NCBI RefSeq assembly: GCF_028641065.1
Contig: NC_073408.1
Location: 13,516,001-13,580,000 of the forward strand
Source of the DNA: Leucoraja erinacea
Taxonomy: Eukaryota
Direction of reading: 5' to 3'
DNA length: 64,000 nt
Shown: positions 1 to 64,000 of the stretch, one piece after another
How the letters are laid out: every line of letters starts with the position of its first letter
Position numbering within the stretch: position 1 is the first letter of the stretch
Translations under genes and position numbers: made by a program
The notes under the pieces: model-generated
What the model was told of the DNA's origin: nothing
Database searches by the model: none
What the model saw: only the letters and a program-made list of their open reading frames with translations

Positions 1-150
1 AATAAATGATTTGCTAGCCAGCAATGTGGTTGTAATGAATGATGAATTGTTAACCCTTAATGTGCTTGCACTAAATGATTTGTTAGCCAGTTATGTGCTT
101 GCAATGAATGTTGATTTGCATGTGCTTGCAATAAATTATTTGTTAGCCTA
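1..150. repeat. Degenerate ~30-35 bp tandem repeat (truncated by window edge)
   Basis: Recurrent tgtgcttgca(a/c)t(a/g)aat and atttgttagcc motifs. Confidence 0.6.
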
Positions 151-154
151 ATAT

Positions 155-572
155 CCCCCCCCCCCCCACCCACTGCCTTCTATCCCTATATAACCCCCCC
201 CCCCCCCACCACCACCACCACATCTCCACCCCTTGTGTCCATCTAGATTCTCGTCTATTTCTCCCCATCCCCTTTCAGATATATTCCTTCATCTAGCTTC
301 ATAATTTGTTCTTCTTCAATCCTTTTGATTCACACCTTTTGGCTTTTCATCTCTGGCCTCTGTCCATCTGCTATCAAATAAACCTCCACACCTGTGTTGG
401 CCTATTTGCCAGACTTTGTCCTGTTCCTCCATTCCAGATTTTTCCCCCCCCCCCCCCCCCCACTTCTTCCCCCACCAAAATCCATCTGAAAACGAGTCCT
501 GACCAAAAAGATTAACTATCTATGTTCTCCTGCGATGCTGCCTGACCCTCTGAGCTACTTTAGCACTCTGTT
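155..572 (+). mobile_element. Decayed Penelope 3' region with pLTR relic
   Basis: C-rich UTR-like tract followed by tctgaaaacgagtcctgaccaaaa...gatgctgcctgaccctctgagctactttagca, matching other pLTR copies in the window. Confidence 0.55.
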
Positions 573-2718
573 TATTCTTTAGCCACCACCATTCCCAATC
601 TGTACTGGCAATCAAACTCATATCCAGCTTTAGACCTTACCTGGTTTAATCTATATGTAACTTCATACCCACCAATATAGTTGATAATTTGGGGATGGGG
701 AATAAATATTGGCCTTGCCAATAAAACATTGATCTAATGGATGGCCTTTATGTTGACCTTATCATTATCATCAATCCCCCCCCAAATATATATGTTAAGT
801 TATTTGAGGCTTGGTAAGATCCTGTCAAAAGTGCCGTGCAGTGGCCTTGAATACTCCATTGAACTTACAGTCCATACCCATCAGAATGATACCAAAGTTA
901 AGCAATGACAATAGGATACTTGCAGCTATGAGTATTTTCCTGATTGTGGAAGACTTATAACATGATCCAAGTGAAGAGTTTAAGATAATAAATGGATTGT
1001 ATGGAATGAATGGAGAGAGACAGGAGGAAGAAAGAGACTGAGACATAACCTTGCCATTAAATCCAGGGTACTAGGAATGAAGTGCTTTCACATAAAATTT
1101 GGAACACTCTTTTATCAAAAAGTTGTGAGTTAATAAAAAGTGGTAGCTCAAGCTGAATTTTTAGATGAGGTATCTAGAGATTTTGAGTAAATGCAGGAAG
1201 TGCAATTTGTGTGCAGTTCAAGATCTAATGTACTGGTGAAATTGGCTCAAAGGCTGAATATTCTACTCAATGACCTATTGCAGTTCCTAAATTTCTGGCA
1301 GAAAAATAAGTGAAAAGTACACGATGATCTATGTGGAGCTTAATTTGTTCTGCTGCGCCTGTTATTTTTGAACCTTGATTAATTTTCCAGAAAACTTACA
1401 GCTCTGAGCACTTTTTAAAAATATATATAAATTATAGAGTTCTCGCACAATATTCACGAGGATACATTGCTTCAATGACTGATGAATTATTGACCAATAT
1501 TCAGATTGCTTGTGATTAATTGACTGTAATTACATCCCCAGTTGACATTGAATGAAATATCGTCAATTTTTGAAAAACATTTTTATGCCTGGTGCACCTT
1601 GAATTAAGTTCAATACTTAATATTTTTTGCCATTATTTCATAGTTTATTGATTTGTATACTTTAAATACCTCTGTGAAAAAAAATTGGCAGTTCATGACA
1701 TACCTCTGAGCTTTTCATCCCTACTGCAGTGTATATCATTAGCATCTATCTACTGATATGCAAACTGTTGAAGGTTAAACTAAGTTTGGATTTCTTTTCA
1801 GTTTGATATTAACCAGGGGAAAATATCAAAGGAATATAAAATAAGGGTGATTCACCAAATCTGCACTCTCCAGAGTTAAGGCTCAAAGAATTGAAATTGC
1901 ATGCCAATTTAAGATAAACCAGTCTAAGCCATTGATCATGTAACAGACAAGCCTCATCTTAAACTTCTTAAGTTAAAATGCTTTGCAATAAACAAAACTT
2001 GGTAACCGATCATAAACGGATTAAGGGAGTTAATCAAGGTTTTGTGATGTCTGTGGGCTGGCTTAGCTAGAACTTTAACAGTTTGTGATTAGAAGTAGGA
2101 AAAGCAACCAGTCAGCAAGTCTGTCACCACACTCCACTGAGACCTGTGTTAATCATTGTCATGATTGTACCTTTCCCAGTCCCAGTGTTGAAGAAGATTG
2201 ATTATCCGAGTTAGCAGCTGCTTTAACGAAAGAAAGTGCTTGCATTTATAAATGCCTGGAAATTCAATTGCATCACATTTTTGCTTTTCAGCATTATGCA
2301 AGTGCAAATTGAATTTTTCTCTTCCCTTTCGCAGTGTGAAGTGCAATAATGAATGTTTCTGGGTCATGTTGCATTGCTCTGAAAATTCAGATGGGCTTTA
2401 CCAACCACGAGTCACGATACCGCCATAATGAAGTGCATGTGGCAGTGTCCACTTGATCTATCATCCCATCACTGTTCCACCCAATCACCCCCGAATAAAT
2501 GCCAGAATCGCAATGTCCCCATCTGAAATACCAAATACCTTAAGCTGATATGTCCATAGGCGATTGCAGATATTCTGTGGTCTATTTTATTTCTCCTGCA
2601 GCTCTCCCACTCGCTGCTGTTTTCTTTTATTTACCTATTTGCCTCTCCCCTCTCCCTTCATTTTCTTTTCTACATGGTATCACATTATCTCCCTACCCTC
2701 ACCTTACCCTATAATCAA

Positions 2719-2806
2719 GGGGTGGCACAATGGCATTGCAGTAGGGTTGCTGCCTTAGTGCCAGAGATCCAGGTATGACCCTGACTATGGATGCTGTCTG
2801 TATGAA
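2719..2806 (+). mobile_element. HE1-type SINE, 5' tRNA-related head only
   Basis: ggggtggcacaatggc...gttgctgcctt...ctgactatggatgctgtctgtatg resembles heads of the full copies. Confidence 0.6.
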
Positions 2807-2914
2807 GCTCTTCAAGTTTTTGGTTCCAGCTGCTTCTTCTGTTTTCACTCGTGGCAGAGGGAATGTTTAATTTCCCATAGGTCCAAGTCCTTGGTGAACA
2901 GGTAAACTTCCTCC

Positions 2915-3057
2915 GAGTCTGAAGAAGGGTTTTGGCCCGAAACGTCGCCTATTTCAGAGTCTGAAGAAGGGTTTCGGCCTGAAACATCGCCTATTTCCTT
3001 CGCTCCATAGATGCTGCTGCACCCGCTGTGTTTCTCCAGCAATTTTGTGTACCTTTG
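2915..3057 (+). mobile_element. Penelope pLTR-derived mini-element with two tandem hammerhead motifs
   Basis: TSD aacttcctcc at 2905-2914 and 3058-3067; 42-bp unit duplicated; body matches pLTR of Penelope fragments at 24295 and 32572. Confidence 0.85.
2919..2988 (+). ncRNA. Two minimal type I hammerhead ribozyme motifs (2919-2946, 2961-2988)
   Basis: CUGAAGA-A-GGGU(UUUG)GCCC-GAAAC-GUC and CUGAAGA-A-GGGU(UUCG)GCCU-GAAAC-AUC; conserved CUGANGA/GAAA core; activity untested. Confidence 0.7.
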
Positions 3058-3699
3058 AACTTCCTCCTAGAGTTGGCTGCTTTTAGACAGCTTCTTCCCA
3101 CTCTTACACTTACAATGCTCTGCTATTCTACAATGCTCTAAGTAGTCAGTAAAGTGCTTGATCTGACAGAGTAATTGATTCAGAATGACAGCAGAGAATG
3201 GTCCCTGAGCCTTTTTAATGAGGCTTCAACTCCTTGGTGAAGGTGCGGGGCCAATTAGCGCCAGCTAACTCCCTCCACCTCAGTTGATAGTTCTAAATCA
3301 ATTTAATAGCTATACTAACTCCTTCAAGTGATCTCCTCAGAGAGAAATGCTCATCTTTGCATGATGAAGGGAACAAAGTTATAAGCATAATATTTTAATT
3401 GCAGTCTATTTAAAAAATGAAAGTGAAGCTTTGCCTTGGGCAGTAATGATAAATGAGCGGTATCCTTTTGGGCACTTATTACATGGCCCATTATATTCTT
3501 TCAAAGAAACTGAAGAGCATTGTGGATAGTTTATTTGACCCCTTCCATCTAGTGCTACCATCCAGGTCAAAGTTCAACCCTGTGCTATATTTTAATGTAT
3601 TGTAATCCAAGTGCAAATAACAAATGGAACATGTGCCTTTTTTTTCAAAATCTGGATTGTGATCATGCTACCAATGGCATGATCCAATTGAAATAACAA

Positions 3700-3830
3700 A
3701 ATCGAAGATAGACACAAAATACATGGTTAATTCAGCATATCTGGAGAAATAGGTGATGTTTTGGGTCGAGACATTTCTTCATACTGAGAGTCAGGGGAGA
3801 AGGAAACTAGAGGTAACTAGGGTAGTGGAG
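3700..3830 (-). mobile_element. Decayed Penelope pLTR copy
   Basis: gaagatagacacaaaa...ggtgatgttttgggtcgagacatttcttca is the reverse complement of the pLTR/hammerhead consensus. Confidence 0.65.
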
Positions 3831-4379
3831 GGACTGAGAGAAAGGGACTATAAAGGTTACAAAAATTATCGGATTTAAGGTTACAAACATTATTGGATTT
3901 AGTTAAACATATTAGAAAGAGCATCTATGAAACTCATTCAAAATCTTCCGTAATAGTATTTTGTACCTACTATCTATTCCAATAGTTCTTTTTTCAATTT
4001 ATGCTCCTCCTTAAAGATTACATGACTGATGAAGTTTCAGATTATCTGTCCCAAAGTCGTCTTTTGTCACTCTATGCCAACATTTGTTTGATAACATTCC
4101 TGTGAAGTGTCCTGCGATATTTCACATCATAGTTGCTCTACAAACATGCCACTGTACTATTGCCCTCACAGGGATTCTGTTGATAGGAAATAATGCGTCT
4201 TCCATTCGTCCTCATGGTGGGCAAAGGCCAAACATGAAAAGACAAAAGGTGTGAGACAAAAGGATTGGAGTTGCGAATTATGAAGCCTGGGGAAGGGGAT
4301 GTAGGTAGAAGTGGCGAGGGAGGGGATATTTCCCCTTTACCTTACCCCTCTCCCCCCATGTGCCCTGCCTGAACCCTCA

Positions 4380-4616
4380 CATTTTTCACCCAGAGAGTTT
4401 TGAATTTGTGGAATTCTCTGCCACAGAGAGCAGTGGAGGCCAATTCACTGGATGAATTTAAAAGATAAGCTCTTGGGGCTAGCAGAATCAAGGGGTATGG
4501 GGAGAAGGCAGGCATGGGTTACTGATTGTGGATGATCAGCTATGATCACAATGAATGGAGGTGCTGGCCTGAAGGTCCGAATGGCCTCATCCAGCACCCA
4601 TTTTCTATGTTTCTAA
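4380..4616 (+). mobile_element. CR1/HER1 LINE 3' end
   Basis: tgtggaattctctgccacag...gtggaggcc (WNSLP..VEA), conserved 3' UTR and ttctatgtttcta tail. Confidence 0.8.
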
Positions 4617-4835
4617 GTAGCATATGGGTGGGAAATTGTAACTTTGTAAGCACCCTTCAGGGGCAACTATTGCACACCTTGGCAAGGTTTGCAAGCAAAT
4701 AATTTCACTGTGACTTGTCACATGTGACAATGAAGTTTTCATATATTCATTCACCTTGATGCCAGATTAAATAAAATCAGCTTGTTGATCACAAACTGGA
4801 GACTGATTACCAGACTGACACTGGAAATAAAAGGA

Positions 4836-5230
4836 AAGCCACAAAATGCTGGAGTAACTCAGTGGGACGGGCAGCATCTCTGGATAGAAGGAATGGGTGA
4901 CATTTCGGATCAAGACTCAGTTGCAAGGGAGAGGGAGACACAGAGATAAGGAAGGGTAAGGTGAAAAATGAGACATCAAAAGCATAGAATGTAGAGTAGA
5001 TCATTGTTAGCTAGGAGAAGGTGACAACAAAGCAACCAGAGATAAAATGTAGTCAGGGGGACAGTCAGACTGATCGGAGAACTGGGAAGGCGGGAGGATG
5101 GAGAGAGAGGGAAAGCAAGAGTCACTTGAAAAAGTCAATATTCATACCGCTGGGGTATAAGCTGCCCAAGCAAAAATTAGGTGTTGTTCCTCCAATTTGT
5201 GCTGGACTTCACTGACAATGGAGGAGGCCC
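4836..5230 (-). mobile_element. Penelope 3' fragment (end of GIY-YIG ORF, UTR, pLTR)
   Basis: Homologous to 24300-24605 (aagtcaat.ttcat.ccg.tggg...ccaagc...ctccaatttg...tggaggaggccc). Confidence 0.8.
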
Positions 5231-5309
5231 ACTAATCCATAAAAGGTTCAGGTTGTGAGCCTAGGTTTGCTACCATAGGAGATGATGTTGAAATATGTAA
5301 GATTAATTA

Positions 5310-5960
5310 AGGGCCTGTCCCACTTAGGTAATTTGTTTGGCCACCGCCGGCGACCGTCACAGTCGTAGCAGGTCGCCGAAAAAAAACGGCGACTGTCCCC
5401 CCCCCCCCCCCCCCCACGATAATGTTTACGACAACCTACCACATAGCCGACGTCAAGCTACAGCAAGCTACCGACAACTGGCGACCCATTAGGACGTCCA
5501 CCTACGACCACACCTACAACAACCTACAGGCAAAACCTACGACAACCTGTCAACCTATGTCCACCCGCGACAAGCTAGGACAAGCTACGACCCTGTCGGC
5601 GACAATTGAAGACAATTCAGTTGGCGGTATCTGCCGCCGTTTGACGTAGGTTGATGTAGGTAGTTGCCAATGGAATGCACCGAGGTCATCACCCAGCGAC
5701 AACCTACATCATCTGGCAACAACCTGTGTCATCCTGGCGACAACCTATGACATCACCTCTGATGGGAGAAGACAAGCTGCATCAAGTACATAGTCGCCGG
5801 AAGATTTTGAACATTTCAACATCCAGCGGCGACATGAAAAGAGTTATTATTACATCCTTAGGCGACTTGACGATACAACTCACGACCATACAGGCGTCAC
5901 CCCGCGACCATGTGACGACAGTGTTGTCGCTGAAAAAATCGTCTAAGTGGGACCGGTCCT
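5310..5960. mobile_element. PIF/Harbinger-type MITE
   Basis: TIRs agggcctgtcccacttag / ctaagtgggaccggtcct; TTA TSD at 5307-5309 and 5961-5963; CpG-rich interior with seven CGACAA motifs. Confidence 0.85.
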
Positions 5961-6984
5961 TTAAGGACTAGACAATGCAGAAGGTTTATCTCGCAAGGAA
6001 GAGTACGACATAAAAGAGACCTAACGTCAAAATTAGAACAAGACTATTGATGAGATGTCTGATCCAAGAAAGCACTCTTGACGGATTTTTTTTTAGAAAT
6101 CGGGAATCCTCTCCCTAAGCAGATCGTGAGGGTCGGTCAATGGTAAATTTCTGAATTGTGTTAGTCAGATTTTAGTAATGTCTTGCTCTTCTTCTTGTAT
6201 TCATCACAAATCATCAGCCACAACCTGGAAATCCCAAAACATGTTCTAGGAATCTAACAATAGTCACAATATTAGTGGCTTGCATGTTAGCTATTTTGGA
6301 ATCCATATATTCTGATCAAAGAATTAAGGAGGAACTTTTGAAGCTGTGTGAACTATAGTGATAGACATAATGAACAACAAAGAGCCTCTATTATAGTAAC
6401 TATTCCTAGTAGAAACAGGAATAGAGCATGTTTTGAGATTTTCAGGTCATGATCATATTTCATCTGCATCTAGAGGAAGTGTTTAGTTCTTGTACTCAGC
6501 TGATGCCGAGGATCAATTTCAGTAATGGGATTACAGCTATACTTCTTTCTACCAATTGAAAAGTGGGTTTTAAATGTGGCAGTGATGCAAGTAGTCCATT
6601 ACAGTAAAGTCTCTGGTAATAGATTTGATTCTGTTAGTGGTTTGAATGATGTTCTTAAAATTGTGGTAATTTATATCCTGGCTCTTTAACACCATAAGCT
6701 AAACCTGAGCGATATTGAAGCCTGTGCACATTTGTTTATGCTCGGTATGCATTAAGTTGAGGAAAGCTGGCAGTTTTTTTTCACTTTGCAGGGAATAAAT
6801 TCTGCCAGTGCCTAAATGAGTTTGCAAATCTCCTGAATGGAGGTTGACAGCTAAAGTGCACGCTCAGTCTCCACCTTCTGCATGATTGGCATTCGCACAA
6901 CAAAAGGTAATTGCGAATGGAAAAAAAATCAGCTCTTGGAGTGTGGCTTTTAACTATCTTTCTGGAAAAAAAAGAAAGTCATTT

Positions 6985-7125
6985 TCATATGTTCATAAGA
7001 TCATAAGATGTTAAGTGATAGGAGTAGAATTAGGCCATTCGGCCCATCAAGTCAACTCTGCCATTCAATCATGGCTGATCTTTCTCTCCTAACCCTATTC
7101 TTCTGCCTTCTCTTCATAACCTTTA
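6985..7125 (-). mobile_element. CR1 LINE 3' tail fragment
   Basis: gaattaggccattcggccc...ccattcaatcatggctgatc is the reverse complement of the CR1 3' UTR stem-loop. Confidence 0.75.
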
Positions 7126-7325
7126 GAACCATATTGAAAAGAAACACACAGGATATTACCTCAAGTCTGTGGCTCAGAAATGGTGTGCTCTTGTAAGTCC
7201 TAATGTTTAAAACATGAGAGAAGAAAAATCAATCCAAGGAATTCCTGTCATGAGATGAGAGCATTATCTCAACTGGCTATCTCAATTAGTGTTATATAGA
7301 TAATGAGGCAGAGGCAAATATTCTT

Positions 7326-7480
7326 GGAGACACAGGAAACTGCAGATGCTGGTTTACAAAAAAAAGATGCAAAGTGTTGGAGTAATTCAATGGGTCAGGC
7401 AGCATTAAGGATAATATGAATAGGTACTGTTTCAGGTCAGGACCCTTCAGTGTGAAGAAGTGTCATGACCCGGAATGTCA
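7326..7480 (-). mobile_element. Decayed pLTR copy with head-to-head hammerhead relic
   Basis: ggaaactgcagatgctggtttac...gggtcaggcagca then gtgtgaagaagtgtcatgacccggaatgtc. Confidence 0.6.
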
Positions 7481-7899
7481 AATAATGTTGGTTTTATTTT
7501 GACCAGATCAAATTTGCATCAGAATTGTAATTAAACACACTGGCCTGTTTTCTCAGAACTTAAATGGCATCTTGTACCTCCAATAAAGCAGGCAGGGTGG
7601 GCAGTAATTGCTAACTGAAAGTTCTTTGTATTGATAAATGGCAAAAATAATTGATAGGGTATTCATTCCCAAAATGCTCATCTAATTTGAGTTTTCTTTC
7701 CATCTTTGCTACATGAAGCATAAATTTGAAGCCATTTTGTGTATATTCTTGGTTCATCTTAGCTGAAACTGACATGTTGCAAAGAGATGATCAGAAGTTT
7801 CCCACGCTTAATATTGACTGACAGTAATATGGGTCAGGCAGCATTTCTGGAGAATATGAATAGGTAATGTTTCAGATCAGGACCCTTCAGTGTGTCTGT

Positions 7900-8043
7900 C
7901 TTGCTGGAGTAACTCAGCAAGACAGGCAACATCTCTGGAGACAAGGAATGAGATGCTGAGATGCTGCCTGTCCCGCTGAGTTACTCCAGCATTTTGTGTC
8001 TATCTTCAGTGTAAACCAGCATCTGCAGTTCCTTCCTACACAT
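7900..8043. mobile_element. Inverted pLTR dimer
   Basis: tgctggagtaactcagc...gcaacatctc arm followed by its reverse complement gagatgctgc...gctgagttactccagca, plus 3' tail. Confidence 0.75.
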
Positions 8044-8534
8044 TCCATAACATTCCAGATTTGTTATCATTTTTAGTCATTTTGTTTCCTGTCTCTGTCC
8101 CCGGCCAAGAGATGGAAAGAATTACCCTCGGGTCTGTACTGATTGCTTGATCAATCAAGAGAATACACATGGTAACTGGATGGAAAAGGAAGATTTGTAT
8201 TAATGTGGTAACCTGTACTTTGAGAGAATGCACTCCACAGCCAAAGAGATACTTAACACTCTGTGAAGACAGAAAGGACAAAATCATGGCACTGTGAAAT
8301 ATTGACGTAAAACTATGACTGACCTCCCCACCACTAGTATTTTGAAGTACTGATGAATCATCTTTGATCATGCCTTACATCAGATTTATTCCACGACCGA
8401 ATCTGTGATTGATATTTTAGTACACTGCAAGGAATGTTGCATTTTGGCCGATGCTTGTACCTTAGTAAAGTGTCAATTATGCTGTTTCATCATTTGTAAA
8501 GAGCAGGAATTTCTCCTGATATCTTAATCCATTG

Positions 8535-8915
8535 GAGGCTGCAGGGAAGACCTGATGGAAGTATATAAAAGTATGAGAAGCATAGATAGGTTAGAATGTC
8601 AACATTAGGATGGGGAAATCAAATATTAAAGGGCATAGGTTTGAGGCTTTAAAATGAGAGGAGCAAAGTTTAAAGGAGATGTGCAGGGCAAGGTTGTACA
8701 GAGAAAAGGGTGAGTGAGTGAGCTGCCAGAAGTGGTGGTTGAGGCAGATATGAAAGTGGCATTTAAAGGACTTTTGGATAGGCATACATATATGCAAGGA
8801 ATGGAGGGATATCGCTAATTAAAAGGCAGACAACATTTGGTCTTGGCATATCATTCAGGACAAACAATGTGGGCCAAAGCGAACTGTTCTTGTATTGTCC
8901 TGTTCAATGTTCTCT
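8535..8915 (+). mobile_element. Old CR1/HER1 LINE 3' fragment
   Basis: ggaggctgcagggaagacctgatggaagtatataaaa (RL.GDL.EVYK) through gtgggcc...tgttc tail. Confidence 0.75.
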
Positions 8916-9202
8916 ATCTAATTATTAACTGACAGAAACGGATTAAGTGGTCAGTTAGCTGGTTTGTTATGTTTCTCAAGAGTAAATATTTTGGATAAAA
9001 GTGTAAAGTGAGAAGTTTGAGAGTTTCAAGCTACTTAGCATTAATATTACCAATCATCTGTCCTGGACCAACCACATTGATGTGAGAGCCACAAAGGCAC
9101 ACCAAAGCCTCTACTTCCTGAGGAGGCTGAGAAAATTCAGCATGGCTCCAGCAACTTTTGCGAACTTCCACAGATGCACCATAGAAAACACACTCTCAGA
9201 TA

Positions 9203-9326
9203 TGAGGCAGATATGAAAGTGGCATTTAAAGGACTTTTGGATAGGCATACATATATGCAAGGAATGGAGGGATATCGATAATTAAAAGGCAGACAACATT
9301 TGGTCTTGGCATATCATTCAGGACAA
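9203..9326 (+). repeat. Direct local duplication of 8740-8863
   Basis: 124 bp, one mismatch by eye. Confidence 0.9.
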
Positions 9327-9514
9327 TCCTGCTCTGTCCAAGACTGCAAGAAATTGGAGAGAGCTGTACGCACCTTGGAAAAGCACTCAACATAATCAAA
9401 GACTTTTGCCACCGGTCATTCCTCCTTCTCCCTGCTCCCATCTGCCAGAAAGTACAGAAGCTTGAACACAGGCATCACCAGACTCAAGAAAACCTCTACC
9501 CCTATTCATAATCA

Positions 9515-9618
9515 ATATCCCTCCATTCCTTGCATATATGTATGCCTATCCAAAAGTCCTTTAAATGCCACTATCATATCTGCCTCAACCACCATTCCTG
9601 GCAGTTCACTCACTCACC
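9515..9618 (-). repeat. Inverted local duplication of 8709-8812
   Basis: 104 bp, about four mismatches by eye; flanked by duplicated tcaccagactcaagaaa. Confidence 0.9.
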
Positions 9619-10048
9619 AGACTCAAGAAAGCATCTACCCCTCTGTTATCACACCTTATGAGCTGTGGGTACTATCTGATTCATCTCCACCCCATTGTGG
9701 ACACAGGACTTTGTCTATGGAACTGATGCACTACAATGCTGTGGACTATATTCTGCACTGTATATCTTCTCCTTTGCTCTGGTCTATTGTACTTGAATTT
9801 GATCTGATTGTGTTTATTATGTAGGTTCTATCTGATATATTTTGGAAATCATGTGAAACAATGCTTTTCACTGTACCTCAGCACATGTGGCAATAATAAC
9901 CCTCCACATAAACTAAAAATACCCAAACAAACATAAAACCATTACTGTAGTTAAAATGTGTATATTAATTCTGAAGACGGGCAGTGACAGCCCCTTGAAG
10001 GCCTAATTTCATAAGGCCCATATTGCCAGATTATCTAAGGCATTAATA

Positions 10049-10356
10049 GGGTGGGATGGTGGTGCAGCGGTAGAGTTGCTGCCTTGCAGCACCAGAGACC
10101 CGGGTTCGATCCTGACTAGGGGTGCTTGTGTGTACGAAGTTAGTACGTTCTCACCGTGACCTGCGTAGGTTTTCTGTGGGATATCCAGTTTCCTCCCACA
10201 CTCCATAGAGGTACAGGTTTGTGGGCTTGGTATAATTGTAAAAGGAAAAGTCCCTAGTGTGTGTAGGATAATGTTAGTGTGCAGGGACCACCGGTCAGTG
10301 TGGACTCGGTGGGTCAAAGGGCTTGTTTCCGCCCTGTATCTCCAAAACTAAACAAA
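10049..10356 (+). mobile_element. HE1-type tRNA-derived SINE
   Basis: A box tggtgcagcgg, B box ggttcgatcc, central domain, LINE-like tail aagggcttgtttccgccctgtatctc and (aaact)n. Confidence 0.9.
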
Positions 10357-10991
10357 ATTTGACTTATTCTCAGAGATGAAATGTTTTGCTTCCTTTGGAT
10401 AACCTTCCTAGTGCAACCTTTACAAAGTAATTAAGTATAGAATTGGCAGATTTCATTGTCAGCCACTTCTGGGGACCAAGCCAATATTCACAGCAGTATA
10501 AATGAACAAAATAGCTTAATCCTCCTGTATTATTAAGTCAATTGTTTAATCGCTATTCCATTTAATTTCAACCCATTTTGCATCCACTTATTTCCGAAAA
10601 ATGTGCTTATCAAGCTAATTGTAGGCAACTCTACTAAGTTCAAGACTTGAAACGTTCAATAGCTGGAAGGTATTACAGTTATGTAATGGGCTCATGATGG
10701 CTTCCCTCTGTACTCTCTCTGGGCCATATCTTGCTCCTATTTTCATAATTTTGGTCACAGTCCTGTACAAAAGTTTGGAAGAAATCCGAACAATATATAT
10801 AACTAAACCTATTTCAGTGGGATTTGCTCTGTCTTCATGTGCAGTACATTCTACTTGATGCAGATGAACAGTGATTGATAGTTTCCAATCTAAAACATCC
10901 TGGAGGCATTAAACCATCATATTCCCTAAATACAGAAATGTAGCTGCAGATCTTTGTAGCTGCAAGTGTAGCTGCAGAAATTGTCCCTAGT

Positions 10992-11310
10992 GGGTCACGG
11001 TGTCACACTGGTAGAGTTGCTGCCTTACAGCGAATGCAGCGCCGGAGACCCGGGTTCGATCCCGGCTACGGGTGCTGTCTGTACGGAGTTTGTACATTCT
11101 CCCCATGACCTGCGTGGGTTTTCTCCGAGATCTTCGGTTTCCTCACACACTCTAAAGACGTACAGGTTTGTAGGTTGATTGGCTTGGTAAATGTAAAAAT
11201 TGTCCCTAGTGGGTGCAGGATTGTGTTGCTGTGCGGGTATCGCTGGTTGACGCGGACCAGGTGGGCCGAAGGGCCTGTTTCCGCGCTGTATCTCTAAAGT
11301 AAACTAAACT
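10992..11310 (+). mobile_element. HE1-type SINE (young, CpG-retaining)
   Basis: B box ggttcgatcc; tail tgggccgaagggcctgtttccgcgctgtatctctaaa and aactaaact. Confidence 0.92.
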
Positions 11311-11720
11311 GGAGACAATAAGAACATTTCTGCAGTGTAAAAAGTATTCATGAAAAATCTAATTTTATCTTAATAAATTGCAGATCCAATTCCCCCACAT
11401 TAGAGTCTCTAAAATGGTTGTATTCTGCATAGCTGCATTTCAAAAAGTCCGCTGGGCTGATGATAAATAAAATAATCCAGACCTTGAATAATAGAATGTG
11501 AATTTGCATCTCATCTAGTTGATTGGAATGTTTCATAGTACTTTCTGAATTACTTTCAGGCGCTGAGGCTGTATATGGTAAAATGCAAATACATCTTCCC
11601 ACAGAGAATCCTGAAATGAATGAAGACTTGTATTGTTCTTTGTGGCTGCTTTGTCTGGGAGCAAAATATTAGGAAATTAATTTTGATGTGGGTTAGCACA
11701 GTAATACATTTTCGTGAGAA

Positions 11721-11973
11721 GGGGCGGCACAGTTGTGCAGCGGTAGAGCTGCAGCCTCACAGTGCCCAAGATTTGGGTTTGAACCTGACTAGTATGGTGT
11801 TTGTACGTTCTCCCAGTGACCACGTGGGTTTTCTCTGGGTGCTCCAATTTTGTCCCACATTCTAAAGATGTGCAGGTTTGCAGGCTTCAATAAATTGTCC
11901 CTTGTGTGTAAGATGTGAAACTGGGATAACATAGTGTATATGTGATCGTTGGTTGGTGCGGACTTGATGGGCC
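11721..11973 (+). mobile_element. HE1-type SINE
   Basis: ggggcggcacagttgtgcagcggtagag head; same body as 10049. Confidence 0.85.
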
Positions 11974-12234
11974 TTATAAACATACTTGACTAAATTTATA
12001 TATAGAAATTGCTGCTTTGTGTTGATATCCTTAATAATATGGATTGGCAATTGTGTTTCCGAACTTACATTCTCCAGCTTTGCCCTGATCTTCTCCCAAT
12101 TACAGCAGGAGAATGGAGGTTTCCCATGGAAATTCCATTTTGGGTGTTTCGACAGAGGAATATTAATCAAATGAAAGCACATTGGGTTGAGCGATCATGA
12201 ACATTTGTTTGAAACAAGACAGTTTGATGACCGA

Positions 12235-12355
12235 AAGGACATAAAGTTGTGGAGTAACGCAGCAGGTCAAGCAGCATCTCTGGAGAACAGGAATAGATGC
12301 TGTTTCAGTCCTTCAGACTGATTCTTTGTGTTTTTTGTGTTCCTTGTTTCTACAG
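12235..12355. mobile_element. Decayed pLTR copy (minus strand) with plus-strand tail
   Basis: ggagtaacgcagcaggtcaagcagcatctctggagaac...cttcagactga then gttccttgtttctaca. Confidence 0.6.
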
Positions 12356-12802
12356 TGTGATAACCAATGCCATTGTGTTTGGCATGTCAAGTTATTACTT
12401 AAATAATTTTGAAAGGAAAAAATAAAATTGAAAATTCATATGAGTAAATTCTAAAAATCAACATTTCTCACGTATAGTAAATACTATGCTGCTTTGTTTT
12501 GTTTTTCCTGAGAGTTTGGCATTGAACGCAAGATGTAAAAGCAAATACCTAAAGCATTGATGTTTCTTCCTCATAAATGTTGGGTTGTTTCCTTATGTGC
12601 CCTATTAAATTTAAATTATTTATTGAGAAATACGCTTTACTCCCACAAAACACAGTTGGAGGGATGGCAGCTGAAATGTTATCATTGCTGGGGATCGTGA
12701 ACCAAGCTTCACATTCAGAGATCAACAAACGGGTAGTCTCAGATAATGGAGTTGGACATGAACAGAGTTGGTTCTCATCTGTAATATTCAAGATATCAGC
12801 CA

Positions 12803-13106
12803 TTTTAGTTTAGTTTAGTTTAGAGGTACAGCGTGGAAACAGGCCCTTCGGTCCACACTGACCCGCGATCCTCGCACATTAACACCACACTACACACACA
12901 ATATGGACAATTTTGCATTTTACACCAAGCCAATTAACCTACAACCCCGTATGTCTTTGTAGTGTGGGAGGAAACCGAACCAGAGAAAACACACGCTGTT
13001 GAAGGGGAGAATGTACAAACACTGTACAAACAAGCACCCATAGTCAGGATGGAACCCGGGTCTCTGTCATTGTGAGGCAGTAGCTCTACCGCTACGCCAC
13101 CGTGCC
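12803..13106 (-). mobile_element. HE1-type SINE
   Basis: (tttag)n tail, gaaacaggcccttcgg, head ctctaccgctacgccaccgtgcc. Confidence 0.9.
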
Positions 13107-13954
13107 TTCCTTTCTTCCATTCTTCTATAAGATTTTCTTCCATAAGAAGCATTCCAAACTAAAATACACTGATTGGATTCTCATTGAATTCATCATTCTC
13201 CTATCATTTAAATTCTGTAACTTGTACAGTATTTCATTAAAATAATGAAGAGAGAGAAGAAATCTATTGCACAGAGAAGGAAGCTATTGCATGTTGACCT
13301 AAAGTGTTTTAAAAGTAAATTACCTGATATTTGCATATTATTCATTTGCAGGAAAAACAATCCTGTGATTCAGACATGGAAATAATTTAAAATCAAGGGC
13401 ACACCTTAGGCCAGTTAGCCTATTAATTTATGCAGACACTGCAGCAATGTAACTAATTTGACTTGTGTGACATCTAACTTTTTCTAACAATATTGTGTTG
13501 CTGCTCAATTTTAACTTAAACTGATTTTTAAGTTAAAATTGGGGGGGATGTGGGGGAGAAAGGGTAGGGGAAGGGCAGGTTTATTAAAGATTATTTAAAA
13601 TTGGAGATATCACTCTTCACTGTTGTAACATACCAAGCTAAACCAAGATTATCAATTGTCCCCTGGAAAATAATGGAGGCTTGGCTCTCCTACATTAATT
13701 CAGTGTGTAACAGGAGCTCTCCGGTATATCGATGCCATCTAAATATTATTTGTTAAACTATCTGAAGCAATTGTTAGTAGATCGTGAATGTATTTTTATA
13801 TTGCAACAATCCCAGATAAAATATCAGCACAAATTCAGAACAATGGCACTGTACCCAGCAAAGATTAAAATGTGTTCCTTTTCTTCAACTTGTCTCTTCA
13901 TTCTTGGGGATATACACACTTAGTGATAAACATTCACTAAATTAGAATAAAAAA

Positions 13955-14080
13955 GAGAAAATGCTGGAAATACTCAGAAGGTCATGCAGCATTTGTGGAG
14001 AGATCACCAACCTGAAATGCTAATCTCCACAGATACACCCTGACCCTTTGAGCTGTTTCAGCATTTCCTATTTTTTATTA
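13955..14080. mobile_element. Old inverted pLTR-like dimer
   Basis: aaatgctggaaatactcag...gcagcatttgtggag / ctccacagatac...gagctgtttcagcatt. Confidence 0.5.
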
Positions 14081-14485
14081 CAGATTGTTTTTTTGTATTT
14101 CATTCATTAAAGCACAGTGACTCAAACAGTAGCTTGTTTAAGGTTTCCATTCCCTTGCACTGCTTTTATCTGTGTCCATTGCTGCTGACCTGATAATCCC
14201 ACCTTCCACCTCAGTACTTCTGATCTGCATTCTCTTTTACTTAGCTATTTCCTCCCTTACCACTCTACAACCACCCCCTTCCACCCCCCATCTACCATTT
14301 CCAGGGGTTTCAGTGAAGTCCATTTCATTTGTTGCACCTCTGCTCTCAACACCTTCACCCCCATTTCTGGCACATCCAGTATGATATTGCTAATAATTAC
14401 ATCCCCTCATTCAAAATGATTAATTTATCTGTCATTCTGTGGCTCATTTCTAAGAGGCAATCCATACCAGCTCTGCTTCCAATGG

Positions 14486-14581
14486 AAAGTCTGAAGAAGG
14501 GTCTTGACCCGAAACGTTACCCATTCCTCTCCAGAGATGCTGCCTGTCCCACTGAGTTACTCCAGCTTTTTGCTTCTATCT
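14486..14581 (+). mobile_element. Solo pLTR mini-element with intact hammerhead motif (14491-14518)
   Basis: TSD tctgcttcc(a/t)atgg at 14472-14485 and 14582-14595; CUGAAGA-A-GGGU(CUUG)ACCC-GAAAC-GUU. Confidence 0.85.
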
Positions 14582-17209
14582 TCTGCTTCCTATGGGACTG
14601 GACGATAGAATAGTGCCTTTTATTTCCTCCCTTCCCTTGATCCAAAGATCCAGACACTCTTTCCAGATAAAATACTGATTTTCATGTGCCTCCTTCAATC
14701 TACGTTACTGTATTTGATCCTAATGTGGTCACCTTTACAATGGGAAGATCAAGAGCAGATTCAGTCGCTACTTTTTTTCGACGCTATTCAGTCTCCAAGC
14801 ATAAACTTGACCATTGTCGTCTCGGCTAATTGTCTCACTCTGACTCGACTCCTACACTTGACTTAGTTGCAACTTCTCCACATTCAAAATGCATTCCTGG
14901 CTGCACTACCATTAATTTTCCCTTTCATTGTCATCCTTTTCATTCATTAATCTCCCTGCCCTTCTCTTTATCCCTGTCATTCTCTATTGTTCATACCTTC
15001 ACTTCTCGTAATTTTTTGCATTTAGTTTAACTAACATTTTACAACTTTGATGAAAGGTCACAGACCTGGTATATGAATCCTATTTCTCTTTACTGCTACA
15101 ACCCAGCCTGCAGAGTTTGTGCATTATTTTTGCTTGAATTTCAGATGTCCAGCATTCTCAGCACAGTGCCTTTGAACCCAGGCTTTAGTGACTTACAAAG
15201 GGAATTATGTGTGTGAAATTTAAGAATCTAATAGCTGAGACTCTACTATCCTGTTGAGAATTCTGATTTGTGCCAAGAAGTAGTTTGCTGCTTTCTGTTA
15301 CAAAACTACAAGATAAACTTATCCATCCAATTTTGTGTAGCAAAACAAAAATACACAAGGAATAGACTGAATGCCATAACAATCATAGTTCTGTAACTGC
15401 ACAGCACTCATTTCCCCTTCTTAATTTTTAACAGTGAAATTTTGTCTTGAACTTCAGCCACAGCAATCATAAAGTGTTGACCTGAAAGGGATTATTATAA
15501 CCTGAGGACCCATTCTTCAGAGCAAGTTAAGTGGAGAGAGATTGCTAGTAAGGTTCATGAGGCAGGGCTGGGTGGAGTGAAAGACAATTGAAGCACAAGT
15601 GTCTTGGTCACATTTTAAGTCTAAACTCTGTTAAAGTTAATAGATCCCAGAGACTTCAAATGGATGCACAAACATAATTGAAGTCAGTGCTTGAAGGACC
15701 AGCATCATTAATTTCTTTGCTAAATAGAATTCATTTCAAGTATGGCTGGTAATTTTGAGTAGACGAGTTTTTTTTTAAATTTGTCAACATTGCCAACATA
15801 CATTGTGTGTGTGAACTTGCTATTTTGCTCAAGCATCAAATAATCTTTTGTGCCTTGTTACTGTGCATTATTTACTCAGTGAAAGCACGAGCAGTAGGGT
15901 TTCCAAGAAGTTGGAAGAGAGACAATGAATTCATAAGGTTTGAGAAATGTTAAAGTTTGAGTTCCCAGCAAAACATTATGCGAAGAAGTTCGAATGTAGA
16001 ACCAGTCAATCCTTTGATTGTGGTCTTTCAGTTGACTAGGAACAAAAACATAATCTGTCGAGTAGGTGTGGGGATCATAATGTATGAATGAATCATGCCT
16101 GATTTCAATGAAAGCTGTAGACTTGTTTTGTGCTTTTTATTCATTGTAAAAAATTGTGCATGCAGCCAGTGACAACAATGTAGCTGGCTGCACACACCAT
16201 CAGGGTCTGAATAGTGCAATGCACCAATTAAAGCCTGGGGATTCTTCTCAGCTATCCCATGGAGTTGAGGATGACTTGCCACTGTTCTAGTTCTGAGGAA
16301 TCTTAATCCCGTAGAAAGTCTGCAGATTATGTTCCAGGTGGGGCAAATGGCGTTTCATGGGCCCAGCGGATTGAATGTTTGTTTTATTGCACAAGCTTGT
16401 GCTTGGCCTTCAGGTGATCATCCCACAAAGACGCAACTCTTGACTTTCCCAGATACTTCCCCACTGGTTTGATCACTGTTGCTCTGAGGATTTCTGTGCA
16501 TTCCTGAGGGAAAGAGAAACCATGGGTTTCCCGTCTGTCAGCGATTGGCAGTGGCGATTCACAATTTAACTGTGGTGAGTTGGAGAGATGTTCCTTAATC
16601 AAACAGAACTAGGAGACTCCAAATACACTCAGCAGCATGAGAGCATATAATTCTGGAAGTCAACAACAGACCTTCAGTGTATAGCGGGCTAAAGTCAGAA
16701 TAAAATTGCTCTACAATCTTGCACCATTCTGCTGTTTTGCACTCATTGTCATATTTATTGGTGCATTCGTCATTATTGTATGCATTACTCTGTGAACTTT
16801 ATGTGAACAAATAATTTCACCGCACCTAACTGGTGTATAGGCCAATAAACTGAATTCACCACAATCCACTCACTCACCTTCAACAATTGTTTAGGACTAT
16901 CACCGGACTACATATGTGACAGTTCATGCTCAAACAATGAGAACCGCACCATACAGATCTCACTGCTTGAACCTACTGCCAACTAATGAAATGTGACAGA
17001 TACATCATCCAAGTAGATTAATCAACTTATTCTTGTAACTGTGCCCTGCAACTTGCCCAAGGCATTATTTGAAACCAAACCATTTTCGGCAGCTTCATCA
17101 GTGACTTTCTCTCCATTATAAAGTCAGAAATGGGGTGATTATTGCTTATTGTTACGTCTTATCAATCAGTGTTTAAACACCGTAACCTGATCATCGAAGC
17201 TCATTAAGC

Positions 17210-17745
17210 TTTAGGGTTAGGTTTTGAAAAGCTTTGTTTTGCATGATATCCAAACAGACTAGACATACCATGCATGCATACAAACATACAAGCAAGTCAA
17301 ACCTATGTACAATAGATAGAGCAAAGGGGAAAGTACAGAGTGCAGAATATAGTTCTCAGTATTTAATGCATTGTAACACATCAGTTCCATAGACCGAGTC
17401 CAATTTCCACAATGGGGTAGTGCTGAACCGGATAGTAACCCCGTTTATAGAAAGAAGCCTGATAACAGAGGGGAACATGCTGTTCTTCAGTCTAGTGATG
17501 CGTTCTTTCAAGCTTCTGTACCTCCTGCTGGGTGGGAACAGGGAGAAGAAGGAATGACCGGGCTGGGACAGGTCTGATTATGTTGGCTGATTTTCTGAGG
17601 CAGCAGGAAGTTAACAGTGAGAAAGGTCTGTTCTGTGTGATGAACTGGGCCACATCAACAACTTTCACTAATTTCTTGCGGTCTTTGGCAGAGCTCTTCC
17701 CAAACCAAGCTATGATGCTCCCCGACAGTGTGCTTTCCATGGTGA
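17210..17745 (-). mobile_element. Rex1/Babar-like LINE 3' fragment
   Basis: ORF 17492-17740 ESTLSGSIIAWFGKSSAKDRKKLVKVV..AQFIT is a typical Rex1 post-RT region; homologous to 9051-9918. Confidence 0.75.
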
Positions 17746-17770
17746 ACTACACCTCTAAACATGGACCAAG

Positions 17771-17865
17771 GATGAAGAAGGGTCTCGACCCAAAACATCA
17801 CTCGTTCATTCTCTCCAGAGATGCTGCCTGTCCCGCTGTTTCTCCAGCTTTTTGTGTCTTTCAAA
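17771..17865 (+). mobile_element. Solo pLTR mini-element (decayed hammerhead)
   Basis: TSD ggaccaag at 17763-17770 and 17866-17873; tgaagaagggtctcgacccaaaacatc. Confidence 0.8.
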
Positions 17866-18309
17866 GGACCAAGAAGCTGAATGGTGAGGGGAGATATGAC
17901 CTTGATATCAGAGCAGCAATTCATTGAGTGTGGCATCAGGAGCTCTGGTAAAACTGAAGTCAATAGAGAAATGCTCCTCTGGTTTGTGTCACACCCCATC
18001 AGATGAAGATGTTCATGATGGGAGTCCATAACCACTGCCCCAGAACATTCCCATAGAGTGCATCTGACCTCCCACTCTGCCCGTGGACTACTGGAGAAGC
18101 ATGGGCACTGGTTGCACAATGTCAAGAGCTGAGAAGCCGAAGGCACACTCCATCCAGCCCCTTAGTTTTATGCCAGCCTAATCCCATTCATATGCATTGA
18201 GTTGCCTAGCTTCATTATACATATGTGAAAATAGGGTAGCTTTAAAAAAATGCTGTTCCATAATTTTAACTTAAATAGGATTAATATGTTTTAAGAGATG
18301 TACAGTATT

Positions 18310-19848
18310 CATAGAATAAGTAAAAAACATTTATGCAAGTCAAAGATAAATGGAGGTTTGGCTTTGCCAAATTTCTTGTTTTATTTCTGGGCAGTCCATA
18401 TTAAAAACATGAATTTCTGGCTGGAAGAAATGGATCAACAACCAGATTGGTTAAGGATGGAAAAGGAAGACTGTTTACCTTTTGAAATTGGTCCGATTAT
18501 ATTTGCTCCCACAAAACTGTACAAATTTATAAGCCTATAAGGAAAACCCCATAATACGTAGTGGAATACGAATTTGGAAACAATTAAACAAAGCTTTAAA
18601 ATGAAATAATATACCACTATGCCTTCCCATTGTAAATAATCCTTTATTCAAGCCATCCTTATTGGATAAAGGTTTCACACAATGGAAAAATTATGGAATT
18701 AAAAAGATTGGACATCTTTATGGGAAAGGCATTTTTCTTTCATTTCAAGTTACAACAGAATCATGGACTGCACTCAAATAATTTATTCAGATATCTACAA
18801 ATTAGAGATTATGTTAAATCTAATACACAAGTTTACAGGACTAGGGAACCAGAAATCCTTGATGAATGTTTGAACAAGCATCCTAACACTGAAAAATTAA
18901 TAGCTTATATAACACCCTCCTAAACAACGAGGTACCACCGATGGAACCATATAGATACACATGGGAAAATTAATTAGGTCATCCTATAACGAAAGATATG
19001 TGGGATGAAAGTTTACACCATATACATCAATGCTCGTTAAATGCCAGACATGCTTTAATACAATTTAAAGTCTTACACAGATTACACTACTCCAAAATAA
19101 AACTAAATAGAATCTTCCCACATATCTCTCCTATATGTGATAAATGTCTACATCTAGAGGCCAATTTAACACATACGTTTGCAAATTGTACAAAAATTAA
19201 ACATTTCTGGACTGATATTTTTGAAATAATTTCAGAAGTTATTAATACTAAACTGGATCCAGACTCAAAATTAATAATACTTGGAATATCAGAACAAAGT
19301 TTAACACTCACAACAAGCCAAATAAATTTCCTCGACTACAGTACAATAACCGGGAAAAAAATAATATTAACATTTTGGAAAGGCCCTATAACCCCTACAA
19401 TTAAAGTGTGGATTATGGAAATGTCGGAGACCCTATATCTAGAAAGAATTAGACTTGTCTTAATGGACAAACAAGAACTTTTAATAAAATATGGGCTCCA
19501 TTCATTAATTATCTGAAGGGATAGACTGGTCCAGCACGAAAACCCAACTGAAACGAATTGGGAGTAGATGAAAAGTTATACTTTATAATCTACAAACCTA
19601 TCTCCAATGACGTATTATAATAATCCATTCCACCTTTTCTGTTTTTTTTTTAATATTTGTAACTCTTTTTTCTCTCTTTCTCTCTTTTTCTATCTATATA
19701 AAAAAAAAAAACTAGAAGCAGAAATATTCGACAATTGAAAATGTTAATAATGTATGACTGATGTATATGAAAAGTTTGTTTTACTATAATATGTAACTAT
19801 ACTTTATAATGTGTCTACTACTAATAAAAATATTATTAATTTAAAAAA
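18310..19848 (+). mobile_element. 5'-truncated L1-clade LINE (ORF2 C-terminus pseudogene, 3' UTR, poly-A)
   Basis: RISKKHLCKSKINGGLALPNFLFYFWA and CCHC knuckle CDKC..EANLTHTFANC; frameshifts; aataaa and poly-A; 17-bp TSD aagagatgtacagtatt at 18293-18309 and 19849-19865. Confidence 0.92.
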
Positions 19849-19989
19849 AAGAGATGTACAGTATTTTATTTCTGATTTTACAAATTTATTTAATTTGTAA
19901 AAATTAATTTAATATCATATTTAATTTATGATTTTGAATCAATATTTAACATATTTTAATTTATAATTTTCTGCGACATGGAAGGACAG

Positions 19990-20310
19990 TGGAAAAGGCC
20001 TTTGACAGTAGCCGCAGTCAGTTTACCATCAGGACGGTTGCTGAGCAGGGTCTCAGGATCTCCACCGGTGATCCATTTGTTACTGAAGGCTGGGAGGATG
20101 TTAAGGGGGTCCAACACGAAGTACAAGTTCAGTCCATAGTGATCCTATCCATGACATTACTTTGTGCTTTTGACCCTGATGTCTTGGGGGGGGTTGGGCA
20201 GGAGGGGTCAACTGTGAGCAAAATGTCACCAGAGTATGTTGCATGAAACTGTGTCCACAAGAGTAAATTGGACATCAATGAGCAACTTACCTCCTGCATT
20301 GCCAAAGCCC
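19990..20310 (+). pseudogene. Highly decayed RTE-like reverse transcriptase relic
   Basis: EKAFDS..FTIRTVAEQG and DINEQLTSCIAKA resemble non-LTR RT motifs. Confidence 0.4.
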
Positions 20311-20319
20311 TTCTTCAAT

Positions 20320-20478
20320 CAACAAGGCACAAGTCAGAAACATGATGGAACAGCCTCCACTTGCTTGGATGAGTGCAGCTCTAACAAGACATAAGTCACA
20401 CAACACCATCTAAGATACATCTGCGTCATTGCTTGATACCCCATTCACTAACCTAACAAGTTACTCTCCAATTTCTCG
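20320..20478 (+). mobile_element. Old CR1-group (L2/Crack-like) LINE fragment
   Basis: Translates to KAQVRNMMEQPPLAWMSAA, resembling the post-RT region; related 3' sequence at 63875-63975. Confidence 0.55.
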
Positions 20479-20493
20479 TGCACCATGACTATT

Positions 20494-20617
20494 CTGAAGA
20501 AGGGCCCGACCCAAAATGGCACCCATCTGTGTTCTCCAGAGATGCTGCTTGACTCGTTGAATTACTCTATCACTTTGCATTCTTTTGCGTTAACTAGCAT
20601 CTGCAATTCCTTGTTTC
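20494..20617 (+). mobile_element. Solo pLTR mini-element starting exactly at CUGA
   Basis: Degenerate 15-bp TSD tgcac(c/t)atg(a/g)ctatt at 20479-20493 and 20618-20632. Confidence 0.75.
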
Positions 20618-21034
20618 TGCACTATGGCTATTGTCTACCATCAACAACATGCACTGCAATTTCTCCCTTGGCAAAACTGACGACATCTCCCAAATCCATG
20701 ATACCCTTACCCAAAAAGGATAATGGAGCAAAGACATTTTGCACCAAAACCACTACTTCTAGTGCAGCATATGGGCAGAAATCTTCTTCGTTGTATCAAA
20801 ATATTGGAATTTTATCCTGGTTTTATTATGATTTAAATTCCATAACATGGTATCTTGCGTGTAAGTTTAAGAACACTTTGTAACCAATAAAATACTTTTA
20901 GGGTGGATTTTATTATTGTGATATTAGCCAAATAGTGGACATCAAACTCCCGCAAACTGATAATTGCCAGATAATCTGGTTTTGTAATGGTGATTTAATG
21001 GTGATTTAGGAATAAATGAGATGTCAGGATAATA

Positions 21035-21625
21035 TAGAGACAAGGTACTGCAGATGCTGTTTACAAAAAAAATGACACATAGAAACATAGAAAATAGATG
21101 CAGGAGTAGGCCATTCAGCCCCTCGAGCCTGCACCACCATTCAATATGATCATGGCTGATCATCCAACTCGGTATCCTGTACCTACTTTCTCTCCATACC
21201 CCCTGATCCCTTTAGCCACAAGGGCCACATCTAACTCCCTCTTAAATATAGCCAACAAACTGGCCTCAACTACCTTCTGTGGCAGAGAATTCCAGATATT
21301 CTCCACTCTCTGTGTGAAAAATGTTTTTCTCATCTTGGTCCTAAAAGATTTCCCCCTTATCCTTAAACTGTGACCCCTTGTTCTGGACTTCCCCAACATC
21401 GGGAATAATCTTCCTGCATCTAGCCTGTCCAACCCCTTAAGAATTTTGTAAGTTTCTATAAGATCCCCCCACATAGTGCTGGAGTAACTCAGCAGGACAG
21501 GCAGCATCTCTGGAGACTATGGACAGGTGACCGTTTTGCGTCGGGAAGAAGAGTCCCAATCTGAAACATCATGTTCTCCAGGGATGCTGCCTGACCTGCT
21601 GGCTTATTCCGGTACTTTGTATCGA
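21035..21625. mobile_element. Inverted pLTR dimer split by a CR1 insertion
   Basis: pLTR halves 21035-21082 and 21470-21625 rejoin at cacatag. Confidence 0.7.
21083..21469 (-). mobile_element. Young CR1/HER1 LINE 3' end
   Basis: GDLIETYKILKGLDRLD...TRGHSLRI...FFTQRVENIWNSLPQKVVEA; TSD cacatag at 21076-21082 and 21470-21476. Confidence 0.92.
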
Positions 21626-21758
21626 TTTTTCATCCCAGGAAAAGATTAGGAGGAGCAAATAGGAAATTTACTCTGTCGGCTGATTGCCCTGAGTTTCTAC
21701 TGTTAAAAATGAGGGAAATCAACTGGGAGATTTAAGAAATAATCACTCACTTCTACCT

Positions 21759-21857
21759 GTGTAGGAAGGAATTGCAGATGTTGATTTTAAACTGAAGATA
21801 GACACAAAAAGCTGGAGTAACTCAGCGGGTCAGGCAGCACCTCTGGATAGAAGGAAT
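21759..21857 (-). mobile_element. Solo pLTR mini-element lacking the hammerhead
   Basis: TSD tcacttctacct at 21747-21758 and 21858-21869. Confidence 0.85.
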
Positions 21858-22919
21858 TCACTTCTACCTACTTGAGTGCCTGCCAATTAACAGATGGAGG
21901 GGATTATTGAATCTTCTATTTTACTGGAAGTTCTCGTGGTGAGTATTTGTGTTAACCCTAAAATGCAAAAAGCTGGCTTTAACTATCGACAAAATTAATG
22001 AAGAAGTGGATTTTTTTCCAGCCATTGATCAATTTACTTTAAATCAATGCCATTATCTGAAGCAACTTTAAAAAAAGGTTTTGCAAAATTTTAAATCATC
22101 TCGCTACAGATTAAGTTCCGGCAGTAAATTGCTGCGTGTTATTTTGCCAATTAGAATTTAGCCTGGGTGATTGACAGGTTTGACCTTCAAACATGGTTTT
22201 CAGTCTCCGAGCTCGTCGATTCTGGTGGATTGTACACAAGCATCTATTATTGTTTGATTAATTATACATGGTGGATCGCAACAATGGTAATTTGTGATGA
22301 AGCAAAGGTTAAACTCTGCATCAAACTATCAGATGTTCTGTGCAACACCAGAGAGTGGTTTCATTTCCTAAACCAAGCTTCCGATGATTCAGCATGAATA
22401 CAACACTCCCAGTATACAGATGCTCCAATCAGCATTCAGTCAAGGTGCTTGAATTTCAAAGGACGGTAAATTGGCATTTAAAATTCTTTGTCGTGTGGAA
22501 TTAGTTGAATTCATTTCGAAGAACACTCTTAAATAAAAATGGGCACGCAACATTCATCTTTTTTTTCTCCAGGGAGAAAAAATGATTATCCTTTCCTATT
22601 TAGCTGAAGCTCAAGACAACCTGTTAGAGTTGGACTGATTGTAGCTATTGTGGAGAACAGCTCTGAAATCATGCTCTTATTATTGTGTGAAGATGGCAGG
22701 TTAGAAAAGCAGAACAAAAAAATGCAGGTTGCATTGTGTCGGTCGTGCCCTGGAATATAGAGTTGTCTTTCAGTTGTCTTTCAGGCAGAGTCACCAATTG
22801 TTAAAGGTAGCTGGTGGTCTCTGCGACTTGTAATGTCCCCTATAAGTCCGACGCATCAGCAGTACATTGCTGATTCAGAATCCTGGACCTCCATATCCAA
22901 CAACATTGTGGGAGTGCTT

Positions 22920-23304
22920 ATAGAAACATAGAAAATAGGTCCAGGAGTAGGCCATTCGGCCCTTCGAGCCTGCACCGCCATTCAATATGATCAGGGCTGA
23001 TCATCCAACTCAGTATCCTGTACCTGCCTTCTCTCCATACCCCCTGATCCCTTTAGCCACAAGGGCCACATCTAACTCCCTCTTAAATATAGCCAATGAA
23101 CTGGCCTCAACTACCTTCTGTGGCAGAGAATTCCAGAGATTCACCACTCTCTGTGTGAAAAATGTTTTTCTCTCTCGGTCCTAAAAGATTTCCCCCTTAT
23201 CCTTAAACTGTGACCCTTTGTTCTGGGCTTCCCCAACATCGGGAACAATCTTCCTGCATCAAGCCTGTCCAACCCCTTAAGAATTTTGTAAGTTTCTATA
23301 AGAT
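22920..23304 (-). mobile_element. Young CR1/HER1 LINE 3' end
   Basis: Highly similar to 21083-21469 over its full length. Confidence 0.92.
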
Positions 23305-23409
23305 TCTATTATATAGAATTAACTGTAGTGCTTCTGTAACAAGTGACCATTACTTTCTGAAGACCCATTAAAGTTGGGAAATACAGTCATAAAGTCAAGG
23401 AGGGATGCA

Positions 23410-23655
23410 TCATGAACAGGCCCCATGGCTCATCGAACCTATGCCGTCCATCAGCCATGCATTTACACCAAACCTACATTAATCCCATGTTTTTTATTCT
23501 CTCTTTTTTCTCAACTACACCCACCTCCTTCTCACCCAGCATCCAGAATCCACCACTTACCTCCCCAATTAGAGTAGCTTACAACCGCCAATTCACCTAC
23601 CAACTCACAGGTCTTTGTATGTGGGAGGAAATCCGTCTGGTCATAGAGACAACAG
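23410..23655 (-). mobile_element. Decayed HE1-type SINE
   Basis: aacaggcccc...ttcacctaccaac...gtctttgtatgtgggaggaaa. Confidence 0.6.
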
Positions 23656-23769
23656 GCTAACATCACATGGATAAAATGTTGCTCATATCCTCTGAATGAA
23701 AATAAACCAATGGCCTATCTGCCATCTCATGCGGATATAATTGGCTTTACTTTGAGGAGGCATCATATT

Positions 23770-23921
23770 TCTTTCATCATAAGCAGCAGATTACCTGCAG
23801 ATTATCACATTGCTGCTTGTGAGATCTTGTTGCATGTAAATTGGCTGCCGTGTTTTCTCTCTTGCATTTATGGACTGACTTTCAATGCACTAGCTATTGT
23901 AAAATGTTTTGTGATGCGTTG
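23770..23921 (+). mobile_element. DeuSINE (SacSINE1/AmnSINE1-like) Deu-domain relic
   Basis: attatcacattgctgcttgtgagatcttgttgcatgtaaattggctgccgtgttt closely resembles the Deu-domain consensus as recalled. Confidence 0.65.
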
Positions 23922-24228
23922 AGGATGGCACAGTGGAACAGCTGACAGAGCTCCAGCCACATAGCAATAGACAGCTGCTTTCAATCCTGATGGTTGGTGT
24001 TTGTGTGGAATTTGGATGTTCCCTCGGTAACGATTTGTGTTTCCTCCGAGTGGTCTGGTTTTGTATGGGTTGGTAGGTTAATTGTCTTCTGTAACATTGC
24101 CCCTAATGTGCCAATGGTGGATGAGAAAGTGGGATAACATAGAACTAGTGTGGACGGGTGATCAATGGTCAGCATGGACTCTATGGGTCGAAGGGCCCTC
24201 CTGTATCTCAAACTTAACAAAACTAAAC
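23922..24228 (+). mobile_element. HE1-type SINE (diverged head)
   Basis: Body and tail atgggtcgaagggcc...ctgtatctcaaact. Confidence 0.75.
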
Positions 24229-24294
24229 ATAGAAGATGCCACATGAATGCATGTTTCCCTCTTTCTTTTTAAGTGACCAAACACTGTAATCTTA

Positions 24295-25494
24295 CTAGGT
24301 AGACCAAAATGCTGGAGAAACTCAGCGGGTGAGGCAGCATCTATGGAGCGAAGGAATAGGTGAAGTTTCGGACTTCTTCTGACTGATGTGGGGGTGGGGG
24401 GGGAGGGGGGGAGGAGCTGGAAGAAGAAAGGAATAGGCGGAGACAGTGGGCTGTTGGAGAGCAGTGAAGAGGGAAAAAGCACAGACACATGAAGTTGGAG
24501 AAGTCAATGTTCATGCCGTTGGGGTGTAAACTACCCAAGCGAAATATGAGGTGCTGCTGCTCCAATTTGCGGTGGGACTCACTCTGGCCATGGAGGAGGC
24601 CCAGGCCAAAAAGGTTGGATTTGGAATGGGAGGGGGAGTGGGAGGGGGAGTTGAAGTGCTGAGCCACTGGAAGATCAGGTTGGTTATAACGAACTGAGCA
24701 GAGGTGTTGGATGAAACGATCGCCAAGGCTGCGCTTGGTCTCAACGATGTAGAGCAGTTGACACCAAGAACAGCAAATGCAATAGATGAGGTTGGAGGAG
24801 GTGCAGGTGAACCTCTATCTCCCCTGGAAAGACTGCTTGGGTCCTTGGATGGAGTTGAGGGGGGAGGTAAAGCGACAAGTGTAGCATTTCTGGCGGTTGC
24901 AAGGGAAAGTACCAGGGGAGGGGGTGGTTTGGGTGGGAAGAGACAAATTGACCAGGGATTTATGGAGGGAGTGGTCTCTGCGGAAAGCTGAAAGGGGAGG
25001 AGATGGGAAGATGTGGCCAGTGGTGGGATCCCGTTGGAGGTGGCAAAAATGTCGAAGGATAATCTGTTGTATGTGACGGCTGGTAGGGTGGAAGGTGAGG
25101 ATAAAGGGGTCTCTGCCCTTGTTATGAGTGGGGGGATAGGGAGTGAGAGCAGAGCTACGGGATATAGAGGAGACCTTGGTGAGAGCCTCATCTATAGTCG
25201 AAGAGGGGAACCCCCGTTCCCTAAAGAAAGAGGATTTCTCTGATGCCCTGGTTTGGAACCAGGGCATCAGAGATGCAGATGGTTTGGAACCTCATCCTGG
25301 GTGCAGATGCGGCATAGACGGAGGAATTGGGAGTAGGGGATGGAGTCCTTACAGGAAGCAGGGTGGGAAGACGTTTAGTCCAGATAGCCATGGGAGTCAG
25401 TGGGTTTGTAGTAGATGTCAGTCAGCAGTCTGTTACCTGCGATGGAGGTAACTACAGACAGATTTTTCCAGCATCTGCAGTTCTTTCTTAAACA
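24295..25494 (-). mobile_element. Truncated Penelope retrotransposon (RT C-terminus/linker plus GIY-YIG endonuclease pseudogene and pLTR)
   Basis: FFRERGFPSSTID...TFPCNRQKCYTC...RFTCTSSNLIYCICCSWCQLLYIVETKRSLGDRFIQHL..PVAQHFN; in-frame stop; TSD actgtaatctta at 24283-24294 and 25495-25506. Confidence 0.92.
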
Positions 25495-26214
25495 ACTGTA
25501 ATCTTATTTGTTTATTATCATCCAAAGGGTCACTGCTCCAACTCTTAAATGTGTGAAGCATTTATTTTCTATCCTTGCAGTTTGTTTTACACTGCCCAAA
25601 CCTTTTGCCTAATTTATTTTATATACCTCTGAACTGAATAAAACCCTGCTAACTGATGTTTTCCCCCAGCTGTTATCTGCAGCTGGATGCAATTAATAAT
25701 ACAATTTCTAGTCGTAGAGGGTGTTACATTTTTCATTAACGGTGCAATCTATCAGTGCAAACTTGTAAATCTGTAGTTTTGCATATATTGCAAATTAGAC
25801 GTATGAATGAATATGGTCCCAAATAGCACAATATGTACTGGGCTATTTTTTGATGTGTATCGATGGGAAAAAGGTAAAGCTGGATGTTTTTTGAAGACTT
25901 CATCTTTAATCTGTCTGGCATTCAAGCAGCAGGAACTGTTGAAATTTCAGACAAACAGAATCAGAGTTTGCATGCTATTGCCGGAAACAAATGATGTAAC
26001 CCTTAGAAGGAAACATTTCACCAATGAAGCTAGCATTTTGCTATCTGCCCTCATGTTGGTCTCACATGTGGATATGTTCTGGAAACCTCCATTTTGAACT
26101 GCGGCATTCAAATTTGACATTCATCCTCAGGCACGAAATGTTTGCAGCAAGTCAAGATAGTTGTGGTCAACTAATCAAGTAAGTTTAAAAAATGTTAAAA
26201 TGTACAATATTATC

Positions 26215-26560
26215 TGTGGCAGGTCACGTCTTGCTAACTTAATTGTGTTTTTTGATAGATTGATGAAGGTGCGGGTAGTGGATTTGGCTACATTAACTTT
26301 AGTAAGACATTTGATAAAAATCACTCTTGGTAGGCTGCTCGAGGGAACAAAATGTTTGTGATCCATAGTGACTTGGTTGTTTGGATTCCGAACTAGCTTA
26401 CTCATCAAAGATAGAGGATTGTGCTGGAAGTATATGGAGTATATGGAGTTCTGTGACTGTGATCAGTTGGCTGATTGGCGGATGGAAATTATGGCTTTGC
26501 AGAAGATGCAGACGAGGTTTATCAGAATGCTGTAAGGATTAGAGAGGTTGTAAAAAGTTG
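26215..26560 (+). mobile_element. Old CR1 RT fragment
   Basis: GRSRLANLIVFFD...DL..LTLVRHLIK resembles CR1 RT (GRSCLTNLIEFF...DFSKAFDK). Confidence 0.55.
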
Positions 26561-28049
26561 GAATGGTTTCCCTGGTCAGGGGTTGATTTCCCTGGTGAGG
26601 TTGTAGCTTTACCGTCTGATATCAGGTGCCTCTGGTGTCACTTAAAAGGCCATTCTTCAAGCATTGGCTCCAGTAATGAGCAACCGATGGTCACTTGGTT
26701 GTGTTTGACATTATTGATGGCCTTTATCCTATCTTCAGCTGACAATGTGCACGTAGTACGCCGTGGAACTACCTTCTAACTAGTAAAATGGGAATATTTG
26801 AGTTATCATGAAATCCTAGTTCTTGGACCGAATTTTTGGCCATCGATTTTAATGTCAGATAGAATGTTTTTTACTATGTCAAGGGTATTTGTGAAATGAG
26901 GTGGGGACCGTAGAAAACCATGGATTAAAAACTCTGGCACAGATTAGTTTGCTGATGTTGATCTGTGGCACATACTTATTGCACTGTTACTTTTACAACA
27001 TTGATCTTTCAATTTTACATTTTTCATATTATACAATCATATTGTCAGATGTTTACACAGTATTCTTGTATTTCTAAATGCCCATTAGATTAAAGTAAAG
27101 AATGGATTAACTGGATAACCACTTTTTTCGGTCGGTGGGGGCACCCTGTCAGCAGTGTGTTAGTTTTTTTCAACTTTTCATATCATGCCTATCTGAATAC
27201 AAACTACGATGGAAAAGAGCGGGGACAAAGAAGTTGGAAAGGTACAATAATTAAGTGGCAAAAGCTGTATTGGGTAGATTTAATGCAGGAAAGTATAGCT
27301 ATAAAAAAAATCTAGATCAGAGTTTCTTCAAAGTGATGAAAAGCCAGAAGGAACGATAGAGATATGCCTGCGATAACACAAAGCAAGACTTGTGTCTGAG
27401 TTATTTTTAAGCAATAGGAATTTACTGTATCTCAAGCTTCCACATGTTCTTCATATCAGTTCATATTTTAAGTTCAAATATGAAACACATTTCTCTTGCG
27501 GTTATAATACAATTGTATACTTACAATAGAAAGTCTATTATTTAAATCCATGAATGATAAATATCGATGGGTCCCAGAAGAATTCTTCTGCAGACATTTT
27601 CCTCAATCCTAGAATTGTTTTTCACCCAGGGAGCCTGCTAATTTACCTTATCTTCCTCCTGTAAAGATCCCAATAGCTGAAATCTCAGTATAATGGATGC
27701 ATTAAGTCATTTAAATGGCCATTTATTGTTTTTTTGTGATTTGCTGGCATTTTTAGTTTGAATCAATATTTATTGATTGTCACGTATTTTTAGTTTGACA
27801 CATCACATTTTCAAAATTATGTTGCTTTCAAGGCTCTTTTTCAAACAAAAATGCAGTTTGAATTTCACTCGTAGCATTAATGATGCATTTAAACGAGAGG
27901 AGTGCTGTTCATTTGCAGCCTGCAAATAAATACCATCATCCATAAATTAAACAATGTCACCCACTTCTATGGACTAGTATGAGATGCTATATTTTCAAAT
28001 CAATTCTGGTTTTGACCAGAAATCAATTTTAGAACACATACATTTCTGA

Positions 28050-28610
28050 ACTGCTGGTGTGAGTACACACCAGCAGAGAATTGCAGGTATCGCACCCGCC
28101 AAGCTTTGCAGCGAGTACTTCACACACAGGCTGGTGTGCAAGGCCATTGGATGCCAAACATCCATTGTACCACCTCACAGCAACTGGGACCTTAATGCCT
28201 GTCATCTCGTCGCCCCTTCTCCCGTCACACAGCGATCCTCTGTTGCTCCCGTTTCAACACACTAGGAGCATGGAGAACCAGCCGGGAACAGACTTTTCGG
28301 ACTCCTCAATTCACTGTTGCACCGAACACCACAGCCCCAGCCGGCTCGGACCTGACCCGAAAAGAGTGGGTTGCCCTGAACCGGCTCCATACGGAGGTCG
28401 ACCGGTTCAACGCCTACATGCATCGCTGGGGGCTGCGTTCATCAGCAGCCTGCATGTATGGAACAGATCAGCAAACAGCGTAGCACGTCATTTTTGACTG
28501 CGCTGTCAACTGCCCCCCCTGGTGGAGGGGTAGACCTCATGGCTCTCGACAACAGCACATTGAACTGGCTACAGCGCCATAACCTCTGCTGCCTCAAATG
28601 CAAGATGAAG
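28050..28610 (+). mobile_element. Vingi/Ingi-like LINE C-terminal fragment
   Basis: IAGIAPA..., HPLY, PAGSDLTRKEWVALNRLHTEVDRFNAYMHRWG...C.YG..QTA*HVIFDC; frameshifted. Confidence 0.7.
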
Positions 28611-29029
28611 TAAACAGAACAACTAGAAACATTCAGATAGATTGTTAACACAATCATCTTCATAGAAAATCACTGCTGAATGGATGAAAAGATTCAAGGT
28701 TGTTGAAAAACAACTAATTCCCGATAGTTTCTGGCTCTTGTGTACATAAAATGGAAATGGAGCATTTGTGGTGGTATTGAGAAACTCGGAGTCATGCATC
28801 AGGAACCCACAAATGGCTGTGAAATGGGTGGAATGAGAAGACTAGCTCACAAACTTCTCTTTGCCTGCACCTCTTGATCCTTTCTGTGGTTCCCACACTG
28901 TCTTCATCAACTACTTCCACTCTACCAAACCAAAGTGCAAGTTGTTGATTCTGAAGAACTGCCTCAGAAAAAGACTAAAACATGATTTTTTTTTCTTTGT
29001 ATAAACATTTGACCAATTAATCCATTATA

Positions 29030-29365
29030 CTATGAGAGGAATAGATAGGGTGGACAGTCAGAACCATTTTCCCAGGGTGGAAATGTCCAACACTAACGGG
29101 CATAGCTATGTGAGGGGGCAAGTTTAATGGAGATGTGTGGGGCAGGTATTTTACACAGAGAGTAGCGGGAGGCCTGGAACACATAGCCAGGGGTGGCGGT
29201 GGAGGCGGAAATGATTAAGAGGCTTTTAGATAGACACATGAAAGAGCTGCGAATAAAGGGATATGGATCATGTGTAGGCAGATTAACTTGGCATCATGTT
29301 CAGCACAAACATTATTGGCCGACAGACATATTACTGTACTTTACCGTTCTATGTTTTACGTTCTA
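29030..29365 (+). mobile_element. CR1/HER1 LINE 3' fragment
   Basis: Homologous to 8535-8915; ttctatgttttacgttcta tail. Confidence 0.75.
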
Positions 29366-29671
29366 CTAAGCCAGGTGTGGTCACCAACCTTTTGTTATCC
29401 ATCCACTTCCTGTGAGGTTTTTCACTGCATCTTGCTCCAGTCAACCATCGAAAGTGGGTAGTGCTCTTCATAGACAAGTCATTGGCTACATTATCACCCT
29501 TCCAAGTTACAGCATAATTTTTGAACAGGACGGATCCCTCTCCAGATGTTGATTTTCAGCCTACTGTTTTGTTGCAATGAATTAAAACTTTATCTTTAAC
29601 AGGATGCTTATTGAACAATAGAGAATTTGCAGCTTTTTCGGATGAGATTGGCTCCTGACTGATGTCAAACT

Positions 29672-29765
29672 AGTTGAAGAAGAGCCCCGACCAAAAATGT
29701 CACCCACCAATGATGTCCAGAAATGTTGCCTGACTCACTGAGTTATACCAGCACTTTGTGTCCTA
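29672..29765 (+). mobile_element. Decayed solo pLTR copy
   Basis: tgaagaagagccccgaccaaaaatgtcacc...ctgagttataccagcactttgtgtc. Confidence 0.6.
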
Positions 29766-31809
29766 TTGCTCCCAACCATTTGATGTGTGTTCCTGTATGA
29801 TATACTCTTAGCTTCTGATGAAGAAGGATATTAGATACCACTACCATGTAGTGACTGCTCCATTTTGGGGCTTTTTCTGCAGCAGAAATGAGATAGTAAT
29901 TTGAATGGAAACCACAATAATTTGCCATTAGAGACTTTACATTATGTATGCTAGAAATGGTAATAGAAACACGCATAATATAATGTTTTTCACATTGTCA
30001 CTTGTGATTGATAATTTTGATTTATTTTTAATTATGTTTTTTCTATTATGGATATGGATAAGAATGGTGTGAGTGATTCTGATTTCATTTTATGTTAGCT
30101 GAAGGAAACATTTTTATGCTTGGCAATAGATTAAAAGATAACCTCTATGTGCACCAAAATAAATGATTGATCCTTTATGAAAAAATAATACGAACGGTGC
30201 ACTTGACATACAGGGAAGGTAGTCTGGATTAATGGGCTTCACTCCAGAGGGGATTAAGCTATGTTTATCCCCTTTCTAGGTTGCCACTGGAGACTTGCGT
30301 ATGGCAACCAGCATAACATGCAGAAAATAGCTTTCAACGAGTAAGTGATGAATGTGCAAACCGCAGAAACTCACTTAATGCAACCCTCCCTTTGTGGCCA
30401 GGCATAATTATATTTTTGTTAACTGTAATAAAACTGCATTATATGAAATTGCCAAGGACTAAATGAAATGATGTATTTGTTAGACTGCTGAAGATTAGGG
30501 TCTACAGTTTGCATCAACAGAAACACCTTGCAACCAACAAAATATATCTCTCAGTGTAATTTACCAAGAACATCTGGCACTCCTTCTGTTAAACAGAATA
30601 CATTACCATCATTAACCAGACTTGCATCAAGTTACAATCCTCATCTGCACTTTTGCTACAAAACTTTCACATTTCTTATCACCTATTCAGTGCTTCTCTT
30701 GGGTCAAAGTAAAGGTTCCAATTGCACAATTTCAACTAAGAGGGTGGAAACTGCCTTCAATGTTCTGGGAGGTAATATTTGATCCTCAATCACTTAAATA
30801 ACGTTTCCACAGTTTTCCTTATGAAATGGTTGTGCTACATTCACAATATGGAAAACCCTGGAAAAGTATTTTATTGGTTGTATGCAATTTGGAATATCCT
30901 GAGCTCACAAAAGGTGCTATCAAAATGCAGGTGCGTCTTTTTTCTTCAAATGATAGCAAAAATAAATGCATTGAGCACACAATGGACTTCTTCCACTATC
31001 ACTACCTGAATGTCACAAAATACTGTGAATATATTTATATTTGAAGCAGGATTGCGAAGATTGGTAACCTTAACTAGGTTTTAACTGGAGGTAAATGTGA
31101 TTGTACATTGCAGGATGAAAGATGTGATCATGTATGAATGCATGCATGCATGTATCTATATCACATTACAAATGGGAACTTATGCTTGGAAATATTTTCA
31201 AGGCTGGAGAAAAACCCTTGGGATTTGGTTCAAACTCATGATGTTCTTTGAGTTAACCTTGAATGTGCTCCACACTATCAATTATTCTCTATGTGGCACA
31301 TCAGGAGGTTCAGAAACAAGCATAAATCACAAGAAGAAAATGGAAATAAATGTATTAACACTTGCTGAACCCTTCCTACTCTGCCTTGGGATACCACACT
31401 GTTAAACATTTTCATTCACATGAAAATAGCAGTTTGTTAAACGTCTTGTGTGTGAACCATTTTAGCGACCACTCAGTGAATTATGAATTCTTGTTTTGCC
31501 CATGTATTTTTGAAATTGCAGAAAAAAAACAAGTCGAATCACAAATCATTTTAAACTGTACAAAGTGTGGAGAAGGTTATTGTTTGTAGATATGTATAAT
31601 TGTTAGGCAATTATGTAAGGCAGACTGGATAGCAACAAAAGTTTTTCACTGTACCTCGGTACACCTGACAATAAACTAAAATGTATCGCCTTTCCCACCA
31701 TCCCATTCTTGGTGAGACTGTTCACCGGGTGCAGTAAAGCAACAAATTTATCTGAATAATATGCAGGTCCTCACCAGGTTACGACAGAGTTCTGTTCCTG
31801 AGAACTATT

Positions 31810-32039
31810 TTTTTTTGTTTTTTGTTTTTTTGTTTTTGTTTTTCTTCTCTTTCTTTTCTTTCTTTACTTCATCTATCTCTTTAGTTCTATCTAGTTTAAA
31901 AAAAAGGAAGAAAAAGGCAAAAGGTATTGGAGATAATGTAATAATAACTGACAATATTATCAATGTAAAAATGTAAGACAGTAATGATGTAATAGGTTAT
32001 GTACCTATCTCCAATAAAAAATATTTTCAAAAAAAAAAA
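31810..32039 (+). mobile_element. Severely truncated L1 3' UTR with poly-A
   Basis: Same T-rich, A-rich, aataaa, poly-A layout as 19630-19848; TSD agaactatt at 31801-31809 and 32040-32048. Confidence 0.8.
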
Positions 32040-32291
32040 AGAACTATTGCAAACAGTTCACAAGTCAGAAATGTGGCTTCCTGGCAATGCATTTAAATAA
32101 AAATATAGGCTAACCAAGGGCAGTGGGTAGTTAAGCCAGGCCATTTAGTTTAACCACTTCAATATGGCCATAAGCCAAATTTCCACACAGCAGAAGATAC
32201 CCGCAGTCCCACAGCAGCTGGCAAACCCATCCTGTTGGGTCTCTCAAACGCTCATTCCCATGAATGGGAAATCAGACATTGGTAACCTGGA

Positions 32292-32512
32292 AGGTACACA
32301 AAAAAGCTGGAGAAACGCAGCGGGTGCAGCAGCATCTATGGAGCGAAGGAAATGGGCAACGTTTCGGGCCGAAACCCTTCTTCAGTCTGAAGAAGGGTTT
32401 CGGCCCGAAACGTTGCCTATTTCCTTCGCTCCATAGATGCTGCTGTACCCGCTGAGTTTCTCCAGCTTTTTTATGTACCTTCGATTTTCCAGCATCTGCA
32501 GTTCCTTCTTAA
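32292..32512. mobile_element. Palindromic head-to-head pLTR dimer
   Basis: 95-bp arms 32291-32385 and 32387-32481 around one base; 16-bp TSD acattggtaacctgga at 32276-32291 and 32513-32528. Confidence 0.92.
32358..32414. ncRNA. Back-to-back hammerhead motifs (minus 32358-32385, plus 32387-32414)
   Basis: Both read CUGAAGA-A-GGGU(UUCG)GCCC-GAAAC-GUU. Confidence 0.7.
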
Positions 32513-32571
32513 ACATTGGTAACCTGGAGATGAACTGTACCAGAAAACTAAGTTTGCGTAAAGCATTGATA

Positions 32572-32926
32572 GCACTTCAACTCCCCCTCCCATTCCGTAT
32601 CCGACCTCTCTGTCCTGGGCCTCCTCCACGGCCAGAGTGAGCAACACCGTAAATTGGAGGAACAGCACCTCATATTCCGCTTGGGTAGTCTGCATCCTGG
32701 TGGCATGAACATTGAATTCTCACAATTCAGTTAACCCTTGCTGTCTCCTCCTCTTCCTACCTCTCCCTCAGCCCTCGGGCTCCTCCTCCTCGTTTTCCTT
32801 TCTTCTCCCTGCCTCCCCCTACCCCCTATCAGTCTGAAGAAGGGTTTTGGCCCGAAACATTGCCTATCTCCTTCACTCCATAGATGCTGCTGCACCCGCT
32901 GAGTTTCTCCAGCATTTTTGTGTACG
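32572..32926 (+). mobile_element. Penelope 3' fragment with pLTR hammerhead at 32834-32861
   Basis: HFNSPSHS..LSVLGLLHGQSE..RKLEEQHLIFRLGSLHPGGMNIEF; short TSD attgata. Confidence 0.88.
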
Positions 32927-33374
32927 ATTGATATCACCATCTGGACTTGCAGGCTGAGAGTTTTCTAGTCAGCTACATTGAACACTGCTTGGATACCAGT
33001 TTGGCCAGCATCAAATGCTTTGCACAGGATGTTATGAGCTATTTCCCACTGTGTGCCTGCATTTGACAGTCATCTACAGGTATTCCCTGGGTGAGTTAAG
33101 AGCCAGTTGAGTCATTGAATCCGCCTCTCTCCGTTGACACAAAATATAAGTCTGCTAACTGTCTTAAAATGGGGATAACGTGGATTTTAATTGCTGTTCT
33201 CAAGGTCCCAATCCACAGCCTATATGTTTACAATGCACACAGGTCTTTAGTGGAAACCACTGTGTAAATTTAACGAGAAACAGCTCATGTTTCAGGTCTG
33301 GGATCTCCCATTAGAACTGAGAAAGAGAGAAACAAGTCAGTCCAAGTTGTAGAGAGGGGGAGTGTGTAATAATA

Positions 33375-33560
33375 GTCATAGATCATCTCAGCATGGAAAC
33401 CGGCCATTCAGCACAAATCATCCATGCTGACCAAGATGCCCATCTAACCTAGTCAGATTCTCCCGCGCTAGGCCCATATCCCTCTCAGCCTTTTCTATCC
33501 ACACACGTGGCCAAGTATCTTTTAAATGTTGTTTTTTGTACTTGCCTCAACCACTTTCTT
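33375..33560 (-). mobile_element. Old CR1/HER1 3' tail
   Basis: gcatggaaaccggccattcagc...catctaacctagtc...ttttaaatgtt. Confidence 0.65.
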
Positions 33561-35732
33561 TGACAAAAGGTGGAGTAAATATATCCCTCTATCAGAGAAA
33601 TTCCCTTTGCTCCACCCATTGGCCTCACCCAACTGGTCTGCTCCCTAAACTAGTTTGTTGCTCTTTCTCCATTCTGGTGAAGGGTCCCAGATCCTTTCCA
33701 CAGATCCAGGTGAGATTTTTCACCCTGTTCTGTTATCGTTTTTGATTTCCTGCATCAGCAGTTTAAAAAATTGAAATCTGTGAAAATATGCTTCTGCAGT
33801 GAGTAAAGCTGGCTTGGCCAAAGACACCCATATCCTATTAATGGTTTTATTTGAAAAAGACAAATAATAAGTGTATACATCTGCAGTTAATTCAGGGTAA
33901 TTTGCTTCCTGCCTTGCACTTAGTACAGTGTTGTGAATATAACCATGGAATTTCTTCCCGGGCACTCTTGCCAATAGATTCAGGATCTTCCAATCTCACG
34001 TACAAATGCAAAAAGCAAAGTTCACTGCGGTTGACAATTGTAAAGCTATCTCAGTAGTCAGGGTAGCCTGAATCAGCAGGCATTCAGATTGACCTCTCTG
34101 GATGGGTGTTGCAAACCATGACCTATACAGAAAGCAAGAGCTTGAATAAAGTACTGGGGGCATTCATCCATCAACAGCCAATTGGGATACAACTACAGAA
34201 AGAGGTTAGTGCAGGTTGGTGCCAGATTCACTAAGCATTAAGCAGTTAATGAAGCGTATGGGATCTGGAGATTCATAAACAGATGCATTAGAGAACAAAA
34301 GCTACTGAATAGCTAAAATAAAATGCAGGTTAGGCACAGAGCATTGCATTCAATTCTAGTCATGTAATTTCAGTGCGTGTGCTAGGTTTCTGGAGAGGGA
34401 ATAGAAAGCATTTATGACATGGAATGAGGGATGAGATATTTCAAGCTGTGAAATTACATTAGAGAAACTATGGTTGTTCTTGGAACAAATAATTGTTTAG
34501 AGGAGATGCAAGAGAGGTTTACAGCATTGTGAACACAACATAAACAGAATGAAGTTGTTCCCATACTATTCAATGCTATGAGCACTGGATTAGCGTTGGG
34601 GGCAAAAGATGCAAGGGAAATTTGGGAGAAAAACATTTTTACGCAGAGTAGAGCTGTTCTCTCGAATTCAGTGCTTTTAATGGTGGTGGCAATTCAATGG
34701 ATCAAGGTTTTCAAGGGGGAATTAGAGAGGCAATTGAGTGAAAGTAACAGGTGTGTGAGTGCAATTGCTTTACTTGGAACCTACATCAAATTGTTGGGCT
34801 AAATGATCTTCTGGGGTGTAACTATTCCATGAGCCCTGCTTCAAAATGGTATTATGAAATTTGTGAATATCCCCCGGAGTGTGACAGAGGCAGTGCAATG
34901 GTCTTTTTGAGTATCTGTTATTATGCAGAATGGTACTATCGAAATGATAAAAGCAGCAGAAGTCTGAAGTGCAGAAGGACTTGACCGCCTTAGCGCACGA
35001 CTCACAAAAGGCTGGCATACAAGATGGTGATGAAAATAGGAAAGATAGCAGATTGGAATGTTCTATTTGTTCAGTGGAGTGAATGGCAGGTGCAGTCAAT
35101 GAAGAATCTTTGCTCATTAACAGAGCTTTCCAGACACTTGCATAGTTCTTCAAAGTTTGAGCTAATTCATATTTGTTACAAATTAGCAGGAGGAGGAAGA
35201 GGGAGAAGAAGTAGGGAATGGGCACGCACTACTAGACTAAACATCAAAAGAGAAGTGATATATTCTTCATTGCACTTGCAGGAGCAGGACCAGGATCAAT
35301 GTGCCGGGCACCTTTTCTCATGCACTAAACAGCCCTGTAATTACTCATTCACCCCTTGTTAATCCACCTATTAAGGCACATGATATAATTAACAGTCATC
35401 GTTAAATGGGTGAAACATGAGTAGATAATCAGAGAGCAATAACGAGCAAGATGTGGAACTGATGCTCATCAGTCAGCTTTAAAAGCCAGTATTAAAAAAA
35501 CATAGCACCAGATTTTGCCAAGTGCTACATGCATCCCTCTGGGGATTTCTTGACATTTTGCTTCCTAATGGTCTATCTGGGGATTTCATGAGGTTTTGAC
35601 AGAGGTAAGAACAGTGCCTGAATGTTAGGACTTTGTATGATGATTGTGAGCCATTAATGAATAATATTCCTTGCATAAGGTTTCTGGGATTTCCGCAAAT
35701 ACACCTGGAGTAAATTGCAGATACTGGAAATG

Positions 35733-36047
35733 TTCAGTTTAGTTTAGTTTATAGATACAGTGCGGAAACAGGTCCTTTGGCCCACCCGGTCGAAGCCAAC
35801 CAGCGGTTCCTGCATAATAACACTATCCTACACACACTAGGGACAATTTTTACCAAGCCAATTTACCTTTTCTACCTGTACATCTTTGGAGTGTGGTAGG
35901 AAACCGAAGATCTTGGAGAAAACACACACAGTTACGGGGAGGACGCACAGAGTCCATACGGACAGTTCCCGTCGGGATCAAACCCGGGATTCCGGTGCTG
36001 CAAGCATTGTAAGGCAGCAACTCTGCCACTGCGCCACTATGTTGCCC
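35733..36047 (-). mobile_element. HE1-type SINE
   Basis: (tttag)n tail; ggatcaaacccggg B box; gtaaggcagcaactct head. Confidence 0.88.
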
Positions 36048-36204
36048 TTAAAATTCAATTTATGTTATGACTTTGGGAGCTCTTTTGTTTTTTGGATCTT
36101 GGTGGTCTTGGACCCTGTATGCAAGCAAAGAGTCACCTGGAACAAAGGCAAGGCAATGGGGGAAAAGTGATGGCATTGTGTGAAGAGAAGGCAATTCCAT
36201 GGCC

Positions 36205-36460
36205 ACTTTCCACTTTGTTATTTGGAGTATTGTGTGCAGTTTTGGTCACCTCATTTGCGGAAGGATGTGGTGGCTTTGAAGAAGGTGCAGAATAGGTTCG
36301 CCAGGATGTTATCTGAATCAGACAGTATTAGCTCTAAGGAGAGGTTGGACAAACCTGCATTTATTTTTCGGGACTAGACTATTAACTGATTAGTTTGGTC
36401 GGTGCAGACATTGTGGACCAAAGCAGTTGATCTTGTGCTTTACTGATCCATGTTCTATGT
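36205..36460 (+). mobile_element. CR1 ORF2 fragment with internal deletion
   Basis: YLEYCVQFWSPHLRKDVVALKKVQNRFARML. Confidence 0.8.
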
Positions 36461-37597
36461 CCCCAGCTATTGATCTATCAGAGAGAGATCAGTGAAAAAT
36501 TACAAAGCCAAGGATAAGAAATTTGCACTGTGATTAAGGTGACAAACAAGTTGGCATCTAAAGCATTTATACCGATGGCCTGCATAAGCATTAGGGAACA
36601 GAAGTAACAGCTCCCGTTCTGGATTGGAGCACTCCAGCTATAGGGACCGACTCAATAGGATATATTTGTTTTCCCTGAGGCTGAGGGCTGACCTCATGGA
36701 GATGTTGGCGGTGCTGGCTTGAAGGGTCGAATGGCCTCCTCCTGCACCTATTTTCTATGTTTATATGTACAAAAGTATGAGGGAGATGAAACGTACATCA
36801 TTTAAAAAAAAACTTGCTATGTTTTGGGTAGCTTGCTTCAGTTACTGTGTGGTTACCGTAAACTCAATGTGTAGGAACTGATCCAGAATGTTGAAAAATG
36901 ACCACCAATGCAACTCTTCCTTCATCGTTCAGGATGAGGACGTGTCGTCTTAAATGCTGCAGTTGTACTAAGAGAGTGACACTCATAAAAGTCGCAAAGA
37001 CATAGATTACACAATATTACAACCGACTGGAGATTTCACAGCTAACTTTGTGTAAAATCCCAATAGCTTTCATTTGAGGCATTGATGTCATCAACCATGT
37101 TACAGAAGATGGGCAGGGACAGTCTATAAATGCTTCAAGTAATCTAATCAAAAGTGAGGAGTTTGTTTTTAAATAGTACATGATGACATTCTCTGCTCCT
37201 GAATTCTACCCCAGATGAGTTGTTAACATAACACATTCTTTACAAATAATTGAGCCTGGCAGTAACATAGAGAGGGGAGAAGAGAGTCGGCAATTGAAGC
37301 AAATGTCATGATTCAAGCAGGAAAATAAGCAATTTCATGTAAGCGGGAGGGTTTGTGTCACCAGATGAGTCATCGAGGACCAGATTCCGAGATCGATCCT
37401 TGGTGAAGTGGTGTCAATCTGGAGTCCAGACGATATTTAGTTTATATTGGAATAATGTCAGAAATGTTCAAGTAGGGGTGGTGCAGAGTGGTGCAGTTGT
37501 CCGAGCTGCTGTCTCACAGTGCAAGAGACCTTGGTTTGATCCTGACCTCGGGTGCTATCAGTGTGGAGTAGGCACGTTTTCCACAGTTGAGCACTAA

Positions 37598-38399
37598 GGG
37601 CGCCGCATTGATGGCAGCCTCTGCCTACAGTCTGTCTGTTTTTTCTATCTTTTTTAAAATTTTAGTTTGTCTTAACAGTATGTTTTGGAGGGATCTTTAG
37701 ATTTTCTATGTTTAAGGGGGAAACCGTTTCCCAGTAACTTCCTGGCGAGGATGCGACTATTCTCCTCCTCGCGGCCTACCAACTGGATTGGCTCGGTCTT
37801 TCCATGCCGGGGACCGGGGACCGGACCAGAGCTTCAGCAGTGGCGGCGCAGTGCTGGATTCACCGTATAGTGGGGCGATGCCTACACAGATCGCTGTTTG
37901 AAGCTCCGGAGTGTTAGGCCTGCAGCATCAACATCGCGGAGCTGTGGTTCGTAGAGCTCCCAGCGTGGGCAGCACTGACTTCAACATCCCTGGGATCCCT
38001 TTTGCCGAGGGCCACCAGCGTGAATCTCCGCCCAGCGCGGCCTGTGGACTTCGGAAGCCGCGGACTCCCGAAGTAGGATGTGGCCGATTCAGAAGTCCAA
38101 GCCACTGAGGTTGTCCGCCCGTTCCAACGTCGGAGTTCCATCATCCTGGCGAGCGGGCCTGAGCAGCTGGCCGCCCGGAGCAGCAAATGCGGAGGGCTCG
38201 ACAGGCCCCGACCACGGGTGAACATCAAGAACATCAGAGGAAGAGTGACTTTGGTGCCTTCCCTCACAGTGGGAACATTTGATTCTGCTGTGTGGGGATG
38301 TTTTATGTTGGAGTCTATCGTGCGTTGTGTTTTTTATTTGTATGGTGACCACACATTTCACTGTACCAACTGGTACATGTGACAAATAAATGTATCTTG
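37598..38399 (+). mobile_element. CpG-rich non-autonomous element with Rex1-like 3' tail
   Basis: 5' gggcgccg...atggcagcc; motif ccttccctcacagtgggaa; tail tttcactgtaccaactggtacatgtgacaaataaa; homologous to 52935-53725. Confidence 0.75.
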
Positions 38400-38416
38400 C
38401 AGTTTCCTCCCACATC

Positions 38417-38493
38417 AGCCATGATCACATTGAACGGTGGTGCTGGCTCGAAGGGCCAAATGGCCTGCTCCTGCACCTATTGTCTATTGTCTA
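38417..38493 (+). mobile_element. CR1 extreme 3' tail
   Basis: agccatgatcacattgaacggtggtgctggctcgaagggccaaatggcctgctcctgcacctattgtctattgtcta. Confidence 0.8.
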
Positions 38494-39010
38494 TCCCAAA
38501 GACATGCAGGATTACAGCATAATTGCCCCGAGTGTGCAGGGAATGGATGAAAAAGTGGAAATTAGTGCGGATGAGTGATCGATGGCTGGCATGGACTCAG
38601 TGGGCAGAGGGGCCTGTTTCCGTGCTGTATTTCTAAGCTAAACTAGATCAGACAATGGCAACAAAGAAACACATACACAATTCTGAATCTATCGCTGACA
38701 TCGATTCAGAGTCAATAACTTCATAAGGAGAGTGGACAAGTTGCAATACCAGGAATGAGAACAACTTCAGAAACAAGCAGACATAGTCTGTAAGTTCCCT
38801 TCTTAAAACGGAAAGCAGTGTGGTATATTTAATTTATGTATTATATGTAAATCAATCATGCCGTCAAAGGTGTTTTAAGCAACAGTCATGGAGAAAACCA
38901 TATTGAATTGACATCATTGAAAATAGCACTGAGTGATTGATTGCAATGTTTGAAGCTGTCAGTGTGTGACTGGGCACAATGAGATCAAGCCCACTGGATT
39001 AATCTCATTA

Positions 39011-39265
39011 TCAAGTTCAAGTTACATTTATTGTCACATGCACCAATTGGTACAGTGAGGTATGAGTTCCCATACAGCCATACGAATAAAAAAACCCCAC
39101 AATACATGACAGGGTTGAACATAAACATCCTCACACAGCGGAATCAACGTTTCCCACTGTGAGGGAAGGCAATAAAGTTCAGTCATCTTCCTCATTGTTC
39201 ACCCATGGTCGGGGCCTTTGAGCACTCCGCATTCGCCGCTACAGTGGCCCGATGTTCGGGCCCAG
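39011..39265 (-). mobile_element. 5'-truncated copy of the CpG-rich Rex1-tailed family
   Basis: tttattgtcacatgcaccaattggtacagtga tail; ttcccactgtgagggaagg at 39151-39169. Confidence 0.7.
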
Positions 39266-39489
39266 TGATATTATGGGATCACACTAAAAGACAAATATTA
39301 TTTTCATCTAATAAGGATTTCTGCAATTATAAGGGCATGTTTCAGTAGTTTCTGCTTATCGTTTGGTGGAGAATGGAAAAATGCTTTACATTATTCAAAA
39401 TTGGGGTAAAGTGTCTTGACATTAATGAAAAAATGTTGCAAGTATGTGCAGATTCCTAAAGACAGGACGGAAACCATTACTCTTTGTGT

Positions 39490-39933
39490 AACAAGGCCCA
39501 GCACAAATTGGTGGAACAACCCCTCATATTTTGCTTGGGCAGCTTACACCCCAGCTGTATGAAAATTGACTTCTCTAACTTCAAGTAGCCCTTGCTTTCC
39601 CTCTCTCTCCATCCCCTCCCCTTCCCAGTTCTCCGACCAGGCTTGCTGTCTCCGACTACATTTAATCTCTGTTTGCTTTGTTCGTTGCCTTGTCCCAACT
39701 AACAATGTTCTATTCTACATTTCCCTTGATCTCCATTCCCTTTGTCCTATTTTCACACCATACATTTCCTTATCTATGCACCTCCCACCCCCCCTGACAT
39801 CAGTCTGGAGAAGGGTCTCGACCCAAAACCTCACCCGTTCCTTCTCTTCAGAGACGCTGCCTGTCCCGCTGAGTTCCTCCAGCATTTTACATCTATCTTC
39901 GATTTAAACTGGCATCTGCAGTTCCTTCCTACA
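39490..39933 (+). mobile_element. Penelope 3' fragment with pLTR
   Basis: Reverse-orientation homolog of 4836-5230; degenerate TSD catt(a/g)ct(c/g)tttgtgt. Confidence 0.85.
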
Positions 39934-41297
39934 CATTGCTGTTTGTGTGTCAGGAGCATCTGTGGTTTATCAGACGGTCCCTGACCGTGTGTTCAATTTG
40001 AGTCTACTTTCAGCATCACACACCATTTGCTTTTTTACTTGCAGCTGCCTTGAACATTGTTGATGATAGACCAATGCTCTTCTTCTCTTCCTCATTATCT
40101 TCCATCTAATCCTCCTCAACTTCTCTTCCTCTTGGAGGTCCTCAGGCCAGGGCTCCATTTGTCTGATGGCAGGTAGTCTGGTAAACAGGAGTAGGATATG
40201 TACCTGGTTTATACTGCATGGTGGCTCATTTTCAGGCCGATGGTGCTGTCTGCTAATCTCTCTCTGCTGCTGTAATATATAACTTAATGCTCACCTGCAA
40301 GGGCTGGATGACAAAACGTGAGAAAACTCAAAAAGAAAACAAATTAGTTTTAAGTTAAGAAGAGGGGAGTTGAAGGGTGGATAAAACAAAGGGAATATTT
40401 CTGATCAGATGAGAGTACAGATGCCTTGGTGTTGAGCTGTGGGTGAAACCATGTGGTAGATGGATTAATGAGAACTGTTAGAGAGACAGAGGGGGAGAGA
40501 AACTGAAAATGAAGAAACGTGTAAAAACTATGAGGGAGAGTTGTAGGGATTACCCTGAATGTCAGGGCAGGTTAGTGGAGAAAGAATAACTTATTGAGCT
40601 ACGGTAATTGAATATTTCTTCCATTCCCCCCCCGTATAGCTTTTATATGCAGCTTGCCTTTAGACGATGAGCTCTGTCTGTTCATTGCATGATGTAAAAG
40701 TTGAATGTGATACACACAATGTCCTACCGACAATGTCAAGTGTTTTATTTCCACACCATAACTTCGTATGTCATTTATTCCCTTCTGCTATGAAGCTACA
40801 ATTACAGAGCAGTCTCACTGTTTATAGCTAATATCTGTACTTTCAAATCAAGAGCTTTGTGCAATTCACTTAAACATCTCCAAAATGAAAGGGTTGATTT
40901 TAAAGTAAAATTACTAAAGTCAGTTAATTTATTGCTATTAACGTATTCATAAGGAATCTATTCTACTTATCTGGCATGATTGAACATAAATCCAGATTGA
41001 TAATTAACTGACTTGACAAGAAGCATTAAGTAGAGTTAGAATTTATATAAACAGCATATAAGAATATCAATTTACAAATCTTTGCAATTAAACTAATTTA
41101 ACCGTTGTTCAGGAGGTTAAACAAAAGAATGGCAAATAAAGTAATTTTAAAGTAGTCGCATTCAAAGTATGCTGCCCACGAAATATGGCAATGTAATGAC
41201 ATTGGCCTATCCAATCATCGCAAGAGGAAATCGGGTGCCATGTAAAATAATATTGGAGAGTATGTTCATTTGGTGTTGTTCAATATGTTACTTTGGT

Positions 41298-41527
41298 ATT
41301 GGAGGAAGCACTGATGTGGAGTAGAAGATCACACTGCTTTTGTGTTGGACAATGTACTGGTTTGGTGTTGGGGAAAAGATAGGTTAGATATTGGAGCTCA
41401 CAGTAGTCTGTTCGTGGAGAATGCACTGGTCTGATATTAGTGAATACACAGATTAGATGTTGGTGATCACACTATTCTGGTGTTGGAGGATGTTTAGATA
41501 TGGCATTGGTGATCACACTGGTTTGGA
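41298..41527. repeat. Degenerate 23-bp minisatellite (about 10 units)
   Basis: Units start at 41298, 41321, 41344, 41367, 41390, 41413, 41436, 41459; consensus near rttggagatcacactggtttgrt. Confidence 0.75.
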
Positions 41528-41574
41528 CCATAAGATCATAATCCTACACTTGTATCACATTCCCACACATTAAA

Positions 41575-41930
41575 AACATAAGACATAGGAGCAGAATTAG
41601 GCCATTCAACCCTTCAAGTCTGCTACACCGTTCGATCGTGACTGATCGATTTTTCTCTCTCAACCCCATTCTCCTGCCTTCTCACCATAGCATTCGCCCT
41701 TACTAATCAAGAACTTATCAATCTCTACTTTAAATATACCCAATGACATGGCCTCCACAGTTGTCTGTGGCAATGAATTCCACAGATTCACCACCGTCTG
41801 GTTAAAGAAAATCTTCCTCACCTCAATTTTAAAAGTACGCCCTTTAATCTGAGGCTGTGCCCTTTAGCCTTTGACTCTCTAACAATTGGAATCGGCCTCA
41901 CCTTATCCACTCTATGTAGGCCCTTCATGA
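41575..41930 (-). mobile_element. CR1/HER1 LINE 3' end
   Basis: cataagacataggagcagaattaggccattc...ctgtggcaatgaattccacagattcaccac. Confidence 0.85.
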
Positions 41931-42721
41931 TATGGGTTGGCATTGGAGATTGTGTTATGGGATGTTCTTGATTTCACAGAAACAACATGAAACATATCTG
42001 AAATTTTCTAAATGCATATTTTTCTACAGATTATTGATTGCCCTAGATATCATTACCATTTACTGGAATTTATCGTGTTTCAATGCTAACCCATGATCAA
42101 ATATTCTTCAGTGATTTGCCCACAATATTGTGAATGCATGGTTTGCAGCATTCAGATTTGAACAATTTAAAATTTTCTCCCATGCAAGCAACATCAAAAA
42201 ATATAGTTGAAGAAAACATTTTTTTTTTTCTTGGGTAAGTTATAAAAATATGGTCACCAGGATATTTGGAGTTAAAAATCATTTGTTGGAAATTGTGATG
42301 ATTTCTAACCAGAGATAACACATGAACATCGCCTTGCTTAACAGTCAGTGCTGATAATAAAAATGGGTCTCGAATAGTCTCAAAGTTTTCCTGACAATTC
42401 AGACTCCACATAACAATCCTATTTTGATGCAGATCACAAAAGCTACTGGGTATACATTACTTGGTGATTGGCAAGAACAGCTTTCAACATTGTCACTCAT
42501 CAGCTGAATGTATCTGAAATACTCCCTCTATTTGCAGACGAATATGTAAAAGAAACAATGTGCCCTGCAGAATCATAAACCAAGGAGCAATTTATATTCT
42601 GCATGTTAGGAATACATATTCTAAAATGTGATTGTACTGCGATCTAATGGATCTGATGAAAGTTTTCTGTTCATTATAGACATTTTATTGATGTTAGAGA
42701 TAATATATCAGACCTTAATTC

Positions 42722-42920
42722 TGTAGAAATGAGGAACTACAGATATTGGTTTACAAAAAAATACACAAAGTGCTGGAGTAACTCAGCAGGTCATGTAGCA
42801 TTCCTGGAGAACAGGAATAGATGATATTTTGGATCTGGACCCTCTGTCGGGACCTGGAACATCACCCATCCATGTTCTCCAAGAAGTTGCCGGACTCGCT
42901 GAGTTACTCCAGCACTTTGT
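42722..42920. mobile_element. Decayed inverted pLTR dimer
   Basis: acaaagtgctggagtaactcagc...ctggagaaca / tgttctcca...gctgagttactccagcactttgt. Confidence 0.75.
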
Positions 42921-43018
42921 TAGCTCATAATTTTGTTTGATTAGATGCTACAGAATGACTCCATACAGGAGATATTGTTACACTGTTGATGAATGAATCT
43001 AAAGCATCTGATAATTAA

Positions 43019-43830
43019 AGGGGCTGTCCCACTGCGGCGACCGAATTGGCGACTTTAGAAGAGTTTAGGAGAGTTTGAAAAAGTGTCATGTTGAAGACCT
43101 CCTTTGACTATGTCGAAGACTAGCTTTGACTAGCTTCAGGGAAATTGGACGCCGAATAGTGGAGAGTGAAGACAACCTCCTTCGATCTCCTTTGACCTCT
43201 CTTCGACAAGCTACGACTACCTTCGACTACCCTCGATTACCTACGAATTACATGCCGACCTATTACAACCTTCCTCAACTAAATCTACGAGTAAAAAAAA
43301 AATGGATTTTTAACTTGTGGGCATTTTTCAGCATGTTGAAAAATATACCACAACCTAGCTGAGGCCTCAAGTACGCGGGGACTACTGTCGAGCATGAAGG
43401 AGAGTAAAGGGCTTGTCCCACTTTCCCGAGTTACTCACGAACTCTCCCACATTTTCCCCTTGATTTGAACTTGGGGAATGTCAGGTAATGTCGGTAGCGA
43501 ACACGTAGGAGTCCGTAGATGTTTCGTAGCGGCTCGTAATGCCAGCCGGAGGAACTGGGGACATCAGGTTAGTCGGGACGTTTTGTCAACATGTTGAAAA
43601 ATGTCCACAAGTTAAAAAAAATAGCCCCGAGTACCTACAAACTGCTATTACCATAATTCTCTGTGTTTGAATCAAGGGAAAAGTCGGGAGAGTTTGTGAG
43701 TTTCTCGGAAAAGTGGGACAGGGCCTTAACAAAGACCTCCTAGGACCTCATGTTGACCATGCTGCGAGTATGAGTCGAGGGCAAACTCTTCTGAAATCAT
43801 GGATTAGGTCGCCCCAGTGGAACAGCCCCT
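43019..43830. mobile_element. PIF/Harbinger-type MITE (outer)
   Basis: TIRs aggggctgtcccactgcggcgacc / ggtcgccccagtggaacagcccct; TAA TSD at 43016-43018 and 43831-43833. Confidence 0.88.
43408..43726. mobile_element. PIF/Harbinger-type MITE (nested, inner)
   Basis: TIRs agggcttgtcccactttcccgag / ctcggaaaagtgggacagggcct; TAA TSD at 43405-43407 and 43727-43729. Confidence 0.88.
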
Positions 43831-44409
43831 TAAGGAACATTTAGACTTCAGGGTGACTTGATACTAAGAGCATGGCGTATTTTTAGTGGGTCATATTAAA
43901 CGGAATACTCTCAGTTTGAAAGTAGAAACAAGGAACTGCATATAGTGGTTGGATCCCAGTCTGCACTGTATAAAGTCTACATTTCCAGGCCAGCATTAGG
44001 TGAACTATAATCCATATTTGTTTTTGTTGCAATTTAGCACAAGACTCACACTGAGACAAACATCAATTGCTACTGGAAGAAAACCAATTTAGTAAATCAA
44101 GTGCCGGTTTGAACTGAAAGGTATTGACATTCCATGTGAAGGGGTACATGTTGCCTGCTGGCACAATGTGTGTCCTAGATGCACAGTGTTGCGGGATGAA
44201 CTGAACTAAGAGAAAGTCCACACAATGGGTTTAACACAAAACGCACTGCATAGTGTGCTGCAATGAACCTTGATTCTTTCCCCTTCTCCTTCCCTACTAC
44301 CATGTGTGTATATAATATATATACAAAAGATACATGGAGGTAACCTATTGTCAATATTCAGGCAAGGTATTGATTTGAAGTACTTTGTCTGGAATTCTGT
44401 CTTTTTGGT

Positions 44410-44718
44410 CTAGTTTAGTTTAGTGGAATAATGTGAACACAGGCCCTTCGGTTCATTCCGACCTTTGATCATCGCACACTTGTTCCATGTAATCCCACTT
44501 TTGCATTCTGTACACTAGGGGCAATTTACATCGGTCAATTAACCAAAAAACCTGCACATCTTTGGAATGTGTGAGGAGACCCGAGCACCCAAAGAAAACC
44601 CATGTGGTCGCAGGGAGAATGCACAAACTCCCTACAGCCAGCACACCCGTAGTCAGGATCAAACCCGGGTCTCTGGCACTGTGAGGCAGCAGGCCCCTCT
44701 GTTGCGCCACTTTGCCTC
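44410..44718 (-). mobile_element. HE1-type SINE
   Basis: (tttag)n tail, caggcccttcgg, gtcaggatcaaacccgggtctctggcactgtgaggcagc. Confidence 0.88.
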
Positions 44719-44949
44719 CTATATGATATCACTTGTATTGTATAAAAGGGAAATTATAACTCGGGATTTCTGTCCACTTGCTATTCCTTATTTATAATTT
44801 CTCCTAATGATATAAAAGGGGACTATTTTGGCTCATCAAGTTCATGCTATCTTACAGAGCAATACCATTCTCCACTAGTTTTTCCTGTAACATTCCTATC
44901 AAACACCTCTTGGAACCTACCACTTAATAACACACTTGTGTCGATTTAC

Positions 44950-45105
44950 CTGTCACCATTTAAGTCCTCAATTGACAGACTTTGGGATGTAGGCCAAACA
45001 TGAAGTATTTAGATGTAACCCAAATTGACACAGGGAGGACGTGCAAACTCCACACAGAGAGCATCCGAGGTCAGAATTGAACCTGGGTTGCTGAGGCAGA
45101 GGCTT
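44950..45105 (-). mobile_element. Decayed HE1-type SINE
   Basis: cacagggaggacgtgcaaactccacacaga...gtcagaattgaacctgggt. Confidence 0.6.
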
Positions 45106-46104
45106 TATTTCCTGTTTTACTCTGCTGCCAAAGAATCCAATTGGAAAAATAATTACTTCTGCATCCTTCACTGCACATGGGCTGATCTGAGATTATTTAT
45201 GATGCATTCTACAGCTTATTGGCACTCAGTATTTTTTGTCTCATTGAAGAAGACCGTCAGATGAGGTACTGAAATACAAATAGAACTTAAACTGTGCCAC
45301 AGTTCAAGTCAATCCTTTTTGGAGAAAAGAGAAAATCGAAGGAAGAAAGAAGTGTGCAGGCCTGTCAATTGCTGGTTGCAAAAATCTATCGTGGCACTGA
45401 CAACTCACTTCTAGGCAGCTGCCATGGCAACCGTATCCCAGAGGCCTTTGAATATATTACTTCCTCTCTTCGTTCAGATAAGCATTAACTCTCTGTTGTG
45501 GATTGGTTACCTGAAAATAAAATCCAAATGTGATAACAAATAGATCATTTGCAGAAATAGTCTGTCTGAGAAATTAAAATTTCATTATCATTCTAAAATA
45601 TCATCCCATTTGGCAAAAAAATATGAAAGGGTAAAATAAAACAGAAAAGATGAAAATGCGCGTTAAAGAAAAATTATGAATTATAGCGTAAGTTGACTGG
45701 AATGGAAAAAGCGAGTGTGTTGCCAAAAATGGTGCATTGGAATTACAATGCACAAGGAGCTGGAGATCACACCTGAGATTTGTCCACACAGCTGAACAAC
45801 ATAATTGCAGTATCCAACCAGTCCAAAACAAGCTGCTTTGTGCACCAACTCACATTCATAGGGTACAATTCAGCAGTTGCTGGGCCAAAATGATGCTGAA
45901 TGAAGTTGTATATGTGAGCTGCCCAATGTTGTCAAACACTCCCGCTGGAAGTCGCTGCATGGTTTTGGCATAATGAACTGGCGTGGTCTCAGGAAATGTT
46001 TAATGATATTTTGTGAGGTTAAGGTCACCTTATCTGCAATCCCAGCGGGATCATATTCAAAGCTTCCATAGTATTTGAAAACATTCTTCAACAGGATGAT
46101 GGAT

Positions 46105-46300
46105 ATATGGAATGGATGCCAGAGGAGGGTGTTCAAGCAAAGTACTAATACCACATTAAAATACATTTGGACAGGTACATAGCTAGAAAAGGTTTAGGGG
46201 GAAGTGGGCCAAACACATGCAGGTGGGATTTGTGTAGGTAAAGCATCTTGTCGGCATGGGGAAGTTGGGTCAAGGGGCTTATTTCAATGCCATATGACCC
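46105..46300 (+). mobile_element. CR1/HER1 3' tail
   Basis: atggaatggatgccagagg...catttggacaggtacat...gttgggtcaaggggcttatttc. Confidence 0.7.
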
Positions 46301-46779
46301 GATGACAATGATCAAGGACGTTTTCAATTCCTGGTGGGATTTTGTACAGTGCAAGGTCGAAATTGATAAGAGTCATTGGAAGCATGCCAAATTTCCCTGA
46401 ACTGAATAAGATCTTAACTCTCTTCACAGATGCAGTCTGACTTTTTGAGCATCTTGAGACTTTGTATTTTTATCCTGCAAAGTAACGGGGGGATTTTAAG
46501 ACGACATGAAAATAATGCAAATTGGTTCATTATCTCTCACTCTTTGGGTTAGAAACTTGTGACTTCTGAGTTTTGGACATTCTAAACTTTTGGATGCCAT
46601 GCATTGTGCTTTTTGCTAACTCAAGAAGTGGACTTTTCCACAACTTTCAATGCTGCATCTTGCAGGAATCAGCATTAATATTAAATGGAATTTGCTATCT
46701 TATCATTGGAAATGAAGCAATTCGATATAGTGGTTTGGAAAGAGCTTATGTTTTTTTAGGAAGCCCTGCCGGTTTTTAT

Positions 46780-46910
46780 TTAGGAAGGAATTGCAGATGC
46801 TGGTTTAAACCAGAGATAGGCACAAAATGCTGGAGTAACTCAGTGGGACAGCCAGCATCTTTGGAGAGAAAGAATGAATTACGTTTCGGGTCGAGTCCCT
46901 TCTTCAGACT
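46780..46910 (-). mobile_element. Solo pLTR with hammerhead motif (46880-46907)
   Basis: Reverse complement reads ctgaagaagggactcgacccgaaacgta. Confidence 0.8.
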
Positions 46911-47162
46911 TATTCTTTCAGACTGGCAAATTTTTGTTTTCTAGTTTTGCTGAGCCATGTAAATATAACAATTATAATAAATTTGGCTTATTGTTAACAC
47001 ATCACAATGATAACAAACATAAGAGAGGAGAACATTTGCATTTCTGGGGCACTATCACTTGAAACAATTATTTCACAAGTGTTACAAATAGCTGGACTAG
47101 GAGAATAATGGCATGGTTTGGCAAAGTCCAAATTAACATGGTGCCACAGTGAATCTAATTGT

Positions 47163-47323
47163 CTGGCAGCATCTCTGGAGAAAAAAAGGTGGGTGATACT
47201 TCAGGTTGGAAACTGATCCAGGGTCAGAACCATGGTCTTAAGAAGTGTTCCGACCCAAAATGTCACCCATCCTATTCCTCCAGAGATGCTGCCTGACCCG
47301 CTGACCCACTCCAGCACTTTGTG
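47163..47323. mobile_element. Decayed inverted pLTR dimer
   Basis: ggcagcatctctggag...gggtgatacttcagg / aagaagtgttccgacccaaaatgtcaccc...ctccagagatgctgcc. Confidence 0.7.
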
Positions 47324-47606
47324 ATTACATCCACACATTTAAACTCCATTCACGCAATCTATCAATATCTCGATCTATCAATAATTGATTTATGTCGATA
47401 TCATGTTGCAGTCATCATATCCTTATCCCAACTTGCCCTTCCACCAAATGCATCATCAATGAAGCAATGACTGCTAAGGGCTGGTGGGGTCAGATATAAA
47501 ACATATCTCTCCCTCTTGGCTCAGTAAGTTACAACATTCTATAGACCCAATAGTAATCCCAGGGATGGAGCAAGAGATCAAAAGTCCCCACATCGAACAT
47601 TCTTCT

Positions 47607-47700
47607 CAGTCTGAGCAAGGGTCCCGTACCGAAATGTCATCTGTCCATGTCCCACCACAGATGCTGCCTGCCCTGCTGAGTTCCTCCAGCAGTTTCTTTT
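47607..47700 (+). mobile_element. Decayed solo pLTR
   Basis: cagtctgagcaagggtcccgtaccgaaatgtc...gctgagttcctccagc. Confidence 0.7.
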
Positions 47701-47784
47701 TTTAAACTTTTGATTGCGAGTGATGGATTTAAAAATGACACTGCTGCTGACCCTGTTGTTGCCAGTCAACTGGACCCTGACAAC

Positions 47785-48085
47785 TTTAAGGATCGGGGGT
47801 AGGCCATTTAGAACTGAGATGAGGAAACACGTTTTCATCCAGAAAGTTGTCAATCTGTGGAAATCTCTGCCACAGTGGGGAGTGGAGGCCAATTCATTGG
47901 ATGTTTTCAAGAGAGAGTTAGATTTAGCTCTTAAGGCTAAGGGAATCTCTAGGGATATGGAGAAAAAGCAGGAATGGGGTACTGATTTTGGATGATCAGC
48001 CATGATCATATTGATTGGCGGTGCTGGCTTGAATGGCCGAATGGCCTACTCCTGCACCTATTTTCTACGTTCTATTGTTCTATGT
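47785..48085 (+). mobile_element. CR1/HER1 LINE 3' end
   Basis: LRIGGRPFRTEMRKHVFIQKVVNLWKSLPQWGVEA..FKRELD plus 3' UTR. Confidence 0.88.
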
Positions 48086-48796
48086 AAAGTGCATCGTTTT
48101 CCAGACACACTTTATTTACTTGTGCACAGGAAGGCAGCGCAGTCCCAGTTACCGTCCTATTCTGGAATTCTACTCGGAACTGTCAGATACAGGTTTTGAC
48201 CCTTGAAATTACTCACTCTCTAATTTCTTATCACCAATCACAATATATTCTCAAGAACACTAATATCTAATAAAACTACATGCTATTCATTCCTTTGTTT
48301 GTATTTAATTTTAATAAGAATAACTATCAAGAAACTCATGTTCTAGGTTATTGATAGCTCTACATCAAAGGATGCCTACCAAGTACCTTGTGCTACATGT
48401 CAAAGGATATCCAAAGGTACTTGTGCTGTACAGCTATCATAACCTTTATCGTACTGCCCTTTCCACAGCCCACATGTGTGTCTCTGGCTAGGTGTGCAAA
48501 GTAGACATCAATGTGTTAACTGGAATATATTCTTCCTGGGTACACAAAAAAGCTGGGTTCAATGTGGCGAAATTCCAGCTGGTGTCAAGAACTACCGCCT
48601 GCAGCCCTGCAACAGTCAGTTAATGCAACCCGCTGGTCTCCCAAATGCTGGTCCATATGTAAGGACTGTACATTAGTCGGCCGTTTCTAACCTGGGGGTG
48701 ACCTGTATCTCACACAGTGACATTGTAGCAGAGCAACTGCTGCGTATCTGGACTTCAACAAAGCAAGGGCAACAGAATGTTTCTACTCCAAGATAG

Positions 48797-48975
48797 TTCA
48801 GCTCAGCTCAGTTTAGTTTATTGTCACGTGTGCCGAAAAGTTAAGCGAGAAGCTTTTGTTGTGTGCTTATCCCGTCAGCAGAAAGACAATACATGATTAC
48901 AGTTGTGCCATTCCAGTGTATAGAAACATGATAAGGGAATAATATTTAGTGCAAGGTTAAGCCAGCAAAGTCTGT
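48797..48975 (-). mobile_element. Rex1-like 3' tail
   Basis: gtttagtttattgtcacgtgtgccg...gcttttgttg. Confidence 0.6.
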
Positions 48976-51029
48976 TAGAATGAAGATGATTGTGATATTC
49001 CAATTAAATCTGGTGACTACATTCTGGAGACTGAAGATCTCATATACCTATGGGATTGAATTAAAACATACAGTTTGCATTGAACTATCCTCCATTTACT
49101 GCACTTTTCTTACTTTTACTGAGAGATGTTGCTGTTGTTCCCGTTAACAGGTTAAAATTGGCTGTTTTGTGAGTAAATTCAATTCAAATGTATTTACTTG
49201 AAGCTTTAGAAAGGAAAATAGTATTTGTTCACAACATAGCATCAGCCAATGAGATGGAGCAGAGAAGGATGTGTGACTGGACTCTGAGGAAAGAGTTAAT
49301 TACAGGAAATTAATTCAATTGACTCCAAAGATTGTCGGTTTTACGAAATTATAGCAACCTCCCATGATTTAAAAAAAAAATATTCTCTAGAAAAATCGTA
49401 TTGAGTGAAGGATAATTACGTATGAACAATGTGCGTAACAAATCTCAGCCACTTACAGCAGATGAATAGGCTATCATCTCTACTCTGGCTAGCTATATAG
49501 CATTATCACTCCATGCAGCCATAAAAAGCACACTGCCTTGCAAATCTAACCAGCAGAGATAAGAGAAGACATTTCAGGGCTGTTACTGTTTAGAAAGTCA
49601 TATTTGGCTCGTTTTTTTAAAGTTTATTGTTAAATTCTATAATGTTGTGTTTATTTGTGTGCTGCAATGGCAACTCAAATTTCACGACACCAATTGGAGT
49701 ATGTGACAATAAATGTGTTTTGTACTTTTGTTTTAATTTATTGTTTTAGACAATATCAAGTAACAACCTTTTAACAATCAATTAAAGTCCACCATAGATG
49801 TTAGCAAGTGTGTCTAAAACAACTGAAATAAAGGGACCAGTTAAAATAAAAGGCTTTAATTCTCGTAGGCAATACCAAGATAGAACATTGCTGTAAAAAT
49901 AATGTAAGCATGGTTAATTCATTATTAAAAAGTATGGTTAATTAATTATTAAATTGTAATGATCAGATACTGTAGATGGATTTTCAGGGATTGTGCACGG
50001 GTTTGGGTTGAGCCAGAATAAAAAAAATGCACATTGCAGTCTGCAGCAAGAGGAACTCCTGTTTGATTTCAGCTCTATGGTTAAAGCAGAGAATTTTGGG
50101 TTGCTCACCTTGGAGCAAAGGAGGCTGAGAGGAGATATGATAAACATGTACAAGATTATGATTAGTTGAGACACTCGGCAGATGGTTGAAGGACCCGCAG
50201 TGCACATTTAAAATTCTGTGCAAAAAAAACTCCAAAGGAGGGTGTGGGAAGACATTCTTGTGGAAATTAGTTATGATCTGAAATTCACTGACAGTAGGAA
50301 TGATAGATAGAGGAACAACCTGGCTTTTGAAAGAAGGGAGCATAATTTACAAGGCCACGGGGAAGGAGATGGGGAATGGGACTGACAGGATTGATCTGAC
50401 AAAGATGCAATTGGAAAAATGGTCTCCTTCAGTGCAGTAGCCCTTCTGTAATTCATTCAGCGCCAGGCTTAAGCACTGAATGTCATTACAACGGTCTCAC
50501 CAACAGGAATCCGTAATGCAATTTACCGATACAAATATAAGAAACAATTAAATGTTCTTGGAAATTAGTGCGGATAACAATAAATTTGAACTTTCACAAT
50601 ACAATCCAGTCAAATATATCCCTGTGTAAAAATTATTCTGGAAATAATGTCCATGCTCGTGGAGAAATTGAGGTGTTAATTTTGAATTGGAGGCAAAAAA
50701 TGGTTTGCAATGATATCAGGCATTAAGGTTGCTGCAGTACAGCAAAACTAAAGCCTGTGTGCTGAATAACATTACACAGCCATGCGCCATGGTTATTGAA
50801 ATACACCTGGAAAAAGTAATTAAAATAATTTACAGGCCTTTGAAAGTAGAGAGATGTATTCCATTTTCTCCCGAGATGCTGCTGAGTTATTCCAGCACAT
50901 TGTGCCTATCTTCGGTATAAACCAGCATCTGTAGCTACTTTCTACATAAAGAGATGTTAATTGTTGTCAGGACATATGGGATAAAGGGCTTCAGTGATTG
51001 TAGTCTAACAATCGCTTGCCGTACACTTC

Positions 51030-51450
51030 ACTTAGAGTCATACAGACATACAACATGGAAACAGTTCCTTTGGCTCAACTTGCCCATGCCGACCAAGACA
51101 TCCCATCCATGTTAGTTCTGCCTGCCTTTGTTTGGCCCCTATCCCTCTTAACATTTCGATTCCATATTCCTGTCCAAGTTTCTTTTAAATGTTGTTATTG
51201 TGCCTGCCTCCTCTGGCAGCTCATTCCATATACCTACCACCCTCTGAGTGAAAAAGATACCCCTCGGGTTCCTATTAATTTTTTTCCCTTTCTCTTTAAA
51301 GCTATGTCATTTGCTTCTTGGTTCCCCTACCCCATGTAAAAGACTGTGCAATCATCATATCAACCCCCCTCATTATTTTATACACCTCTGGAAAATCACC
51401 CCTTATTCTCCTGCACTGCCAGGGATAAAGTCCTAGATTGGCCTATCTCT
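51030..51450 (-). mobile_element. Old CR1/HER1 3' fragment
   Basis: gagtcatacag...catggaaacag...aaatcacccct. Confidence 0.7.
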
Positions 51451-51454
51451 CATA

Positions 51455-52230
51455 GATACATAGATACATACACAATAAGGGCAGGTGTAGGCCATTCGGC
51501 CCTTCAAGCCAGCACCGCAATTCTATGTGATCATGGCTGATCATCCACAATCAGTACCCCATTCCTCCCCATATCCCTTGATTCCGCATCTCAGTTCTAA
51601 ATGGCCTACCCCTTATTCTTAAACTGTGGCCCCTGGTTCTGGACTCCCCAACATCGGGAACATGTTTCCAGCATCTAATGTGTCTAATCCCTTAATAATT
51701 TTATATGTTTTTATAAGATCCCCTCTCATCTTAAATTACAGTGAACACAAGCCCAATCGCTCCATTCTTTCATTATATGACAGTCCATCCATCCCGGGAA
51801 TTAAAGCCGTGAACCTAGCTGCACTCCCACAATAGCAAAAATGTCTTTCCTCGAATTAGGAGACCAAAACTGCACACAATACTCCAGGTGTTTGGTCTCA
51901 CCAGGGCCCTGTACAACTGCAGAAGAACCTCTTTGTTCCTATACTCAAATCCTCTCCTTATGAAGGCCAACATTCCATTAGCTTTCTTTACTGCCTGCTG
52001 TACCTGCATGCTTACTTTCAATGACTGATGTACAAGGCCACCCAGGTCTCGTTGCACTTTCCCTTTTCATAATATGACACCATTCAGATAACAATCTGCC
52101 TTCTTGTTCTTGCCACCAGTGGATAACCTCACATTTATCCATATTATACTGCATCTGCCCACTCACCCAACCTATCCAAGTCACCGTGCATCCTCATAGC
52201 ATCCTCTTCACAGGTCACACTGCCTCACCA
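51455..52230 (-). mobile_element. CR1 LINE ORF2 C-terminal fragment plus 3' UTR
   Basis: QRDLGGLVHQSLKVSMQVQQAVKKANGMLAFIRRGFEYRNKEVLLQLYRALVRP; (tatctatg)n-type tail. Confidence 0.9.
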
Positions 52231-52480
52231 GCACCTTGTCCAAATGTAACTGAACCTTCCAGCTCCTCTACTCAGTATCCTGACTGATGATGGCCATGAA
52301 GTACCAAAAGCCTTCTTTACCAACCTATCTGCCTATGATGCCACCTCCAGGGAACTGTATAGCTGTATTCCCAGATCCCTTTGCTCCACAAACACTCCCC
52401 GGGGACCCTGTCACTCACTGTAACAGTCCTGCCCTGGTTTCACTTCCCAAAATGAAAATACCAAAACATTGTGTATATAT

Positions 52481-52578
52481 GTGTAGGAAAGAACTGCAGA
52501 TGTTGATTTAAATTGAAGGTACACACAAAATGCTGGAGTAACTCAGCGGGACAGGCAGCATCTCGGGAGAGAAGGAAT
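52481..52578 (-). mobile_element. Solo pLTR lacking the hammerhead
   Basis: Same extent as 21759-21857. Confidence 0.8.
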
Positions 52579-52934
52579 CTCTCCATGATCTCACCTCCAC
52601 TAAATACTTCTAATGATCCCTCTTCCACCGCTAGCCAAGGCAGTGAATTCTAGAGAATTGTCATACTGTGGAAGACGACATATCTACATGCCTTATTTTA
52701 CCGTATTTTAAGTAAATAACTTATTACCTCATAGATATGACCTCTGGTTTGAGCCACTAGTATCCTCTAACTAGTGAAAACTCCTTAAGATCTTCTATAA
52801 GTAAAGGTCGACATTCATTCTTCAAAATTCCAAGGAAAATGGGCCCTAAAACTTATTGATTCGAAGACTTGCTGCTATTTCACACTTTTTTTGAATGGCT
52901 GTCCATTTTCTATCCTTAACTTTCTCTGCCAATG

Positions 52935-53725
52935 GGACAAAGGACAGAGGACATTTATTGTCACGTACACCATTTCTGGTGGAGTGAAATTTGAGTTGCC
53001 ATTTGTAGCACACGAATAAAAAATAAAACACAACAATAAAGAACTTGACATGAAACTTATAAACATCCCCCCCGCAATGGTTCCCACTGTGATGGAAGGC
53101 AGCAAAGTCAGTTCTCTCCCTCTATGTTCACCCTGTGGTCGGGGCCTATGTGAGGCCTCCGCAGTCGCCACAACGGCGGCCCGAAATTACAGGCCTTGTT
53201 GCCGGATGATGGAGCTCCGACGTCGGGAGAACACTCTTCAGCGGCTTGGAGCGTCTGGAACGGCCGCTTCCTCCCGAAGTCCACAGGCCGCGCTGGAGCT
53301 CCGACACTGCCGATCTCGGCAAGAGATCCCAGGCTCCACGCTGTTCAAAGTCAGCGCCACTGCAGCTCCGCGATGTTGGAGTCGGTGGTCTCAGCGCTCC
53401 GGAGCTTACCACACAGCTTACCGGGCAAGGTATCGCGCGCTCCGCGATAGTGCCGCCACCGAAGCTGAAGTTCTGGCCGGTCCTGGCAGGAAACGCCGCC
53501 TCAGTCCTGTTGTTAGGCCGCGAAGAGGGGGCGAAGATGCGGCTCTGAGAAGAGACGCATCTCCGACCAGGTAGGGGCTGAGAAAAACAGTTTCCCCCTT
53601 CCCCTTTCCCCCCCCACACACAAGAACAGACCTCCAAAACAAAACGTTTTAACATACTAAAAATATAAAAAAGGATGAAAGGACGGACAGCTGCAGGCTG
53701 GGCAGCCATACTAGACGGCGCCCCC
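52935..53725 (-). mobile_element. CpG-rich non-autonomous element with Rex1-like 3' tail
   Basis: Minus-strand start gggggcgccgtctagtatggctgcc; ttcccactgtgatggaagg at 53081-53099; gtgacaataaa plus (tgtcc..)n tail. Confidence 0.78.
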
Positions 53726-54826
53726 ACTAATGGTGTAGCCACCTTTTGGAAATATTGATCCACAAATCTGTTATGTTTCCCCGAAGCTCCACAGTATCTC
53801 CATCTCTCCTTGATCTCACCTTCCTTGAGTTCCATTTTAAACTGCCGAGGAGAGTCGCTACATGTGACCCACCTGCACACATGAAGTGTCTTGAAGTTCT
53901 CACGTGGAACAAGAATTGAAAACTAAAGATCTTAGCTACCTATCCATGGTCGAAAACACCTTGATTCTTTCTTTTAAAATTTGGTTTCTGTCTTTTTTAA
54001 ACTATTTCTTTCAACTAATTTATGACCTCGGCTCTCAGAACAAGGTCTTTCCAGCTCTCTTTTAATCCAGTTCTGGTTTTATTAAGTACCGGAGCAGTAC
54101 CATTTTCCTCTCTGCATCAAATTCCCTCACTCACCAAATCTCATATTCGGTCTCCATCAAAAGAATACATTACAGAATCAGACTCTGCAACTTGCTCCAG
54201 TTTTGTTCTCTCTTTTAATTTGTTTTGCATGAAATGGAGAATGAAAAAAAAACAAATCTTCCCTTTGTTTTATTAAGCTCACATCATTCATGTGTGCAAC
54301 TATTTAATATGAAAACATTTGGATTTTCTACATTGTTGATCTATTATCATTAAATCTGTGAATACTGAGTTATACACAGCAGCTTCAGGCACATTTTGGT
54401 TGATTTTTTTTCCCCATCCTGATGATCCATGAACTAAAATGCTTTTAACTCCCTTGCTGTTTAAAAGAAATTGCATCATTTTGTTTCACTAAAATTGCAC
54501 AGTGGAATATCTAAGCTGTTCCAATTGCAACCAAACATATTATGGAATTGATTGTAAATGCTTGAAGTTTGGAATTTGGCTTATATTGCTAACAAGGTCA
54601 GTTCTTCCTAGATTTCTATTGCGGCTGCAATTTGTTCACCAGAATATTGAACATCTATTCCATTTAATCTGTTTGTTTTTCACACACTTCACCCTTCAAG
54701 GAGCTTATTTATTCATGCAAGCATACAGCTTATGGCAAGAATATCATGTTCTCTTCTATTTGGATCAGATTCTGTTCATTAATGTATATGTTTCCAAGAG
54801 CATATGATCATACAATCCATATGTAT

Positions 54827-54827
<1 letters not shown>

Positions 54828-54868
<41 letters not shown>
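54828..54868. repeat. (CA)n microsatellite
   Basis: About 20 perfect units. Confidence 0.97.
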
Positions 54869-54870
<2 letters not shown>

Positions 54871-55113
54871 TTTTTTAAAAATTTATTTTTATTAGCAGTA
54901 CAGTAAATCACATTAATACATCGCATATATCTTATTACATTATGTTGTACCACTTCATTTTTTGAGCTTTAAAAAAGATAGAAATAAAAGAAGTAAGGAA
55001 AGTAAGCAAGAATCGTGAAGGTGCAGGAAAGTGTTGGGAGAAGAGAACCCCTTAGGGAAGGAATTAGAGAAGGAAGCAAAGAAAAGAAATAAGACCCTAG
55101 AAAGAAAAGAAAA
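54869..55113 (-). mobile_element. Truncated L1-like 3' UTR with poly-A
   Basis: Poly-T, tttatt and purine-rich tract mirroring 31810-32039. Confidence 0.6.
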
Positions 55114-55175
55114 ACACATACATATTTAAATAGATGTATATATAATGTGTGAATTGTGTGTATATATATATATAT

Positions 55176-55782
55176 GCTCTATGGCTATGAAACGTGGATC
55201 TTGTATAGGAATCACATCCGTCAACTTGAGAAGTTCCATTTGCACTTGTTACAGTCCATCATAGGCATTCGCAGGCAGGAAAAAGTGCCCAAACTTGAAA
55301 TATTGAACCGATCCAGCTTCCCAATCATTGAGGCAATGATCATCAAAGTACAGCTCCGATGGACTGGGCATGTCATCAGGGTGGATGAAACCCGCATGCC
55401 GCATGTCTTCTCCGGCATGCTCTCCCAGGAAGTGGTACAAAGATTGCTTCAAGGACCATCTCCACTATTGTGATCTTGCGGCCAAGCAACTGGAACCCTG
55501 CGCCAGCGACAGAACACGCTGGCGCGCAGCATTCCGAACAGCAGCCAACAGCTTTGTGGAGCATCACCTAGGGCGACTTACGAAAGCCAGGGATAGGAGG
55601 AAAGCTGACGCCCAGAACCTGATGACCTTCATCTGCCCCCACTGCCCTCAAGTGTGAGATTCATGAATTGGACTCGTGAGCAATGTCAGAACTCACCAGA
55701 ATTGAGACTGCACAACCCGCCATCATCGTTACCGACGGGCCACCACACAGACACAGACACAGACACAGACACACACACACAC
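55176..55782 (+). mobile_element. RTE-clade LINE 3' fragment
   Basis: LYGYETW...LEKFH...QLRWTGHVIRVDETRMP; FICPHCPQVC..IGL...RTH zinc finger; (CAGACA)n/(CA)n tail. Confidence 0.88.
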
Positions 55783-55899
55783 ATTGGCCAACAGTCAATC
55801 TATGCACAGTCAAAGAAAAAATGGGGTGCCTGACAAGATAATCTGTTTAACATGTAACATACAAATAAAAAGCGCATGACCGGATTCTTCAGACCACTA

Positions 55900-56770
55900 T
55901 GTCTGTGGCGAACATGATGTCAAGTTAAACTAATCTCTTCTGCCTGCACATAATCCCTATACCTCCATTCCCTGCATATCCATGTGCCAATCTGATGCCA
56001 CTATCATATCTGCTTCCAGCACCATCCCCAGTGCATTCCAGATACCCATCTTTCTCTGTGTAAACAATCCCTTTTCACATTAATGGCGTTAAGGGTTTTG
56101 CCATTAATTGTTTACTTTAATCTTGCATTCACCCTCCCAAAGAATAAACAACTCGCACTTGCTTGAATGAAACTCCGTCTGCATTTTCTCTACCATATCT
56201 GTAATTGATCTTTATCCCGTTGCATACTTTGACAATCTTCCTCACTTCGCAAATGTTGGTATTTCCTGCAAACTTTCTAACAAACCCATTACTTTAACAT
56301 ACAAGTCATTTATACATATCATAAACTACAGAGATCCCATCACAGATTCCTGCAGAATATCACTGGTCACCGACCTTCAGCCAGAATAATCCCCTTTCAC
56401 CACTACCCTCTGTCTTTCATGGGTAGGCTAGTTCTGAATACAAACTTCCAAATCATTGTGGAACCCTTGTTGTGGACAAAGTCATACTGACTCTTCCGAG
56501 TTACCCCATTGCCTTCCAAATGTTAGTAAATCCTATCGTAAAGAATCCTCTCTGATAACTTCCCTACCAGTGACATGTGGCTCACTTGCTTCTACTTTCC
56601 TGGATTACAAAGGAACAACATTGCTAGGCTGCAGTCCTCTGGGACCTTATCTCCAGATAGAGAAGATACAAAGATCGTTGTTAAGGTCCCTGCGATGTCC
56701 CATCTTGCTTTTCTCCATAACCGGGGATGGATCCCATCAGGCCCTGGAGAATCATCCATCTTCTTGGTGT
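55900..56770 (-). mobile_element. Old fragmented CR1 (RT region plus 3' tail)
   Basis: ttggtatttcctgcaaact is a reverse FA.DTK-like motif; ctccattccctgcatatccatgtgcc tail. Confidence 0.65.
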
Positions 56771-56799
56771 TTTATTGGTGTTCCTTATTAGATTGTTCA

Positions 56800-56935
56800 T
56801 GACCATAGTCCTCAGGAGAAATGCCTGTATTTTTCATTAGATTCATTCAGTCTAATCTGAGCTGGCAAATAGAGCCTTTGTAATATCCCATCCATAGAAG
56901 ATAGCACCTCCATCAAAGCAACCCTTCCCTCAGGT
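56800..56935 (-). mobile_element. Possible DeuSINE relic
   Basis: catccatagaagatagcacctccatcaaagcaacccttccctcag resembles the recalled SacSINE1-type consensus. Confidence 0.4.
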
Positions 56936-58119
56936 CAGATTAACATCTGAGGCAACATTGTGTCCACTTCGCCAAGCCAGTGCTTCAGGCAGTACATGAC
57001 TATTGCTTCTAAAATACAGGATGAAAGAACATCATATGACAATTGAGAAATTTCAGAGTACAGTTAGCGTAAGAGTGCATTACATCATGGAATCAGTCCC
57101 TTCAGTATTATATATCCATGACGACCAGATGTATTGTGTTGAATTGCACATGAATCATACTGATGTGTATGGTCAACAATAACTGAGACACCTTAGAGAA
57201 GAAGTAGTTACATTGTAAAAGTAAATTCAGCGAACCCATTGTTGCAAAGGTGAACTGCAATTGAAAAGTGTATTGGTGTATCTCCAGCGGGTCTGACATC
57301 CTCAAACAAGGCACTCTGTGGGAGCTCGGAATCACATACTGTGATTCAACCATTCCAACTTCAAGCAGAAATCTTTGCAGTTCGCTTCTACTTCACTCAC
57401 ATTACAATAAACTCCCCTCCGTATGGCACTGTTCTCCAGATTAACTAAAAGTAACAGAAATAGTCATTTTAATGTGGTGGCCTTGGTGTATTATACATCA
57501 ATTTTTTGCGCACTGCACATGTATGGGGGAACTAACTAAGTAAACCGCACTCTTGCAAAGTAGAATACTACTGCTTTGGTACAGTTTTTGTTTGTAGTTT
57601 AGTATGCCAATTGCATATATATTGGAGGTGGCATGGATTTCAGAAAAACAATGCTTTATGACTTCTAATGTTTGATTTCTAGGGCTTTCCTGAACAATGT
57701 GTCAAATATTTGTGGTTATTGGATTTGCAGAAAAACAAATTTGATCTATCATCTCCCTCAATATGATTAAAGGGGTATTTAAAACTGATCTCTAACCAAC
57801 CTGTAAAGTATAATTGGATTTATACCACAATAACTTCTTTCTAGGGACATATGGAAATTTACAGGAATTCTGTTCTATGAAACGGAATGCATTTAATGCA
57901 TCCATAATTCATCTTTAATTTAAAAGGTTAGGGTTATATTTTAATATTACTGTGGCCTCTGCATCATTAGTCTCTGGTGCAGCAAAATGATTGAATTAGG
58001 CTGGTGTCTTTGGGATAATGTTGTGTCACAAATTGTGCATCAGCACACAAAGGAAGAGATAATGAGTCCTTAAAGATTTTACATCTTCTTCTAGCTACAG
58101 GTGAGCTCACATTATACTA

Positions 58120-59510
58120 GAGAATAGATAAAGTTGTCCCTTTATTTAATAAGGGCAGCAGAGGTCGACAAGGTAACAGCGGGTCAGTGAGTCTTATATC
58201 AATGGTGTGAATCTTTTGCAGAAAATTGCTTGGGACAGGGTTTCTGTACATTCTGTACAAGCAACTGTCAGCATGTCTTTGAGTGGGGAAAATTCTGTCG
58301 CAATAACTTGATTGTATATTGAGAAGATAATAAAGGCGATTGATGAAGGCAGATATTGGCTGTATGTTCTTCAACAAAGCACTTGACAAGGCTTTGCATG
58401 ATTAACTAATCCTGAAAGTTAAGGCACGCGATATTCATGAGAAGCTGGCTATCTGATCCAAAATTGATCGGATAGTCATAAAAGGATGCTTTTCTGATTG
58501 GAAGTCTGTGCTGTAGAATTGGTGCAGGACACTTTAGTGTGTGTGACATATTAATGACTTGGATGGAAATGTAGAAGATATGATTAATATATTTGCATAT
58601 GATACAAAAATTAGTGATGCTGTGTAGAACAAGGAAGGTTGCTTTAGGCTTCAGCAGGAAATAGAATGGATGGAATGTTGGTGGTGGTTAACAGTTGAAA
58701 TTTAATCCAGCCAAATGTGAGTTAATGCATTTTGGGAAGGTTAATCAGGGTAGGACAAATACAGTGAATGGTGGGGCATTAAAAAATGTTGATGAACAGG
58801 GAGACCCGGGGGTCCAAGTACGTTGTTCCCTTAACGTTTCATCATGGATCAATAAGATGGTGTAGAAGGGATCCAGCAAGCTTGCTTTCCCAGGCTAAAA
58901 CATTGAATAGTCTGAAGAAGGGTCTCAACCCGAAACATCACCCATTCCTTCTTTCCAGAGATGCTGCCTGTCCTGCTGAGTTACTCCAGCATTTTGTGTC
59001 TATCTTTGATTTAAACCAGCATCTGCAGTTCCTTCATACACATTGAATAGAGTGTTGTGTGTGGTCGTGGTTGCTACAAAAAGTACAGAGTGGCTGCACT
59101 GTAGAGCGTGCAGAGATTCACCAGGATGTTGGCTGGATAGGAGGACTATAGGTATGTGGAGAGATTGGATAGGCAGGGTTTGATCGAAGGAGGCTGAAGG
59201 GTGACCTGATAAAAATATACATGAGGCATAGATCAATTGTTGTACCATTAGTTCACATGGTAAGGGTTCAAAAATAAATAGTTTGGGTTTTGGGTGAGAG
59301 GAAGGAGATCTGAGTGAAATTATTGTTTCATGGAGAATGACTGATGTATGGAATGTGCTGCCTGAAGAGGTGATAGACACAAGAGACATTTAGGCAGACA
59401 CTTAAATAGGCAAAGCACAGAGAGATATGGTATTCATGCTGGATTAGAGTAGATGGGCAAAAAAGTTGCCTGAGATGAGATGGGCTGAAGGGCCTGTTTC
59501 TGATCATGAC
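58120..59510 (+). mobile_element. Old CR1 LINE RT-to-3' fragment
   Basis: Decayed PVSL.S, F.KA.DK, INDLD and FA.DTK motifs; tail atgggctgaagggcctgtttc. Confidence 0.8.
58911..59039 (+). mobile_element. Solo pLTR mini-element with hammerhead motif (58912-58939), inserted in CR1
   Basis: TSD acattgaatag at 58900-58910 and 59040-59050; ctgaagaagggtctcaacccgaaacatc. Confidence 0.88.
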
Positions 59511-60084
59511 ACTAAGAGGACAATGATTCAGATTTTGCCTTAAAAAGGAAGCTGAATATGTCTGCCATTAATTGATTTTTCTTCCAGTTTTCTTCCAAAT
59601 CTAGCAATTACAGTAATTCTAAGGTCAACGCAAAGTAGCAGAATAACCTGTCTGTCTTGGCCCCCGAGTACTTACTGTACATCCATAATCAGTCACGTTG
59701 AAGGACTGAAATCCTTGAAACCTGACAGTTTTAAGGATGAAGAAGGATGAACTAAAATGGGTGAATACAATGTCAAATCATACACAGAGAAAAAAAAATA
59801 GAAGGTAATAAAGATCAGCTTGAGAAAGAGCTCTGTTATCTCTATCTTTTTTAGGACAGACTTTAAAGTTGCAGCACAGAATCGCTGAGTCTGCACCGAC
59901 CAACAACCATCCCGTACACTAGCACTGTTCAGTTTTTTCCACCATTCAATTAGAGTATGTCCGACACCACCACCAAATACTCGTCCATCCAACCTGTTCC
60001 ATATCTGTTGATATTAAATAGCTGCATCAATCTTAAAACATTGAATTGGGGGGCTTTGGAAGAACAAGTTCCTGATTTCCACTT

Positions 60085-60385
60085 ATGGTCACAGAGTCAA
60101 ATAACATGCAAACGGACCCTTCGGTCCAGAGTCTGCATTGACCACCAAGTCCCTTTACATCAAGCTAACATTAAGCCCATTTGGTTCTCCTCACATTCCA
60201 ATCAACTGTTCCTAGATTCTACCACTCACTCAAGCTACAGTGGCCAATTACCTACTAACTTGGCATCTTTGAGATGTGTGAGGAAAACCTTGCAGTCACA
60301 GGGATAACAAGCAACCTCCGCAGAGACAACACTCAAGGTCAGCATTGAACTTGGGTCGCTGGAGCTGTGGGACTGCAGCTCTACT
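60085..60385 (-). mobile_element. Decayed HE1-type SINE
   Basis: aaacggacccttcggtcca...ggtcagcattgaacttgggtcgctggagctgtg. Confidence 0.7.
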
Positions 60386-62267
60386 ATTTGTTAAAAAAAA
60401 TATTTTTAATTATTATATATTCATTTAAAACAATACTTTGTTCTCAAATAGCCTGTTTCTTATTTTGTTTTTTTTTTCAAATGCTGTTCTGCAAAGGTAT
60501 AACTAATTATTGCATAATTAACCTTAAAATTATTAACCATATAATTAGTTGGGTCAAATTTTGACATCACAAGGAAATGCCCCCACACTCCCGCTTCATC
60601 AAACAGATATTATATTGCAGTATATTGGACAGTGTACAGAGGGAGTACCAGCATTGTGGCACTAACTATGATTGGTACCTTACCTGTTCTTGGAAAACAC
60701 ATTCAATATTGAGCAACTATCAAAATATCCACCAGGCATCTCAATGCAGGTTGTTTTTTTTATGTGAATGCCCATTTATCGTGCCCGAGGCAGTTATGAG
60801 CCTCTGGTCCCATAATGAACCACTTTCCTCGATCCTCATACACGTGCGTAATCATAGTGCATGTCCGAGCAAAGTTTGTTCCTTCCATGCCTGCTTCCTC
60901 TGCTTTGGGAAATGTAGCACCATCCGGTTAATTGCTTGCCTCTTGGGTAACATGGCAGTGGGAAAGTTTGGAATGTTAACTTTCTTGCCTGGGCTGCTTC
61001 AGGTTGTGTTGGACATTAGCACAGGAGCTGAGGACAAATGAAGAAAAATGTGGACACGTTCAACAAACAAAGTGCATTAAAACCTCTTGCCTTAAAGTTT
61101 CTCCAGGCAAATTATGTCAATTTATCCAGATGACTTGCAAGTTGTCTCTTCTGTCCCATTAGTGTTAGAGAGTCGATTTTTCTCAATTATTTCTCACTCA
61201 GTAACTGAATCCCTATCAATGACATAAAAGAATAGGAAAAGATTCTAGTGAGATGCAAGAAAGAGAAACTGTTTCTAAAATGTAAAGGGAGTTGGTTAAG
61301 ATCCCATTACATTAAATAACATTACAGTTGGAATTTAAATAAAAATGGGACAGGTTTATGTCCAATTTTGGACTGCTTCCTGTTCAAGCTGCAGCAGTGT
61401 GAAATGACATCGGGATTCCATTAAAATGGGCTTCAAGTCACCATGTAGACCTGTAATTGCCACCACAAACAATTAGACTGCAAAGTCTCAATCCATTTAT
61501 TGCATTTCTTGTGGTGTATACCTGTAAAGATTTTGAAGTCTTTTTTATCTTCTGTCGTTCTCTTCCTTGCTATCCCGCAAAACTGAACAGTAATATCTTG
61601 CCAATCTTACTTTATGGATGAGCAGCTCATGTTTTGTCTTTGGGAGGAGAAAGGATTGACTTAAGGGTTCAGTCTGCACTTAACTGGGAAAAGGAATAAA
61701 TATTGAGAATGGTTATTATCCTGCATAACAGCACACTGCAATCAAAAGGCTTTGCATCTTCTCCAGCCATGGAATGTATTAAATCCTAATTGTTAGCTAT
61801 CACCATGAAGAATCATTAATTTGTGAGAGAACTGATCAATTGAGAGTCCATGGCTGTTGATCAGACTCATAGCTCCACCACACCCACTATTGTTTGGATT
61901 GCTTTGTAGTGACAGCAATAAATAGCCTGCAATTCAAATGAAAGGCTTCACATAAGATAACAACATAGGCCTCGAGTCAGTTCCGAGGATTCCAGACTGC
62001 ACTTGATCCTCTTTCACATACCATTTGATCACCATGGATCAGAACTACAATGGGATTTACCCTCCATTGCTTCACATTGTTTGATAACTATACCAACAAT
62101 GAATCTATGGCATAAATTTTATGATTTCAATTGATCCATGGTTTTTTGGAAGAGACATTTCTACTCTTCACTTTTACAGAAAAGTTTCCTGACTTCTTAT
62201 TTCCCATAGTTTTATCCAATTATTTTGAAGGTCTTTCCAATTATCCAATTATTTTGAAGGAAATTTC

Positions 62268-62470
62268 TTTCCGGCGGCTGTCACTCTACTCAACAACGTA
62301 CCTCGGTGACTGCCAATCACCCCCCCCCCCCCCCCCCCCCCAGACACTTATTATTATTTATTCAAATCGTTTGCTATGTCGCTCTTCAAGGGAGATGCTA
62401 AATGCATTTCGTTGTCTCTGTACTGTACACTGACAATGACAATTAAAATTGAATCTGAATCTGAATCTGA
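62268..62470 (+). mobile_element. Rex1/Babar-like 3' end with (TGAATC)n tail
   Basis: catttcgttgtctctgtactgtacactgacaatgacaattaaaattgaatctgaatctgaatctga. Confidence 0.65.
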
Positions 62471-62639
62471 GGTCCCCTTGCAAGCTTCACACAACTATAA
62501 ACTCCTTTGGTAAGCTGAAGCTCCAACTGGTCCAACTGGTCACTGTAAATATCCTTGCCGTATTTTGCCTATCAGAATATTCCCTCTACCATGGCTCTCA
62601 CAGTTCCTGCCCTATTAAAAACCCACATGAGATAAGTTT

Positions 62640-62772
62640 GTGTAGGAAGGAACTACAGACGCTGGTTTAAACCGAAGATAGACACAAACAGCTGGAGTAA
62701 CTCAGCGGGTCAAGCAGCATCTCTGAAGAAAAGGAATAGGTGACGTTTCGGGTCGAGACCCTTCTTCGGACT
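62640..62772 (-). mobile_element. Solo pLTR with hammerhead variant (62742-62769)
   Basis: Reverse complement reads ccgaagaagggtctcgacccgaaacgtc (U4 changed to C). Confidence 0.85.
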
Positions 62773-62779
62773 CTAGTAC

Positions 62780-63050
62780 TTTCAGAATTAAAGGACGTTC
62801 TTTTAGGATGGAGATGAGGAGAAATTTCTTTTGTCAGAGGGTGGTGAATCTGTGGAATTCAGAAGGCTGTGGAGGCCATCAGTGGATATTTTTAAGGCAG
62901 TGATAGATAGATTCTTGATTACTACAGGTGTCAGAGGTTATGGGGAAAAGGCAGGAGAATGGGGTTAGGAGGGAGAGATGGATCCGCCATGATTAAATGG
63001 TGGAGTAGACTTGATGGGCTGAATGGCCTAATACTATGCTTTATGACCAT
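62780..63050 (+). mobile_element. CR1/HER1 LINE 3' end
   Basis: gagatgaggagaaatttcttt..cagagggtggtgaatctgtggaattc...gatgggctgaatggccta. Confidence 0.85.
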
Positions 63051-63592
63051 TTGTTCTCATTTTAATGCGTTATGTAATGCCCATGCAGACCGAGATGGCC
63101 CATCTGCAGTAGACACACTTGCCTGTATTTGACCCATATCTCTGGAAACTTTTGCTCTCCTGGTACCTGTCCAAATGTCTTTTAAATGTTGCTGTAGTTC
63201 TTGCCTCAACTGCCATGTCTAACAGCTTGTTCCATGTACACACTATGACGCTCCATGTGAAGCGTTTGCGGAGATGGTAAATCTATTGAATGTGATCTAG
63301 CTGAATTCCCTGAATTCTGGAGAGATCACAGGGAATTGGTGAACTGCAAATATAAGGATAGAGGCAAAGTAGAAAACTACTGGCCGGTTCGTCCAACATC
63401 TGTGATTGGGGAAAATGTTGGTGTTCATTATTAAGGAGGTTAAAAAAACAAAGTCATAAATAAGACAATTAAGCTGATTTTATAAAATGGAAATGGTGTT
63501 TATCAAATTTGCCAGAGTTCTTCAAGGATGTAACATACAGGGTGGAGTTAGAAACCAGCAGATGAGACTTCACAGACAACCTCCCAGCTAAA

Positions 63593-63854
63593 GGGAGGCA
63601 CAGTGGCACAGCGGTAGAGTTGCCACCTTACAGCTCTAGAGACCTGTGTTCGATCCTGACTATGGGTGCTGTCTGTATGGAGTTTGTACATTCTCCTTGT
63701 GACCACATGGGTTTTCTCCGGGTGCTTTGATTTCCTTCCACTCTCTAAGTACACTTTGTAGGATAGTGTTAGTGTACGGGTTGATAGCTGGTCAACATGA
63801 TCTTGGTGGGCCGAAGGGCCTGTTTCCACGCTGTATCTCTAAAGTCTAAAGTCT
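63593..63854 (+). mobile_element. HE1-type SINE
   Basis: A box tggcacagcgg, B box gttcgatcc, tail tgggccgaagggcctgtttccacgctgtatctctaaagtctaaagtc. Confidence 0.9.
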
Positions 63855-64000
63855 GACGCTGGAAGGACAAGAGTGGGAACACCACAAACTGCAAGTTGCC
63901 CTCCAAGCCACACACCATCCCAGTTGAAAATATATTGCTGTCTCTTCATTGTTGCTGGGCTCAAATCCTGAAAATGTCAATATTTCATGAACAAGCCTGC

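Follow-up and report, generated by a model that had tools for sequence, protein, structure and literature searches.

Our analysis identified the abundant short repeats in the window, the 64-kb stretch of Leucoraja erinacea DNA analysed here, as probable solo pseudo-LTRs (pLTRs) of Penelope-like elements (PLEs) of the Neptune/Nematis type, which carry the known minimal hammerhead and are probably side products of the insertion of the parent itself. The repeat has approximately one million copies in the genome, and ribozyme-derived pLTR makes up approximately 4% of the DNA sampled from this cartilaginous fish. A profile built from nine window copies gave 39 matches in the window, 36 of them above 9 bits (maximum in five reversed or shuffled windows, 6.1 bits), and a longer profile gave 34 matches at 18 bits or more (18 on the plus strand and 16 on the minus strand). 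The copy number in the window is thus 34–36, and the "about 20" of the first-pass annotation was too low. The unit starts at a set position a short way upstream of the hammerhead and stops at either of two 3' ends approximately 35 nt apart, the extra stretch being the known PLE "tail"; the two groups of 3' ends are seen in 18 copies defined by target duplications (TSDs), and the lengths of ~95 and ~131 nt noted earlier were both borne out. The units are non-coding; any coding sequence in them would amount to no more than the opening codons of a possible parent ORF. Candidates for the 8–16 bp TSDs noted earlier were found at 11 of 26 window insertions, and when all loci are taken together TSDs flank 18 of 109 solo copies, compared with 0.6% of 325 swapped-flank controls, which bears out independent insertion. 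Inserted copies decay neutrally. No Pfam match was found for eight candidate host-gene ORFs. The copies in the window are listed in Table 1.

Table 1 PLE-derived copies in the window, with strand (. for head-to-head pairs) and TSD.
Feature	Positions	Strand	TSD	Remarks
5'-truncated PLE	24297..25497	-	12 bp, 24283-24294 and 25495-25506	RT-end/CX4CxxC linker/GIY-YIG remnant at 24341-25291, plus 3'UTR; hammerhead unit internally deleted, without tail; inverted tail piece 25464-25497
Head-to-head pair, single insertion	32292..32512	.	16 bp, 32276-32291 and 32513-32528	Tail on plus arm (from 32384), none on minus arm; both cores intact
Endonuclease C-terminal remnant, 3'UTR, hammerhead unit	32571..32930	+	11 bp, candidate	Unit from 32831
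Endonuclease remnant, longer 3'UTR, tailed unit	39490..39937	+		Unit 39802-39937; core mutated
Fourth endonuclease-linked copy	4834..5200 (end approximate)	-	12 bp, candidate	Unit 4834-4918; 5' part of ribozyme deleted
Unit with 42-nt direct duplication of core	2916..3058	+	13 bp	Core 2916-2954 intact, second core from 2958 mutated; sole cis-dimer candidate in the window
Solo unit without tail	14488..14583	+	14 bp	Core intact
Solo unit with tail	58909..59045	+	11 bp	ACGU palindrome broken
Solo unit with tail	62637..62772	-		U4->C
Solo unit with tail	46776..46910	-		Pair 4 of stem II broken; core letters intact
Solo unit without tail	17770..17859	+	8 bp	
Solo unit without ribozyme, with tail	21755..21857	-	12 bp	Begins 4 nt past cleavage site
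Solo unit without ribozyme, with tail	50859..50949	+	11 bp, candidate	
Solo unit without ribozyme, with tail	52478..52578	-		
Head-to-head pair, old	7336..7480	.		
Head-to-head pair without ribozyme	7902..8044	.		Tail on plus arm
Further decayed copy	7830-7888	-		Beside pair 7902..8044
Head-to-head pair, old	13958..14071	.		
Head-to-head pair, old	21470..21629	.		
Head-to-head pair, old	42731..42920	.		Tail on minus arm
Head-to-head pair, old	47142..47329	.		
Unit, decayed	485..574	+		
Unit, decayed	3699..3785	-		Short 3'UTR piece
Unit	12230..12319	-		Stem II deleted
Unit, decayed	20493..20613	+		With tail
Unit, decayed	29674..29762	+		
Unit, decayed	47608..47714	+		

The parent is an EN+ PLE on sequence grounds and, judged by its linker, probably of the Neptune/Nematis type. 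EN+ PLEs of this type have a CX2-5CxxC linker between RT and endonuclease (PMC8557442), and the window ORF at 24815-25291 has a C-x4-C-x2-C linker. Endonuclease fragments in the window share 47% and 35% identity with a full RT-GIY-YIG protein; the three fragments named in the first-pass annotation (24295, 32572, and 39490) are present, and there is one more endonuclease-linked copy, the fourth, at 4834 to ~5200. At locus L032, both Pfam RVT_1 and GIY-YIG were found, each under its curated cut-off, and P0011 passes both; identity to proteins with RVT_1/GIY-YIG domains is 44–72%. Pfam gave no match for the window's Penelope fragments, nor did a PDB sequence search give any. No intact full-length parent was present among 150 scored matches, in which the longest open frames were 601 and 576 aa. 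The Penelope origin proposed earlier is upheld by units lying inside the parent pLTR and by partial tandems, in which endonuclease, UTR, and unit are followed by the next unit's 5' body; a unit stands directly upstream of the 5' body in 17 of 25 loci. Partial-tandem pLTRs, an inverted 5' copy, a tail at one end, and a TSD, the traits of EN+ PLEs, were all found. There are 44 endonuclease-linked copies with several UTR types; every sampled upstream UTR type that was followed far enough leads to an endonuclease remnant, and copies of the commonest type run on into the 5' body as well. Of 105 copies with a tail, not one extends into the 5' body.

As judged by comparison of sequences, the hammerhead motif is genuine: in distant relatives the core is retained in the matching position, and the stems co-vary. 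It is a minimal type I hammerhead with a bulged A and an ACGU palindrome, as previously annotated, and matches the description in PMC4209133. A descriptor comprising CUGANGA, a bulged base, G10.1-C11.1, GAAA, a CG palindrome, and UH found 49,019 exact intact cores genome-wide and none in the control. While the motif has the form described for the window copies, only 4 of the 17 that span the core are fully intact (2916, 14488, 32273 on the minus strand, and 32384). In distant relatives (metagenome loci), the motif lies downstream of the ORF in 18 of 39, compared with none in antisense and 1 in 780 shuffles. Stem I, which lay outside the search descriptor, forms 43 of 48 Watson-Crick pairs across 16 partly related families (17.3 when shuffled) and has 3–5 bp in 13 of the 16; the 60 nt downstream of the hammerhead are no more alike than shuffled sequence. 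The expected excess of core conservation over the rest of the pLTR therefore holds across relatives, with the qualification that the core itself is part of the descriptor; within the Leucoraja genome, subfamily differences fall in 0 of 11 core columns vs 12 of 57 others (p=0.19).

In the Leucoraja family, 33 of 42 endonuclease-linked copies have a stem I of 2 contiguous bp, followed by a 2x2 mismatch and 2 more bp; without the UTR, stem I has at most 2 bp. A helix I of 4–5 bp, as in the known PLE minimal hammerheads, was not found in this family, although 2 bp has been reported for D. virilis. Stem II had been described as kept, but covariation does not follow: among 748 double-changed cores in the genome, 100 were listed, of which 15 pair (approximately chance, by hand count), 71 are A-A, and 14 are other combinations. 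The A-A lineage goes back to a single inverted pair that was amplified within a different repeat (12 of 12 loci) and is therefore uninformative on selection. In five natural contexts, the folding probability of stem II was 0–0.29, and the ribozyme fold was never the minimum-energy fold. Rfam gave no hammerhead family in the window at E<=5; its matches to mir-722 and other hairpins arose from inverted pairs, scored under the gathering thresholds, and were rejected.

Head-to-head pairs hold 94 of 268 sampled copies, whereas tail-to-tail pairs hold 4. The whole pair lies within one TSD in 23 of 70 cases (control, 4 of 278), and a tail on both arms was seen in none of 72 pairs, against 11.3 expected (p ~5e-6). 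That many window copies are arms of such pairs, and that stem I has 2 bp, are observations beyond the first-pass annotation.

We propose that the solo and paired pLTRs are formed during insertion of the parent. The endonuclease would nick both strands 9–18 bp apart, and reverse transcription would begin inside the RNA at ~+95 or ~+131, as in the anole element in vitro. If transcription begins at TCA(+1)GT, an initiator-like motif immediately before the ribozyme, the reverse transcriptase would arrive at the RNA start after 95–131 nt, and the short cDNA would be sealed in. Extension of both nicked ends, one per start site, would give a head-to-head pair, while read-through transcripts would give longer copies extending into the 3'UTR and endonuclease. 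The template would be uncleaved RNA. An untemplated base may sometimes be added at the RNA start, seen as an extra G. In vitro, two internal start sites, extension of both strands, and a ribozyme dispensable for insertion are known (PMC11167929), and a promoter with an initiator is described for the Drosophila Penelope pLTR (PMC2377424). The ribozyme most likely serves the parent, processing multimeric transcripts as a protein-helped dimer, and would be an inert passenger in short copies. Cleavage in dimers is the subject of work by Lunse et al., reviewed in PMC6765202. More tentatively, these pLTRs could be a Penelope counterpart of strong-stop DNA, in which a dimer primes both nicked strands with one enzyme per internal start, capped RNA is copied to its first base, and the product is integrated. 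If so, the genome would preserve a record of the transcription start, the cut stagger, and a strict rule of one tail per insertion, and the ~49,000 intact cores might be switchable by Penelope protein or dimerisation in host transcripts.

Among 260 non-UTR copies, 95 begin at profile columns 2–4. Ordinary 5' truncation is common, since 135 of them have their first base past column 8, within the unit itself; roughly one in four "solo" copies reaches 2–5 nt farther upstream. Plain 5' truncation of long or read-through Penelope RNA, with the 5' pile-up caused by RT stopping at the ribozyme hairpin or a poly-C tract, is rather unlikely as the whole explanation. Truncation points do occur all along the unit and farther up the element, a strong purine/pyrimidine hairpin stands at the 5' end of the unit, and single motifs are already taken as truncated PLEs in PMC4209133; however, the 5' peak is only 2–3 nt wide, lies at the initiator-like motif, and is ten-fold above neighbouring positions. 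There is also an excess of G before G(+2): G in 1,603 copies vs C/T in 1,203, with a flank expectation of 23%. The extra G occurs in 9 of 10 and 8 of 17 clean solo copies. Approximately half of the extra-G cases are otherwise explained: of 100 listed, inspection by eye put ~35 down to junctions with an inverted partner, 10 to short internal duplications, and 9 to mutated UTR, and A-to-G mutation adds further cases (6 of 72 UTR copies). The letters upstream of the unit (C/A-A-G) also resemble exon ends. A 5' boundary that is a splice acceptor (pyrimidine tract, CAG|UCUG), with short copies coming from spliced or back-spliced RNA, appears highly improbable. The acceptor-like sequence is accompanied by a donor-like AAG|GTATG ~170 nt downstream, and an intron of D. 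virilis ends at helix I (PMC4209133), but the exon-exon junction occurs only twice genome-wide, both times resembling chance insertions, on which ground the back-splice junction was rejected. No such joint was present in the 15 of 88 RNA cases shown from a relative's reads, TSDs abut the unit (in a search that admitted only nearby TSDs), and the upstream flanks are diverse.

The first-pass annotation favoured a protein-free, retrozyme-like family of mini-elements mobilised by Penelope RT. In full, such a reading would be of a retrozyme- or SINE-like family with master copies of its own, whose transcripts cleave themselves, may become circular, and are inserted anew. Roughly a million copies with TSDs, the intact cores, rare internally deleted elements with two units ~370 nt apart (L231-L233), and PLE-pLTR-derived retrozymes reported in vertebrates, including one chondrichthyan (bioRxiv 10.64898/2026.07.22.740005), accord with this reading, which we nevertheless consider very unlikely. 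Among 268 sampled copies there were no tandem arrays, and just 7 lie within 300 nt of another copy on the same strand; the rare multi-unit exceptions are L231-L233, L048, and the window unit at 2916. Copies begin upstream of the ribozyme; starts at the cleavage site ±2 (columns 31–35) number 5 of 260, with no excess over neighbours. Stem I is short, as described above, endonuclease remnants stand upstream of every UTR type that was traced far enough, and the sequence of the short copies is common to the endonuclease-linked long copies.

No RNA record was listed for the window itself; RNA data came from one raw poly(A) short-read run of another, related species, of which ~6% was read. RNA arises from both strands about equally and runs into the flanks, which also speaks against a retrozyme; 92% of the reads continue into unrelated sequence, and there is no place in these poly(A) reads where many molecules begin. 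Loose ends of the RNA fall where the genomic copies end, in 909 reads at +131, 451 and 465 at ~+95, and 439 at G(+2). The read-direction ratio is flat across the cleavage site (1.14, 1.14, and 1.14), at low power since 18 of 268 sampled copies have an intact core, and poly(A) short-read libraries miss small circles. Cleavage of host pre-mRNA, as suggested earlier, was not borne out: like other CpG sites, G12 has decayed, being absent from 37% of copies, and no pile-up of starts or ends at the cleavage site was seen in the relative's poly(A) RNA, a weak test. A minority of copies may cleave host RNA.

PLE hammerheads, tails, and inverted pLTRs are already in print; the scale in Leucoraja is unusual, and the mechanistic footprints are useful. 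As in known PLE minimal hammerheads, the family has the core, the bulged base after A9, G10.1-C11.1, the CG palindrome without loop III, the pLTR location, and mostly single dispersed copies; its 49,019 exact intact cores compare with ~4,000 in coelacanth and ~9,000 in Xenopus, counted by a different descriptor. Animal non-LTR retrozymes (PMC7229834; bioRxiv 10.64898/2026.07.22.740005) are likewise non-coding, related to PLE pLTRs, and equipped with a type I hammerhead, and many are monomers. However, retrozymes are tandem repeats of two or more ribozyme units in a row, from which linear and circular RNA is processed, whereas the Leucoraja copies are single or inverted and lack bounds at the cleavage site. 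EN+ PLE insertions (Craig et al. 2021, PMC8557442; Arkhipova et al. 2013, PMC3846280) share 5' truncation, partial tandems, an inverted 5' copy, a 30–40 bp tail at one end, TSDs, and occasional solo pLTRs; unlike in those reports, solo and paired pLTRs with TSDs are the main product in Leucoraja. The rotifer paper explained solo pLTRs without TSDs by recombination or deletion, and inverted junctions by self-priming, and the origin of tandem and inverted PLE ends has been called an open question (PMC8557442). A literature search, outside subscription journals, Repbase/Dfam, and 2026 preprint supplements, found no paper with a listing that describes the Leucoraja family.

The anole Poseidon element PAc (Frangieh et al. 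2024, PMC11167929) also has two internal RT starts about a tail apart, ~100–130 nt past a ribozyme that is dispensable for insertion, and no RNA ends at the cleavage site. PAc belongs to the Poseidon clade and is known from biochemistry, whereas the Leucoraja parent has the Neptune/Nematis CX2-5CxxC linker and the evidence is a genomic footprint. The tail exclusion in pairs, the enclosure of both arms by one TSD, and the narrow 5' peak are countable in-vivo footprints that match these recent in-vitro results, and such PLE footprints are testable genome-wide.

The short repeats in the window are copies of a hammerhead-bearing pseudo-LTR (pLTR) unit of a Penelope-like element (PLE), about 95 or 131 nt long, the longer form carrying a 3' tail of about 35 nt. 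A profile built from nine window copies gave 36 matches above 9 bits, against a maximum of 6.1 bits in reversed and shuffled windows, so the feature, put at about 20 copies in the first-pass annotation, is real; a longer unit profile gave 34 matches at ≥18 bits. An even sample of sixty 10-kb segments, placed at round coordinates on the 36 largest contigs, contained 268 copies, or 4.5 per 10 kb (bootstrap 3.7–5.3) and 4.1% of the sampled DNA, which extrapolates to approximately 0.98 million copies genome-wide (0.8–1.16 million). The window density of 5.3 per 10 kb is ordinary for this genome. An exact pattern for the intact hammerhead core matched at 49,019 genomic sites, and a control pattern at none. 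The unit family is new, very abundant and of a known kind; it is not a new system.

The parent, which encodes reverse transcriptase (RT) and a GIY-YIG endonuclease, has its best named protein homologues in sharks and rays (61–72% identity), which suggests a cartilaginous fish as host; a first look at the genome gave 50,537 candidate matches to its window fragments. Each of 20 long copies is 5'-truncated, several with an inverted unit at the 5' junction. Walking upstream led to partial tandems of endonuclease end, pyrimidine-rich 3'UTR, unit and the 5' body of the next element; because the unit lies between UTR and next 5' body, it is part of a pLTR. Several UTR types precede the unit, and every type traced far enough reaches an endonuclease remnant (44 endonuclease-linked copies); the commonest short type also continues into 5' body at rare loci. 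The C-x4-C-x2-C linker points to Neptune or Nematis as the parent clade (PMC8557442). Near-identical partial tandems at five loci (L113–L116 and L121) have >1 kb of upstream flank in common, and several lie on small unplaced contigs; a single near-full-length locus was probably amplified, segmentally or in tandem. A donor-like AAG/GTATG about 170 nt past the unit start in L114, together with an ATG about 20 nt past the cleavage site, which in some subfamilies begins a frame of roughly 30 codons, may mark a 5' intron in the parent. The stingray protein P0021, whose annotation is a divergent protein kinase domain 1C isoform, shares 64% identity with the Penelope ORF across 78% of the query; this annotation likely includes Penelope sequence.

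Comparison with relatives indicates that the motif is a ribozyme by descent. Of 80 metagenome loci fetched, 39 held relatives at 36–55% protein identity with enough downstream DNA, and 18 of these carry the motif on the sense strand 68–290 nt past the matched ORF region, as against 0/39 on the antisense strand and 1/780 in shuffles; the first-pass annotation had named the motif correctly. Sequence downstream of it is unrelated to the fish unit. Across 16 distinct stem families, stem I, which lies outside the descriptor, forms Watson-Crick pairs at 43 of 48 positions, where shuffling gives 17.3; the significance is overstated by the shuffle, as the families are partly related. Within this genome, subfamily differences are absent from the core, but the contrast with the rest of the unit falls short of significance (p = 0.19). 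Stem I is only 2 bp in 33 of 42 fish parents, and the ribozyme fold was not the favoured one when fish copies were folded. Once inserted, the core decays much as the rest of the unit does: among 119 full-span copies, 37% have lost G12, on par with other CpG sites, non-CpG core positions are changed in 6% vs 9% at non-split downstream positions, and an intact core remains in 18 of the 113 sampled copies that span it. In published assays of PLE hammerheads, a monomer was inactive and dimers had low activity (PMC4209133), and one of nine frog dimer elements cleaved (bioRxiv 10.64898/2026.07.22.740005).

The copies had also been read as a separate, retrozyme-like system of protein-free elements. 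Retrozymes are described as carrying ribozymes consecutively in tandem repeats, from which linear and circular RNAs are processed (PMC7229834; bioRxiv 10.64898/2026.07.22.740005). Here, a same-strand neighbour lies within 300 nt of only 7 of the 268 copies, and unit ends do not follow the cleavage site. In poly(A) RNA of another species, coverage of the unit exceeds that of the endonuclease part 10–20-fold and is about equal on the two strands; unrelated sequence follows in 92% of reads, and neither starts nor ends pile up in this library, which would miss small circles. Unit RNA in this relative is best read as passenger transcription, and the retrozyme-like reading is not upheld for the window copies. 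An internally deleted PLE at L231–L233, a single event in duplicated flanks, has two direct units at a spacing of about 370 nt, enclosing 210 nt of 5' body; such rare elements are retrozyme-like candidates but do not account for the window copies. In the relative's poly(A) run, one direction is favoured over the L114 element, from about 2:1 (endonuclease) to several-fold (5' body), which would be antisense in a library of the usual stranded type; the unit itself is at 1.14:1.

Copy ends were analyzed in 302 copies (even genome sample plus window), of which 42 run into UTR. Among the other 260, 5' ends fall at columns 2–4 of the profile (A, G, T ahead of CUGAAGA) in 95, at columns 5–8 in 30 and further inside in 135; only five lie within 2 bases of the cleavage site. 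Target site duplications (TSDs) of 9–18 bp flank 18 of 109 solo copies vs 0.6% of swapped controls, and the 3' ends of these 18 form two groups, at columns 87–101 and 130–137. The 35-nt gap between the two 3' ends is the known PLE tail, and continuation into 5' body was seen in 0 of 105 tailed copies. When the relative's RNA reads are aligned to a natural partial tandem, their matches stop at about +95, +131 and G(+2), points matching genomic unit ends. For an anole element in vitro, reverse transcription begins at two internal sites bounding the tail, both nicked strands are extended, and the ribozyme is dispensable (PMC11167929).

The 5' boundary falls within the initiator-like sequence TCA(+1)GT; a splice origin was found wanting when tested. 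An initiator-containing promoter has been demonstrated in the Drosophila Penelope pLTR (PMC2377424). The base before copies starting at G(+2) is G in 1,603 cases and C or T in 1,203, with 23% G predicted from flank composition. On visual inspection, inverted junctions, duplications or mutated UTR accounted for 54 of 100 listed G cases; when only the other 46% are kept against all C/T cases, G still amounts to 38%. Clean solo copies have the extra G in 9/10 and 8/17, small numbers partly inflated by A-to-G mutation. Untemplated G from cap copying is known for LINE-1 insertions, and the data here are suggestive of a similar origin.

Head-to-head arms make up 94 of 268 sampled copies, and tail-to-tail arms four. 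A single TSD surrounds the whole pair in 23/70 (control 4/278), and arms of one pair resemble each other more than random copies do. Among 72 pairs, one arm is tailed in 57, neither in 15 and both in none (11.3 expected); in an unbiased subset, both are tailed in 0/52 (7.3 expected). The long window element, with an inverted tail piece at its 5' end, no tail at its 3' end and a 12-bp TSD, has the same one-tail pattern. A tail at only one end was already described for PLEs (PMC8557442). From such strict exclusion we infer that one enzyme acts on each strand, each with a different start site.

Inverted pairs fold into long hairpins, which might enter small-RNA pathways or be mistaken for microRNA precursors in annotation; one in the window reaches 48 bits with the Rfam family mir-722 (gathering score 81). 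At L136–L147 (G000 contigs C1 and C2), a head-to-head pair whose stem II has an A-A mismatch lies, with shared flanks, inside another GC-rich repeat. There are likely several hundred copies, which cluster towards the end of C1, and the carrier is possibly a non-autonomous DNA transposon that captured the pair. L048 contains short tandem and inverted arrays of 33–66 nt unit pieces, resembling minisatellite expansion. Other interspersed repeats in the window include a tRNA-like-headed SINE, which resembles the shark/ray HE1 type, CR1/L2-like 3' ends and LINE RT remnants.

Coordinates of features in the window and in fetched genomic loci
Feature	Sequence	Positions
Fragments matching the full RT-GIY-YIG protein	window	24341-25291
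Inverted pair scored against mir-722 (below gathering)	window	32350-32422
tRNA-like-headed SINE and CR1/L2-like 3' ends	window	10048-10179, 11721, 12980, 37478, 63592; 21074-21331, 22915-23172, 41579-41819, 47785-48070, 51455
LINE RT remnants	window	18974-19516, 28196-28483, 55153-55657
Arrays of unit pieces	L048	5222-5872, 3448-3813
Directional RNA	L114	1200-1870, 2080-2450
Donor-like site	L114	~1880 (minus strand)
Two-unit deleted PLE	L231-L233	~1200-1900
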